Assembly: GCA_963737655.1 (NCBI GenBank)
Contig: CAVTTN010000002.1
Span: forward strand, 7,104,001-7,168,000
DNA length: 64,000 nt
Origin: an uncultured Planctomycetota bacterium
GTDB taxonomy: Bacteria > Planctomycetota > Planctomycetia > Isosphaerales > Isosphaeraceae
Reading direction: 5' to 3'
Shown: positions 1-64,000 of the stretch, in pieces
How the letters are laid out: each line of letters opens with the position of its first letter
Position numbering within the stretch: position 1 is the first letter of the stretch
The notes under the pieces: generated by a model
Seen by the model: only the letters and a program-made list of their open reading frames with translations
Database searches by the model: none
Told to the model about the DNA's origin: nothing
Position numbers and translations under genes: made by a program

Positions 1-464
1 CCCGGATCAAGGAGGCCAGGGGGTATCAGTCCCTCTCGATCATCGAGCTGTACAACGCGCAGGACATGGTGGCGGAGGAGGTGGCGCAGGCGCACGCCCG
101 GGCGCAGTCGTCGGCGGCGAGGCTGGTCCAGGCCGACCGGGCGCTGCGCACGGGGGTGGTGACGCTCAACGGCACGGTCGAGGGGCTGGAGCAGACGGTG
201 CGTCTGGGGGGGGACGTGCTGACGCTGGCGTCGCGTCCCCAGGAGGCGGTCTACGCGCTGCAGTTGCTGATGCGGGCGTTCACGGAGTACTTCGCCACGG
301 TCGCCGAGTACAACCGGTCGCAGTTCGCGCTGTACCGGGCGCTGGGCTACCCGGCGCAGGAGCTGAGCGTGTCGAGGCCGCCGGGCGAGGCGTCGCCGAC
401 GCGGCTGGGCCGTCCGGGCTACCTGCCGCCGGTCGGCAACGGGCCCCCGCCCGCCACCCGATGA
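1..464 (+). CDS. TolC-family outer membrane efflux protein, 3' part (5' end outside window)
   Basis: Coiled-coil OEP-like C-terminus (VAEEVAQAHARAQS...VAEYNRSQFALYRALG); paralog of the gene immediately downstream. Confidence 0.7.
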   Translation, partial: RIKEARGYQSLSIIELYNAQDMVAEEVAQAHARAQSSAARLVQADRALRTGVVTLNGTVEGLEQTVRLGGDVLTLASRPQEAVYALQLLMRAFTEYFATVAEYNRSQFALYRALGYPAQELSVSRPPGEASPTRLGRPGYLPPVGNGPPPATR

Positions 465-2323
465 GCGGCGCGAGGCCAGACGGTCCGCCCCCGCAAGGGG
501 CGGTGCCCCCGTGGTCGCCCTCGTGTGGGGGCGACCGCCAGGAAGGAGCCGGAATCGGATGAAGGATCGAGCCTCGCTCCGTTCGGCCCTCTTCCTGGCC
601 TGCCTCCTGGCCGGGCTCGGCTCCTCTGCGGGCCGGGCCCAGGACCGATTGGAGCCGATGCCGCTCCCGGCCGCGCCCGGCGCCGACTCGATCCCCTCGG
701 CCGTCTCCCCCGACGTCCTCCGCTTCCTCGAAGCGAACCGCCGGGAGGAACGGCCGCCTCCTTCGAACGGGGCCCGGACGGCTCCCCCGTCCCGCCCCCC
801 CTCGGATCGAGACGCCCGCGTCCCCGTCGAGCCTCCTCCCACCCCTGCCTCCGGCAACGCCCTCGCCGCTGTCGGACCGTCCGGCCTTGCCGGAGCCGCC
901 GACGGAGGACGAGGAGATCCGCCTGCCGATCAACCTCGCCGCCGCGCTGAAGCTCTCCGACGCCCGTCCGCTGGTCGTCGCCTCGGCCCAGGCACGAACT
1001 TGGGTCGCCGAGGCCGAGCTCGCCCGCGCCAAGGTGCTCTGGGTCCCCGCCCTGAACGTCGCCTACGACTACGTCCGGCACGACGGCGGGGGGCCCGACT
1101 TCAACAAGGGGATCATCACCTCCCCGAGCGTCAACTTCACTTACGCCGGGGCCGGACTCTGGGCGTTCGTCTCCACGACCGATGCGATCTACAACCCCCT
1201 GGTCTCCCGCCGCCGACTCGACGCCCGCCACTACGACATCCAGGCGGCGAAGAACGACGCGTTGATGGAGACGGCCGACGCGTACTTCGCGGTCCACCGG
1301 GCGCGGGGGACGTACGCCGCGGCGCTGTACACCGTCGGCCGGGCGCGCTCGGTGGCCCAGCGGATCGCCGGTCTGAGCCGGGACCTGGCGCAGCCGTTCG
1401 AGGTGGACCGGGCGAGGAACATGCTGGCGGACCTGGAGCAGCAGGCGGTCTCGGCGCGCCAGGACTGGCGGGTGGACAGCGCCGCGGCTGACGCGGGTGC
1501 TGCGGCTGGACCCCCGGGCGGTGGTCGAGCCGCTGGAGCGCGACCACCTGCAGGTGACGCTGGTCGACCCGTCGCGGCGGCTCGACGAGCTGATGGCCGT
1601 CGCCCTGGACAACCGCCCGGAGCTCGGGTCGAGGAGGGCGTCGGTGTCGGCCTCCGAGGTCGCCGTCCGCCGCGAGAAGGCCCGGCCCTTCATCCCCAAC
1701 GGCATCCTCACGGGGTTCCAGTCGCCCGGGGGGATGCTCATCCAGGGGGGCGTCTTCGCGCTCGGCCCGAACAGCAGCTACGGCGAGACCATCGGCCGAG
1801 CCGACGTCAGCGTCCAGGCCATCTGGCAGCTCGAAGCCTTCGGGGTCGGCAACCTCGCGAGGATCAAGGCCGCGCGCGGGTCGCAGTCGAAGTCCATCAT
1901 CGACCTCCGGAACGCGCAGGACATGGTGGCGGAGGAGGTGGCGCAGGCGCACGCCCGGGCGCAGTCGTCGGCGGCGAGGCTGGTCCAGGCCGACCGGGCG
2001 CTGCGCACGGGGGTGGTGACGCTCAACGGCACGGTCGAGGGGCTGGAGCAGACGGTGCGTCTGGGGGGGACGTGCTGACGCTGGCGTCGCGTCCCCAGGA
2101 GGCGGTCTACGCGCTGCAGTTGCTGATGCGGGCGTTCACGGAGTACTTCGCCACGGTCGCCGAGTACAACCGGTCGCAGTTCGCGCTGTACCGGGCGCTG
2201 GGCTACCCGGCGCAGGAGCTGAGCGTGTCGAGGCCGCCGGGCGAGGCGTCGCCGACGCGGCTGGGCCGTCCGGGCTACCTGCCGCCGGTCGGCAACGGGC
2301 CCCCGCCCGCCACCCGATGAGCG
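54..2323 (+). repeat. ~414-bp direct repeat: 54-467 and 1911-2323
   Basis: By eye the copies are identical from aacgcgcaggacatggtg to cccgatgagcg, except G8 (206-213) versus G7 (2063-2069). Confidence 0.9.
559..2320 (+). CDS. TolC-family outer membrane protein, split by frameshifts near 885, 1485 and 2065
   Basis: Signal peptide MKDRASLRSALFLACLLAG, then PINLAAALKL, DALMETADAYF, ALDNRPEL and the OEP C-terminus spread over successive frames. Confidence 0.7.
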
Positions 2324-2478
2324 ATGGCGATTTTCGTTCGAGAGTGGCGGTTGACAATTCGTAGGGCAGGCCTCGGCCTGCCGAGGAAGAGGCCCGGCCG
2401 AATGACAACCGCCGCGTTCCAGCGAAAACCGTCCGAGAAGGAACAGGGCAGGGGCGTGCCCCCGCAAGGAGAAATCGC

Positions 2479-3423
2479 GTGAATGATCACTTCACTGATG
2501 AGCAAAACCCACGGGCGGGCGGGCGGAACCTCGCGCCTCGGTCTGGGCCGGCCGTCCTGGTGGTGCTGGTCCTCGGCGTCTCGCTGGCGTCGGCCCGGGC
2601 CGGCGAACCTTCGGCGGATGGCCCCCCTCCGAAAGCGAAGTTCGGCCACAAGAGGAAGAAGGACGTCCAGACGCGCGGGACCCTCGGCTACGGCCCCCCG
2701 GGCCTCTTCCCGGGCTTCCCGGGGTTCGGCCTCCGCTACCATCCCGGCTACGGATTCGGCGGCTACGGCCTCGGGACGATGGCCGAAGGGGGCTTCCCCC
2801 ACTACGCCGGGACGGGGTATCCCCATCCTTCGCCCCCGTTGAATCGATTCGGCAAGATCCTCCCGACGACCTACCTCGGCGGCCCCCGGGGCCCCAACCC
2901 CGGCTGCCCGAACTTCTTCGCCCCGGTGGACTCGCTCCTCGTCGTCGACTCTCCGACGGCCGCCCTGGAGGATCTGGGGATGGGCCTGGGGCAGGGCACC
3001 GACTACGGATGCTACACCGGGGGCCTGCCCGCGGCCGAGGCCCGATTCGCCCCGTTCGCCTCGGCCGAGGCCGCCGGGGCGCCGTCGGGAGTGGGAGACG
3101 ACCGGCCCCCGGCCCCCCCGCTCGCCGCCCCTCCACCCTTCCCCGCCTCCCGAGGGGGGCAGGCCCTGGGCGTCTCGGTGATCCCGGCCGGCCCCCTCGA
3201 CGTCGGCGAGGGGCTGCTCCTTTCCAGGGTCGAGCGGGGCTCGGCCGCCGAGAGGGCCGGCCTCCGCCCGGGGGACGTCCTCCGGTCGATCGACGGCAAG
3301 CCACTCAAGACGGCCGACGACCTCTCCCGCGCCCTCGAGGCGTCCCCCGCCGGACCCTGGACTCTCCGGCTCCGCTCCGGCGCCGACGGCCAGGAACGCG
3401 AGATTTCGGTCCGGACCCCCTGA
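2479..3423 (+). CDS. Secreted Gly/Pro-rich protein with C-terminal PDZ domain
   Basis: Hydrophobic leader; PDZ motif VERGSAAERAGLRPGDVLRSIDG. Confidence 0.75.
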   Translation: MNDHFTDEQNPRAGGRNLAPRSGPAVLVVLVLGVSLASARAGEPSADGPPPKAKFGHKRKKDVQTRGTLGYGPPGLFPGFPGFGLRYHPGYGFGGYGLGTMAEGGFPHYAGTGYPHPSPPLNRFGKILPTTYLGGPRGPNPGCPNFFAPVDSLLVVDSPTAALEDLGMGLGQGTDYGCYTGGLPAAEARFAPFASAEAAGAPSGVGDDRPPAPPLAAPPPFPASRGGQALGVSVIPAGPLDVGEGLLLSRVERGSAAERAGLRPGDVLRSIDGKPLKTADDLSRALEASPAGPWTLRLRSGADGQEREISVRTP

Positions 3424-3479
3424 CCCGCCGCGGGCGGGTGCTCGACGGAGTTCGAGAGGCCAATCGGCAGGTGTGCCCC

Positions 3480-4133
3480 ATGGATCGACGCTCAAGAAAG
3501 AAGTTCCGCCCGGGCCTGGCGAGGGTCGAGGCCCGGGTCTTGCCCGCCGCCCTGACCGCCGTGGATCCTCCCCACGCCGCGATCCCGAGCGCCTCGTCGG
3601 GATCGTCGGCCGTCACGATCTTCCGCATCACCAATCCCACCCCCACCAACGCGATCCTGGTGCCTCCGCTGGGGACCGTCCGGGTCCAGAAGGTCGAGCC
3701 GAAGGTCGGAGGAACCTACAACATCCTGTTCGTCACGATGAGGAACGGCACGAATCGCACCTACACCGCCGCGGACGACCTGAGCGTGACCACGACCGGG
3801 GACCCGCAGACCTTCCCGGTCCTGACCGGCGACCAGACGTGGAAGCCGAACCAGGTGCTGATTTTTTACCTGCTCTCGAAGAAATACTATCCGCTGAGCC
3901 CGCAATACTCGGCGGGCTTCGTGTTCCGGATCGACGGCTCGATCGGGACGGCCATCCCGGGGCCGTCCGGGATCTTCCTGGGCGTCCGATACAACCCGGC
4001 GACGATCGACCGCATCCTCAACTACGCGGCCATCAACGGGCCGAGGACCCGGGACGGCCTGCACCGCTTGGGCATCGGGGATACCGCCCTCTGGGAATTC
4101 AAGCCGGCGCGGGGGCCGGGCGCGTCTGGGTAG
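3480..4133 (+). CDS. Planctomycete extracellular protein, function unknown
   Basis: N-terminal MDRRSRKKFRPGLARVEARVLPA resembles the planctomycete LExRxL leader; globular composition. Confidence 0.65.
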   Translation: MDRRSRKKFRPGLARVEARVLPAALTAVDPPHAAIPSASSGSSAVTIFRITNPTPTNAILVPPLGTVRVQKVEPKVGGTYNILFVTMRNGTNRTYTAADDLSVTTTGDPQTFPVLTGDQTWKPNQVLIFYLLSKKYYPLSPQYSAGFVFRIDGSIGTAIPGPSGIFLGVRYNPATIDRILNYAAINGPRTRDGLHRLGIGDTALWEFKPARGPGASG

Positions 4134-4302
4134 ACGATCGGCGGGGAATCCGAGCGTGAGCGAGCGGGCAGCCCGCCACGGCGTAGGGCGGACTCGCGTG
4201 ATGGCCACCGTCGAAACCTGCCAAACCCCTGTCCATCGCGGCGACGGACGAGCCGGCGAGGGATTTTCCAGGTTTCGGGCCGGAAACCCCGGGGCCGAGA
4301 TT

Positions 4303-4797
4303 TCACGGAGGAGGCGGCGGCCCCTCGGCGGCTGGGCCGGGGCCGGCGAACAGGGAGCCCTGGATCGCCGCCTCGGGCCTACCGGCCGAGGCCTCGGTGG
4401 GATCGCCCGGGGTTGCGGAGGGCAGTCGGGTCCACGCCGGGTCTCCGTCCCTCGACCAGGCGGACGTCCCCGGCGGCAGGGCCTCGGCCGGGGCGACCTC
4501 CAGGACCCGCAGCGTCCCGGGCCTCTCGCCCACCAGGGCCCACAGCCGCCCGGAGCGATCGGCCGGCGGCCACCCCCTTCGCTCCGGCGGGGGCGGGCGG
4601 TATGCAACGTCGAGCCAGGTCGAGACGTCCCCGAGGTCCTCGCTGGCCGCTTGGGGTGGGGGCCGCCGCACCCCTCGCCCCGGCCTCCGAATCGCTGTCG
4701 ATGCGGGTGTGGGGCCGGGCGCGGGAGCCGATGTTCGGGACCCGGGGCCCCGGGTTGCCCCTCCGTACTGGGCCAGGAACGTCGCGAGGTAGGACAT
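4303..4797 (-). CDS. Hypothetical protein of the satellite-like element
   Basis: ATG lies 3 nt after the DUF3987 stop, suggesting an operon. Confidence 0.45.
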   Translation of the reverse strand: MSYLATFLAQYGGATRGPGSRTSAPAPGPTPASTAIRRPGRGVRRPPPQAASEDLGDVSTWLDVAYRPPPPERRGWPPADRSGRLWALVGERPGTLRVLEVAPAEALPPGTSAWSRDGDPAWTRLPSATPGDPTEASAGRPEAAIQGSLFAGPGPAAEGPPPPP

Positions 4798-4800
4798 GCC

Positions 4801-6603
4801 TCACCCCCCGGCCCTCGGGTTGAGGAAGTAGTCCACCGTCGGCCGGCCCCCGAGGGCCGACGCCCGCTCCACGCCGATCACCCACCCCTCCCGCTCCAGC
4901 CGGGCCAACGCCGCGTGGGCGGCCTCGGCCGAGTCCAGGCCCGACCAGCCCCGCTGGGAGACCTGGCGGGCCGTGAAGGGGCCGGGCAACTCGCCCCGCC
5001 GCAGCCGCTCGGCCAGCAGCCGGGCCGGGGCGGAGTCCCCCTCGCCCGCCAGGTCGTAGACCCGCCGGGCATGGGCCTCCAGGACCTCGCACCAGGCCGC
5101 CGCCGCGGACGCCGCCCGGTGCGAGATCGGCCCCGGCGGAGACGCCCCATCGACGACGTCCACCACATGGAAGAGCAAGGCCAGCGACGGAAACAGGCTC
5201 CGATACTTGGCCAGGTGGCTCTCGATCAGCGGCGACTCGTGCTCGGCCCGGAGCTTCACGTTCTCGAGATTCTCTCGCCAGCCGTCGAAGAGGTCCTGGG
5301 CCTCGGGGGAGAATCGCAGGTAGGGGATCTCCTCGGGGCCGTCGGACTCCGCCCCGATCGCCGCCGGGTCCAGGCCGTCCAGGGCCCGGAAGACCGCGAA
5401 GGCCCGATCCTTGGCCTCCTTGTCCGGCCGGCGATCGACGTTCACCCAGGGGCCGCCGGGATCCGGCATGACCAGGATCTGGAGCCGCGAGACCAGGCCG
5501 TCGTGCTCGTCGCCCCGGGCCGCCGCGCGGAGCATCCGGGCCGGCGGGCCGGGCTGGATGCCCCCGAGGAGCGAGACGCAGGCCGCCTCGATCCGGACCG
5601 TGCCGCGGCCGATCCGGTCGTAGGTGAATGACCCGTCGCCGTTCCACGCCTCGAGGTAGAAGGCCCGATCGGCCTCGCGGCCGGGCTTCTCGAGGCCGGC
5701 GAAGAAGCCGGTCAGCTCGTCGCGGAGGACCAGGACGCCGTCGGGGTTGTCCCGAAGGAGTTCGCCGAGCTTCTCGACGGTCGGGTCGTTCGTGACGTAC
5801 CGCGGCTCGGGGGGCGGCTCCGGCGCCTCGGCCGAGGCCGCCAGGGCCAGCTCGGCGACGTCGGAATCGGCTTTCTTCTGCCTGGCGGCCTTCTTCAGCT
5901 CGTCCTTGGCGGCCGAGGCCCTGGCCTCGAACACGAGGATCTCCGCATTCGAGCGGGCCGCGGCCTCGCGGTGCCGGTCCCGGGCCTCCACCTCCAGCCG
6001 CCTCAGCGGCCTCAGCGCCTCGGCCATCGCCGGCGTCTTCAGCGCCCCGGGCGGCCCGACGATCGCGCCCCAGAGGTTGGGCACCACGGTCCAGTCGTCG
6101 TGACGCTTGGGCCGGGCGCCGACCCGGCGGCCGACGACCGCGGCCAGGGCGACCACGGCGACCGCGGCGGGGTACTCCGGGGGGCATCCGATCCGCTCGG
6201 CGACGTCCACGATCCAGCCCCGCAGCGGCACCGGGACCAGGGCCGGGTCGAGCGGCGGGACCGGCAGCCGCCTGTCGGCGATCGGCCGGGGCTCCGGCGG
6301 GCCGCCCTCCATCGCGCCGAACGGATCGGCCCCGACGGCCTCCGCGACCGCGGCCCCCCTCGACTTCTTTCGGTCGGCGATCTGCACCAAGGCCTCCCTG
6401 ATCTCCTCGGGATCGATCGCGGCGTACTCCCGTTGCAGGGCCAGGGCGAAGCGGTCGCGGTCGGCGGCGAGGGCGGGGTCGATCGCGTCGACGTGCAGGA
6501 TCCGATCCCCGAACCGGGCGGTGACCCGGGTCAGGCCGGTCCGGGGGTCGGGCACGTGCTCGAGCCTGAGGGTCGCCCCGGCCGGTGCGGTGGGGTCGGT
6601 CAC
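4801..6603 (-). CDS. DUF3987/YfjI-family replication-associated protein
   Basis: Motifs PNLWGAIVGPPGALKTPA, TNDPTVEKLGELL, RDEL, FYLEAWNG, GGIQP, DGLVSRL; C-terminal wHTH; GTG start overlaps the primase stop (ATGTGA). Confidence 0.85.
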   Translation of the reverse strand: MTDPTAPAGATLRLEHVPDPRTGLTRVTARFGDRILHVDAIDPALAADRDRFALALQREYAAIDPEEIREALVQIADRKKSRGAAVAEAVGADPFGAMEGGPPEPRPIADRRLPVPPLDPALVPVPLRGWIVDVAERIGCPPEYPAAVAVVALAAVVGRRVGARPKRHDDWTVVPNLWGAIVGPPGALKTPAMAEALRPLRRLEVEARDRHREAAARSNAEILVFEARASAAKDELKKAARQKKADSDVAELALAASAEAPEPPPEPRYVTNDPTVEKLGELLRDNPDGVLVLRDELTGFFAGLEKPGREADRAFYLEAWNGDGSFTYDRIGRGTVRIEAACVSLLGGIQPGPPARMLRAAARGDEHDGLVSRLQILVMPDPGGPWVNVDRRPDKEAKDRAFAVFRALDGLDPAAIGAESDGPEEIPYLRFSPEAQDLFDGWRENLENVKLRAEHESPLIESHLAKYRSLFPSLALLFHVVDVVDGASPPGPISHRAASAAAAWCEVLEAHARRVYDLAGEGDSAPARLLAERLRRGELPGPFTARQVSQRGWSGLDSAEAAHAALARLEREGWVIGVERASALGGRPTVDYFLNPRAGG

Positions 6604-7480
6604 ATGGTCCTCCCGTCGGCCACGACGACCGAGAGCCGGTGGACCTCGGCCCGGGCGATGGCCGCCTCGACGTCGGCGGGCGTGGCGCCCCGGCGGACCC
6701 ACTCCCGGGCGTCGTTGACCCCGTCCGGCGGGGTAATCAGGCGCACCTCGGGGACGTGGAGGACCAGGGCCTGCACGGCCGCCAGGGCCCCGTCGCGGCC
6801 GGCCGGATCGTCGTCCGCGACGACGACGACCCGGCCGGGGCGGTGGCGGCGGCCCAGGTCGGCCAGCAGCCGGCCGCCGCACCGCGCCCCGGGCCGGCCG
6901 ACGACGACGAAGCCCAGGTCGAGCAGGGCGGCCGCGTCGGTCGTGCCCTCGGCCAGGAGCCAGGGCGAGCGATCGAGGCCGGGATCCTCGGGCAGGAACA
7001 GGCCGTTGCGGCCCCCCCGATCGCGAACTTGTGCCCGGCCCTGGACCGCAGGCGGAGGCCGACGACGCGGCCGTCGGCGTCAAGCATCGGGAACGACCAG
7101 GCCGAGTCCGCCCGGGACCAGCCGAGGCCGAGCCGTCGGAGCGACCCGGCCGAGACGCCCAGCTCCCGGGCCAGCCGGTCGACCGCGGCCGGGTCGGCGT
7201 CCCGGCGGCAGCGGCGGTCGCGGCGGCCCCACCGCTCGGGGTCGTCCGGGGCGTGCAGGCGGAGTTCGACGGCTCCGCCGGGGCGGCCCCGGTCCCGATC
7301 CGTGGGGGACAGGACGTGGAGATAGCCGGCTTCGCCGACCATCTTGACCGCACTGTCTGGGGTCCGGGGGCAGATCGCGGCGGATCCGTCCGGCCGAACC
7401 AGGCACCAGTCGGCCCGGCCGCAGATGGGGCAGGGCCGCTCCCGGTTCACCCGCACCATCTTCGAGTGGATGTGGCTCAT
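6600..7480 (-). CDS. Zn-ribbon + Toprim primase-like protein (frameshift at the C7 run near 7015)
   Basis: CPICGRADWC zinc ribbon; after the shift, LLAEGTTDAAAL and VVADDDPAG Toprim motifs. Confidence 0.8.
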
Positions 7481-7890
7481 CGGGCCGTCCTCCCCCGGGC
7501 CGACCGGCGGCGGGGCCCGTCGGTCCGGGCGGGCGACGGCCCGGCGACCGGGAAACCCAGAGCTTCCAGGGCCCGGCCGGCCCGGTCGCCCTCGGGCCGG
7601 GTCCCCGGGGCGGCCGGGGCGTCGCCGGGCGCCAGCGCGGCCACGAACGCCTCGACGGCCCGGACGGTCGTGACCCACCCGCCGGGGGTCCGCGCGCCCC
7701 AGAGTCGGAGCCTCGTCCCGTCGGGCCGGGGCACGCCGTGCTGCATCATCCGGACAATGCGCGACGGGTGGGTCGGCACCGGCCGGGGGACGCCGTCGGG
7801 GCCGATGCGGCGCCGCGCCGGCGGGAAGAGGCGGGCGGCATCGGCCGCCGGAATCAGGGGGCCGTCGGCCTCGAGCGAATACGTCGACAT
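7477..7890 (-). CDS. DUF1580-like winged-helix protein (AlpA/excisionase-like)
   Basis: LIPAADAARLFP...HPSRIVRMMQHG...GGWVTTVRAVEAF pattern; lies between integrase and primase. Confidence 0.7.
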   Translation of the reverse strand: MSTYSLEADGPLIPAADAARLFPPARRRIGPDGVPRPVPTHPSRIVRMMQHGVPRPDGTRLRLWGARTPGGWVTTVRAVEAFVAALAPGDAPAAPGTRPEGDRAGRALEALGFPVAGPSPARTDGPRRRSARGRTAR

Positions 7891-8002
7891 CCGGTCCTCC
7901 GCGGGTCGAGTCGGGGAGACGTCATGGGACGCGTCCCATCATCGCCCGACGCGGAGTGCCCCCGCGCGAGTTCGCTCGAGTTCGCTCGAGTGCCTTGGCG
8001 GG

Positions 8003-9021
8003 CTACCGACCTGCTTCGCCCCTGGGCGAGAATCGGTGCCTGTCTCGATCCCCCAGGTCCAGGAGACGAACTCTGATACTCTGCCTGTTTATTTCTCTCA
8101 CCTTGAATTCACCATCATTGCATAATTGTTTGAATGATTTTTTCTTCTATTCTTGGGAACTCGAGGCAGCAACAAGTTGGCCGCCTCGTCGACCGTCATC
8201 GGGATGCTGTACGCTTCCTGTCCGTCCTCGGGTCCCGGGGCCGGCCGCCGCTCGACCTTCGCCTTGGCCAGGAGCCGGTCGATCGCCACGATCGAGCAAC
8301 GTCTCAGGTCCCGCGTGAGCCACAGGTAATTCTGGCCCGCCGGGAAGTCCGCCTGCTCCAGGCCCCAGGCCTCGAACTCACGCCGCGAGCGGAATGGCGG
8401 CCGGGGCGGGCCCTTGATCCAGAGCGACTCGTCGGCCGGCAGGGTCAACCCGCCGACCCCGTGGAGCAGGCCCTCGTGGTCCCACGCGATGTCGTACAGG
8501 GCGATCAGCCAGTCCAGGTGAGCTCCCTCCGGGCGCAGGAAGGCGGGCTTCGTGAACGGCCGATACCCGCCCTCGTGGAGGTCCGAGAACCGCTCGCAGG
8601 CCTCCGCCGCGTGCCTCGCCAGGGCCTTGAATTCGGAAAGGGCCCCTTGGTCCGCCTCCCGGCCGCTGAAGACGTGGGCCACCCCCCGATCGAACCCCGC
8701 AAACCGCGTCACCTCGCCGAGGCCCAGCGGCACGACGCCCGCGAGGACCAGGCGGGGCTCCGGCAAGGTGGCCAGGACCCGGCCCAGGCCCCGGGCGTCG
8801 GCCAGGCCGAGGTCCCCGGTCCCGGCCGCCATCGCATGCCGCAGGATCGACGCCGGATCCCGGACGAGCTCAAGCTCGAACTCGTCACGGATCCCGCGGA
8901 GCCGGTCCGCGGCCTCCGCCATGGCCGCGGCGCTCGCACGCCTCGCGGCCGCCGGGCCTCCCCGATCCGTCGAGATCCGCCCCGGCCCGCTCGCCCTCCT
9001 CGCCCGCCCGTCCCCGGCCAT
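8003..9021 (-). CDS. Hypothetical protein with probable C-terminal HTH (frameshift in an A6 run near 8140)
   Basis: The ORF track stops at 8098; one extra A gives MTVDEAANLL...KKSFKQLCNDGEFKVREINRQSIRV, ending at TAG 8003. Confidence 0.45.
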
Positions 9022-9126
9022 GGCCCCCTCCCCCTCGTCGGGGCCGGCCGGTCCCCTCGCCGGCCCCGCCGCTCGCACCTCGAGTCCCCGCCCGGGGCCG
9101 TCCCCGGCCCCGGGGCCGTCCCCCGA

Positions 9127-10317
9127 TCAGCCCACCTCGGCCGCGATGGCCCGCGCCTTGGCCAGGTCCCTCTCGGCGTAGACCTGCGTCAAGTCGGCCC
9201 GCGCGTGCCCCAGCACCACCTGCGCCGCCTCCAGGCCGTACCTCGACCGCAGGGCCGTCGCCGCCGAGTGCCGCAGTTGGAGCGGCGACCACGCCGGCAC
9301 CCCCGCCCGGCGGCACGCCCGCACGATCGCCTGCCTGTACGTCCGTCGATCGTACCCCGGGCGGCCGCCCGCGCCGAGGCCCGGTGACCGCCGGGCGACC
9401 TCCGACGGCGTCGGCCGGGTCCGCCGGGCCTCGCCCCGCCGGCGATGGTGCTCGGCGACCGCGTCGCGCGGGCTGAAGAGGGGCTCCTCCGGGTCGTCCC
9501 TCAGGAACGGCCGCGGCACCTCCTGGGCCCGGGGACCCAGCGGGATGACCCGCTCCCGCCCCCGCCAGGCCGTCTTGTGCGCCGCCGGGCGGTACTCCCA
9601 GGCCGGCCCGTCCCGCCCCAGGTCGCATCCCCGGATCGCCATCGCCTCGCCGGCCCGGCACCCGGTCAGGAGCTGGAGTTGGACCATCGCCGCCACCGGC
9701 CGGGTCAGGAGCGGCAGGACCGCCTCGACGTGCTCCACGGGCACCGGGCCGACCGGTTCGGGTTCCGGCGCCGCGGTCCGCCCGCGCTGGAGGCCGGCGA
9801 GGGTGTCCAGGGCGCGGGCGACCTCGGCCGGGACGAGCTCCGCCGAGGCCGCCCAGCGGAAGGCGCGGCGGATCCGGTGGACCCGGGCGTTGACGGTGGT
9901 GCGGGCCAGGCCCGAGGCCACCATCGCCTCGCGGACGGCCCGCAGGGCCAGCGGGCCGAACTCCGCGGCGGGGGTGCGGCCGTAGGCGGCGACGAGCGGG
10001 CCGAGGGCGTCGCGGAGGTTGGCCAGCTCGCCGGTGGGCCGGCCGTCGGGGCCGCGATAGTGGACCTCGGCGTGCCTCCAGAAGGCCAGGACCAGCTCGT
10101 TGACCGAGGCGGAGGCGGCCGCCGGGCGGGCCGGGCCGGCGGCCGCCTCGGCCCGCGACGAGGCGAGCCACTCGGCGATCAGCCGGCGGTACTTCTCGCG
10201 GCTCTCCTCGGAGCCGTAGCGGCCGAGGTAGTGGTCGCGGCCGTCGAGCCGGACGACGGCGAGGTCCTTGGGGAGGTAGTGGCGGTACTTGGGGATGCGG
10301 GGGATGGGGTGGGGCAT
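9127..10317 (-). CDS. Tyrosine recombinase / phage-type integrase, intact
   Basis: N-terminal arm-binding region (AVVRLDGRDHYLGRYGS); catalytic LTGCR, HK, QLRHSAAT, LGHA, TQVY. Confidence 0.95.
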   Translation of the reverse strand: MPHPIPRIPKYRHYLPKDLAVVRLDGRDHYLGRYGSEESREKYRRLIAEWLASSRAEAAAGPARPAAASASVNELVLAFWRHAEVHYRGPDGRPTGELANLRDALGPLVAAYGRTPAAEFGPLALRAVREAMVASGLARTTVNARVHRIRRAFRWAASAELVPAEVARALDTLAGLQRGRTAAPEPEPVGPVPVEHVEAVLPLLTRPVAAMVQLQLLTGCRAGEAMAIRGCDLGRDGPAWEYRPAAHKTAWRGRERVIPLGPRAQEVPRPFLRDDPEEPLFSPRDAVAEHHRRRGEARRTRPTPSEVARRSPGLGAGGRPGYDRRTYRQAIVRACRRAGVPAWSPLQLRHSAATALRSRYGLEAAQVVLGHARADLTQVYAERDLAKARAIAAEVG

Positions 10318-10349
10318 GGTACGGACGCCGGACGGGGCCAGGGCAGCCC

Positions 10350-10367
10350 GGTAGTACCGGTACTACC
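10350..10367. promoter_or_regulatory. Perfect 18-bp palindrome GGTAGTACCGGTACTACC upstream of the integrase; probable arm-type or operator site
   Basis: Read directly; shares the AGTAC core with the TGAGTAC repeats on the other side of the att fragment. Confidence 0.55.
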
Positions 10368-10445
10368 CGCCTGGCTCATCCGATCCGCACCGCCGACCGC
10401 CGGCGGTTGAGCAGAACGATCATCGACTGCTCGACTTACGTCAAG

Positions 10446-10489
10446 AGCGGGCGAGGGGATTCGAACCCCTGACGTCCAGCTTGGGAAGC
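10446..10489 (-). other. 3' half of tRNA-Gly(CCC); att core of the integrative element
   Basis: Reverse complement gcttcccaagctggacgtcaggggttcgaatcccctcgcccgct has the anticodon loop, T-arm and acceptor 3' strand; no D-arm or 5' strand upstream. Confidence 0.85.
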
Positions 10490-10600
10490 GGGTCGTCACC
10501 CGCCCCGAAAATCGACGGAATGCCTTCCTACGAAGCAATATACCGCGATGCCCAGCGATTGCAAGCCGACGCATCCGATGGCGAAATGCTGCGGATTTCT

Positions 10601-10637
10601 TGAGTACGGGGCCGGTAAGTGAGTACAAAGTGAGTAC
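10601..10637 (+). repeat. Three TGAGTAC direct repeats; probable integrase arm-type sites
   Basis: tgagtac at 10601, 10620 and 10631. Confidence 0.6.
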
Positions 10638-10649
10638 GGCCCTTCGCCC

Positions 10650-11297
10650 GGGTGGCCGGGAGATTCGCGGCATTTCGCCAGCCGGAACGGTTGTCATTCG
10701 GTCGTCGTGGACGCCGCGTCCACAATGCGCTTTGACGTCCCCCGGCCCGCGGTCGGCCTCAGGCCCGCCGGCCGAGCAGGTCGGCCAGGGACATCCGGGC
10801 CTCCGCGTCCGTCGAGTCGAGGAACGTCCCCTCGAGCCCCCGCCCCAGGAGGGCCCGGTAGGGATGGGTGGAAGCCGCTTCCACCCCGCCGAGTCCCCGG
10901 CCTCGGTTGAGTCGTGGGAGGCCCGGCCATCGATCTCCGGGCTTCCCCCGCGTTCGACGCTCGACCGGGACACCGCCCCGCCGACGATCGTCGCCTCGCG
11001 ACCGGCCCTCCCCGACCCTTCGCCATCGTCACCGGCCGGCACCGTACGCCGAGGCTCCCGACGTCGAGGCCGTCAGGGACTTCGCCGAGGAGGCCGCGCC
11101 GATCGCACGGGACCGCATGGCGGGGCGGACCGGCAGGCCGGCCCGACCGGCCCGATCGGACACATGCGTCCGCCGCCGTACCCCGCCCGGCGGCTCCCGG
11201 CGTACGGACCGCCCGGCCGGGCCGAGGCACCGGGGTCAGAGTCGCTGATTACGACGATGTCATGCCGGCCCTCGACCGGGGTGCAACGTTCGGTTTG
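10650..11297 (+). repeat. Element-end module, copy 1 (arm region + palindrome pair + ~400 bp)
   Basis: Aligns by eye with the reverse complement of 55385-56050 over ~600 bp, and with 23800-24110 over ~250 bp. Confidence 0.85.
10707..10884. repeat. Pair of 17-bp palindromes (10707-10723 C-type; 10868-10884 A-type)
   Basis: GTGGACGCCGCGTCCAC and GTGGAAGCCGCTTCCAC. Confidence 0.95.
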
Positions 11298-11329
11298 CCG
11301 GACCGACGCACCCAAGAGCCCGAAAGAGG

Positions 11330-11500
11330 TTCGCCCTGCTCTGTCGAAAATCCTGACTTGGGCAACGATCATCACATTATGTGAGATGACCCGCAGGATG
11401 ATCTCACGGCACTGGGTCCAATAGCTCCGCGCCTGCAGCGCCGAGCCCAACCGCCGCTTGATCATCGAATTGACGGTCTCCGTCTGCCACCGAATAAAAC
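11330..11500 (-). pseudogene. C-terminal fragment of an IS4/IS5-type DDE transposase
   Basis: RWQTETVNSMIKRRLGSALQARSYWTQCREIILRVISHN. Confidence 0.7.
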
Positions 11501-11769
11501 CGCTAGGACTGCCGGCTCTGTCATCCTCATGACGGCGTTTCGCCAACAAACCGGCTAAGATCGCCGTCCGCCGGGATGTACGGCGAAACGTCCGGGTCCT
11601 CTGTCCGCCGGGTTACTCTCAATAAGGATAGGAGTCGCTGGGCGGCAGGGATCGACCCGAGCGCGGGGTCCGCGATATTCGGGGAGGCGAGCGTCGAAAG
11701 CCGGTGAGCGGCCGCCGTCAAGAGCACCGCAATCCTCACATTTGACCCAGGCCGCGCCGATATCATTCA

Positions 11770-12674
11770 CATGAACTGTCCGTTCATTAACAGGCAGGGA
11801 CGCAAAGCGGATTGTTCGAATGTCGTTCATGCTCGGCTTGGACTGCTCGACCGGCTGCACTTCCGGTCGGCTCCGCCAGAGGACGGTCAACCAAGGTAGC
11901 ACCCTGCCGGAGTTGCAGTACCAACAGGTCCTGGACAACCTCGCCCAGTTCGCGTCGCGTCCCGGCTCCCTCCCCTGGCACGTCAATCTCAGGGAAGGGA
12001 CCACCCAGGTTACCGACTCGGTATCGGGAGGCGCGGCGCTGGACATCGGGCCGCCCGTCACATGGTTCCCGCAGCTCCTCGGTTCGAGGACAGCCGTGGC
12101 CCAGTGGGGGATGTCGCCGGTGATCGACGCGACTGAGCTGCGCCTGCTGCGGATCGCCTATCGGCGCGCCCACGGCGCCCCCGACATGCCGTCGCCCAAG
12201 TTCGTCGACGAATTGGCACACGAGCTGAAGGACCAGTTCGCATCCAACGCCGACCTGCGAAACGAGTCGGAGTTGTTTTATGAGTACCAGGGCCGCTCCA
12301 ACCGTAGCGCCCGTGAGTTGGATGCCCACGTGCTCACGACGAATGACGCCAGCGTATGCGGTAACCCCGGCGCGTCGGTCGATCGCTCCCCACTGGCGGC
12401 GAATGTCTGCCGGAAGATCGAGATGATCCAAGAGGACCTGGCCGAGATCCAGCCCGGCTGGTTCCATGTGGGAACCAAGCACGACATTCCGAAGGACGCC
12501 TGCTACGTCGGGAGAAGTGGGGATTGTTATACCTGGGTCTGCCCCGATGGGATCGACCAGCTCACCGAATTCACCCTGACCGTCCTGAAGATATCCTCCC
12601 TGATCAAAGAAACCGAGACGCTCATCAGCCCAGGGTCCGTGAAATTCTCGCCGGGAGACCGAGGGGGCGGATAG
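11770..12674 (+). CDS. Hypothetical planctomycete protein, possibly a lipoprotein; start uncertain
   Basis: Long ORF with coding-like codon usage; TGC-containing leader; QYQQVLDNLAQF motif. Confidence 0.6.
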
Positions 12675-12771
12675 GCAATCAGCTCGGCTTGGCAAGCCCA
12701 GCTTGATGGCCACATCCCCGGCCGACGAACGATTCGCGGCGGCGATCCTTTGCCATTCGAATTTCATCGAC

Positions 12772-15114
12772 TTATTTGCGTCCAAAACCCCGACCTGGGG
12801 GTAGGTCCTTCGGTCGCTCCTCGCTGTCGGGAGGTAGGAGATCCCGAAATTGCCTCAGGAAATTCAGGTTCCTCGGCTGAAGGGCGACCGCCTGTCGAAG
12901 CTGGGCGAGGGCCTCGGCATGCCGGCCGTCGGCTTCCAGGATACGTCCGAGATCGGAGCGAAGGATGGGTTCATCGGGGTTGAGGCGGATGGCCGTCCCC
13001 AGTCGATCGATGGCTTCATCATGCCGGCCCAGCTTCGATAAATATCGGACGAGGAGGCGAAGGCCCCCGACGCTGGTCGGGTTGAGGACCAGGGCCTGCC
13101 GCAACGAAACGACAGCCTCCTCCGGCCGATCGACTCGCAACAGGACCTTGCCGAGGCTCTCATGGACAAGCGCCAACTCCGGGCGGATCGACACGGCGGC
13201 CTGGTAATACCGGATCGCCTCCTCATTATTCTTCTCCCGGCTAAGCACGCCGGCGAGCGCGAGATTGACCCACAAATCACCGGGATGTGCCTGCTGGATT
13301 CGCTTCAGAAACGGCAGCCGCTCCTTGCTGAGTACGTCCAATTCCATGTCGAGCGACAGGAACAGCGACACGGGCGGATCGGTGACCGGTGCGTGCTTGA
13401 TCACCTCGACCAGTACCGCTTTGTCCGCACGCATGACCGGATCGCGAGCGCGATCACGCCAGCCCGTCGAGTCAGGGTCTGCCTGCCGCGCGACCGCCAG
13501 CACCCATTCCTTTCGGTGAGGGTCCTTCGTGCAACCGGACCAGTGATCGAGCGCGGCCACCAGCGTCTCGCGGATGTTTGACGCCCGGACACGATCCGCC
13601 GTGCCTTCCGGGTCGTCGCCGACTCCCCCGATCCCGGATTCCCGAAACGCTGCCTCATATGGCGGGTCATCCGTTTGAGGGAAGTTCGAGTTCTGGATAG
13701 CTCGCTCGAATTCCAGGCGGATCGACTCCAGCCGAGCCACGAACGCCAAGTCGCGTGCGCCCCGAGCGATGAGTCGGCGCGTCTCGGCCGACCCTTGCTC
13801 GCCCAGCCTGCCCTTGGCCCGCTCCAGCGCGATGCGGGCTTCGGGCCAGGAAGATCGATCGAGCGACCGGGCCATGTCACGCAGGTCTTCCAAGGCGGCC
13901 CGTTCCGTGGCGAGGCGGTCGGTTTCGGCCTTCCGCGCGACATCCGCCCGATCGGCGAGCAGCCACAGCCCTCCCCCGAGCAGGACGGCCGTGGATAGCG
14001 TGGAGACCGCGATCGTCGCCGCGAACACCGGCCTCCGGCGGACGCGTCGGAACAGCCTCGCCAATCGGCCTTCCGGTCGCGCCACGATCGCCTCGCCTCC
14101 CAAGAAATGGCGAAGGTCCACCGCCAACATCTCCGCCCCGGCGTAACGGCGGTGGGCCTCCTTTTCGAGACATTTGAGGCAGATGGTCTCCAGATCGCGG
14201 GGCACCTTGGCATTGAGCCGCGACGGTGGGATCGGGTCCTGGGTGATCACCCGACGGACGGTCTCCGTCGCCGTTTCCGCCCGGAACGGAGGCCTGCCCG
14301 TCAGCAGCTCGTAGAGGATAGCTCCCAGGGAATACACATCGACGGCGGGGCCCCATGCGATCGGCCTGGCTTCGGCCTGCTCCGGGGCCATGTAGCTCGG
14401 CGTCCCGATGGCGATGCCCGTCCAGGTGAGGCCGGACTCGCCTTCCATGCGCCGGGCCAGCCCGAAGTCGCTAATCTTGGGCGTGCCGTCGGCGGCGAGG
14501 AGGACATTGGACGGCTTAAGGTCGCGATGCACGATCCCGCTCCGGTGGGCCGCCTCGACGGCGTCGGCCAGGGTCGCCAGCAGCTCGGCAGCGTGGCGTG
14601 GCGGCTGGGGAACGCCCGCTAACTTCCCGGCCAGGTTGCCGCCCTCAACGAATTCCATCGTGAAGTAGGGCTGGCCGTCCTTCTCGCCCATGTCGTGGAC
14701 CTGAACGATATTCGGGTGCCGCAGGGCCGCCGCCGCGCCCGCTTCCCGCAAGAAGCGTTCTCGAGCCTCCGGGCTGGCATGCGCCCCGGTGAGCAGCATC
14801 TTGAGGGCGACGCAGCGGTTCAGGCGCAGGTGACGGGCCTTGTAAACGATGCCCATGCCGCCGCGGCCAAGCACTTCATGAAGTTCGTGGCCCGCGATCT
14901 GGGGCAGGTCGGTCGAGGACGCGACCCTGGAGGATGAGCCGGGCATCCGTGCCGGGAACATCGCATCCAACTGGGCATCGCAGGCGAGTTTTCGCCCCCA
15001 TCGCAAGCGAACCTGCGGCAGTAACTCCGGGTAATCGCGGCAGACTTCCTCCGGAGTACGCTCCGAGTCCACCAGCTCTTCGAGGAGGAATCGAACACGC
15101 GATTCAAGGTCCAT
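12772..15114 (-). CDS. Ser/Thr protein kinase with TM segment and C-terminal TPRs
   Basis: LGRGGMG, VALK, HRDLKPSN, DFGLA, GTPSYMAPE; TPRs EEAIRYYQAAVSIRP. Confidence 0.95.
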   Translation of the reverse strand: MDLESRVRFLLEELVDSERTPEEVCRDYPELLPQVRLRWGRKLACDAQLDAMFPARMPGSSSRVASSTDLPQIAGHELHEVLGRGGMGIVYKARHLRLNRCVALKMLLTGAHASPEARERFLREAGAAAALRHPNIVQVHDMGEKDGQPYFTMEFVEGGNLAGKLAGVPQPPRHAAELLATLADAVEAAHRSGIVHRDLKPSNVLLAADGTPKISDFGLARRMEGESGLTWTGIAIGTPSYMAPEQAEARPIAWGPAVDVYSLGAILYELLTGRPPFRAETATETVRRVITQDPIPPSRLNAKVPRDLETICLKCLEKEAHRRYAGAEMLAVDLRHFLGGEAIVARPEGRLARLFRRVRRRPVFAATIAVSTLSTAVLLGGGLWLLADRADVARKAETDRLATERAALEDLRDMARSLDRSSWPEARIALERAKGRLGEQGSAETRRLIARGARDLAFVARLESIRLEFERAIQNSNFPQTDDPPYEAAFRESGIGGVGDDPEGTADRVRASNIRETLVAALDHWSGCTKDPHRKEWVLAVARQADPDSTGWRDRARDPVMRADKAVLVEVIKHAPVTDPPVSLFLSLDMELDVLSKERLPFLKRIQQAHPGDLWVNLALAGVLSREKNNEEAIRYYQAAVSIRPELALVHESLGKVLLRVDRPEEAVVSLRQALVLNPTSVGGLRLLVRYLSKLGRHDEAIDRLGTAIRLNPDEPILRSDLGRILEADGRHAEALAQLRQAVALQPRNLNFLRQFRDLLPPDSEERPKDLPPGRGFGRK

Positions 15115-15199
15115 TGCCTGTCTCCAGCCGCGAGGCAAGCTCCGAGTCCTTGACCTGGCCCAAGGCCGGGCACTTCAAGCCCGCATCCTTCACACAGGG

Positions 15200-15823
15200 C
15201 TACTCGATCGGTCGCAAGTCGTCCAGTGCCTCTGCGAGCAATAGGCTGGCACGATTCAAGCGGCGCTGCACCGTCTTGGTCGAGACCTCCATCACCTCGG
15301 CGGCCTCGGCGTGGGTCAACCCCTGGAGGCGTACCAGGCCGAAGACTTCGCGCTCGTCCTCCGGGAGATTGTCGATCGCCGCCAGCATCCGGCGTCCGTC
15401 CGGGCTGATGCCGGAATCGCTGCTGGCCGGCGCGAGCAGGCACTCTTCGCACAGCTCGACGGCGACGGGGCGTTCATCCAGGCGACGTGCCAGATCATTG
15501 AGATGCCAGCGCATGTGCTGATTGGCCAGGGCGAAGAAGTGTCGCACCGTCTGTGGGCGGATCGAATCCATGGCTTTGAGCAGCCCTTCCACGACGCCAC
15601 TGAGCATCTCATCCGTCTCCAGATTCGACGGCGGCCTGGCCAGTCGCGGGTAATTCCGATGCAGCATGATGGCGCACAGGCCCTCAAGCCGGCGGACAGC
15701 CCGGCCCAAAAGATCGCGCACGATCGGCTCGGCCGGCGCATCTCCCGCCAGGGCATCCAGGTAACGCTGCACGACGGCGGTGGTGGAGTCCTCGCTCAAG
15801 ATGAAAACCTCGTAAGAGGGCAT
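15200..15823 (-). CDS. ECF sigma-70 factor, kinase-associated planctomycete type
   Basis: Region 4 IDNLPEDEREVFGL...THAEAAEVMEVSTKTVQRRLNRA; directly upstream of the kinase. Confidence 0.88.
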   Translation of the reverse strand: MPSYEVFILSEDSTTAVVQRYLDALAGDAPAEPIVRDLLGRAVRRLEGLCAIMLHRNYPRLARPPSNLETDEMLSGVVEGLLKAMDSIRPQTVRHFFALANQHMRWHLNDLARRLDERPVAVELCEECLLAPASSDSGISPDGRRMLAAIDNLPEDEREVFGLVRLQGLTHAEAAEVMEVSTKTVQRRLNRASLLLAEALDDLRPIE

Positions 15824-16039
15824 ATCCACACGGATTCTAGCGGGTCCGGTGTCCACCCCGCCACTCTCAGTAAAGGTAGACAGGAAGCGGAGCCCGCGCG
15901 GGTGTAAAGGAAAGTCGAAGCGACTGTCATCGAAATGACAGCCTGACATCCGCGAGGAGGCTAACATCCCCATCCGAAGCCGCTGTCGCGCGTCGCGAAG
16001 CCATGACAATTCAATCCCTGAAAAGGACGAGGTAACACC

Positions 16040-16636
16040 ATGCTTGGATCAAACCGATCGCACGTGACCGCAGGAGTTGCGGCTTTGGTCGCGATCGCCG
16101 GATTCTCGTTCGTGCTCGCCGGGGCCGCTGCGCCCCAGGGTCAGGCGACACTGGTCGAGTTCACCCCGGACGGGAAGCTCAAGAAGCCCGATGGCTATCG
16201 CAGGTGGGTGTACGTCGGCACGCCGATCACGCCCAACGAACTCAACGGCGGCGAGGCCCCGTTCCCCGATTTCCACGCCGTCTACATCGACCCGGAGAGC
16301 TACGCCCACTACGAGAAGACCGGCGAGTTTCGCGACGGCACCGTGATGATCAAGGAACTTGTCGGCATCGGCGCCAAGGAGGCGACCAGCGGGAAGGGCT
16401 ACTTCATGGGCGACTTCATCGGCCTGGAGGCCTCGGTCAAGGACTCGAAGCGCTTCAAGGACGAGCCAGGCAACTGGGCCTTCTTCACCTTCGGCCACCA
16501 TTATCCCCTGAAGACCGAGGCGACGAAGCAGAATGCCGCGGTGTGCAATTCGTGCCACCAGTCCAGCGCCAAGAAAGACTACGTCTTCAGCCAGTTCTAT
16601 CCCGTCCTGCGTGCGGCGGCCCCGAAGTCGAAGTGA
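16040..16636 (+). CDS. Cytochrome P460 family protein
   Basis: Signal peptide; YRRWVYVG, DGTVMIKEL, GYFMGDFIGLEASVKDSKRF; C-terminal CNSCH. Confidence 0.9.
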   Translation: MLGSNRSHVTAGVAALVAIAGFSFVLAGAAAPQGQATLVEFTPDGKLKKPDGYRRWVYVGTPITPNELNGGEAPFPDFHAVYIDPESYAHYEKTGEFRDGTVMIKELVGIGAKEATSGKGYFMGDFIGLEASVKDSKRFKDEPGNWAFFTFGHHYPLKTEATKQNAAVCNSCHQSSAKKDYVFSQFYPVLRAAAPKSK

Positions 16637-16705
16637 GGTAGATCGATCGGGGGCGCCCGGACTGGCCGGGCCGCGCCCTTTTCCCCCAACTTGGCGGCAT
16701 TTCCA

Positions 16706-17314
16706 ATGGTCTTCAACATCCCACGCCGGCTCACCGCGGGCTGCCTCGCGGCGATGGCGCTCGTCGCCACGGTTGCTATCGGCGCCGCAGGGCCGGACGA
16801 CCCGACCGCCCGCGCGGCCGGCGAATTCTCGCCCTACGTCACGAAGGACGGCGGGATCACGCGGCCGACCGATTACCGCGATACCTTCGAATTCCTGGGC
16901 ACGTATGCCGTGGCCACGAAGCCGGGCCAGCCCGTCGACGAGATGCACGTCGTCTACGCGCGGCCCGAGGACGTCAAAGCGTATCGGCGAGATGGCAAGT
17001 TCCCTGATGGGGCGACGCTGGTCAAGGAGGTCACCAAGGTCGGCTCGGACAGGCTCACCACCGGGCAAGCCCACTGGGCCACGGACATCAAGCTCTGGTT
17101 CGTGATGATCAAGGACGCGAAGGGGCGGTTCCCCGGCAACGACCTCTGGGGCGACGGCTGGGGCTGGGCCCTGTTCCTGGAGAAGGAGCCGGCGAAGAAC
17201 GTGGCGACCGATTACGCGACCGACTGCAAGACGTGCCACATCCCGGCCAGGAAGGACGACTGGATCTATGTCCGCGGATACCCGGCGCTCTTGAAGGCCA
17301 ACCCGGCGAAGTGA
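16706..17314 (+). CDS. Second cytochrome P460 family protein
   Basis: FPDGATLVKE, VMIKD, GWGWALF, CKTCH; start uncertain. Confidence 0.85.
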   Translation: MVFNIPRRLTAGCLAAMALVATVAIGAAGPDDPTARAAGEFSPYVTKDGGITRPTDYRDTFEFLGTYAVATKPGQPVDEMHVVYARPEDVKAYRRDGKFPDGATLVKEVTKVGSDRLTTGQAHWATDIKLWFVMIKDAKGRFPGNDLWGDGWGWALFLEKEPAKNVATDYATDCKTCHIPARKDDWIYVRGYPALLKANPAK

Positions 17315-17361
17315 TGCTCGGCACGCTCGGGCCGCCACGAGCGCGGAAACGTGAGAAATCG

Positions 17362-17838
17362 ATGAGTGACCGTCTGAAGTCGATCGGATTGCACATCGCC
17401 CGCTACGGCCTGGTGATCGTGCTGCTGTGGATCGGCGGGATGAAGTTTACCGCCTATGAGGCCGGAGGCATCAAGCCGCTGGTGACCAATAGTCCTCTGA
17501 TGGGCTGGGTTTACCAGGTCATGAGCGTGGGCGGGTTCTCGGCGCTGCTGGGCGTGGTCGAGGTCGCCATCGGCCTGCTCATCGCCCTGCGCCCCGCCTG
17601 GCCTCTCGGCTCGGCGATCGGGAGCGGCCTAGCGGCGGGGATGTTCCTGACCACTCTTAGTTTCCTGATTACCACACCCGGCTGGGAGTCGAGCCTGGGC
17701 GGATTTCCGGCCCTTTCCGCGATGCCGGGGCAATTCCTGCTCAAGGACGTCGTCCTCCTGGGGGTTTCTCTACTCACGGCCGGAGAGGCGCTGGCAGCGG
17801 CTCGCCCGCCTCATGACGCAGTTACGGCTGGCAATTGA
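17362..17838 (+). CDS. DUF417 / YkgB (RclC-like) membrane protein
   Basis: RYGLVIVLLWIGGMKFTAYEAGGIKPLVTNSPLMGW...TTLSFLITTPG...QFLLKD. Confidence 0.9.
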   Translation: MSDRLKSIGLHIARYGLVIVLLWIGGMKFTAYEAGGIKPLVTNSPLMGWVYQVMSVGGFSALLGVVEVAIGLLIALRPAWPLGSAIGSGLAAGMFLTTLSFLITTPGWESSLGGFPALSAMPGQFLLKDVVLLGVSLLTAGEALAAARPPHDAVTAGN

Positions 17839-17864
17839 GGCGATTTTCCCGGCGAGCAATCCTC

Positions 17865-19550
17865 ATGTCGCGTAGGTTCGAGTCCGGTAGGTTTCGACGA
17901 ATCCGGGCGGCCGTGCTCGCCTTGATTTTCGCCAGCCGGTCGGTGAGCGTCCTGGCCCAGGACGGGCTGCCTTCCATTGCTCCGTTACCCGATGATCCGC
18001 CGGTTGCCACTCCCGCCCCAGTTGAAGCCAATCGGGAACTGCTCGACCGGCTTCGGAAGATGGAGGACAGGCTCGATCAGGTGAAAAAACAGAATGAACA
18101 GCTCTCGCGAGAGGCTCGGGAACTCCGACGCTTGAATCCGGGCCGGGACGCGGAGGTCGACACGATGCGGCCCGACGCTAGCCAAAGTGGCGGCTCGGCC
18201 AGGCGGGGAGGGTCGTCGGGCACTCCCCCAGCGACCAGCGGCGGCGGCTCGGCATCCGGCGGAGGCGACCCGACAAAGTCGGGGAGCGTCCAGCTCGTGG
18301 GAAAGAGCCACCCCGGAAGATCATCAATCCTGGGCGGCTCCTACGACTTCGAGAATGATGGGTTCCGGTGGGGTACCCAGGACGAAGAAATCACCCTGGG
18401 CTTCCGTGCACTTCAGCAGATCGACGCGCGGGTCTATGCGAACTCAAACCAGCAATATGCCAGCAGCGGTATTTTCAACCCGCGGACCCGCTTCTATTTC
18501 GAAGGCAATCTTACGAGGCCCGTGTCTTACGAGTTCTCCTTACGGCATACATACAACACGACTAACTTGCTCGACGGCTACATCAACTACCGTATGAGCG
18601 ACGGACTACAGCTCCGGTTCGGACGCTCCAAGACTCCCTTCGATTACGAGTGGTACCGGCTGCACATCTGGCGGACGCTCGCGCCCGAACGGTCGCCATA
18701 CGCCCAGTATTTCGGGGGAAATCGCCGCATCGGATTTTCGGGCTGGGGGAGCCTCTTCGATAACCGGCTGGAATATGCCGTCGGCACGTTCAACGGACAG
18801 CGAAACGGGTTCACGCCCTTCAACAGTCACCAGGACGTCATGGCCTTCCTGAATTTCAAGCCGTTCGAGCAGGCGCCGGATTCCCTTCTGCGGAATCTGC
18901 AATTCGGGGGCTCTCTCGATGCTGGTTTCGAGAACAATCCTCTCTCCCCGGCCGTCTTGATGACCTCGGCCCCGGCGACGCCGCTCCCTCTCACCCCAGG
19001 GTCTGCCTCCGTCCCTTTCCTGGCCTTCAACAAAGGTGTGGTGGAGCGTGGTTACCGAGCACCCTGGGAGCTCCACCTCGCCTATTACTACAAGGGATTG
19101 TCCTTCTTGGGGGCGTTGGATACCGGATTCCAGGATTATGCGAAAGGCAACTCCGGTCCGCCGCCCATACGCATCCCAACGGGTGGCTACTTCACCCAGG
19201 TGGGTTACATTCTGACCGGCGAAACGATTCGCGATCGGATGCTAATCGAGCCGTTGCGGCCTTTCGACCTTCGCCCCGGCCATTTCGGTGTGGGAGCCCT
19301 CGAAGCGACGGCCCGCTTCAGCGATCTGACGCTCGGCCGACAGGCCTTCACCGGCGGCCTGGTCGATCCCAATCTCTGGACCCATCAGGTCCGGATGGTC
19401 GACGTCGGGCTCAACTGGTATCTCAACAAATACCTCAAGGTCTACATCGACTGGGAGCGTGCCATGTTCGCCACCCCAGTCATCCACAACACCGGTCGCT
19501 CCCAGAAATCGACCGACCTCTTTTGGATTCGCTGCCAGATCTTCTTCTGA
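17865..19550 (+). CDS. OprO/OprP-family porin
   Basis: Leader plus coiled coil; LLDGYINY, GLNWYLN; terminal Phe. Confidence 0.8.
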   Translation: MSRRFESGRFRRIRAAVLALIFASRSVSVLAQDGLPSIAPLPDDPPVATPAPVEANRELLDRLRKMEDRLDQVKKQNEQLSREARELRRLNPGRDAEVDTMRPDASQSGGSARRGGSSGTPPATSGGGSASGGGDPTKSGSVQLVGKSHPGRSSILGGSYDFENDGFRWGTQDEEITLGFRALQQIDARVYANSNQQYASSGIFNPRTRFYFEGNLTRPVSYEFSLRHTYNTTNLLDGYINYRMSDGLQLRFGRSKTPFDYEWYRLHIWRTLAPERSPYAQYFGGNRRIGFSGWGSLFDNRLEYAVGTFNGQRNGFTPFNSHQDVMAFLNFKPFEQAPDSLLRNLQFGGSLDAGFENNPLSPAVLMTSAPATPLPLTPGSASVPFLAFNKGVVERGYRAPWELHLAYYYKGLSFLGALDTGFQDYAKGNSGPPPIRIPTGGYFTQVGYILTGETIRDRMLIEPLRPFDLRPGHFGVGALEATARFSDLTLGRQAFTGGLVDPNLWTHQVRMVDVGLNWYLNKYLKVYIDWERAMFATPVIHNTGRSQKSTDLFWIRCQIFF

Positions 19551-19613
19551 GTCGACGGGATTCGCCGCCGCCAACTTTCAATTGGCTTTGTGCCAGCCGA
19601 CACTCGGCCCCTC

Positions 19614-20024
19614 ATGGCAACCAAGGGAGTTAGCAAGGTGCCCTACACGATCCATGACATTGGAGTCGCCAGGCAGATCGGAGCCTACAGCGACGCCATC
19701 GAAGCCGGTGCGAACTTGCGGTGGCTGGTAACTTCAGGAACGCCCGGCCTTTCCACGACCGGAGACCTGCCGGGGGACATTGTCGGCCAGGCCCGGCTCT
19801 CCTGGGAACATGTCATCGGCCTCTTGGAGCGAGCCGGCATGACGGTCGCCGACGTGGTCAAGGTGACCCAATACTTGACACGTGCCGAAGACATCCCGGC
19901 CTACGGGAAGGTGCGTTCGCGTTTCCTCGGCGATGCGCGACCCGCCTCGATGCTGCTCGTCATCCCCCAACTCGTGCGCCCTGAGTTCCTGGTTGAGATC
20001 GAAATCGTCGCCGCCAAGGTTTAA
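19614..20024 (+). CDS. RidA/YjgF-family protein
   Basis: IGAYSDAI, DVVKVTQYL, RPASML, LVEIEIVA. Confidence 0.9.
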   Translation: MATKGVSKVPYTIHDIGVARQIGAYSDAIEAGANLRWLVTSGTPGLSTTGDLPGDIVGQARLSWEHVIGLLERAGMTVADVVKVTQYLTRAEDIPAYGKVRSRFLGDARPASMLLVIPQLVRPEFLVEIEIVAAKV

Positions 20025-20120
20025 CCCGGACGTAGCATTTCAATGGCATCCGCGAGCACCGAGACGGCGGATCGCCGCCTGTAATTTTCCGGCTTCAGGC
20101 CCCCGGCGAGATTGACCCTA

Positions 20121-20999
20121 GGTCGTGTGGACAACATCTGGGTATTTACGGACAACTGGGGTCCCGACTCGACACCACGGAGGCCCCGCTGTGCGACACC
20201 GCCACGCCATCGCGGACGACCATTGGACCAGGATCAAGGACCTCCTGCCCGGCCGGCCTGGCCAGCACGGCAAGGTCGCCAAGGACAACCGCCTCTTCAT
20301 CGACGCCGTCCTCTGGATCGCCAGGACCGGCGCCCCGTGGCGCGACCTGCCCGAGCGATTCGGCAACTGGAACTCGACCTGGCGTCGCTTCGACCGCTGG
20401 GCCCGCAAGGGGGTCTGGCGGCGGGTCTTCGAGGCCCTGCAGGACCCCGACCTGGAATGGCTGATCCTCGACTCGACCATCATCCGGGCGCAGCCCTGCG
20501 CCGCCGGCGCCCAAAAAACGGGATGGCGGCGGCGGCCAAGGCGAGCAGGCCCTCGGCCGCAGCCGGGGCGGGTTCGGGACGAAGATCCATGGCGCCGTCA
20601 GCGGCCTCGGGCTGCCCGCCAAGCTGATCCTGACGCCGGGCCAGGCGGCCGACATGACGCATGCGAAGGCGTTGATCGAGGAGCTGCCGATCGAGGTGGT
20701 CATCGCCGACAAGGGGTACGACAGCCGGGCCGTGGTCAAGGAGATCGAGTCCCGAGGGGCGGAGGCGGTGATCCCCAGCTTGAAGAATCGGGCGGAGCAG
20801 CGAGTCGACGACCGGGATCGCTACAGGGACCGAAACCTCGCGGAGCGGTTCTGGTTCAAGGCGAAGCAGTGCCGGCGGGTGGCCACCCGGTACGAGAAGA
20901 CGGCCCGGAACTTCTTGGCGTTCGTGCATGTGGCCTCGATCATGATCCTGCTGCAATAGCCTGGGCGACTTCGCTTGCCCATCTGTTGTCCACACGACC
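20121..20999 (+). mobile_element. Complete IS5-family element (IS427-like), 879 bp, orfA/orfB with an A6 frameshift site
   Basis: Perfect 16-bp TIRs GGTCGTGTGGACAACA (20121) and TGTTGTCCACACGACC (20984); CTAG at both junctions (TA duplication); motifs WRDLPERFG, LDST, ADKGYD, RRVATRYEK. Confidence 0.95.
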
Positions 21000-21012
21000 T
21001 AGGGAGGAAAAC

Positions 21013-22404
21013 GTGTCCCGTATCGAGGAATACGACCTGGTGGTGCTTGGCAGTGGACGGGGTAGGTTTTTCGCCTGGTCACTGGCATCGAAGGGTAAGT
21101 TGACGGCGGTCGTTGAGCGGAAGTATGTCACGGGTTCATGCCCGAGCATCGCGTGCCTCCCGAGCAAATACCTGATCCACGGCGCGAAGGTGGCCAGTTA
21201 TTTCCGCAGGGCATCCGAATTCGGGATCGCGTCCGGCGAATGGAAAGTCGATATGCACGCCGTTCGCGATGGCAAGCGGAAGGTGGTCGATGGGATGGTC
21301 GCCCTGAATCATGAGAGATATCGAGAGAATGGTGCCGAGTTCGTCATGGGCCAGGGCCGTTTCATCGGGCCGAAGACGATCGAAGTCGCGACCACCGACG
21401 GCGGGACTCGCACCCTTCGCGGTGACATCGTCGTGATCAACACGGGCTCCCGCTCGCGAATCGACCCAATCCCCGGCCTCGCCGATGCGCGACCGATGAC
21501 GCACATCGAGGTCCTCGAGCTGGATCGCGTCCCGGAACGCCTCGTCGTCCTGGGGGGCGGATACATCGGGCTCGAGCTGGCCCAGGCAATGCGACGCTTC
21601 GGCAGCCGCGTTACGATGATCGAGCGGAACGACGCCCTGGCCCACCGCGAAGACCCCGACGTCTCGGAGGCCCTGAAGGAACTCTTGGGCGACGAGGGGA
21701 TCGAGGTCTTCACCGGCACGCGCGTCGAGCGTGTCGAGGGGCGTTCCGGCGAGTCCGTGAGGCTGCATGCGACGGGCAACGTGGGGGAGTTTGTCATCGA
21801 GGGCTCGGACATCCTCGTCACGAGCGGACGGACGCCGAACACCGACGGCATCGGCCTTGAGGCGGCCGGGGTCGAGAGGGACGACCGGGGTTTCGTCAAG
21901 GTCGACGAGCGCTGCCGGACGACGGCGCCCGGCGTGTGGGCGGTGGGCGATTGCGCCGGCAGCCCCCATTTCACGCACATCGCTGACGACGACGTCCGCG
22001 TGGTCCGGGACAACCTCGCTGGCATCGACCGAACGAAGGCGAATCGTCTCGTGCCTTTCTGCCTGTTCACCGACCCTGAATTGGCCCGGGTCGGCCTAAA
22101 CGAGTCGGAGGCGAAAAGTCGCGGGGTAGCCTACCGGCTCGCGAAGATCCCCGTGACCTCGATCCTCCGGTCGCGGACCCTGTCGGAGACTCGCGGCTTC
22201 TATAAAGCGTTGATCGCCGCCGACAGCGACCACATCCTCGGATTCACCGCGTTTGCCACCGAGGCCGACGCGGTAATGACGATCGTCCAGGTCGCGATGG
22301 GCGCCAACCTTCCCTTCACGTCCCTGAGGGACGCTATCATGACCCACCCAACGATGGCGGAAGGACTCGCCGCGCTCTTTCGGTCGGTACCCACCCAGTC
22401 CTGA
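21013..22404 (+). CDS. Flavin disulfide oxidoreductase (mercuric-reductase-like / RclA-YkgC type)
   Basis: GTG after the RBS AGGGAGG; GSCPSIACLPSK redox CxxxxC; GGGYIGLE, AVGD, THPT; no C-terminal CysCys. Confidence 0.88.
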   Translation: MSRIEEYDLVVLGSGRGRFFAWSLASKGKLTAVVERKYVTGSCPSIACLPSKYLIHGAKVASYFRRASEFGIASGEWKVDMHAVRDGKRKVVDGMVALNHERYRENGAEFVMGQGRFIGPKTIEVATTDGGTRTLRGDIVVINTGSRSRIDPIPGLADARPMTHIEVLELDRVPERLVVLGGGYIGLELAQAMRRFGSRVTMIERNDALAHREDPDVSEALKELLGDEGIEVFTGTRVERVEGRSGESVRLHATGNVGEFVIEGSDILVTSGRTPNTDGIGLEAAGVERDDRGFVKVDERCRTTAPGVWAVGDCAGSPHFTHIADDDVRVVRDNLAGIDRTKANRLVPFCLFTDPELARVGLNESEAKSRGVAYRLAKIPVTSILRSRTLSETRGFYKALIAADSDHILGFTAFATEADAVMTIVQVAMGANLPFTSLRDAIMTHPTMAEGLAALFRSVPTQS

Positions 22405-23137
22405 TGCCGGCTTTCTCCACGTAGGCGATCAGTGATCGCGCCGCGTCGAGCAGCAGCTTGCGTCGGCCTTGCAGCGTGTCGGCCGGGATCGCTTCGAGCA
22501 GATCGATGGCCTGCCGCTGGGCCTCAGACGGCGTGGAATTCTTGCTGAAGGCGGGGGCCTTGGGCTTTGTGGGCGCCAATTCAGTACCGGGAGGGGCGGG
22601 GTCCATGAAAGGTCCATTGGTGGTCGGGAGCAGGGAACTTGAAGCGGAATCAGTTCTCATCAGCTTGACGCAGCGCGTCGGTGTGGTCGACCGGATGGGG
22701 CCGGCTGGCCATGCCAGTGACCCCGGGACCGCTCCCACCAGGCGCGGTCGCACCGGCGGGCAAGGCCGTCAGTGCCGGGCCGGGCACGTCGGGTCCGACG
22801 GGGCCTGGGGGCCCCAGCCCCTTTGGCCCATCGACCGGGAGGGACCTCCCCCGGCGGGTCCTGCGCCCGTCTCCCGCTCCGGGCGGCGGACGCGACTGGC
22901 GCACCCACTGGGCCGGCCTGGCCCAGGGGTCCACCTCGCCGCTGGGCGGACCGATCGCCCCGGGCGGGGGCTGTCGCGGCGAGGCCGGCCGGGGCCGCCG
23001 GACATCCTGACCGAGCCCACCGTTCATGGCCCACCGCCGCGAGGCCCGGCCGGGGGCCGTTCCGGCGGGCCGGAGTCCGATCACCCCGCCCGGCGATCGG
23101 GCCGTCCCCGGGTCGTCGCGCAGGGACCCTCGTGAGA

Positions 23138-23304
23138 GTGGACGCGGCGTCCACGGCCGGACATCTCCCTTCCGGCCGACCGCTCCCGGTCGAAGATCGG
23201 GAACCGTCTCCCCGTCTGGTGCCGTCGAGGCTCGCCGCCGGGGATCGGGGCTGGGAGCGGCCTCGAGCCTCGGCTCCCCTGGTGGCGGTGGAAGCCGCGT
23301 CCAC
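23138..23304. repeat. Pair of 17-bp palindromes (23138-23154 C-type; 23288-23304 A/C hybrid)
   Basis: GTGGACGCGGCGTCCAC and GTGGAAGCCGCGTCCAC. Confidence 0.92.
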
Positions 23305-23799
23305 GCCCGACGGGCCACCTCCCGGCGAACCGGCCCGGGCCCGGGGGCCGGATGTCCCGGCCGCCTCATGGCGAGATCGCGCCGGCGCGGAGGCGGACCG
23401 GGCGCCGGCTCGACGGCCGTCGGCCTTCCCAGGGGATGCGCGACCGGGTCGCGTCCCGCCCGGCCGCCGCCCCGGCGGGGCGACCGGCGGGGCCGGGCCC
23501 GCTTCCCGTCGAGGCGCCGGCGCAAGGCCCCCGACGACCGGGCGTCACCGGCATGGCCCGCGCCGCCTCGCCGGCCGGCCCTCCCCGCACGTCGAGGGAC
23601 CTCTCCCGCACCGAGCCGCGGCCATGATCGGCCATCGGCCCTCCCCCGGGCCGGGGATCGGATGCCCGGCCCCTGTTCGTCAGCGGGCGGGGCCGGTGTA
23701 CACCGCCAGCTCGCCGCCGGCCTCGTCGCCCCGGGCCGAGACCTCGGGCGGTAGCGGGGCCACGCGCATGGCCTGATCGCGCGACTCATCCGATCGAGG

Positions 23800-24110
23800 T
23801 GAGTTCGTTAGCCCACGCCTGCCGGCGAGAAAAAACTCTGGGAATTTCCCTCCGGCCGATCCGGTAGTCGTGGACGCGGCGTCCACGACGCGTCCTGACG
23901 TCCTCCGTATCCGACGCTCGGTCGGCCTCAGGCACTCCGGCCCAGAAGGTCGGACAGGGACCTCCGGGCTCGGCGTCCGTCGGGTGGAGGGACGTCCCTT
24001 TGAACCCCGCCTCAGGAGGACTCGGTCGGGATGGGTGGACGCCGCGTCCACCCCGCCGCGTCCCGGGCCTCGGTCGGGTCGTAGGAGGCCCGGCCCATCG
24101 ATCCCCGTGC
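23800..24110 (+). repeat. Element-end module, copy 2, with palindromes at 23870-23886 and 24035-24051
   Basis: Homologous to 10650-10935 (ggtcggcctcagg, gcgtccgtcg, gggatgggtgga, ggaggcccggcc). Confidence 0.85.
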
Positions 24111-24295
24111 TCCACCCGCAGGCTTCAATCGTTCCCCGTGGGGGCATGAGGGGCGGTCCGCCCGACATTGGCGGTGTGGCGCCCGGATGGCCCTCGGCGC
24201 CCGAGGATCGCTGCTACCGCTGGCCGGTCGAATCTGCTTTGATGGGGGCGGAGCCTCGCGATGGTGCGTTTCGCGGTCCCCGGGAACGATCTTCG

Positions 24296-27200
24296 ATGAG
24301 CGACCTCACGCCCAACCTGGACGAGACCACGCCCCCCGGGACGGCGCCGAGCACCTGGGCCGTCGTCGCCCCCTCCGGGACGACCGCCCCCGCCGTCCGC
24401 CTCCCCGACGACTCGCCGGAGGCCGCCGCCGGTCCTCCCGGCCCGACCGCCTCGGCGGGCCGCTACGAGATCCTCGACGAGATCGCCCGGGGCGGCATGG
24501 GCGCCGTCCTCCGGGGCCGCGACCCCGAGCTCAACCGCGACCTGGCCATCAAGGTCCTTTTGGAGCGATTTCGCGACAATCCCGAGGTCCTCCGCCGCTT
24601 CTTCGAGGAGGCCCAGATCGGCGGCCAGCTCCAGCACCCGGGCATCGTCCCGATCTACGACCTCGGCGTGTTTCCCGACGACCGCCCGTTCTTCGCCATG
24701 AAGCTGGTGAAGGGGCGGACGCTCTCGGCGCTGCTCAAGGAGCGGTCCTCGCCGGCCGACGACCTCCCCCGGTTCGTGGGGATCTTCCACCAGATCGCGC
24801 AGACGGTCGCCTACGCCCACTCGAAGCGGGTGATCCACCGCGACCTGAAGCCGCCGAACGTGATGGTGGGGGCCTTCGGCGAGGTCCAGGTCATGGATTG
24901 GGGCCTGGCCAAGGTGCTTGGGGACGGAGAGTCCTCGGACAGCGCCCCGACCGAATCCGAGACCGTGGTGAGCCTGGTTCAAACGGCCCGATCCGGCGCG
25001 GAAAGCGAGGCCACCTCGGCCGGGTCGAAGATGGGGACGCCCGCCTACATGGCCCCGGAGCAGGCCCGGGGCGAGGTCGATCGGACCGACGAGCGGGCCG
25101 ACGTCTTCGGCCTCGGCGCGATCCTCTGCGAGGTCCTGACCGGCTCGCCCGCCTACACCGGCCGGAACGGGGCCGAGGTGATGCGCAAGGCCGAGTTCGC
25201 CGACATCTCCGACGCCCTCGCCCGCCTCGACGCCTGCAAGGCCGACCCGGAGCTCGTCGCCCTCGCCAGGAGATGCCTGGCCCGGGAGCCGGAGGACCGC
25301 CCGCGGGACGCCTCGGGGGTGGCCTCGGCCGTGGCGGGGCACCTGGCGGGCGTCCAGGACCGGCTCCGCAAGGCCGAGATCGCGAGGGCCGAGGCCGCCG
25401 CGAGGGCCGAGGCGGAGCGATCGAAACGGAAGCTGACGGCGGCCCTGGCGGCGGCGGTCCTCCTGGCCGGGGCGGTCGGCGGAGGCTCGTTCCTGGCCTT
25501 CCGGCTCGACCGTCAAGCGAAGCTCGCCGAGGCCGACCGGATCATCGGCGACGCCCTGGCCCGGGCCGAATCCGCGAGGGACGAGGCCCGCCGGTCGGGT
25601 CCCGAGGACACCAACGCCTGGCCCCGCGCCCTGAGGGCCGCCGAGGGCGCCGACGAGGCCATGACCGGCCGTCCGGTGCGGGCCGAGCTGGCCTCCCGGG
25701 TCGCCGCGACCCTGGCCGAAGCCCGAAGGGCCGACGCCGACCGTCGCCTGGCCGACCGCCTGGACGAGGCCCGCCTGCGGGCGCCGCCGTCAAGGACGGC
25801 TACTATGATGACGACGGGAAGCTCGCCGGCTATCACGCCGCGTTCCGCGAGGCCGGCCTGGAGCCGGGCAAGCGTCCGGCGGCGGAGATCATCGCTCGCC
25901 TCTCCGGCTCGTCGGAGGCCCCGCGGATCGCCGGGGCCCTGGACGACTGGAGCCGAAACAAGACGGCCGCGCCGATCAAGACCGATCTGATCGCTGTGGC
26001 CGAGGGGATCGACCCGGCGAACAACCCCATCCGGCAGGCGATCCGCTCGCGAGACCGGGCGACGCTCGCGCGGTTGACAGCCGACGACGCGGCCCGCCGC
26101 CTCTCGCCGGCCGCGGCCATGGTCGTCGCCAAGGCCCTGATCGCCCTGGGGATGCATGACGAGGCGATCGGCGTGCTCTCCGCCGCTCGGGCGCGACGGC
26201 CCGGCGACTTCTGGCTGAACCAGGATCTCGGGATGGTCCTTCTCGAAGCGCTCCCTCGCGGCCCGAGGAGGCGGCCCGTTTCCTGACGGCCGCCGCGGCG
26301 TTGCGACCGGAGAGCCCCGGCGTCCACCTGAACCTCGGTACGCGCCCTGTCCCATTCGGGTCGCCTGGCGGAGGCAGAGAGGGAATTGCGCGAGGCCATC
26401 GCACTCGACCCAAAGTACGCCATGGCGCACGCCAACCTCGGCATCCTCCTGGACGGTTCGGGCCGTGAGGCGGAGGAGGAGAAGGAGTACCGCGAGGCCA
26501 TCGCACTCGACCCGAAGGACGCCAGTGCGCACGCCAACCTCGGCATCCTCCTGGACGGTTCGGGCCGTGAGGCGGAGGCCGAGAAGGAGTACCGCGAGGC
26601 CATCGCACTCGACCCGAAGCACGCCAAGGTGCACGTCAGCCTCGGCATCCTCCTGTCCCGTTCGGGCCGCAAGGCGGAGGCGGAGAAGGAGGACCGCGAG
26701 GCCATCGCACTCGACCCGAAGGACGCCATGGCGCATTCCAACCTCGGCGTCCTCCTGGACGGTTCGGGCCGTGAGGCGGAGGCCGAGAAGGAGTACCGCG
26801 AGGCCATCGCACTCGACCCGAAGCTCGCCAAGGCCCATTTCAACCTCGGCCGCCTCCTGTCCGGTTCGGGCCGCAAGGCGGAGGCGGAGAAGGAGTTCCG
26901 CGAGGGCATCGCACTCGACCCGAAGGACGCCAGTGCGCACGCCAGCCTCGGCGTCCTCCTGTCCGGTTCGGGCCGCAAGGCGGAGGCGGAGAAGGAGTAC
27001 CGCGAGGCCATCGCACTCGACCCGAAGCTCGCCGGGGCCCATTTCAACCTCGGCCGCCTTCTGTCCGATTCGGGCCGCAAGGCGGAGGCGGAGAAGGAGT
27101 ACCGCGAGGCCATCGCACTCGACCCGAAGCTCGCCCCGGCGCACTACAACCTCGGCCTCCTCCTGTCCGGTTCGGGCCGCAAGGCGGAGGCGGAGAAGGA

Positions 27201-27900
27201 GTACCGCGAGGCCATCGCACTCGACCCGAAGGACGCCGAGGCACACTGCAACCTCGGGCATGTCCTGCGCCGCCTGGGCCGATTCCGCGAGGCCCTGGTG
27301 GAGCTGAGGCGAGGCCATGAGCTGGGCTCGGCCCGGCCGAATTGGCGTTATCGTTCGGACGAGTGGGTCGCGGAGTGCGCCACCTTGCTGGCGATGGAGG
27401 GCCGGCTCCCGGCCTTGCTCCGGGGTGACGAGGCCCCGAGGGACTCCGCGGAGCGAATGGCCCTCGGCGGGTTCTGCTACGACACCAAGCGGTTCGCCGC
27501 CTCGGCCCGACTCTGGGGCGAGGCGTTGGAGCGAGACCCCAAGCTCGGCGACGACCGTAAGGCCCAGCTCCGCTACAACGCGGCGTGCTCGGCATCGCTG
27601 GCGGCCTCGGGGGCGGGGATCGATGATCCGAAGCCCGACGAGGCGGCGCGAACCGCGCTGAGGGGCCGGGCCCTGGGCTGGCTCCGCGAGGAAATGAAGG
27701 CGTGGGAGGCTTTGGCCCGCTCGGCCGAGAAGAAAGACCGGGAGACCGCCGCTCAAACGCTCGGCCGCTGGAAGGGGGACGCCGACCTCGCCAGCGTCCG
27801 CGACCCCGACGCCCTGGCGAAGCTCCCGGAGGCCGAGCGGACGTCGTGGGAAGGGCTCTGGGCCGATGTGGATCGCCTCCTGGAGAAGGCCCGGCCCTGA
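24296..27900 (+). CDS. Ser/Thr kinase + TM + long TPR array, frameshifted near 25785 and 26260
   Basis: IARGGMG, LAIK, HRDLKPPN, DWGLAK, GTPAYMAPE; downstream frames continue with RPGDFWLN and TPRs; RYNAAC tail. Confidence 0.88.
26389..27260 (+). repeat. 102-bp tandem repeat (34-aa TPR), about 8.5 copies
   Basis: Anchor cgcgaggccatcgcactcgaccc at 26389, 26491, 26593, 26695, 26797, 26899, 27001, 27103 and 27205. Confidence 0.95.
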
Positions 27901-28043
27901 TCGCCCCGGCCCGGGGGGATCGCCGAGGGTCCCTCGCACGGTCCTGGTCGTCGGGGATCGGGAGAGTGCCCGGTGCCGAGGGCCGCATCGAGCGTCCCTC
28001 AGGGTGCGGTTCGATCCGTGGAGTGGCCGGGCGACGCCACGCC

Positions 28044-28142
28044 TCACGATCGCGACGCCCGGACCATCGCCATGATCCCGGCCCGGATCGCCTCGGGAAG
28101 CGTCGGCCAGGCGTCCACCACCGCGGCCAGATCGGCCGGGAA
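28044..28142 (-). other. Short att-proximal reading frame FPADLAAVVDAWPTLPEAIRAGIMAMVRASRS*
   Basis: Manual translation; start not determined; followed on + by two gggtcgca repeats near 28166-28185. Confidence 0.5.
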
Positions 28143-28315
28143 AGCCCCGGTTGGCGCTTCGGGGCGGGTCGCATTCTGGGTCGCAGTCGGGGGACACTTC
28201 CCGGCGGAGCCTGACGGCTTCCGGCGGGATCGGGGGTCGATGGGGATGGTTGCCGACCGACCGCAAACGCCTTCCCTGACGGCATTTGGCGTCGTCTGTC
28301 GGCTTGTGTCGGCAA

Positions 28316-28357
28316 TAGAGGGGACCGGACTCGAACCGGTGAACTGCGGATTCTGAG
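28316..28357 (-). other. 3' half of a tRNA (second att core); isotype uncertain
   Basis: Reverse complement ctcagaatccgcagttcaccggttcgagtccggtcccctcta has a perfect T-arm. The short variable loop argues against Leu(CAG); it may be a degenerate CAT tRNA. Confidence 0.7.
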
Positions 28358-28419
28358 GCGACCTACGGGGCCGGGGGAAAGCCGATAAAAGTCCCAGCCC
28401 GGCCTCATTTTACGCCCGG

Positions 28420-28523
28420 GACGAATTCTTGCAAGCCCTCGCCTACCGGCGTAAGAAGACGCGGGAAATCGCGGTGTTCCGGAGCGATCGCCGGTAAGAG
28501 TCGGTACTGGAAGCGGCTTCCAT
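28420..28523 (+). repeat. Element-end module, copy 3 (arm region + one A-type palindrome at 28507-28523)
   Basis: gcaagc..cctaccgg..aatcgcggt..ccggta matches the reverse complement of 55965-56045; TGGAAGCGGCTTCCA. Confidence 0.7.
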
Positions 28524-28573
28524 GGGGTGGGGGGCCGATGGGCGAGGGTGCGGTCTCGACCCGGGCCGAAGGC

Positions 28574-31515
28574 TTACCCGCGATGGACCTCGACATCCTC
28601 GGAGAGCCCCAGCTCGCGGAGGGCGGCCCTGGTCGCCTCGATCCTGGCCTCGTTCGCGGCGTCGGACGACACCACCTCGAACCGGACCTCCAGCTTCAGG
28701 CCGGGCGTGGTGGCCAGGGAGGACAGCACCTTCATGTAGAAGTTCATCCACTTCTGGGGCGTGATGGCACCCGTCCAACCGAACCCCTGGATGATCTTCT
28801 TCCGCCCTCCGCCTCCTCCTCCGCCTCCGCCTCCGTCGTCCGCGACGACCCGGACCTCGGCCGATCCCTCGACGGCACCGGACCGGGCGTGGACCCGGTG
28901 GGTCCCGGCCGAGTCCGCGACGAACCGGCCTTGCGGGTCGATCGAGCCGCCGGTGGACGACCAGGAAACCTCCGGGGTCGCCATCTCGCGCCCGTGCTGG
29001 TCGTAGCCGTTCGCGGTGAGGAGGGTCGAGACGCCGGGTCGGGCCGTCGCGCCGGCGGGCCGGACTTCCATCCTGCTCAGGCGGGGCGGCTCGATCAGTA
29101 GCCTGGCGTCCTCGGCGCGGAGGATCACCATCTCGTCGGAGAGCTCGACGTCCGACTCGACCAGGCCGGAGTCGGGCTCGAAGTGGAACGGCTCGTAGCG
29201 GTCGCCGCCGACCTTGCCGGCGTAGGCGATGAGCTTCTGGTTCACGCCGTCGGCGATCGTCCGGCGGACGGCGTTGGGGTTCAGCAGCCGGGGCAGCGAG
29301 GGGGACGCGAAGAAGGCGTCTCGCACCGCCCGGGTCGTCCACTCCCGGTTCGCCGGGGGCCACGCCTTGATCAGCTTGCTCGCCCCGACCCCTTCGGTGA
29401 TCTCGTCCCGCTCGCGGAGCCGGTTCACGTAGAGGTCGGCCAGCGACTCCGCCGCGCTGGAGTTGATCAGCCCCAGGTCGATGTGCTGGAGGGCGTTGTC
29501 GCGCCCCAGGAGGCCGAGGTGCTTGTACGTCCGCCAGACCGACTCCTTCAGGTCGCGGGCCGCCTTCTTCACGCCCTCGTCGAGTTGCCGACGCTGCGCC
29601 TCGTCGAGCCGCTTGACCGTCGAGTCGTCGTCCCGGATGTTCTCCCAGGCGAGCAGCTTCCTCGCCTCGTCGCGGAGGGACGCGTCGTTCTCGGCGACCG
29701 CGAAGATCAGGGCGCTCTTGAACGTCCGGCCCGACTGGCCGTTCTCGCGGACGATCTGGTCCAGGAGTTTGCGGGTGCCGGGATCGCTGTGCGCCAGCTC
29801 GGGCGGCATGACCACCAGCGTCAGCGCCGGGCGGTCGGCGACCTTGCCGGTGCCGTCCGGGAACGGCGCCCAATCGAGCCCGGCGGGACGCTTCTTGAAC
29901 GCCTCCTGGATCACCTGCCTGACCCGCTCGTCGATGTCCCGGGGCGAGACGCCCGAGCGGCGGTCGGTCAGCAGCTTGTTCAGGTTCGGGCTCATGCGGA
30001 ACCGATAGCGGTTGTAATCCGCCGACAGGTAGTAGCAGCCATGGCCCAGGGCCTCCAGCGCCGATTCGACGTTGGCGATGTCGAGGTCGGGCTCGGCGAC
30101 GGCCAGGCGGACCTTGGGGACGGTCGCCTCGGCCCGGGTCGTCCCGCCGTTGGATTCGAAGAAGATCGTCGTGGCGACCTTCTGGTGCAGCCTCGACTTC
30201 CTCACCGCGTCGTCGGCCTCGCGGTCGAGCCGCAGGGCGTGCGATTCCTTCTTCCCCGCGATGTCGGTCGTCACCGGGCCTTCGAGGTCGTCATTGCCCA
30301 ATTGCTTGAAGAGGGCGGCGCGGAAGTAGGGGTCGTCTACAGGCGCGGTCCCGAGCCCGATCAGGGGGTCGCGGTGGGCGCCCTCGAAGCCTCGCTTGTA
30401 AGCCTGGGAGACCCAAAGGGCGAGCAACCGGAGTATGCCTCGCGTCTTCTGGAACGCCTGGACGCTCTGCCACTTTCGTTCGAAGACCGAGATTAACGCC
30501 GGGTGGAAGGGGTATGTCGCCTGGAATCGCTCCCGGGCGTCCTCGGCGTCGAAGTCGCCGATCAACTGCTTGTGGTCCTGGACCCATTCGGCGAAGGCGG
30601 CGGCGGTCTTCTTCGCCTCGTCGGGCAGGCCCGACCAGTCGAAGAGGCGGCGGCGGATGATCTCGGAGTGGTCGGTCTCCCCCGACATGATCACCGCCTT
30701 GCCCAGCCGGTCGAGCAGCTTCTTGATCGAGTCGTGGTCCCGCTGGTCCTCCGGCGTTATCTCCAGATCGGAGGCGGGGATCGAGACGCACAGGACGAGG
30801 TCGTTCCGGCCGCGGGCTTCCTCGGAGAGGTTGTGGAGGAAGTGGTGGAACTGGGCGCCGAGGTTCTTCGGCTGGTTGCGGCAGTGGCTGATGTAATTGA
30901 TCAACTCGTCCATCAGGATGAGGGTTGGCCCGTCGGAGAGGAACGACCGGATCACGTCGCCGCCCGGCGCGACGCCCTCCGCGTCGTGGCGGGCGACGGC
31001 CGCGAATGCCGTTTCGCCCCCGAGCTGCCAGGCGATCTCGCCCCAGGGCGTCTTGCGGACCGGCTCCCCGTCGCGCCCCGGCCCGTCAGGGAGTCGAACG
31101 CGGTGCCGACGAAGACCGCCGTCGCGGCCCTGGGCACCTGTTTGACCTCGGCCTGGTCGAGGATCGCGTCGACGCCCTGCCAGTCGTGCGCCGCCGGTCC
31201 GCCTCGGGCCAGGTGGTAGAGCAGGGTCAGCGAGTGCGTCTTCCCGCCGCCGAACTGCGTGGCCATGTTGAAGACGGCCGAGGTCTCCACGGCGATCCCC
31301 GAGAGCCGACGGACCGCCTGGGCGGCCAGGTCCTTGAGGTTCTTCGTCAGGTACGTCCGCTCGAAGAAGCGGGCCGGCTCCTGATAGTCCCGGGGGGCGC
31401 GGTTCTCGCGGACGTGGTCCAGGTGGACGGCGAACTCCGAGGCGTCCATCGGACGCCCCTCGCGGAGGTCTTCGCGGGGCTGGATGACGTGGAACCAGGG
31501 CTTGAGCTTGGCCAT
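28574..31515 (-). CDS. DUF499-family AAA+ ATPase (frameshift near 31075)
   Basis: MAKLKPWFHVIQPREDL, SEFAVHL, Walker A TQFGGGKTH, Walker B LILMDE, YPFHP, FQKTRGILRLL. Confidence 0.9.
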
Positions 31516-32003
31516 TATTCTCCCGCCTGTGTCATGACCTCTTGCCAGAGGGCTGCCGACAATCGCATGCCTCGCGCCCGCAAGAGTTCGAGCGGGATGC
31601 GAACCGAACGGATCGAGCCCCGCGCCTTCGCGTCGAGAAGCAGGCGCAAGGTCCCCGGCTTGGGGATTCCCAGCCGGTCGGCCTCGGCGCGTGCCGCAAG
31701 GTCGTCGAGGACGACCGACGATCCCGGCATGTTCCGGGCCAGCGAGAGGACCGCGAGCTCACCGGCGTCGATCCCGACCCGTCGGATTTCCGCAGGGGGC
31801 GGGGGCGTGTCCACGACGGCGGGCCAGTCGCGAGCCGCCTCGGCTACGAGGCCCTCCGCAGGGTCGTGAGACGCCCCTCTCATCACCTCGTCGAAGACCA
31901 CGGACGGCACGAAGACCGGGACGCTCCCCTCGGGATCGCGGAGCAGGTCAAGCAACGACACCCGAGCCAGGTGGATCAATGGCGAGGCGTTCGCGACGCG
32001 CAT
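31515..32003 (-). CDS. PIN-domain protein (DUF3368-like toxin)
   Basis: VANASPLIHLA, VPSVVFDE, IDAGELAVL, VVLDDLAAR, GTLRLL; stop overlaps the DUF499 ATG. Confidence 0.85.
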   Translation of the reverse strand: MRVANASPLIHLARVSLLDLLRDPEGSVPVFVPSVVFDEVMRGASHDPAEGLVAEAARDWPAVVDTPPPPAEIRRVGIDAGELAVLSLARNMPGSSVVLDDLAARAEADRLGIPKPGTLRLLLDAKARGSIRSVRIPLELLRARGMRLSAALWQEVMTQAGE

Positions 32004-32400
32004 GGAGATCCTGTCCCACCTCCGCCCGGAGTTCCTCGACGCTCGTCTGGATCGCACTCACATTCGCGCGGCCGAGTGCGTCGATGAACTCGACGCGGGT
32101 CAGCCCGGCGATCTCGGCCCCTTTGCCCTGCGAGATCCAACCCCGATCGTACCAGAAGATGGCCGCGGACAGTCGCAACGCGCGGGCGAAATCCTCGTCG
32201 TCGCTCGTCACCGGGAGATCGATGTCGTCGGGCAGTTCGATCGTGATCGTCTTCGTGGTGCGCCTCCCCGTCTCGATGATAATCCCGGCCCCTTCCCGCG
32301 GGCGAGTTCCGCCTCCAGGTCTTCCTCGCCCACGTAGGACCACGGCACCTCGTGGCGCTTCCACGAACTCTTCCGGCACGTCGAGGCTCACCGTCGCCAT
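31948..32400 (-). CDS. UPF0175-family antitoxin-like protein
   Basis: LRLSAAIFWYDRGWISQGKGAEIAGLTRVEFIDALG; the N-terminal part may be a deleted duplicate. Confidence 0.8.
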   Translation of the reverse strand: MATVSLDVPEEFVEAPRGAVVLRGRGRPGGGTRPREGAGIIIETGRRTTKTITIELPDDIDLPVTSDDEDFARALRLSAAIFWYDRGWISQGKGAEIAGLTRVEFIDALGRANVSAIQTSVEELRAEVGQDLHARRERLAIDPPGSGVVA

Positions 32401-32416
32401 GAAAACCTCCCCACGA

Positions 32417-35400
32417 TCAGAACCCCAGCCCCTTCTTCCGTGAGAGCACCCCATCCACCCAGCGCTTCTCCTCCGTCCCCGGAGGATAGAGGGCCGAGAA
32501 GGATTGTGCCAGCTTCCAGAACCGGGTGTCGCCGCCGGCCCCCGATTCGGTGAGGAACGCCTTCAGCGCCTCGGCCCTCCCGGTGCCGAACAGGATCATC
32601 GCCTGATGGACGCGGTCCAAAACGGTCGCGCCGGGCCTGGGCGGGCCGAAGTCGGCTCCCGGGCCGGCCGACGCGACGGGCGAGGCCACGTCCTCCATCC
32701 CCGTGAGGAAGCCGGCCCGGGCCCTCGGCGGCTTCCTGGGCGGGGGGGCGGCCTGCCCCTCGCCCTTGCCGAAGAGGTGGCGGGCCCGTTCGGAGACCGG
32801 GAGCAGGCGGGCCGTCTTCCCCTTGACCTCGACCACGCTCGTCAGGCTCTCGAGGTTCGCCCCGAGGCCCTGGGCGATCTTCCTCGCCGCGTCGAATTCC
32901 AGGCCGAAGCCCTCGGCCTTCGAGGCCCGGCCGTCGGGTTCCTCGTCGTCGGCGTCCGGCTCCTCGTCGGGCCCGTCGTCCGGGGCGGGGCGACCGCCCG
33001 AATCGGTCGCGCCGGTGGACAGGGTCCAGAGCCACATGGCGGTCAGGCGGGCGTCGGCCTTCAGGCCGCCCGCGTCGGCTTCCTTGAAGATCAGGGAGAG
33101 CGCCTCGTTGGAGACGGCCGCCCAGACCTCGACCAGATACTCCTTGAGCGAGACCGCATCGCCGCTGGCCTTCTCGACGCGCGAGTATCGGGAGAAGACC
33201 TCCAGCGCCGGGCCGAGGCAGGAGAAGATGGCGTCCGCCCCGACGACCCCCTCCGCGGCCAGCCGCGGCATCCACTCGTGAATCCGGCGGGGCAGTTCCT
33301 GGAGCACGTCGCGCCAGTCGCCGACCTCGTCCGTCCGAATCGAGCCGTCGGGATGTTCGCGCGGGCGGCAGACGAGATGGACCGACGATGCCAGCCGCGC
33401 CTGCCCCTGGGCGGCGACACGGGTTTCCATCTCGGTGTCGATCGGCCAGGAGCCCGTGATGATGAACCCGGCATCAATGACGGCCTGGAGAATCGCCTCC
33501 CACGAAGCCGTGGTCTTGCTGGCGAAGACGATCGTCCCCACTCCCGACGGGGCGAGCACGCGACGGCCCTCCGCGAACGCCTGGTCAGTTCGCTCTCATA
33601 GAAGGCGATGTCCTTGGTGCTCTTGCTGAGTTGGTGCGGGCAATCGACGACGATCTCGGCATCCTTGGGGACGCCACCTTCGCGGAAGAGTCACGGGTGG
33701 CCATCCGCCAGCGTGCGACGCATCGAGACGTAGAAGAAATCGGAGAGATAGGCGTAGGGGACAGCGTCGTAATGTGGCGGATCGGTGACGAAGGCTGACG
33801 CGGCGTCGTCCGGGAGTGGATTGTTGGTCGCTGAGGCTTGCTCGACGTGACCCTGCGACCCAGATGTGTCACCCATTACTTAAAGCAGTTGTGACGATCG
33901 ATCGACATACACGTCGAATCCCCCACTTGCACCGCCAGTCGGTACTCCCTCGCTGAAGTCCCAACACATGCAGATAGCCTGTCGTGCAAAGAGTTGGCGC
34001 GGACATTGCGCAATAGGCTCCCAGCGGCTCAAGGTATTGCCCAAGTCTGTTCGTTTACACACCTGCATAGCAAGTATGGTAGTCACTGCCTCCGCGAGCC
34101 CCGGATCGGACCCCCTGGCTCGCGTGAGGCGCTCACACACCTCGCGCACGAGTCGCGCGAGGGTGGTCAGTGCGAGGGCTTGACGGGGAGAGAAGAGGTC
34201 GCCCCAACGCTCCATGCCATAGATCGGAACGCTCACCCGACGTAGCTCGTTTAATGAGATCACTTCGTCGGGGACCAGGCTCCGCCGACTGCCCCGACCG
34301 GCCTCGACTCCTTCTCCCTCCCGCCGCCCCTTCCTCGATCGCTCGGCTCCGTCTTCCTTCTCGCGCCGCTCCAGTTCCGCCGCCGCGGCGTCGAACGCCT
34401 CCTGATCGCCCTTCGTCGGCAGTCGGTAGAATCTCCCTTGCTCCGACTTCCGCGTGGTGACGACGCAGAACAGGCGGCTGTCGGCGGCTCCCCCCCGGCG
34501 GGCCTTGAGCTGCGCCCGACTCGCTCAACCCTGATGGTGAAGCCGGAGACCGGGCAGGTGGCGCTGCCCCGGGCCACGGTCCCGCCCCCCACGTCGGACT
34601 CCTTCGCGGGCTCGAAGATCTCCAGGAGGGGCCGCCGCACTCGCTTGAGGACTCGCTGTCCGTCCTCGACGTAGGCGACCTCGACGGTCTCGGTCTGGAC
34701 GACGCCCTTATCGTCGCGGACCCACCGCAAGGCGCGCCGTCGCCCGGCCTTCTTGGCGAGCCATAGCGACCGCATGAGCGGCACCTCGACGGGGGCGTCG
34801 CCCTCGCCGGGGGCTTCGGAGAGGATCGTCCGCGCCCAGAGCTAGGCGATGGGCGTCGATCCGTCCGGGTCGTCGGGATAGAACCGGGCCAGCTCCTTCT
34901 CGGCCTCGCGCTTGATCCTCTCGCCCCACGTCCGCACCTCGTCGGCGAGGCGCTGGCCGTACCTGGGGATGTACTCCAGGACGACCTTGCTGAGCAGGAC
35001 GGGGATGGGGTTCAGGTCGCTGGCGCCGACGCGGAGGGCCTCCAGGGGGATCGAGCCGCCGGCGAACGGGTCGACGACCAGGGGCCGGGAGCCGGGGGCG
35101 CCGCCGAGCGACTCGTGGGCGGCCCGGGTCAGGGCTCGGCTGGCTTCGAGGTAGGCGGGGACCGTGGAGTTGTCCCAGTTGGCGAAGTCGGCGATGAAGT
35201 CCAGGAGGGCGAACCGGAGCTTGTTGAGGTGGATCGGGTCGGACGTATCGAAGCCGAGCCCCTGGTCGGCCGCCCGGACGATCCCCTCCCACTGGCCGAA
35301 CGACTCGACCGACGCCGAGGCATGGAGGGCCGCCTTGTGGACGACCGTCGAGGCGAACCGCGAGAGGACGTCCGCCGCGGCGTCGCGGAACGCCTGCGGG

Positions 35401-35594
35401 CAGAGGGGATCGGCCGGGTCGGGCCAGAGCGAAGCACAGATCACGGCCCGGCAAGCCGCCAGGGGCCGCCGAGCCCACCAGATATGAAGGGTCGAGATAT
35501 GGCCATGCCGGATCGACTTCTCGCGCCGGGCGTGGGCGCTGATCCGCCGGATGGGGAGATCGACCTCGATCAGGCGCTTGGGGTAGACGGGCAT
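32417..35594 (-). pseudogene. DUF1156 adenine-specific DNA methyltransferase, disrupted
   Basis: KRLIEVDLPI, STLHIWWARRPLAACRA, DPFAGGSIP, DLNP; TAG at 34842; several frameshifts; motif IV reads DPPHYD. Confidence 0.88.
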
Positions 35595-35746
35595 GGTGGA
35601 CAAAATTCCGGGAAACACGATGACGAATGTGTCGATCGCCGAAACGCAAACCCTTTCCGCCGAACAACCTTTGCTTCCCGAGTCTAATCCTAACGGCGGG
35701 TTCATGGCGATGGCGATTCGCCGTGAGAAGCGCCGTTAGCCCGCGG

Positions 35747-35977
35747 TTAGAAGCGTTTTCTCTCTTGTCTGCCAGGACATAGGACGTCCAGCGGCCTCGC
35801 GCCAGTCACGGCCCCGTCGTCCTCGATGCCGATCGGGAGATGTCCGCTCGAGGAATTCGCCAGGGCCACGACTTCCTCGTCGATCTCCTGATAAGTCAAA
35901 CGGCCGCGGTCCGACTGGAACTCGCATTCGAGCGATTCCCCCGCGGCGATCGCCCGGGCGAGTTGAGGAGCCTCCAT
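35747..35977 (-). pseudogene. Truncated AlbA_2 (Schlafen-like) domain
   Basis: GESLECEFQS...VVALANSSSGHLPIGIEDDG. Confidence 0.7.
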
Positions 35978-38758
35978 CACGACACCGCCTCGCGGATCGC
36001 GTCCGGGCCGATGTGGTAGTGCTCGACCTGGACCACGGGGGTCCAGCCCAGCTTCGCGGGGTCCTGGATCGTGTGAAGTTGCGGCGACCCGGCGCAATTG
36101 AAGACCGCGTAGAGCCAGTAGTCCGCCCTCAGCCGCCCGGCGGTCTTGTACTCGTTGGCCGTCAGGGCGATCTCGCCGACGCCCGCCCGGCCCTTGACCT
36201 CGATGAATCGGACCTCGATGAACGTCCTGGCGTCCTCGGGGTGGGGCCGACGGGAGATCAGGTCGAAGCCGCGGTTGTCGGCCTCGACGCTCTCGACCTG
36301 GAAGCCCCTGGCCTCCTCGGACCTGGTGGCGACCTCGACGGCGATCCGCTCGACCTCCTCGTCGCGGACCATCGGGGCGAGCCGGGGCGTCGTCCGCTCG
36401 GGGTGGGGCAGGACCCACGCCCGGCCCAGGTGGGCGATGTCGGCGATCGTGCAGTGCCGCTCCATCTCCAGCTCGCGGAGCCGAGCGTCCAGCCGCTCAT
36501 TGAGGCGGTCGAGGTGCCCCTCGGCCTGCGAGATCAGGCCGTCGAGCCCGGGGACGTTCTGCCCCTCGACCTGGCGGTTCAGGAAGTCGGCCAGTTGGAG
36601 GTTCTGGCGGTCGATCAAGGTCCGGAGCGAGATCTCGACGTGGCGGCGGACCATGTCGTTCCGGTGCTCGCGTTCCTCGGTGACTTCGGCCAGGAACGGC
36701 TGCAACGCCCGCTCCAGGAGCGCCCGCTCGACGGCCTGGCGGTCGGGGAGCGCGTCGTCGTCGGGGATGGCCGAGCCGGGCGAGGCGGGGACCAGGCCGT
36801 CCAGGAACACCGTCGGCTGGCGGACGGCGATCCCGCCCGAGAGGTCGCACTCGACGACGAAGAGCCGCCGGTGGAGGCAGTCGCCGCGCCCGTCCTTGAT
36901 CGAGGCGGCGAAGGCGTCGAGCCGGGCGGGCTCCTTGCGCTGGAGGTCGTGGAAGACCGCCCCCCGCCGCAGGTGGTCGGCCACGCGGTCGATGACATCC
37001 TCGCGGACGACCTCGAAGAGCGGGTGGCCGGGCGTGACCCACTCCAGGGTGGGGTCGGCGGGGAGGAGGGCCTTGTCGAAGGCCACCTTGGGATAGTCGC
37101 CGCCCAACCGCCCGAACCGGGGCTCCAGCCGCTGGCCGATCGCGACCAGGGGCCGGGGGAGCTTCCCGACGCGGTAGACGTGCCCGCCCTTGCCCGTCGC
37201 CTTCGGGTGGACCCCCGAGACCGGGGCCGCCTGGACGAAGAAGTCCTCGATGACCTCGGGGACCAGCCGCCGCTCCCGCGCCTCGACCGACTCGCCGACG
37301 ATGGCCGAGAGGTTGAGTTCCTTCCTGGCCAGCCCCTCCAGGGTGGAGTCGGTGATCGCCCGGAACCGCTCGGGGTTCACGTCGCGGACGATCCGGGCCT
37401 CGATGTCCGGGACGTTGGTGCGGCGGGTGTAGAGGTCGCGGAACAGCCGCTCCAGGAGGTTGCCGGGGAAGACCTCGCCGACCACGTCGAAGACCTGATC
37501 GGTGCCGAGTTCCTTGCGGATCTCGCGGAGCCGCTCCAGGAGCTTGGCGAGCACCCGCCCCTCGTTGGTGTTGACCGCCACGAAGTTGAAGATCAGGCAG
37601 TCGTGCTCCTGGCCGTAGCGGTGGATGCGCCCCATCCGCTGCTCCAGCCGGACCGGGTTCCACGGGATGTCCACGTTGACCATGACGTGGCAGAACTGGA
37701 GGTTGATCCCCTCGCCCGCCGCCTCGGTGACCACGAGGACCTGGGCGTGCTCGCGGAACTCGCGCTCGGCATGGATGCGGCTGCCCGGCGTGTCGCGGTC
37801 GCCGATCTTCATCCCGCCGTGGATCTGGGTGACCGACAGCCCCCACTCGCGGAGCTTGCCAAGCGGCCTGCCGTCCTTGCCGTCGCCCGCCAGGGAATCG
37901 AGGGTGTCCTTGTGCTCGGTGAACAGCAGGAGCTTGGTCGAGGGGTCGGTGAACGCCCCGATATCGGTCAGGACGCGCCGGAGTTCCGCGAGCTTGGTGC
38001 CGACGCCCCGCGCCTCCAGCCCGCGGGCCTGAGCGATCAGGGCGGCCAGCCGGGAGATGCCCTCGCGGAGGACGGCCGGGTCGACCGAGATGACCTCGTC
38101 CTCCAGCCGGGAGAGGAGTTCGGCCTGCTCGTCGTCGGGGAGTTCGTCGAAGTCGTCGGGGATGCGCCGCTCGATCCTCTGCCTGCGGTACGCCTCCGGG
38201 TCGGCCAGGATGTCCTCGCGCTTCGCCCTCATCTGCTCCAGCGATCGCCGGACGGCGTAGATGCTCGACGCCATGCGTCGCTGGAGCATCGCCATGATGA
38301 ATCCGACGGCCCGCCCCGCCGCCGAGTCGTCGGCCGAGGCCCGGATCGACTGGTCCTCGACGTAGCGTGTCAGGGCGTCGTAGAAGTCGAACTCCTCGGC
38401 GTTCAGGTCGAACGTGGTCGTCTTGACCTCGCGCTTCGTGAAGAGCTTCTTGACCTCCCCGCTGTCCGGGTCGGGGAAGGAGACGAGGGACTCCTTGGTC
38501 CTCCGCAGGTAGAACGGTGCGGTCCCCCGCCTCATGGCGTCTTCGAGGCTCTTGACGCTGCCGTACACGTCCTTGTCGAGCAGGGCGAGGAACCGGCAGA
38601 AGTTCTCGGCGTCCCCCTTGTGAGGCGTGGCCGTCATGAGCAGGAAGTGGTCGGTCATCGACGACAGGGACTCGCCCAGGCGGTAGGCGAGCGTCTTGCG
38701 GTCGTCGGCGTAGGCGCTCATCTTGTGCGCCTCGTCCACGATGATCAGGTCCCAGTGC
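35977..38758 (-). pseudogene. SNF2-family helicase with C-terminal DUF3883 nuclease-like domain; 5' part lost at the IS66 insertion
   Basis: WDLIIVDEAH, MTATPHKG, EGINLQ, PWNPVRLEQRMGRIHRYGQ; GFDLIS...IEVKG; Walker A region absent. Confidence 0.9.
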
Positions 38759-40445
38759 GGAAGCGGCTCGTCGTCGTGCCCCACGATGCGCCTCCAACCA
38801 AGCGTCGGGCAGGAGCTCGCCGAGCGCCTTCCAGGGATGCGTCGGCAGCCGTTCCAGGACGTCGTTGAAGTAGGCGAACGGATCAATTTGGTGACGCTTG
38901 CCACTGGCCACAAAGCTGTACAACGTCGCCGCCGTCCGGCCACCTCGGTCGCTCCCGACGACCAGGTAGTTCTTGCGCCCGATGGCTTGAGCACGCAGAC
39001 CCCGCTCCGACACGTTGTTGTCGATGCTCAACTCGCCGTCGCGGGTGTAGGTCTGGAGATCGTCCCACTGATTTCGCGCATAAGACATCGCTTGACCGAC
39101 CGGACTCTTGGGCAGAATTCTTCGACTCTGCTCGTCCAACCATTCACCGAACGCTTTCAAAAGTGGGACCGCATCCCGTTGTCGGAGCGCACGGCGTTCT
39201 TCGGCCGCGAGATCGACACACGCCCTCTCGATCTCGTAGAGTTGCCCGATCCGAGCCAGTACTTGGTGAGCCGGTAACGGAGCGGTGTGCCGGGCGTCGT
39301 AGAACTTGCGAGGGACGTGAGCCCAGCAGGCCACGCGAATCACGTCCGCCCCGGCGCGGAGCCGATCGTACCCGGCGAAGGCCTCGGCCTGGAGATGACC
39401 CGAAAAGCCTTCGAGGAACCGTTCGGGACCGTCGCGGGTGTGACGCGGCGTGAAGTCGTACACGCAATAGGGATTCCCGGCGTCGCCGAGATAGACCCAG
39501 AACCGCCCGGTCGGCGTCCTCGGGAGCGTCGGGTCCCAGACCGGAACCGTGGCGTCATCGGTCCAGATGATCCGCGAGCCACGGACTCGCCTGATCATCA
39601 GGTTGTAGGGCGGTGTGAACAACTCGGCGGATTGGGCCAGCCAGCCGAAGAGCATACTCCGCGAGATCGTCACGCCGTGATGCGCCAGGATCTGCTACTG
39701 GCGGTAGAGCGGCAGATGGTAGGCGAACTTGTTGGTGTTCACGTGGGCCAGGAGACCCGGGCCGGCCAACCCCTTGTCGATCGGCTGAGGTGGTTTGGAC
39801 GGAATCGCGACATGCTCCTGGCACGATCGGCAAGCGTACTTGCGACGGATGAATAGCGAGGCCGGGACGTAGTCCAACTGCTCGGAGATTTCGTCGTCGA
39901 AGTGGGCGCGAAGCCCGCCGCAACCCGGGCAGGCCCGCTCCCGCTCGGTGGGTTCGATGACGACCGGCACGCGAGGCAGATGCTCGGGGAGCGTCTGCCG
40001 ACCGCGACGCTTCCAGGTGCGCTTCGGCTTCTCGGGACCTTCGGGCTCGGCGTCGGCGTCGGCGTCTTGCGGCGAGGCTGACTCGTCGCCCTCGTCGGTG
40101 AAGAGCCGTAACAGGTTCGGATCGAGGCGCTCGCTGCGCGGGCCCTACTTCTGACGCAGCAGGACAACCATCGCGTGTTCGAGCTTCTCGATCCGCCGCT
40201 GAGCCCTGTCGAGGGAGTCCACCTGCTGGCGGATCAACTCATGACAGAGGGCCAAGTCGTTGGGGAGTTCAACCTCGGCGTCATTTATGCGCATATTACA
40301 TGCGCAATCACGTGTCCGACTGGGGGCCGACCCCGAGAAGTCCGCGAGTGATGCGGGATCGCGGACGTAGCGCGGTCGTCGCTTGACGCTCCGGAGATCG
40401 ACGCCATCGAGCAGCATGATCATGTCGGTCGCGTTGACCGTCACG
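38759..40445 (-). mobile_element. IS66-family remnant (tnpB tail + disrupted tnpC)
   Basis: LLDGVDL, CPGCG, HLPLYRQ, TDDAT, ACWAH, IDNNVSERGLR, GRKNY; TAG stops at 39695 and 40145; degenerate end GGAAGCG at 38759. Confidence 0.9.
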
Positions 40446-40469
40446 CGGGTCGCGTCGGCGGCGCTCGGA

Positions 40470-41000
40470 GCAGGGAAACGGAACGTGCCTTACCACCTCC
40501 ACCGCGCGGCCCTTCTCGCGTCGCTTCCACACGGTCGCGTAGCAGGTCTCGGCCGAGACGACCTTCGCCGGCTTGGTCGGCCGGTCCGGCCCCTTACGCC
40601 TCGGGCGGGGCGTCTCGACGCCGTGGAGCTGGCGGACCGCCATCTCATGCGGGGTACGCTCGTCGCTGGTCAGCAGCACATCGGCCCGTCCCCCGGTCCG
40701 ATCGTGGACCTGGCGGATCAGCCGCTCTCGGGCCTCGTCGTCGCGCTGGCTGAGCGCCAGGGCCAGGAGCGAGCTGCTCTCGGGATCGACCGCCGTGTGG
40801 TCCCAGTCGTCGCCGCGCAGCCGGTCCAGAGGTTTGGCCGGGTCGCACGACGCCTTCGCTTGATAGACTTACCCCAATCGCTCGTCGACCGGGACCTCAC
40901 GGGTCAGGGGAAAGAGCTACGAGTTCATCGTGGAGTTTCTCGGCGTGGGGGCCGGCCTTGGCCAGGTAGCGGATGACGATGTCCTTGTCCGCATCGACCG
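40470..41000 (-). pseudogene. IS1-like (planctomycete type) transposase fragment
   Basis: DYWDHTAVDPES, LLTSDE and YATVWKRREKGRAVEV in several frames. Confidence 0.55.
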
Positions 41001-41511
41001 GGCGGCCCGTGGACCGTGGACCGCGTCCCCCATCCTTTGCTGAGGTCGAGAGCGCGTTCTGGACGCCTCAGATTTCGCCGCCCAGCCAGACGACGTTCTT
41101 CAGTCCCCTGACCAGCCACGACCCGGCCATCGCCTAACCCCGCCGGTTCTGGGCGCCGGCCGCCCCATGGGAGGTCAGGACGCTTGGGCGGCCACGGCGG
41201 GACCGGCATGCCGCTGCCTGGGCCGCCTCCGGCCCCAGGCGGTCCCGCCGCCGAGCCGGGACCGGCCCTCGGGGACCGGGCGGTGGACAGGACGGTCGCC
41301 GGGACCCCGCCCGAGGGCTGCGTCGAACCGGCCCAGCAGGTCCTCGATCGCCCGTCGGAGCCGTTCGATCGCCTCACCAGGCCAACGGGCCGGTCGCCCT
41401 CCACGCCGGTCCTGCCCCCCGGACGCCTCTTGATCGACGTGCCGTCCCCGGTGACCGCCGGGGCCGCGCGGGGCGGCGAGGCGGCCCTCGCCCCCACGGG
41501 ATCCGGCCGAG

Positions 41512-41946
41512 TTACCCGGTCCTCTCCGGGCCCGCCACGGCCTGCTCCAGCCTAGCCAGGGCCCTGCCGAGCAGGTCCGCCGGAACGAACTCCGCCAGCA
41601 CCGCCACCACCCGATTGACCACGAACGCCACCGCCTCCGGCGACGCCGCCGACCCCTTCGCCTCCAGGGCCGCCTTGCGCTCGGCCCTCGCCCGCAGCGA
41701 CTCGTCGATCTTGTCCTGGCGGGCCAGGTACGCCACCGCCGCCTTCAGGGCCAGGTGGCCGTCTTCGGACTCCACCAACTCCACCAGCCGCTCCGACGAC
41801 CGGCCGGCCGCCTGCCGGCTCGCCTCCGCCACCGCCTCGCGGAACCCGGTGTCCTCCCGCAGTTCCCGCTTCAGCGTCGAATAGCTCGTCCCGGCCACCC
41901 GGGCGGCCCGCACCCGCCCCGAACCCCGCTCCAACTGGCCCAGCAC
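41512..41946 (-). CDS. HTH protein resembling a terminase small subunit
   Basis: RAARVAGTSYSTLKRELREDTGFREAVAEA...ALKAAVAYL; true start uncertain. Confidence 0.5.
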   Translation of the reverse strand: MLGQLERGSGRVRAARVAGTSYSTLKRELREDTGFREAVAEASRQAAGRSSERLVELVESEDGHLALKAAVAYLARQDKIDESLRARAERKAALEAKGSAASPEAVAFVVNRVVAVLAEFVPADLLGRALARLEQAVAGPERTG

Positions 41947-42512
41947 GATGGACCTCTGGGTTGGATCAAGCCGCCCCCGCAGCGGCCCCGAATCCTCCGC
42001 CTCGTCGAACCCGCCGATCGCGTCACTCGCCCCTTTCCGCCGGCCCTGGACCCTCGCCCCGGACCCCGCGACCCCCCTCGCGGCCCGGACCCCCCGGACC
42101 CTCCGGCCCGGGCCTCCCGGACCGCTCGGCCCGGTCGGCGCGGGCCCGGTCCAGCCGCTCCCTCCTCCGGTCCGCCTCGCCCCGCTCCCACGCCCGCTGC
42201 GACTCCTGGCGGTCCGACTCCAGCGACGCCGCCCGCCGGACCGCCCGCCGGGCCAGGTAGCTCAAGACCGCCGGCACGATCGCCAGGGCCGCGCAACGAT
42301 CGCCAGGGCCGCGCAGAGCAACGCCGCCCACCCCGACACCACCTGCGACTGGGCGAGCACCGCCGAACCCGACGCGCCGGCCGTCCCGGCCACCGTCAGC
42401 CACACCGACGCCGGCCCCGGGCCTAGGCCCGACGACATCCACGACATCCCCCACCCCCCTCCCCGCCAGGCCCCACCCGGACCGTGTGCTCGCCTCGGTG
42501 CGGGGACCGGGG

Positions 42513-43158
42513 GTGGAAGCCGCTTCCACCCGCGACGCGCCCGGCGACCTCAGACCCCGAGCCGGTCGAGCTCGCGGTCTGAGGTCGCCGCCAGGGCCCT
42601 CGCGCGGCCGGCGGCCGAGTGTCGGGGCGGGGCGGCCTCGCCGGCCTCCGCCGCCTTGACGTCCTCGAAGAACCGGTACAGGCCGGCCAACGTCACGCAC
42701 CGGGTCCCGCCGACATGAACGTAATCCAGCTTACCGCCGCAAGATCCGTTCATTCATCGATAGATCGTGGCGACGTGGGGCGGCCGGCCGCCGCGGCGGC
42801 GGGGCAAGTACCGGCACGCCTGCGCCGGCGTCATCAGGTCGTGCGGCCCCGGCACGGGGCGGTCGGCTCGGGGGAGGTCGGCGGGCTCGTCGATGCTCAT
42901 CGTGCGAGTACCTCATCGGGTCGGGGTCGCGAGCGGGGTCCGATCGCCCCGATCCCCGGCCACGGCCCCCATCTTCGGGCCTCTCGCCGGGGCCGGGCAG
43001 AGGACGCGATCGGCCACGGACCCATGCGACGAGCCAGGCGGGCCCGGCCCCGCGGCCGTCCGGTGGGGCGTCCCCCGCGGGTCTGGACCCTGCGCTTCCC
43101 GCCGCCTCGGTCCCCGGCGGAACGCGCCTTCGAACCCTGGCGGGGACGCGGCGTCCAC
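42513..43158. repeat. 17-bp palindromes at 42513-42529 and 43142-43158 flanking a DUF1580 gene
   Basis: GTGGAAGCCGCTTCCAC and GGGGACGCGGCGTCCAC. Confidence 0.88.
42550..42900 (-). pseudogene. Second DUF1580-like gene with an in-frame TGA
   Basis: LMTPAQACRYLPRRRGGRPHVATIYR*MNG...VGGTRCVTLAGLYRFF; TGA at 42754-42756 where Trp is expected. Confidence 0.75.
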
Positions 43159-43230
43159 GCTCCGCGGCGAGGGGGGAACCTTCGGGGGCCGATGCAATCC
43201 GGGGCGATCCCTGCCCGCTCCGCGGGGGCC

Positions 43231-44448
43231 TCAGCGAGCCACCGCGCGACGCATCGGCTGGCGGCGTCCGTAGGTCAGCGACCTCCACGCCCATTCCGCC
43301 GGCCCGAACCGATACCTCCTCAGCCACGCGGAGCTGAAGGCCAGTTGGCCCGCGTAGAGGGCCAGCCCCACGAGTGCCGCGGGGGCCGATCCGAGGTGGC
43401 CGGACCACCCCAGCCCGTATCCGTAGAAGATCAGGCCCAGGGCCAGCGACTGGGCCAGGTAGTTCGTCAGGGCCATCCGGCCCACCGCCGCCACCGCCGA
43501 GACCAGGGGCCGTCCCCTCGATCCGCGCCCGGCCAGGAGCAGGATCGAGGCGTAAGCCAGGGCCAGTGGAAGGGAGGAAGCGGCGTCCAGCAGCCGACCG
43601 GGCACCGGGGACGGACTCCCCGTGGAGGCCGAGGCGACATGCAACGCCGTCGCCGACCCTCCCACGACACCCCCCGCGATGGCGACCACCCAGAGCAGGC
43701 CCCGATGGCCCGGCGGGTCGCGGACAACCCCGGCCCTCCAGGAGGCCAGGCCCAGCAGCATCACGCCGAGGGTCCTGGGCAGGACGCCCAGCAGCAGCGG
43801 GATGATCAACTGCCGAGTCTCGGCCCGGTGGAATGCGAGGACCTCCGCATAGCTGCCCCGAGCGTACACGCCCCTCGCCTCGGCGGCCATCGACCTCAGG
43901 GCGTCCTCGTCGGGGATCGCGGGGCCGAGATCGACCACCCACGGGAGGGCCGCGGCGACGACGCCGGCGACCACCTGGGCCGCCACCGGCAGCCGCAGCA
44001 CCGGCAGCAGCAGGAGGCCGCAGGCCGCATAGAGCGTGAGGATGTCGCCGTTCCAGACCAGCAGCATGTGGGCCAGGCCGATCCCCAGGAGGACCGCGAG
44101 CCGCCTCGCCAGGAGGAGGCGGGCGCCGGCCCCCCGGGCCGCGGCCCTCTTGTCGAAGCCGCCCAGGCCGGCGCCGAACAGGAGGGAGAAGAGGGTGATG
44201 GCCTTGAATTCCAGGAACGCGGCGACGAGCACGTCGACGAGGCGGTCGAGGTGTCCGGTCGCGGTGTGGAAGCGGAGGAGGTGCTCGGCCAGGGGGATCC
44301 GGAAGTCGCTCAGGAGGTTCACCAGGAGGACGCCGAGCAGCGCGACGCCGCGGAGGACGTCCAGGGCCTCGATCCGGTCCGCCCCCTCGACGGGCCGCAA
44401 GGGGCCGTCCCCCTCGCCGGCCCCGGCCGCCCCACGATCCTCCGTCAT
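43231..44448 (-). CDS. DUF418 / YeiB-family membrane protein
   Basis: RIEALDVLRGVALLG, FSLLFG, GDILTLYA, GRMALTNYL, GPAEW. Confidence 0.92.
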   Translation of the reverse strand: MTEDRGAAGAGEGDGPLRPVEGADRIEALDVLRGVALLGVLLVNLLSDFRIPLAEHLLRFHTATGHLDRLVDVLVAAFLEFKAITLFSLLFGAGLGGFDKRAAARGAGARLLLARRLAVLLGIGLAHMLLVWNGDILTLYAACGLLLLPVLRLPVAAQVVAGVVAAALPWVVDLGPAIPDEDALRSMAAEARGVYARGSYAEVLAFHRAETRQLIIPLLLGVLPRTLGVMLLGLASWRAGVVRDPPGHRGLLWVVAIAGGVVGGSATALHVASASTGSPSPVPGRLLDAASSLPLALAYASILLLAGRGSRGRPLVSAVAAVGRMALTNYLAQSLALGLIFYGYGLGWSGHLGSAPAALVGLALYAGQLAFSSAWLRRYRFGPAEWAWRSLTYGRRQPMRRAVAR

Positions 44449-44566
44449 TCGCAGACCTCCGCTCTGCGGGACCGGCACGCCCTCACGGGCCGTCGCCCCG
44501 TTATACTGGCCGGGGAGACCGGGGCCCAACGTCCGGCGCCCGGGACGGCCGGATTCGAGCACGGCC

Positions 44567-45514
44567 ATGAGAGGCCGTCGGGCCTCCCGGAGGAGGACCC
44601 GCTTGCCGACGCGACGCGACAGCCCCGACACCGGACGGGTCGCCGTGGCCTGGGCCGTGATGTTCGGCGGCCTCGTCGGCTTCTGGGGCCTGCGATCCCG
44701 GCTGGACGACCGGGCCTTCGGTTATGGGCAGGTCGCCGTCCTGCTCACGACCTGGAAGGTCGCCTCCCTCGTCCTGCTCCCGCCCCGGTCGTGGCGGAGG
44801 TTCACGCCCCTGCGCTTCCTCGCCTACCTGGTCTGGCCCGGGATGCAGCCCCGGCAATTCCTGGTCGGGGCGAGCGTCCCTCCCGGCGCCCCGATCCCGA
44901 CCCTCCGCGACTTCCTCCTCAACGTCCTGGTCGGGGCAGCCCTGTTCCTGCTGGCGAGATGGGGACTGCCGGCCGGGACGCCCCGCGCGGTCCGCTTCTG
45001 GGTCGCCCTGATCGGCTTCGTGACGCTGTTCCTCGTCGCGCGGCTGGACCTCTGGGCCCTGGTCTTCCGGAGGATGGGCTTCGCGGTCGAGAAGCTCTGG
45101 GACGGCCCGATCGCCGCCACCGGCCTGGGGGACTTCTGGGGCCGGCGATGGAATCGGATCGTCTCGGGGTTCCTCCGCGAGGCGGCCTTCGTCCCGCTGT
45201 CCCGCCGCGCCGGGCCGCGGGTGGCGTTGCTGGGCGTATTCCTCTACAGCGGCCTGTACCACGAGATGGCCAGCGTCCAGGCCCGCTCGGGCTACGGCGG
45301 GCCGATGCTCTACTTCCTGGTGCAATACCTCGGGGTCGCGGCCGAGGCCAGTCGCCCCGGGCGTCTCCTCCTGCGAGGCCGGCCGTGGCTGGGGCGGGCC
45401 TGGACGCTGGCCGTGGTCGTCGCGCCGCTGGGCCTGCTGCTGCGTCCGGGGTTCGTCGACGGCTACCTGGTGCCCCTCCTGGAGAGGGCGGGCGTGCCGG
45501 GGCTCCGCGGATAG
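44567..45514 (+). CDS. MBOAT_2 (wax-synthase-like) O-acyltransferase
   Basis: DFWGRRWN and FLYSGLYHE motifs; multiple TM segments. Confidence 0.85.
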   Translation: MRGRRASRRRTRLPTRRDSPDTGRVAVAWAVMFGGLVGFWGLRSRLDDRAFGYGQVAVLLTTWKVASLVLLPPRSWRRFTPLRFLAYLVWPGMQPRQFLVGASVPPGAPIPTLRDFLLNVLVGAALFLLARWGLPAGTPRAVRFWVALIGFVTLFLVARLDLWALVFRRMGFAVEKLWDGPIAATGLGDFWGRRWNRIVSGFLREAAFVPLSRRAGPRVALLGVFLYSGLYHEMASVQARSGYGGPMLYFLVQYLGVAAEASRPGRLLLRGRPWLGRAWTLAVVVAPLGLLLRPGFVDGYLVPLLERAGVPGLRG

Positions 45515-45889
45515 GCGGCGACCGATCCCATCGGAACCCCGGAACGCCCGGCGGCCGGACGCCGCGCCCACCCGCGACCCGGCGTGCTCGTCGCGGGCCA
45601 CAGACCGGCCCCGGCTGCGGTGAGGGCGGCGAGGCAGCGGCCCCATCGACGCCGGGGCCCAGGCCGCTTGACCTCGGGCTCGACGCGGGAAGGGGACCAG
45701 CCCTCGCGGAGCCGTGCCTCCGGGTCCCTCATCACCGGGGCCACCTCGGGTGCCGCGCGGGATCGCCCGAACGGCGCGACCCCGCGGCACCGCTCCCGGG
45801 CCTCTCCCTCGTGCCGGTCGGACGGCAGCGGCTCGGCCAGGTACACCTCGTCGGACCTCGGCCGGTCCGCCACAACCGCTGGCCCGGGG

Positions 45890-46018
45890 GTGGAAGCGGC
45901 TTCCACCCCGGGGGAGTGGGAACAGGACCGGGAAGGGCATCCGGCCTGGCCCGCTCCGGGTCATTCGGACATGCAAGTGGGGCGAAAAACGCCCGATGTC
46001 GGTGGGCGCCGCGTCCAC
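45890..46018. repeat. Pair of 17-bp palindromes (45890-45906; 46002-46018)
   Basis: GTGGAAGCGGCTTCCAC and GTGGGCGCCGCGTCCAC. Confidence 0.9.
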
Positions 46019-46850
46019 GGCCCCTTCGACCGGGCCTCCCTGCCCGACCCTCGCCGCACGGCCCGCAGAGGCCCCGGACCGTCGGCCCCGCACCCGCCGC
46101 ACGACCGTCGCCCAGGCTGGGCAGCCCCTGGGACCGCGGTCACGTCGGCCCGTCGGCGTGGTGCCCGACGCCCACGGCCTCCCGACCGTCGCGGGCCTAA
46201 GGGGCCGCGACCTCGGGACAGGCCGGATCGTGCCGGCGAGACGGGGGCGACTCCCCCCCGGGGGTGCAGACCTCGCACCCGAACGGCAGCCTCACGACCG
46301 GCCCGCCCTTCAGCCTGGACCGCGACTGTCGATGCATCGTGACCTGGCGGCAAACGCGGCAATATCTCCTGGCCAGCATCGCTCCCTCCGATTTTTGATC
46401 ATCTTCGCCTCGGCGTCGTCCAGGCACGCTCCCGCCCCTCATCGCGGCCCGAAGGACGTCGGGACGGCGACGAGGGAGGCGGTCGCTCGCGTCTCCTGGC
46501 GGATCGGAGTCGAGACTACCGGCACCCGGCCTGCCCCGGGAGTGGAGCGGCCCCGGTCCCTCGCACGAATCGCGAAGGGCGGGGCCGCCCCGGCACCGGC
46601 GCCCGAGGGCGCCCGCGAGAACGCCGCGTCGGGCACGCCGCGTCGCCCCGGCGATCGGGGCCCCGGGTATCGAGGGGGACGGCACATCATACATGAAAAA
46701 TGCACACATCATGAATATAACAGGGTGAGTCGTGCGACGAGCCGTCGACGACCCGAGGAACTCGGGGAGGAGCCTCCGGGCCGGGGGATGCCGGCCGGCG
46801 TCGTGGTCGCGCCCCGGCCGCTCGGGCCGTGCCCCGGGGGGACAACGGGC

Positions 46851-46867
46851 GTGGACGCCGCGTCCAC
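46851..46867. repeat. 17-bp palindrome upstream of the prim-pol gene
   Basis: GTGGACGCCGCGTCCAC. Confidence 0.92.
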
Positions 46868-47053
46868 GGCGACGAGGTCGGCCGGACCGCAAAGGGGTCG
46901 GCGGGGGCTGCCCCGCCACTGTTCGCGAAGGGCGGAATCGCCTGAAAATAACGAGGCCCCGGAGTGGCGATCCCGGGGCCTCGCATCGAGATCCTCGGTC
47001 GTCGCTGGCCTGGCGACCTAGGAGTGCTGACTACGCTACATGAGAGCGTCGCC

Positions 47054-48715
47054 GTGCGTGAATATCTTATCGGAATCACGACCGGGATCCCAGAGACGGT
47101 TGCCCCGCGGCACCGGGACCTGCCCGTTGCGCCGCCGCTCCTGGAGAGCATGAGACAGGTCACGCGGCATGGCCTCCGCATCTTCCCGGTCACCCACACC
47201 ACGAAGAGGCCGATGGGGGCGGGCTGGCAAGCTGCCGCCACGTCGTCCCCGGAGGTCCTGGTGGGCTGGATGCAAGCCAACCGCCCGGGCCGGCGCTGCC
47301 GCTCCTACCTGGTCCGCACGGGCGTCCCGATGCCCGACGGCCGCTACTTGATCGGTTTCGACGTCGACCCCCGGTCGGGAGGCCGCGAGAGCCTGGGGCG
47401 ACTCCTGGCCCTCCACGGCCTGACCCCGGACGACCTGCCCCCGACCCTCACGGTCCGCACCGGCGGCCATCCCGAAGGCAGGCACTATTATTACGGGTCT
47501 AGGGTCCCGTGGAAGGGCGTCAGCCCCATCCCCGGCTTCCCGGGCCTCGACCTGAAGGCCGACAGGGGCTACCTCATCGGCCCCGGTTCGCTCCATGATT
47601 CCGGCCGGACCTACGAGTTGATCCGGGGCTTCGACGAGGGGGTCGCGGACCTGCCCGAATGGCTGACGAGCACGCTGGAGGGGGCGGGCGAAAAGCACGA
47701 GGAGTCGGCACGGCGCGACCCGGGCCGCCGTGCCGGTCAAGCCGCCGGCACGCCCCAGGATGCCCGCTGGACGCCGGGCGTCCGCCCCGAGGCCATCCGG
47801 GGTGATGACGTCCCCGACGCCCCTGCGAGCGGGCCGCAGTCCCCCAGGGAGGCCGCACCGAGGGCGACCCCGGCCCGGGCCGCCTGCACCCGCCGGGCCG
47901 ACCCGGCGGCCCTGGCCGAGGAGATCGACCGCCGCTACCCGATCGAGGCCATCCACACCCGGCACAACGTCGAGCTCCGGGCCATCGCGTCCCTGCTCGG
48001 CCGCGGGTAATGCCCCGAGGACACGCTCGCGGCGGTGGCGATCCGAGAGACCCGGGCCGGGCCCTGGGCCTCCTCGGATCGTCGCCCGCCGCGGCCGAGG
48101 CCGACGCCCTGCGGATCGCCGAGGACTGCCTGAACGATCCGCACTTCGTCGTCGGCAGGCCCGGGGGCCGGTCCGCCGTCCCGAGCAAGACGAAGGGGGA
48201 CCACCGGGACGGTGCCGCAGGGGTCGCCATCCCCGCCTCCGTTTGCATGATCATTCGATCATCAATCATGGGGGCCGCGGCGCCCGAGGGGGGGAACGAA
48301 TCATCAAATAGACCCGGGTTAAAACCGGTTCACCACCGCTACCGGCTCGACAAGCGTCTTGCTGATCGTCCAGTCCCTGGTCCAGCACCTTGTTTACCTG
48401 CGGAGGGAAGGGCTGTGGTCGCGCGGGCGGACGTTCGCGACCACCGACGCGGAGCTCGTCACGCTGGCCACGCGGCTCGACCCGTCCGTGGCCTGGGATG
48501 AGGGCGGCTCCGACTTGCTCGCCGTGAAGCAGGACCTGATCGATCGCTTCGACTCGGGCCCGGCCCGCCGGCACGCCTTCGCCCGCGAGGTCGTGCGGGG
48601 CGACCGCCGGGCCGGCGAGGCGGTGGGCCGGCCGTCGGAGTACGAGCCGACCGGCCTGCTGGATCTCCTCGCCGCCTACGACACCGAGGTCGCCGCGGAG
48701 GCCCGCCGGGTATGA
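47054..48715 (+). pseudogene. Bifunctional primase-polymerase (Prim-Pol) protein, interrupted by TAA at 48008 and later shifts
   Basis: GLRIFPV, KRP, GFDVD, TVRTGG..GRHYYY, GLDLK..GYLIGPGSLH..Y, LPEWL; downstream coding-like segment to 48715. Confidence 0.8.
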
Positions 48716-48737
48716 GCAGGGCGGCAGTCCGGCCGGG

Positions 48738-49045
48738 GTGGAAGCCGCTTCCACCCCGGACCCCGCCGGGTCACTCGCCCCGGGCTTTCCGCTCGGCCTC
48801 GCGGCGGTGGAACTCGACGAGGAGCCGGCCGGCCTCGGCGTCCTCCTCGGGGGTGAAGTCGAGCTCCTCGGCGAGGACCCGGCCGTCGGCGTCCCGGAAC
48901 CGGCCGTCGGGTCCCTCGGCGTAGCGGCCTTCGAAGCGTTCGCGGCGGTCGTCCCGTCGCTGCGGATCGTGCACGGCCCACCCCCGGATTATCGGCGGAG
49001 GTCGCATCCCCGGATTCATTATCGAGTGGAAGCGGCGACCTCCAC
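48738..49045. repeat. 17-bp palindrome at 48738-48754 and degenerate copy at 49026-49045
   Basis: GTGGAAGCCGCTTCCAC and GTGGAAGCGGCGACCTCCAC. Confidence 0.8.
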
Positions 49046-49612
49046 GAGCCTCCGGCGGCGCGATCGTTTCGATGTCCGCGCCGCCCCTCGGGGACGCCGG
49101 ATCGTGGAGTGGGACGGCCTAGCGGCGACCTGTAACGATCCCGAGGGCCGGAAGCGGGACTACGCCATCAGCTTCGGGCTCGGGGCCTTCAACGACGAGG
49201 TCGACGCGATCCTGGCCCGCGTCAAGCCGGCCAATCCGGGGGAGCTCGTCCAGGAGGTCCGGGACGTCTTCACGCGGGCCGATCACGACGGCGAGGTCTT
49301 CAAGGACGCCCGGACGAGAGCGCCCATGCGAAGGGACATCGACGGGCCTCGGGGCTGAATTGACGGGCGCTCGCCCGAGCACACGGATGCGCCCGGGACT
49401 TTCGATCCGCCCGGGGTTTGCGGGCCCATTCGGGGTCTTGGTAGACTCGTCGCGCCCGGCCGCTAGGCCCCGGCCGCGGCGGCCACAGGCGAGGCGACGG
49501 TGCCCGGTCCTGGTCCGAGTGCGGGCGGCTCCTCGGTCGAGGCGGCCGAGAAATCGCCCGCCTCGGCGTGAGTTTCCCGCGCCTTCGCCGTCTTCTTCGA
49601 ATAGGAAGGGAC

Positions 49613-50173
49613 ATGGACCGCGACGACGGCATCGGGCCCCGGCCGATCGAGGCGTTCCGCGAGTACCTCCGGCTCCTGGCCCGGTTGCAGATCGGCCCGG
49701 ACCGCCGCTCGGCCGTCGATCCCTCCGACGTCGTCCAGCAGACGCTCCTGCGGGCCCATGAGAGGCGAAACCAGTTCCGGGGGACGACCGATGCCGAGCG
49801 CGAAGCCTGGCTCCGCGCGATCCTCGCCAGCCAGATCGCCGACGCCCTGCGCCGTCCCGAGCGTCGGGGAGGAGGCCGGCTCGTCTCTCTGGAGGCGGCT
49901 CTGCACGAGTCGTCGGCGCGGCTGGACGCCTGGCTCGCCTCCGAGCAATCCAGCCCGAGCGTGCGGGCCATGAGGGCCGAGCGGCTGGTCGAGCTTGCCG
50001 ACGCGCTCGCGACGCTGCCGGAGGATCAGAGGGAGGCCGTCGAGCTGAGGCACCTGAAGGGGCTCTCGGTGCCCGCGGTGGCCGAGGCGATGGGCCGCAC
50101 GACGGTCTCGGTGACGGGCCTTCTCTATCGGGGGAGCAAGGCGTTGCGGGAGAAGCTCGGCGGCGAACGGTGA
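49613..50173 (+). CDS. ECF sigma-70 factor, planctomycete kinase-associated type
   Basis: FREYLRLLARLQ, DPSDVVQQT, AWLRAIL, LPEDQREAVELRHL. Confidence 0.92.
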   Translation: MDRDDGIGPRPIEAFREYLRLLARLQIGPDRRSAVDPSDVVQQTLLRAHERRNQFRGTTDAEREAWLRAILASQIADALRRPERRGGGRLVSLEAALHESSARLDAWLASEQSSPSVRAMRAERLVELADALATLPEDQREAVELRHLKGLSVPAVAEAMGRTTVSVTGLLYRGSKALREKLGGER

Positions 50174-50191
50174 ACCGAGGCAGGGTGGGAC

Positions 50192-53100
50192 ATGGCCGAT
50201 CGGATTGACGTCTAGGCGAGGGGCGACCGCGAGGAGCGGCTGATCGCGATCATCGCGCAGTACTACGAGGCCGTCGAGTCCGGCGCGGCGCCGGATCGCC
50301 GAGCCGTGCTCGACGCCCATCCAGACCTCGCCGCCGAGATCGACGAGTTCCTCGTCGAGCAGGACCGCCTGCACCTCCTGGCCGAACCCTTGAGGCCCCT
50401 CGCGGAGTCGGCGGGGCTCACCGAGCCGGACGACGCGACCGCGCCCCTCGGCCCCTCGGGGTCGGCCGACCCCGGCCCGGACACCCTGGACGGGGACGGC
50501 GCGACTCCCCATCGGCCCGGGGGGCGCGTCCCCTACTTCGGCGATTACGAGCTGCGCCGCGAGGTCGGCCGGGGCGGCATGGGCGTCGTCTACGAGGCCC
50601 GCCAGGTCAGCCTCAATCGGGTCGTCGCGCTCAAGATGCTCCTGGCCGGTGCCCTCGCGGGCGAGGACGACCGCCGACGCTTCCGCGCCGAGGCCGAGGC
50701 CGTCGCGGCGCTCGACCACCCGAACATCGTGCCGATCTACGAGGTCGGCTCCCACCGGGGCGATTCCTATTTCAGCATGAAGGCGATCGACGGCGGCACG
50801 CTCGCCTCTCGCCTCGACGAGTTCGCGGGCCATCCGCGAGAGGCCGCCCGGGTGGTGGCGACCGTCGCGAGGGCCGTCCACCACGCCCATCAGCGCGGCG
50901 TCTTGCACCGCGATCTGAAGCCCTCGAACGTCCTCCTCGACGAGAATGGCGAGCCGCACGTCACCGACTTCGGCCTGGCGCGTCGCGTCGATGGGGGCGG
51001 CGACCTGACGCAGACCGGCGCGATCCTCGGGACGCCGAGCTACATGGCCCCCGAGCAGGCCACCGGGCGGCGGGGAGCCATCACCACGGCGACCGACGTC
51101 CACGGACTGGGGGCGATCCTCTACGCCCTGCTGGCCGGGAAGCCCCCCTTCGGCGGCGACTCGGTCCTGGAGACGCTCGACGAGGTCCGAGGGCAGCCCC
51201 CGAAGCCGCTCGGCCCGGGGATCGACCGCGACCTGGGGACGATCTGCCGGAAGTGCCTGGAGAAAGAGCCGGCGGCGCGGTGTGCCTCGGCCCTCGACGT
51301 GGCCGAAGACCTGGAGCGCTGGCTCCGGGGCGAGCCGATCGCCGCCCGTCCCGCCGGCCGGGCGGAGCGGCTCTGGCGCTGGTGCCGCCGGCATCGGGTC
51401 GCCCTGATCACGACGCTCCTGATCGCGTCGTCGCTGGTCACAGGCACGGTGATGAGCGTCCGGCAGGCGCGCCGCGCCCGACGCGCCGAAGCCGCCGCGG
51501 TCGGCCAGCGCGACCGGGCGCGGAAGTCGGTCGATGACATGTACACGCAGGTGGCGGAGAAATGGCTCTCGCAGGATCCCGATCTGGACCCCCTCCAGAG
51601 GGAATTCCTCCTCAAGGCCCTGGCGTATTACGAGGAGTTCTCCCGCGAGGGGGCGCCGAGCGCCTCGGAGCTGGAGGAAAAGGCCTCCGCCGAGCAGCGC
51701 GTCGGGGACATCCAGAGGAAGCTGGGGGCGCTGGACGAGGCGGAGCGGGCCTATCGCTCGGCCGTCGCGATCCAGGGAGAACTCCGGGACCGATCCCCCA
51801 GGTCGCCCTTCGACCGGACTCGCCTCGCGGGAGGGCTGACCGGCCTCGGCGAGCTGCTGCGAGCCGAGGGACGGACGGATGAGGCGGAGCGCGTCATGCG
51901 CAACGCCCTGGAGCTGAACGAGGCGGTCGCGGCCGAGTTCCCCGACGTCCCTCGATATCGGACCTATCTGGCCAGGAGCTACACCCGACTCGCCCTCCTC
52001 TTCCGCGAGACGGGCCGGTGGAAAGCGGCCGAGGAGGCGGACACGCGGAGTATCGCGCTGCTCGAGGCGCTCGCCGCCGAGGGGCCCGAGGATGCCGAGG
52101 ACCGCGGCGCCCTCGCCTCCAGCTACGCGAACCTCGGCGTCCTCCTCTCCCAGACGGGGCGCGCCACGGAGGCCGAACAGGTCTGGGGTCGGGTCGTCCG
52201 TCTTTATGAGGCCCTCCTGCCCGAATCGCCGAAGGACGGCGCGGTGCGGTCGGGCCTGGCGCTGGGGAACAACAACCTCGGCGTGCTGCTGTACGGAGAG
52301 GGGCGGCTCGAGGAGGCGGCCGAGGCCCTGGGTCGGGCCGCCGAGCTGCAAGAGGGGCTCGCGGCCGACTCCCCCGGGGCGCCGCAGTATCTCAAGGGCG
52401 TCGCCGATTCCCGCTCGAACCTCGCCCTGGTGCTCCTCGCCCTGAAACGCCCGGAGGAGGCGGAGGAGGCCTTCCGCCGCGCCATCAAGCACTATGAAGC
52501 GCTCGCGACCCGATGGCCCGACGTCCGCGACCATCGGAGCGGCCTCGGGGCCGCACTGAACAACCTGGCGGTCCTCCTCCAAGAGCGGGGCGAGGCGCGG
52601 GAGTCCGCGGATCTGTACCGTCTCGCCATCGAGCAACAGGGCGCCGCGTCGCGGGCCAACCCGCGGAACCCGACGTACCTCGCATTCTTGAGGAACCATT
52701 TCGACGGCCTGTCCCAGTCCCTCCTTCAGCTCGGCGATCACGCGGGAGCGGCGGAGGCGAGCGAGGAACTGGCACGGATCTCGCCCCGGGGGCTGCCGGA
52801 CCTCCTGCTCGCCGCGACCCGCATCGCGCAATGTCGCCGCCGAGCGGAGTCGGACCCGGGGCTTTCGCCGAGCCGGAGGCGCGACGCCGCCCGGGCCCAC
52901 CTGGAGCGATCCCGGGAGCTGTGCGAGAAGGCGGCCCTCGCCGCGAAGGACGACCCCGACGCCCTGAACAACGTCTCCTGGTTCCTGGCGACCTGCCCGG
53001 AGCCCGATCTCCGCGACCCGGCCCGCGCGGTCGAGCTTGCCCGAAAGGCCGTGGAGCGGGCTCCGCAAAACGGCGAGTGCTGGAACACGAAGGGAGCGGC

Positions 53101-53389
53101 CGAGTACCGCGCCGGGCATTGGGACGAAGCGATCTCGGCCCTCTCGCGGTCGATGGAGCTCTCCTCGGGCGGATCGCCGGCCGACTGGATCTTCCTCGCC
53201 ATGACGCATCGGCGGAAGGGGAACGACGGCGAGGCGCGGTCGTGGTTCGCGAAGGCGAGTGCCTGGATGGATCGGAATCGATCGACCGATGAGGATCTGA
53301 TCCGCCTGCGCGACGAGGCCGCGGCCCTCCTGGGCCCGTCGGACGGGGATCGCGCGATGCCCGCCGGCCCGGACGCCTTCGCCCGATGA
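50192..53389 (+). CDS. Ser/Thr kinase + TM + TPR array; in-frame TAG at codon 8 (50213-50215)
   Basis: RBS-ATG at 50192 is in frame with ORF 50306-53389; VGRGGMG, HRDLKPSN, DFGLA, GTPSYMAPE. Confidence 0.88.
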
Positions 53390-53594
53390 TGGGTGTGACG
53401 TCCGGGGCCGCCGCGAGTGATCCGGGAGCGTCCGGGGACCGGCCTCGAAGAATTCTCGCGTGAGTTTTTCGAGCCTCCGGCGTCTTGAAACCTGTCGCGG
53501 CGGGCGGAACGGGCGCGGCGTCGGCGAAGACGCCGTGATGAGGCCCGTTCGCCACAGCCGCGCCCCGATGCCCCATCCCCCGGAGACCCCGACG

Positions 53595-55276
53595 ATGTTC
53601 CGCCGCCTCCTCCATCCGTCCGCGTTCCGCCGCGCCCTGCCCGCCCGAGTCGCCTCGCACGCCCCCCCCGGACGGACCCGGGCGCGGCCGCGGCTCGAGG
53701 GGCTCGAAGGGCGGTGCCTGCTCTCGGGGATCTCGGGCACGGCGCAGTATCCCATCCCGATCGGCAGCTCCGTTTACATCACGGGAGGGCCCGGCGGCAA
53801 CCTCTGGTTCACCGATCAGCAGACCAACGGCACCTGCTATGTTGGCACCATCAATTCCGCGACCCGCGCCATCAGCGAGTATCCCATCCCCACGACCAAT
53901 TGCTATCCGAGGGAGATCACGACCGGCCCAGATGGAAACATCTACTTCACCGAATTCGGGGCCAACAAACTCGGGAGGATCAACCCGACGACCCACGCCA
54001 TCACGGAATTCAGCATCCCGGCCGACTCCCAACCCTGGGGCATCGTTACCGGCCCGGACGGGAACCTCTGGTTTGCCGAGAGGGGTGGGAACTCCACGAC
54101 GGGCAGCGCGATCGATTCCTTCAATCCGACGACGCACGTTTTCAGCTCGTATGCCACGTACCTCGGCAACGGGAACTATCTCGGCGTCGGGCCGACAGGG
54201 CTCACGACCGGCATCGACGGCAACCTCTGGTTCACGACCTACGACGGCGCCGTCGGCAGCATCAACCCGACGACGCACGTGATCCAGGAATATCCCATCC
54301 CGACCAGCGGGGCCACATCCTATGACATCGCCACGGGTCCCGATGGCAATCTCTGGTTCACCATGCCCTCTGCCAACCCGGGGTCCGAGGGACAGCAGGT
54401 CGTCTCATTCAATCCGAACACGCAGGCCTTCTATCCCATCGCCGTCCCCGGCGGGGGCGAACCTTACGGGATCACGACCGGCCCCGACGGCAACCTGTGG
54501 TTCGCCGAGGCCGGAACCGGCCAGGTCGGCCGGATCAACCCGACGACCGACGCCCTCACCCAGTTCCCGATTTCGGCCGGCCGGGGGATCACGACTGGCC
54601 CCGACGGCAACCTTTGGCTCGCCTCCGGCTCGACCATCACCGTCGCGACGCCGGGCCAGTCCGAAACCGACCTGGTGGTCACGCAGCAACCACCATCCAG
54701 CGTCACCGCGGGGGCCGGCTTCGGCTTGACGGTCGCCGCCGAAGACGGCTCGGGGGACGTCGTCACGTCGTTCAACGGCACGGTCACCCTGTCGCTCGGC
54801 AACAACCCCGGCGGCGACACTCTCGGAGGGACGACGGTCAACGCCGTCAACGGCGTGGCGACCTTCTCCGGGCTGTTGCTGACGAAGAGCGACCCGGGTT
54901 ATGCGCTCGTGGCCTCGGCGGGCCTCGACGGCGAGGGCGTCACCGGCGCGTTCGCCGTGACCCCGGCGGCGGCCTCGCAGGTCGTGGTTACGCAGCAGCC
55001 TCCTTCGAGCGTCTCGACGAACTCGGCGTTCACCGTCATCGCGGCGATCGAGGACCAGTACGGCAATATCGTGACCTCGGCCAACGGCGCCGTGACGATC
55101 GCCATCGGCACGAATCCGGGGGCTCCACGCTCGGAGGGACCACGACGGTCTCGGCCGTGGACGGTGTCGTGACGTTCTCGAACCTGACTCTGAACAAGAA
55201 GGGCAAGGGCTACACCCTGAAGCTCTCGTCGGCGGGGCTCCTCGGCACCACGACCTCGGCGTTCAAGGTCGGCTGA
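53595..55276 (+). CDS. Secreted Vgb-lyase-like beta-propeller with two Ig-like domains (frameshift near 55120)
   Basis: Leader RPRLEGLEGRCLLS; seven ITTGPDGNLWF-type blades; two VVTQQPPSSV...GVATFS domains. Confidence 0.85.
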
Positions 55277-55384
55277 GGCCTGGGCCGCCCGCCACACCGG
55301 TCTGCGACACCCCCGGGCGGAGGGGAGTCGTGGGTCGCGGCGGCCGGCCCTGCCAGCCGGCGGAGGGACGCGTCGGTCCGCCAT

Positions 55385-56050
55385 ACCGAACGTTGCAAAC
55401 AATCGAGGGCCGGTACGACTTTCTGGCGATCGGCGTGACCGACTCCGGGGCCTGGGCTCCGTCGGGCGCCCGTACGGCGGGGGCCGCCGGGCGGAGGTAC
55501 GGCAGCGGACGCATGCGTCCGATCGAACCGGCCCGCCGGTCCGTCCCGCCATGCGGTCCCGTGCGATCGGCGCGGCCTCCTCGGCGGAGTCCCTGACGGC
55601 CTCGACGTCGGGAGCCTCGGCGCACGGCCCCGGGCCGGGTGCCGGCCGGTAACGATGGCGAAGGGTCGGGGAGGGCCGGCCGCCAGGCGGCGATCGGCCG
55701 GCGGGGCCGAGGCCCGGGGGACCGATGGGCCAGGCCTCCCCCGCCCCGACCCGACCCGACCCGACCAGGGACGCGGCGGTGTAGACTCCGCGTCCACCGA
55801 TCCCTACCGGGTCCTCCTGATGAGGGGGATCAAGGGATGTTTCTGAGCTCGACGGACGCCGAGACCCGGATGTACCTGGCGGACCTGCTCGGCGGGAGGG
55901 CCTGAGATCGATCGCGGGCCAGATGACGAGGGACTGCCCTCCGCGATGTGGACTTCACCTCCACGACTACCGGAAGACTACCGGGTCGGACGGCGGGATA
56001 CCGCGATTCCTCGCGATTTTTCGCTCCGGTAGGAGGACGCTTGCGAATCC
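55385..56050 (-). repeat. Element-end module, copy 4 (inverted), with degenerate palindromes at 55781-55797 and 55948-55964
   Basis: Shares long blocks with 10650-11297 (e.g. cgccgaggctcccgacgtcgaggccgtcagggact, gatcgcacgggaccgcatggcggg, tgcaacgttcggt); gactaccgg twice at 55965-55985. Confidence 0.88.
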
Positions 56051-56484
56051 GGTCCGGTCTGGCAAGATGATTTTGGGCAACGGTTTACGAGGCTTTCCCC
56101 CGTCGCCCTCGGCCGCAAGTCACGCCGCGGTGGTCGTGGGTCACGGCGAGCGAGGGGCGACGGTCGGCGTGCGCGGGGCAGAGGCCCTCGTGCTGGGGCC
56201 GGCCGTCGCAGCCTACGGCCGCCCGCCGGAACCTCCGGTCACCGACCTCATGCGCCGATCGGAGCCGCTCGAACGCCTGGCGGCCCGCCGCCTCATCGCC
56301 ATGGGCGTGGGCTTCCTCGCCGCCGCCGGTCGCGAAGCGGGGCCGCCCCGAGCTTCGGGCCCGCGGCCACGGATGGCAAGCCGGGTGCGGGGCCCGGTCC
56401 TGCCGGGCGTCGATCGCCGGTGCCTCGGAGAAGCAGCGGCCCGAGGGCCTCCGCCCCGCGTCCCGGAGCAGCGCCGGGATCGGG

Positions 56485-56644
56485 GTGGAAGCGGCTTCCA
56501 CTCCGCGGCTGGTCGACGCCCCTGGGAACCCTTGGCGGAGGTGGTCGTGGGACTTCCGACCCGGGCGTGGGCGGGCCGAACCGCGTTCGAGATCAAGCAT
56601 GAGCACTCGACATTCGGCCGCGACGGGGTGGACGCCGCGTCCAC
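56485..56644. repeat. Pair of 17-bp palindromes just downstream of the integrase (56485-56501; 56628-56644)
   Basis: GTGGAAGCGGCTTCCAC and GTGGACGCCGCGTCCAC. Confidence 0.93.
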
Positions 56645-56693
56645 CGGTCGCCCACAGGCTGACACCCGACCGCCGGGTGGGCAGGGCCCGTCC

Positions 56694-57589
56694 TCAGCCG
56701 ACCTGGCCCATGACGGCGATGGCCTTCTGCCGATCGGCCTCGGCATAGATTTCGGTCGTCAGGGCCGAGGCGTGGCCGAGGACGACCCGCGCGACCTCGA
56801 TCCCGTATTCCTTGCGGAGCCGGGTCGCGGCCGAGTGCCTGAGCTGAGGGGGGTGCCATGGCGCGACCCCGGCCTTCTTGCACCCATAGCGGACCGCGTG
56901 GAGGTAGGTCCGTGGGACGTAGCGTTCCTCGGGGGGGCGGCCCGGGGCCTTCCGGGACCGGTCCTTCTGGGAGGGCGGGACGGGGGTCTTGCGGGCCGCC
57001 CGCTTCCGCTCCTGGCGTTCGGCCACCGCCTCGCGACCCGCGCCCTCCTCGACGGTGGCGCGGGCCGTCGGCGCGCCTGGTGGACTGAGGGCGGGACCAT
57101 CTCCTCGGCCACGGCCCACTTGAACAGCCGCACGATCCGCCCGACCCTCGGGTTGACCTGGTTGCGGCACAGGCCCGAGTCGACCATCGCCTGGCGGACC
57201 GCCTTCAGGGCCAGCGGGCCGAACGCGGTGGCGGCGGTCTGGTCGTAGAGGCGGCGAAGCGGGCGGAGGGAGAGCTTGATGTTGTCGAGCTCGTGGGAAC
57301 TCCGGCCGGCAACGGGGTAGTGCCGTCCCGCGAATTCGAGGTAGGCGACGAGTAGCTCGGACACGGTCAAGGCCGGCGGCGCGGGATCCCCTCCGAGGGT
57401 CCGGGCGTCTCGGGGTGCGTCCCGGCGGCCGTGGGCGAGCCACTCGGACACGAGGCGATCGTACTCGGCACGGCTGTCCGGGGAGCCGTACCTGCCGAGG
57501 TAGCGGTCGCGACCGGAGAGGGTCACGACGGCCTGGCCGGAGGGCCTGTGGAGGCGGTAGGAGGGGGTGCGGGGCGAGCGGGCGGGCAC
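56694..57589 (-). pseudogene. Tyrosine integrase with internal deletion and frameshift; paralog of 9127-10317
   Basis: N-terminus YRLHRPSGQAVVTLSGRDRYLG and C-terminus QLRHSAAT...LGHA...TEIY are present; the TGxR/HK segment (~100 aa) is missing near 57070. Confidence 0.88.
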
Positions 57590-57697
57590 GGCGGGCCGCC
57601 AATCCGGTCGTCTACCGGAATTCTTGGAGGCTTTCGGCCGCGCGATCCCGCCGGGGATCGGTACACAAGTGTGGCGTTCGGCGGGGTCCGTATTGAG

Positions 57698-57771
57698 GGT
57701 GCCTGACGGGATTCGAACCCGCGATCCCCAGATCCACAATCTGGTGCGTTAACCGCTACGCCACAGGCACC
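57698..57771 (-). tRNA. tRNA-His(GTG); island integration site
   Basis: Full cloverleaf ggtgcctgtggcgtagcggttaacgcaccagattgtggatctggggatcgcgggttcgaatcccgtcaggcacc, with G-1:C73; CCA not encoded. Confidence 0.96.
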
Positions 57772-57990
57772 GTCTTTTTCGCTTGCGCGAGGCTGCCAAA
57801 CCAGGATACGGGCGTGCCCGGACGGCGTCAAGGAGGTGGCGAGGGATCGGAATGGCGAGGGGCCGCGGAATTCCGACGGATCGTCTCTTGACGGAAGGGG
57901 ATCGGGTCTGATGGGATGATCCGATCGGGGTCGTCGGCCGAGGGTCGGGCCGGGGGTCGGGTGTTCGAGTCGGGGGAGGGGGGTCGGAAC

Positions 57991-58977
57991 ATGCTCCGCC
58001 TGGGGATCGTCGGGTGCGGCCGCGCCGCGAGGATCCACTTGCCCCGGCTCCTCGCTCGCGAGGGGGTGCGGGTCGTGGCCCTGGCCGACGTCGAGCCCTC
58101 GGCGGTCCGGGACATGGCCGCGATGGTCCCGGACGGCGAGAGCGGGCCGGTCCTCACGTTCTCCGACCACAAGGAGCTGCTCGGCAAGGCATCGCCCGAC
58201 GCCCTGGCGATCTTCGCTCCCCATCGCCACCATTACCGGCTGGCGATGGACGCCCTCCAGGCCCGCTGCCACGTGTTCATCGAGAAGCCGCTGTCCACCA
58301 ACGCCCAGGAAGCCGACGATATCGTGGGGCTGGCCCGGGGCCGAGGGCGGATCGTGGCCGTCGGGCATCAGTACCGGCTCTCGCCCAGCCTGATCGAAGC
58401 CCGCAGGAGGATCGACGCCGGGGCGATCGGCCCGATCCGCCTGGTCACGGCGTCGCTGTCGGCGCCGTGGCTGGCCCGGCATCAGGAGAAGGCCGACGCC
58501 TGGCGGCTCGACCCGAAGCTGGCCGGCGGGGGCATCCTGGCCGACGCCGGCGACCATCTCCTGGACGCCCTGCTCTGGACGACCGGCCGACCGGCGGCGG
58601 AGGTCGCGGCCTTCCAGACCCGGCACGCCCCGGGCCTGGACATCGTGACCGCCGCGGCCCTGAAGCTGGGGGACGGCATCCCCGCGACTTTGGCGATCTC
58701 GGGCGTCTGCCCGGGATCGTTGTTCGAATTGGTGTATTATGGAGAGTCCGGGCGGCTCCGGGCGACCGACTCGGCCCTGACGACCGCCTCCGGCTCCGGC
58801 CCGGAAGAGGCGGTGGGCCTCGCCGGCGCCTCGGAGACCATCGACGGCGACTTCGTGGCGGCCGTGGCCCGGGGCGGTTCGCCGGCTTGCCCGGCCGAGG
58901 ACGCCGTGGCGACCGTCCGGCTCCTGGAGGCGATCGCCCGGTCGGCGACCTCCGGGCAAGTCGTTCGACTGGGCTGA
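57991..58977 (+). CDS. Gfo/Idh/MocA-family oxidoreductase
   Basis: GIVGCG, HVFIEKP, GGGILADAGDHLLD. Confidence 0.92.
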   Translation: MLRLGIVGCGRAARIHLPRLLAREGVRVVALADVEPSAVRDMAAMVPDGESGPVLTFSDHKELLGKASPDALAIFAPHRHHYRLAMDALQARCHVFIEKPLSTNAQEADDIVGLARGRGRIVAVGHQYRLSPSLIEARRRIDAGAIGPIRLVTASLSAPWLARHQEKADAWRLDPKLAGGGILADAGDHLLDALLWTTGRPAAEVAAFQTRHAPGLDIVTAAALKLGDGIPATLAISGVCPGSLFELVYYGESGRLRATDSALTTASGSGPEEAVGLAGASETIDGDFVAAVARGGSPACPAEDAVATVRLLEAIARSATSGQVVRLG

Positions 58978-59209
58978 ACGGTGCCGAGGACGGCCTGGGA
59001 CAGGCTCGTCCTCAAGCGGGGGGCTGGGGTGCCGAAAATCGTCCTAACGCGAAGCTTGACATCGCCCCGCGCCCCGACTACCAGTGATGGCTCTGCGCTC
59101 GGGGCGACCGATCGAGGTCGGCCCGGGCGGGCCGACAGATAGGGGATCTTACGCCCGGGGGCGGGCGACTCGATCGACCCCCGGACCTCCTTGCCTAAGG
59201 ACCGACCTG

Positions 59210-59533
59210 ATGTGGGACCGTCTGGACCAGCTTGCGATTCTCGAAGAGGGCCTTGCCGACCGGCCGGCTCACCCCCTCTTCGACCGCCATCCCGAGGAGG
59301 AAGCCGACGAGGAATTCGACGACGAGATCGACGACGAGGATGATGACCTCGACGACGATTTGGAGGACGACGACCTCGACGACGACCTCGACGACGAAGA
59401 CGACGACCTCGACGAGGACCTCAGCGACATCGACGACATTGACATCGACGAGGAAGAGGACGACGACCTCGACGATGACCTCGATGATCTCGACGACGAC
59501 GAGGACGAGGAGATCGAGGACGAGGAGCCCTGA
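59210..59533 (+). CDS. Small, extremely Asp/Glu-rich protein
   Basis: About 75-aa tract that is almost entirely D/E with spaced L/I; GAC-rich. Confidence 0.7.
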   Translation: MWDRLDQLAILEEGLADRPAHPLFDRHPEEEADEEFDDEIDDEDDDLDDDLEDDDLDDDLDDEDDDLDEDLSDIDDIDIDEEEDDDLDDDLDDLDDDEDEEIEDEEP

Positions 59534-59731
59534 TCCCCAGACCGGCGGCCCGCCGTCTTCCCGGGAACCAGACCCGGGCGGATGTCGGGCCGCGCCTTCC
59601 TGTGGACTTCGGGAAACTTCGACTGGTCAGGCGAGGCCCGGACGGACTATCATCACCAATTCCCCGGCCTCGGCCCTCGCCCGATCGCGGCGAGCCGCCG
59701 ATCCCCGGCCGGGGGAGGAGCGCTCACGCCC

Positions 59732-60151
59732 ATGGCCGCCGCCGAGGATCAGCCCGCCGACCGAGAGCTCTCGACTCGCCGGCTTCGCGAGCAGACTCAG
59801 CGCGATTTCGAGCTGGAGTTCCTCGGTCGGGTGCTCGAGCGCGACCCGTTCTTCGTCGACGTGCTGAGGGTCCACGCCAATAATCTGGCGGCCCGAGGGC
59901 AGTCCGCCCGCGCCCTCCAGATCGACCGCCGACTCGTCCGCCTCCAGCCCGACCGCTCGATCCCGTGGTACAACCTCGGGTGCAGCTACGCCGTCCTCGG
60001 GATGGCCGACCCGGCGTTTTCCGCCTTGCAGAGGGCCGTGGACCTGGGCTATCCCCGGATCGACCACATGGCCCGAGATCCGGACCTCAAGGCCCTCCGC
60101 CGAGACCCCCGATTCGTCCGCCTGATGAGGAAGGCCCTGAGCGCCGAGTGA
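59732..60151 (+). CDS. Small TPR protein
   Basis: [10 protein letters not shown]...[16 protein letters not shown]-end motif. Confidence 0.8.
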
Positions 60152-60183
60152 GGTCACCGGCCGATCGCCGCGAACTTTCTTCC

Positions 60184-61014
60184 ATGCACTACCACCAATA
60201 CGATCACGTCCACGAGGCCGTCCGGGCCGTCCGATCCTCCTGGTCGGGGTCGCCGACCGTCGGGATCGTCCTGGGGACCGGCCTGGGCGCCCTGGCCTCG
60301 GAGATTGCCTCCGAGGCGACGATCCCCTACGACCAGATCCCCCATTTCCCGCGTTCCACGGTCCAGAGTCACGCCGGCCGGCTGGTTTGCGGAACGCTCG
60401 CCGGGCGGTCTGTGGTGGCGATGGAGGGGCGGTTCCACCTGTATGAAGGCTACACCTCCGCCCAGGTCACCTTCCCGATCCGCGTCCTGAAGGAGCTGGG
60501 TTGCGCGACCCTGATCGTCTCCAACGCCGCCGGGGGGATGAACCCGCTCCACGACAAGGGGGACCTGATCGTCATCGAGGACCACATCAACCTGATGGCG
60601 GTCAATCCCCTGATCGGCCCGAACGACGAGAGGCTCGGCCCCAGGTTTCCCGACCTGATCGAGCCCTACGACCGCACTCTCCAGGACCTGGCCCTTCGCG
60701 CGGCCCTGGAGGAAAACATCGTCGCCCACCGGGGCGTGTATGTGGCCGTGACCGGGCCGAACCTGGAAACCCGGGCCGAATACCGGTTCCTCCGGGCGAT
60801 CGGGGCCGACGTGGTGGGGATGTCCACCGTCCCCGAGGTCCTCGTGGCGGTCCACGCCGGGATGAAGGTCCTGGGGTTCTCGATCGTCACCGACCTCTGC
60901 CTCCCCGACGCCCTGGAGCCGGCGAAGATCGAGGACATCCTGGCCGTCGCCCGGGTCGCTGAGGGGAAGCTGCGGACCGTCGTCACCAAGGTCCTCCAGA
61001 GGCTCGACGCCTGA
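60184..61014 (+). CDS. punA: Purine nucleoside phosphorylase (trimeric type)
   Basis: [40 protein letters not shown]. Confidence 0.93.
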
Positions 61015-61150
61015 GATCGGTCCCCACGAGCGAGCGAACCGAAAGTCGTCCGGCCGCGTCCGTCCCAGAGGCGACGAGGCGGGGTTGAGCCGGTCCGGGA
61101 AGATCGGCGACAATCGGAGAGACCCCGTCGGGCTCCCGGAGGCGTGGACC

Positions 61151-61393
61151 ATGACCGATGCGACGACCAAGGCTCCGCTCCGCGTGATCCCTGCGGAGGG
61201 GACCGGGCCTTATCTCAGGCTTCCGCTGTCGCAACTCGCCGATGTCCGTCGGTTGCTCGATTCTCACGGGATTCGCTACTGGCCCGACCCGGAGGCGATC
61301 TCCATGAACGGCGGTCCTCCAATCGCCTATATCAACTTCAGCCGGACGGTCGAGGCCGAGACGGTGCAAGATCTTCTTGATCGCCAGCCCTGA
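61151..61393 (+). CDS. Small hypothetical protein (lower GC)
   Basis: RBS-like GGAGG upstream; 80-aa ORF preceding the HEPN-like gene. Confidence 0.6.
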   Translation: MTDATTKAPLRVIPAEGTGPYLRLPLSQLADVRRLLDSHGIRYWPDPEAISMNGGPPIAYINFSRTVEAETVQDLLDRQP

Positions 61394-61409
61394 TGTCCGG
61401 AGTCCTTGG

Positions 61410-62123
61410 ATGGGCTTGTCCGACGACCTTCCCCCCCTCGCCGATCGGGTCCTGGCACGCCTTCATCAAATGGTCGAGTATCATGTCAACAGCATGCGAG
61501 CATGGCGACTGATCGAGGAGGCAGTCGCCGGAGGTCTCTCATTCTCCCTGATGGACATGACGAACGGTCAAGAGACGAGTGACGGCGGCCGGATCGTCGT
61601 GCTCTCTCAGCGTTACCTGGCGGAAGAACTGCCGTCGTCTACCCTCGAGAAATCGGTGGCCGTTCTCGAGGAGTTCCTGATCGGTTTCTACCGCCTCTGG
61701 TTGAAGTCATATCCGGTTCCGATGGCGAAGCGGCAAATCGCCTTTGATGAGATCGAGAGACTGCCCGACAAGGAGGCCATCGTCGAGCGATTCGTCGATC
61801 GGGTGATCCGTGAACTCGCTTACAAAGGGCCGGCCGACTGGTTCAAGACGCTCAAGGAAACGACGAAGCTCGGAAATCCGACGGACGACGAGATCAGGAG
61901 GTCTTGCGAGATCAAGGCCACTCGGGATGTCTTGGTCCACAATCAGGGCATCGTGAACTGGCTCTACCTCGATAAGACCGGGGCCCTGGCGAGGTTCGCC
62001 GAAGGTCAGCAGGTCGAAATCCCTCACGATTACCTCGTCGAATCGACCGTCCTGATCAGGAAGATCATCGAAGACATGACCGCGGCGGCCGTCGCCAAAC
62101 ATTCGCGACCCGAGAAGAACTAG
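61410..62123 (+). CDS. HEPN-like protein
   Basis: Helical protein with N-terminal SVAVLEEFL and Rx4H motif EIKATRDVLVHNQG. Confidence 0.6.
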   Translation: MGLSDDLPPLADRVLARLHQMVEYHVNSMRAWRLIEEAVAGGLSFSLMDMTNGQETSDGGRIVVLSQRYLAEELPSSTLEKSVAVLEEFLIGFYRLWLKSYPVPMAKRQIAFDEIERLPDKEAIVERFVDRVIRELAYKGPADWFKTLKETTKLGNPTDDEIRRSCEIKATRDVLVHNQGIVNWLYLDKTGALARFAEGQQVEIPHDYLVESTVLIRKIIEDMTAAAVAKHSRPEKN

Positions 62124-62141
62124 GAATCATTCGACCCGATC

Positions 62142-64000
62142 ATGTCCACCAACACCAAGCCCTTCAAAGAGACGCTGAACCTCCCCGCGACCCGGTTCGA
62201 CATGAAGGCGAACCTCACGGCCCGCGAGCCCGAGCGCCAGGCCAAATGGCGGGCGATGGACCTCTATGGCCAGGTCCGGGAGATCCGGAAGAACGCCCCC
62301 CGGAAGGTCCTCCACGACGGCCCTCCCTACGCCAACGGCGACATCCACATGGGGCACCTCATGAACAAGGTGCTCAAGGACGTCGTCGTCCGCTACTTCA
62401 CCATGACCGGGTGGAATAGCCCGTACGTCCCCGGGTGGGACTGCCACGGCCTGCCGATCGAGCACAAGGTCGTCAAGGACCTGGGCCCGAAGGCCGCAGC
62501 GATGGACCCGAGCGAAATCCGCGAGCGGTGCCGCGTCGAGGCCTTGAAGTGGGTCGATGTCCAGCGCAACCAGTTCCTCCGCCTGGGCGTCTCCGGCGAC
62601 TGGTCCCATCCGTACCTGACGCTCGATCCCCGGTACGAGGCGGGCATCATGGACGTCCTGGCCGACCTCGTCGAGGCCGGATACGTCTTCCGCCAGCTCA
62701 AGCCGATCCACTGGGACATCCACGACCGCACCGCCCTGGCCGAGGCCGAACTCGAATATGAAGAGGTGACCTCGCCCACCGTCTTCGTCAATTTCCCGAT
62801 GGCCGAAGGCGTCCCGGCCTCACTGGGCGAGGGGCCGTGGCACGCGATGATCTGGACCACCACGCCGTGGACCCTCCCGGCGAACGTGGCCATCGCCGCG
62901 CATCCCGACCTCGAATACGTGGGCGTGGCCTACTCGGACCCGAAGACCGGCCGGGAAGTCCGGACGATCCTCGCCGCCGATCTCGCCGCGAACGTCCTGG
63001 CCAGGGGCGGAGTCGAGGCGTTCCGGGAAGTCGGCCGATTCCGGGGCCGGGACCTCGAACCGGCCACGTATCGCCACGTCTTCCTGCCCAGGGAAGGCCG
63101 GTTCGTCCTGGCCGATTATGTGAGCGCCGACGACGGCACGGGCCTGGTCCACACCGCCCCGGGCCACGGGGCCGAGGACTACCGGACCGGCCAGTCCTAC
63201 GGCCTCCCCACGCTCAGCCCCGTCGATGCGTCGGGCCGGTTCACGGCCGAGGCGCCGGAGAGGCTCGTCGGCAAGACGGTCTTCGCCGCCAATCCCGAGG
63301 TCGTGGCGATGCTCCGCGAGGCCGGCGCCCTGTTCCATCAGGAGGACATCCGCCACAGCTACCCCCACGGCTGGAGGAGCAAGAAGCCGGTGATCTTCCG
63401 GGCCACCTACCAGTGGTTCATCGGCGTGGACCGCAACGGCCTCCGCCAGGCCACGCTGGAGGCCATCGACCGGGTGGAGTGGCACCCGGGTTGGGGCCGG
63501 TCCCGGATCGACGCGATGGTCGGCAACCGGCCCGACTGGTGCATCAGCCGCCAGAGGGCCTGGGGCGTGCCGATCCCGGCCCTCTACAACGAGGAAACGG
63601 GCGAATATCACCTCACGGCGCAATCCGTGAGGTTCTATCGCGACCTGTTCCGCCGGGAAGGGGCCGACGCCTGGTTCAAGAGGCCCGTCGCCGATCTCGT
63701 GCCGCCCGACCTGGACCACGCGCGATTCCCCCTGGAGACGTTGCGGAAAGGCTCCGACATCCTCGACGTCTGGTTCGAGTCCGGCTCCAGCCATCGGGCC
63801 GTCCTGGACGAGCCGACCTACGGCCTGGGCGGCTCGCCCGCGGCGATGTACCTCGAAGGCTCGGACCAGCATCGCGGCTGGTTCCAGTCGTCGATCCTGA
63901 CCTCCGTCGGTTCCCGGGGCCGGGCCCCGTTCGAGGCCGTCCTGACCCACGGCTTCGTGGTGGACGACCAGGGCCGGAAGATGTCCAAATCGCTCGGCAA
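62142..64000 (+). CDS. ileS: Isoleucyl-tRNA synthetase (runs off the window)
   Basis: TLNLPATRF, LHDGPPYANGDIHMGH, PGWDCHGLP, WTTTPWT, DWCISRQR, EGSDQHRGWF, KMSKS. Confidence 0.98.
   Translation, partial: MSTNTKPFKETLNLPATRFDMKANLTAREPERQAKWRAMDLYGQVREIRKNAPRKVLHDGPPYANGDIHMGHLMNKVLKDVVVRYFTMTGWNSPYVPGWDCHGLPIEHKVVKDLGPKAAAMDPSEIRERCRVEALKWVDVQRNQFLRLGVSGDWSHPYLTLDPRYEAGIMDVLADLVEAGYVFRQLKPIHWDIHDRTALAEAELEYEEVTSPTVFVNFPMAEGVPASLGEGPWHAMIWTTTPWTLPANVAIAAHPDLEYVGVAYSDPKTGREVRTILAADLAANVLARGGVEAFREVGRFRGRDLEPATYRHVFLPREGRFVLADYVSADDGTGLVHTAPGHGAEDYRTGQSYGLPTLSPVDASGRFTAEAPERLVGKTVFAANPEVVAMLREAGALFHQEDIRHSYPHGWRSKKPVIFRATYQWFIGVDRNGLRQATLEAIDRVEWHPGWGRSRIDAMVGNRPDWCISRQRAWGVPIPALYNEETGEYHLTAQSVRFYRDLFRREGADAWFKRPVADLVPPDLDHARFPLETLRKGSDILDVWFESGSSHRAVLDEPTYGLGGSPAAMYLEGSDQHRGWFQSSILTSVGSRGRAPFEAVLTHGFVVDDQGRKMSKSLG

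Follow-up and report, generated by a model that had tools for sequence, protein, structure and literature searches.

A 17-bp palindrome, GTGGA(A/C)GC(C/G)GC(T/G)TCCAC, is dispersed through four tRNA-linked islands of an Isosphaeraceae genome and is probably (we would put it near 0.6) the recognition site of a partner-less ParB/Noc/KorB-type protein encoded in two of those islands. The reading draws on the fold of the protein, the position of the sites and the co-occurrence of protein and palindromes across the family. The site itself is real and restricted to the islands. In the window (the whole 64,000-nt stretch of DNA analysed), 18 matches with at most two mismatches were found against 0.18 expected, and shuffled sequences gave one at most (n = 100); 12 matches are exact, two have one mismatch and four have two. 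Across the 7.6-Mb genome, all 21 exact copies lie inside the four islands (12 of them in the window, a further 5 at 2.59-2.64 Mb, another 3 at 5.905-5.918 Mb and a single one at 1.94 Mb), which bears out the island restriction proposed in an earlier, sequence-only reading of this DNA. Allowing two mismatches brings the genome count to 39, 34 of them in the four island regions; each of the 5 copies outside carries two mismatches. The two arm variants rank 1 and 4 among the genome's perfect 8-N-8 palindromes. Seventeen of the 18 coordinates listed in the sequence-only reading were recovered at two mismatches or fewer. The remaining one, 55948..55964, is too decayed to match at this threshold, yet it lines up with the left palindrome of module A, a repeated unit of 270 bp.

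The first copy of module A carries exact palindromes of the C/G class on the left (10707..10723) and of the A/T class on the right (10868..10884). In the second copy both are exact and of the C/G class (left, 23870..23886; right, 24035..24051, upstream of a kinase gene at 24296-25990), and an inverted copy has the decayed left site at 55948 and a right site with two mismatches (55781..55797). About a dozen sites are located 2-72 nt 3' of stop codons, a position also typical of attC sites and 3'-end hairpins. An exact C/G-class copy at 23138..23154 starts 2 nt past the stop of ORF 22458-23135, and only one exact copy, at 23288..23304, combines an A/T left half with a C/G right half. A site mismatched at its two outermost bases (28507..28523) lies 50 nt past the stop of a DUF499 gene (28574-30955, minus strand). 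Exact A/T-class sites are found 20 nt past the stop of a DUF1580 pseudogene (42513..42529) and, with GGG/CCC flanks, 22 nt past the stop of ORF 48359-48715 (48738..48754). An exact C/G-class copy (46851..46867) precedes the prim-pol ORF 46964-48010 by about 100 nt. The site at 46002..46018 has one mismatch; that at 49026..49042, with two, is doubtful and little more than a half-site. A two-mismatch match at 43574, within the DUF418 ORF (43231-44631), may be due to chance.

On the right, tRNA-His (57697-57770, minus strand) is adjoined by a tyrosine integrase (56694..57602, minus strand). An exact C/G-class site (56628..56644) lies 49 nt past the integrase stop; an exact A/T-class site (56485..56501) precedes a 61-aa primase remnant (56115..56297, minus strand), some 190 nt from its start. 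Both fall in the non-coding stretch between integrase stop and primase start (56298..56693, minus strand), which is 80-90% identical across three islands. On the left, the palindrome-bearing stretch is limited by a perfect 46-nt copy of the tRNA-Gly(ccc) 3' end (10444..10489, minus strand), the integration site of the 5.90-Mb island; a second tyrosine integrase (9127..10317, minus strand) has no palindrome on its side. Taken over all islands, the 34 sites follow stop codons, precede primase, prim-pol and DUF1580 genes, or stand behind integrases. The window's island is decayed, with its primase remnant, DUF1580 pseudogene and IS fragments.

The candidate binder is a 340-aa orphan protein with a ParB/Noc/KorB fold, encoded by two identical gene copies in sister islands (2612022-2613044 and 5914819-5915841). 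Both copies stand behind a DNA primase whose upstream region bears the palindrome. This 417-aa primase is the one to which the window's remnant is 84% identical; the perfect site 2615283 lies 189 nt upstream of it, and the ParB-like gene lies downstream of the primase, in the same orientation. The block formed by the site and the primase start occurs six times in the genome, once in the window (56485). The protein matches PHROG 1033, "ParB-like partition protein" (E 1.7e-16), and has 86 homologues, with PF02195 in most of those listed. In the family alignment, D83, G84, F85 and R87 of an ADGFHR motif are invariant, and a helix-turn-helix comes next. The AlphaFold model has pLDDT >85 for residues 30-175, and Foldseek matches it best to Noc, ParB and KorB, with E values between 1.7e-7 and 6e-6 across some 150 columns. 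No sequence-level match to a solved ParB or KorB was found; the protein falls in a distant ADGFHR subfamily. Next to the ParB-like gene no ParA was seen, either in this genome or in 10 relatives' loci, an absence that fits an orphan ParB of the regulator type as described in PMC12704722.

Genes of this family carry a palindrome of the same format at a fixed spot. Among metagenome loci that cover the spot, 49 of 72 have a 16/17-bp palindrome (at most one arm mismatch), its sequence varying by locus, 414-516 nt past the equivalent of residue 31 and just behind the part coding for the helix-turn-helix. The GTG(G/T)...(C/A)CAC type was found in 13 of 80 loci (18 sites), while the reversed control gave 1 and 50 shuffles averaged 2.3 with a maximum of 6; 17 of the 18 sites fall at +421 to +546. 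Several family sites are 8+S+8 17-mers with GTGGAA, GTGGAG or GTGGTA half-sites, as in the window motif. Each lineage has a site sequence of its own: here the 17-mer, and in a same-genus genome a 16-bp analogue, present in 8 copies with zero copies of the 17-mer, that differs from the intragenic site of two metagenome relatives at the outermost base only. That same-genus genome (an assembly of about 820 contigs) yielded no island-type ParB-like gene, only a conserved chromosomal ParB-like paralogue without a palindrome. Among metagenome loci of at least 4 kb the same arm recurs in only two, so that wide dispersal is not typical of the family.

Six of the relatives' 10 long loci have a ResIII/DEAD helicase after the ParB-like gene and one has a DnaB-like helicase there; a Toprim primase follows the gene in two. 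Such a place ahead of helicase and primase would be as natural for an origin-binding initiator as for a regulator. The same binder might accordingly have another job, with the palindromes as origin-type sites, as in phage modules whose initiator gene contains the origin; other islands would then be replicated or amplified in trans, via their sites, by a sister island's primase/ParB-like module. The intragenic palindrome, the helicase and primase genes and the fact that no ParA was seen in these loci all favour such a role, as does the situation here, where the gene stands behind a primase and both primase and prim-pol genes have sites upstream. We nevertheless regard it as unlikely: 34 sites spanning >100 kb in four islands, many behind unrelated cargo genes, are not the layout of an origin, and ParB-fold initiators are not described in the cited literature.

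The sites also coincide with the borders of gene modules, as the sequence-only reading had described. Of 150 unique ends of homology blocks between related islands, 21 lie within 25 nt of a site, compared with 2.6 +/- 1.8 in 2000 random placements; part of this enrichment is expected anyway because conserved palindromes anchor local alignments and occupy intergenic DNA. The exact A/T-class site at 45890..45906 marks the end of homology with the tRNA-Arg island. A 2.4-kb DUF418 and MBOAT segment (43159..45530), missing from an otherwise collinear stretch of that island, has site copies plus some 20 nt of common flank at its borders, and the corresponding place in the tRNA-Arg island holds just one site. 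The segment's right border is a one-mismatch palindrome (43142..43158) in the gap from the DUF418 stop (43231) to the DUF1580 start, and its other border a decayed copy (approximately 45554..45572) that aligns with site 2609584 of the tRNA-Arg island. The DUF1580 segment between palindromes is inverted relative to the tRNA-Arg island, a 14-kb defence block is bounded by two sites, and the mixed site at 23288 resembles a hybrid of the two classes.

These observations would suit crossover sites of site-specific recombination, at which modules are inserted, deleted or inverted by a tyrosine integrase or by the ParB-like protein with its nuclease fold. Inverted arms of 5-8 bp around a 7-bp centre are the core geometry of tyrosine recombinases, and the palindrome can be read in this way. 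We nonetheless hold recombination to be improbable. Besides the share of the enrichment due to alignment anchoring and intergenic position, other junctions lie off the sites: a 1.2-kb indel is 155 nt from a site, neither end of a 4.3-kb unit 99.8% identical between two islands is at a site, and the 2.4-kb insert has its left junction some 30 nt past the palindrome. The island integrases have tRNA att sites of their own and score 19-25 bits on integron-integrase models, far below cut-offs of 265-435 bits, and in the metagenome relatives the palindrome goes with ParB-like, helicase and primase genes, without a recombinase. The clustering of junctions would rather be a side effect of short identical repeats.

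The more specific proposal of an integron-like cassette array built by satellite-type elements is not supported. As with attC, a site can stand behind the stop of a module, and site copies border one insert; unlike attC, this is a short, perfect palindrome whose sequence is fixed, there is no IntI-type integrase, and the modules hold several genes each in both orientations. The module map itself agrees with the Pfam map, except that DUF1580 is not intact in the window: the copy there (42550..43083, minus strand) has in-frame stops and is 82% identical to the genome's single intact copy (2609869-2610300), which makes DUF1580 a weak candidate for the recombination actor once suggested.

Symmetry within the motif bears on whether the palindromes act as hairpins, either 3'-end, terminator-like RNA stem-loops or REP/MITE-like mobile hairpins. 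On this view the palindromes were brought in on foreign DNA or multiplied by a transposase. Bases 6 and 12 change together, with symmetry there in 20 of the 21 exact copies and class switches at four homologous positions; site 2637330 has an extra paired change at positions 5 and 13, and in the A/T class the stem is prolonged by GGG/CCC extensions. Such compensatory changes, and the dozen or so sites just past stop codons, favour a hairpin. Template switching at quasi-palindromes, however, could yield symmetric sites without hairpin function. No T run follows the sites within 40000-58000, the flanks outside the 17-mer have no common consensus, so that a larger mobile unit is not visible, and no Y1/RAYT-type transposase was found in the island ORFs scanned. 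One sequence throughout this genome and another in the same-genus genome would, moreover, need a sequence-specific partner or active homogenisation. The REP alternative shares with the palindrome a short, GC-rich, intergenic format and a GTGG start, but here GTGG lies inside the stem and the motif is island-confined rather than genome-wide. The 17-mer was not found in 40 relatives; one of 120 other genomes of the order holds a single copy, and no rich donor was seen among them. A hairpin function is improbable, and the REP alternative is rejected on the island-confined distribution and the lack of a rich donor among these genomes.

A ParB-type recognition site, the dispersed operator/parS alternative of the sequence-only reading, is best supported, by the ParB-fold protein and the family-wide palindromes. 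Chromosomal ParB-parS offers a 16-bp palindrome bound by a ParB dimer and, as a further likeness, parS within or adjoining parB. It differs in that parS has the TTCCAC/GTGGAA hexamers in reverse order (consensus in PMC12409273) and in that there is no ParA partner here and the sites are not near an origin. The KorB-OB system of RK2 is close in several respects. It also relies on a ParB-fold protein with a helix-turn-helix, KorB chains being among the best fold matches; its site is short and perfectly palindromic, leaves one central C/G free and has an AGCSGCT centre equal to that of the A/T class, judging from the OB oligonucleotide in PMC11790492; and a dozen or more sites are spread over a mobile element of about 60 kb, near and far from promoters, with twelve OB sites across the plasmid in the RK2 account in PMC13768133. 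In contrast, OB is 13 bp and the site here 17 bp with GTGGA...TCCAC arms, the protein belongs to its distant subfamily with no IncC or KorA partner seen, and the sites are carried by a set of chromosomal tRNA islands, of which one lacks the gene. BisD-bisS of ICEclc, as presented in PMC12409273, likewise pairs an orphan ParB-like protein of an integrated element with a parS-like inverted repeat that has one free central base and lies inside or beside genes, and it acts at a distance along the element, as is proposed for the palindromes here; but ICEclc has two sites against 34 over four islands, the site sequences are unrelated, and BisD has an activator domain and a partner, BisC. Cluster O mycobacteriophages, in the description in PMC4351075, carry >30 copies of an invariant 17-bp dyad-symmetric repeat, mostly intergenic and without meaningful orientation, in a mobile genome that also encodes a ParB-like domain protein, with binder and function unproven there. 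That repeat has 7-bp arms and three free central bases, belongs to a lytic-looking phage and is described with few if any copies at rearrangement points, whereas block ends cluster at the sites here.

Some observations count against a ParB-type recognition site. The island holding most sites, the window's with 18, has no ParB-like gene; dimer binding alone leaves the symmetry at positions 6 and 12 unexplained; and this genome's ParB-like gene shows nothing better than decayed sites in the region of the family's intragenic spot (2612380 and 2613252, three mismatches each), while no island-type gene was found in the same-genus genome. We infer that the 340-aa protein binds the 17-mer, and that binding would control or organise island genes rather than start replication. 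One dimer would dock on each dyad-symmetric 17-mer, and the docked sites would form an island-wide operator or loading network, as KorB-OB does on RK2 or BisD-bisS on ICEclc; with no ParB-like gene in the window's decayed island, its sites would be read in trans by protein from the sister islands.

The window was searched for the 17-bp palindrome GTGGAMGCSGCKTCCAC with up to two mismatches allowed. This returned 18 matches (12 exact, 2 with one mismatch and 4 with two), where 0.18 were expected and the maximum in 100 shuffles was 1. Seventeen of the 18 positions listed in a sequence-only reading of this DNA were recovered; the one missed, at 55948, is a decayed copy that still lines up with the left-hand palindrome of module A, a repeated unit. 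The additional two-mismatch match, at 43574, falls within the DUF418 ORF and could be a chance hit, and the site at 49026 is a half-site only. Exact copies in the 7.63-Mb assembly (68.7% GC) total 21: 12 in the window, 5 at 2.59-2.64 Mb, 3 at 5.905-5.918 Mb and 1 at 1.94 Mb. tRNA genes (Arg-CCG, Gly-CCC and Asp-GTC) adjoin the other three regions, and an integrase related to the window's is present in the Arg and Gly regions, referred to here as the sister islands. With up to two mismatches the assembly holds 39 copies, 34 of them inside the four island regions, and when the genome's perfect 8-N-8 palindromes are ranked by frequency, the motif's two arm variants come first and fourth. A whole-genome scan found no exact copy outside the four islands. 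Thus, the island restriction first proposed from the window alone holds for all 21 exact copies, and the ordinary genome-wide REP element offered at the time as an alternative is excluded.

Beyond this genome the motif is rare. None of 40 relatives, among them 3 of the same genus, has the exact sequence, and one copy was found among 120 other genomes of the order, in a single genome. A scan of one genome per species gave, among the matches listed, isolated single ones in unrelated taxa only. No motif-rich donor genome was therefore seen among those searched. Metagenome contigs gave no match to a two-site pattern, and no mention of the four 17-mers was found in the literature searched.

The palindrome-bearing stretch of the window is limited by 46 nt (10444-10489) that repeat the 3' end of tRNA-Gly(ccc) without a mismatch and by a tyrosine integrase gene (56694-57602) beside tRNA-His; a tRNA-His 3'-end direct repeat marking the island's far end was not found within the window. 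The cargo comprises a block with an ECF sigma factor, a kinase, cytochrome P460 and a porin; a kinase-TPR pair; a broken DUF499/DUF1156/DrmD-like defense block with IS66 pieces within it; a DUF1580 pseudogene; DUF418 and MBOAT-type genes; a prim-pol gene; and a block with an ECF sigma factor, a kinase and a propeller protein. The decayed anti-phage block (28574-39970) includes DUF499 and DUF1156 fragments, a DrmD-like SNF2 helicase with a NOV_C domain, a UPF0175/DUF3368 pair and the IS66 transposase pieces. The tRNA-Gly fragment stands between a second integrase (9127-10317) and DNA 81% identical to the far end of the tRNA-Gly island, an element of about 67 kb at 5.90 Mb whose far att copy lies at 5970393-5970473; this arm-core-integrase order resembles that of an intact attP, which the tRNA-His island would then carry within it. 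Elsewhere in the window, a direct repeat of about 460 bp (4-467 and 1861-2323, 96-100% identical) surrounds 1.9 kb with an outer-membrane efflux protein fragment, and an ORF at 59210-59533 consists almost wholly of Asp/Glu-rich repeats of 9-15 nt. DUF1580, whose sequence by eye has the look of an excisionase/AlpA-type helix-turn-helix protein, was considered as an actor on the sites and rejected: the window copy (42550-43083) is a pseudogene with in-frame stops, and the genome has a single intact gene (2609869-2610300). The name DUF1580 was not found in the literature searched.

The two arms are perfect complements, and every island copy has C or G as its central base. At positions 6 and 12 the exact copies carry C/G in 12 cases and A/T in 8, one copy (23288) being mixed; at 2637330, in the tRNA-Arg island, an additional paired change affects positions 5 and 13. 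Homologous sites differ in class at four positions; those behind the integrases, for example, are C/G in the window and A/T in the other two islands. Between homologous sites, most of them perfect palindromes, the identity of the arms (0.83) hardly exceeded that of the aligned flanks (0.79), in a comparison that scores class switches as mismatches and has one coordinate mis-set. GGG and CCC tend to flank A/T-class sites; other flanking sequence has nothing in common beyond larger paralogous repeats. One of these, module A (about 270 bp), has two sites 161-165 bp apart and is present in three copies in the window, one inverted, and three elsewhere. Another recurrent arrangement lies behind the integrase genes, where the stop codon is followed by about 50 nt, a site, 126 nt, a second site and about 190 nt before the primase start codon. 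This stretch is 80-90% identical in three islands, above the integrase genes themselves (67-77%). Small ORFs between the paired palindromes of both arrangements were rejected, having broken frames in some copies and substitutions without a codon pattern, and the intervening stretches are treated here as non-coding.

About 12 sites lie 2-72 nt past a stop codon, and further ones are found upstream of the primase, prim-pol and DUF1580 genes, as judged from gene calls by a crude codon-usage caller and Pfam in which small genes may be wrong. Intrinsic terminators were rejected: the 8 terminator-like matches in 40000-58000 include no palindrome, and no site in this interval is followed by a T run. 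An Rfam search of the window returned tRNA-His alone. That the sites are hairpin or REP-like elements is, overall, very improbable, for unlike the repeats of REP/RAYT systems they are not chromosome-wide; a Pfam scan of 127 island and flanking ORFs, which may have overlooked short ORFs or ones outside this set, found no Y1 (RAYT) transposase family. Other short sequences were noted on the way. CCGGTAGTC motifs stand next to module A and ahead of integrases, and the window shows no excess of them (26 versus 21 +/- 4.4). These short repeats, of CCGGTAG type, occur in inverted orientation directly upstream of integrase genes (57603-57640 and 10345-10370), as direct repeats at the left edge of module A (23861-23869 and 55965-55984) and also in two relatives' integrase loci (L130 and L134). 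A second perfect 17-bp palindrome, GGTGCATG-N-CATGCACC, lies at 9 places of the genome's contig C2 (e.g., 406229, 3553462 and 7469984), none of them in islands, and is probably the operator of some chromosomal regulon.

A candidate binder is encoded in the sister islands. These share a 4.3-kb unit (C2 2611126-2615462 and 5913923-5918260), 99.8% identical and with sharp ends lacking terminal repeats, which points to recent transfer or conversion between the islands. The unit carries one palindrome. It encodes a 417-aa DNA primase (phrog_6088, E 4e-19) with a weak CHC2 zinc finger and, after it, a 340-aa protein that matches PHROG 1033, "ParB-like partition protein" (E 1.7e-16), and whose helix-turn-helix spans residues 131-175. 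Both genes lie on the same strand, the primase gene first, with a perfect site 189 nt before it, and the block formed by a site and the primase start occurs six times in three islands. The ParB-like gene is present in two identical copies in the sister islands (2612022-2613044 and 5914819-5915841) and absent from the window, where a 61-aa primase remnant alone is left (56115-56297). A search gave 86 homologues of the 340-aa protein, and PF02195 is present in most of those listed. An alignment of 30 sequences shows conservation of an ADGFHR motif (D83, G84, F85 and R87 invariant) and of the helix-turn-helix; a candidate for the GxxR motif of a nucleotide (CTP) pocket would be G84-F85-H86-R87, residues that are invariant or nearly so. 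A comparison by sequence only weakly matched sulfiredoxin and nothing else. The structure model is confident over residues 30-175; compared with solved structures it best matches Noc, ParB and KorB, over the N-terminal and DNA-binding domains. On these results, the sister islands encode a protein with a ParB N-terminal fold followed by a helix-turn-helix.

The relatives of this protein provided a further view of its likely site. In 80 metagenome loci encoding them (L164-L243), when no more than one arm mismatch is allowed, palindromes of the form GTG(G/T)-N8/9-(C/A)CAC occur 18 times, in 13 loci; the reversed control gave 1, and 50 shuffles gave a mean of 2.3 and a largest value of 6. All but one of the 18 lie 421-546 nt past the start of the match. 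When 16- or 17-bp palindromes of any sequence were counted, 49 of the 72 loci covering the spot had one 414-516 nt past the equivalent of residue 31, at the end of the part coding for the helix-turn-helix. These intragenic palindromes vary in sequence from locus to locus, many reading (C/G)TG...CA(G/C), and several are 8+S+8 17-mers with half-sites GTGGAA, GTGGAG or GTGGTA, the format found in the window. A palindrome of constant place and symmetry whose letters change with the protein has the look of a cognate binding site. The ParB-like gene of the window's genome itself contains decayed palindrome copies only. Among loci of at least 4 kb, an exact 7-nt arm of the locus's own palindrome recurs in 2 only, so the spread to 34 sites is special to the islands described here.

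In 10 long loci the ParB-like gene is followed by a ResIII/DEAD helicase gene (6 loci) or a DnaB-like helicase gene (1 locus), and a Toprim primase is found in 2. Because helicases and primases are the neighbors and no ParA was seen, the ADGFHR ParB-like family belongs to replication modules of mobile DNA. A ParABS partition system was rejected, since, unlike in such systems, no ParA-type ATPase family was present among the neighbors scanned in the window's genome and in the 10 relatives' loci. The helicase and primase genes would also fit a protein that binds the palindrome but works as an origin-binding replication initiator instead of a regulator, a live alternative that we nevertheless regard as unlikely.

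A same-genus genome, G001, lacks the 17-mer and has instead a 16-bp analogue, GTGGCA(A/G)CG(T/C)TGCCAC, in 8 copies, 3 of which lie behind integrase genes. The analogue is absent from the other three genomes tested, the window's included, and differs from the intragenic site of two metagenome relatives in its outermost base alone. On contigs C504 and C301 of G001 (loci L145 and L146), two integrase genes each lie between two copies of this palindrome, 1042-1043 bp apart. Three same-genus genomes and one genome of the family were searched for a ParB-like gene of the island type, and only a conserved chromosomal paralogue, without a palindrome, was found; the lack of an island-type gene in the fragmented assembly that carries the 16-bp analogue leaves a gap in the argument for the binder.

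Several known systems resemble this one. On RK2 the ParB-fold clamp KorB has twelve OB sites within about 60 kb (PMC13768133), and the AGC(C/G)GCT core likeness to the KorB operator that had been pointed out from the window is borne out by an OB oligonucleotide (PMC11790492) whose central AGCSGCT is common to the A/T class. BisD of ICEclc is described as an orphan ParB-like regulator that loads at two intragenic inverted repeats with a free central base (PMC12409273), and orphan ParB-fold proteins are reported to be frequent on mobile elements (PMC12704722). Cluster O mycobacteriophages have 34 copies of an invariant 17-bp dyad repeat, its binder given as unknown, and also encode a protein with a ParB-like domain (PMC4351075). 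The same source describes the stoperators of Cluster A mycobacteriophages as asymmetric and oriented with transcription; the island sites, unlike these, are symmetric, and by our tally their central base has no fixed relation to the strand of the upstream gene, which rules out a stoperator identity.

Sites also mark the ends of rearranged segments. In the tRNA-Arg island the contiguous order is site, 335-nt block, site, DUF1580, site; in the window the 335-nt and DUF1580 blocks are inverted, with a 2.4-kb DUF418 and MBOAT segment between them that has a copy of the site and about 20 nt of common flank at either side. The 14-kb defense block has one site at each end. The coincidence of module breakpoints with sites, suspected from the outset, was confirmed in that 21 of 150 unique homology-block ends lie within 25 nt of a site, versus 2.6 +/- 1.8 in 2000 random placements, a figure inflated by the conserved 17-mer, which lies between genes and acts as an anchor for alignments. 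This inflation weakens the case for site-specific module exchange at the palindromes, as do three further points: the left junction of the 2.4-kb insert lies about 30 nt outside the palindrome, a 1.2-kb indel is 155 nt away from the nearest site, and neither end of the 4.3-kb unit shared by the sister islands falls at a site. We consider such exchange highly unlikely. The integron-like cassette array favored in the sequence-only reading did not find support either. Two of the four island integrases score 19-25 bits on integron-integrase models, with cut-offs of 265-435, the remaining two give no match at all, and an IntI-type enzyme was rejected. attC sites, which are imperfect, variable in sequence and length and placed behind single co-oriented genes, were rejected as well, the island sites being perfect 17-mers of fixed sequence. 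The modules comprise several genes each, on both strands, whereas integron cassettes are single-gene and co-oriented, and the one candidate for presence or absence of a cassette with flanking sites is the 2.4-kb segment. On present evidence, this is no new kind of cassette system.

The best explanation is the operator/parS-type alternative originally raised for the likeness to the KorB operator, in view of the ParB-fold gene in the sister islands and the palindrome within 49 of 72 relatives' genes. The palindrome would serve an orphan ParB/KorB-type protein encoded on the islands as its docking site. It would have been amplified across related tRNA-linked islands, and in the window's island it would be read in trans; we put the probability of this reading at about 0.6. 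An extension that we consider rather improbable is that, through the docking sites, one family of islands lives off another. An island that has lost the primase/ParB-like module, such as the window's, would keep the sites, and the sister-island module would replicate, silence or rearrange this island in trans; breaks or stalled forks at bound palindromes, or ParB nuclease-type nicking, would drive exchange, inversion and insertion at sites, amounting to a ParB-based cassette shuffling distinct from integrons.

If the docking-site reading is true, control of the KorB/BisD type by an orphan ParB reaches the chromosomal tRNA islands of a planctomycete, and docking sites can outlast the loss of the protein gene from an island, which hints at cross-talk or dependence between sister islands. 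For the widespread ADGFHR ParB-like subfamily, encoded next to mobile-DNA genes for helicases and primases, the probable site at a fixed intragenic place would serve as a handle that makes sites easy to predict and to test at the bench. That rearrangement ends cluster at the sites, finally, would bear on the origin of island mosaics.
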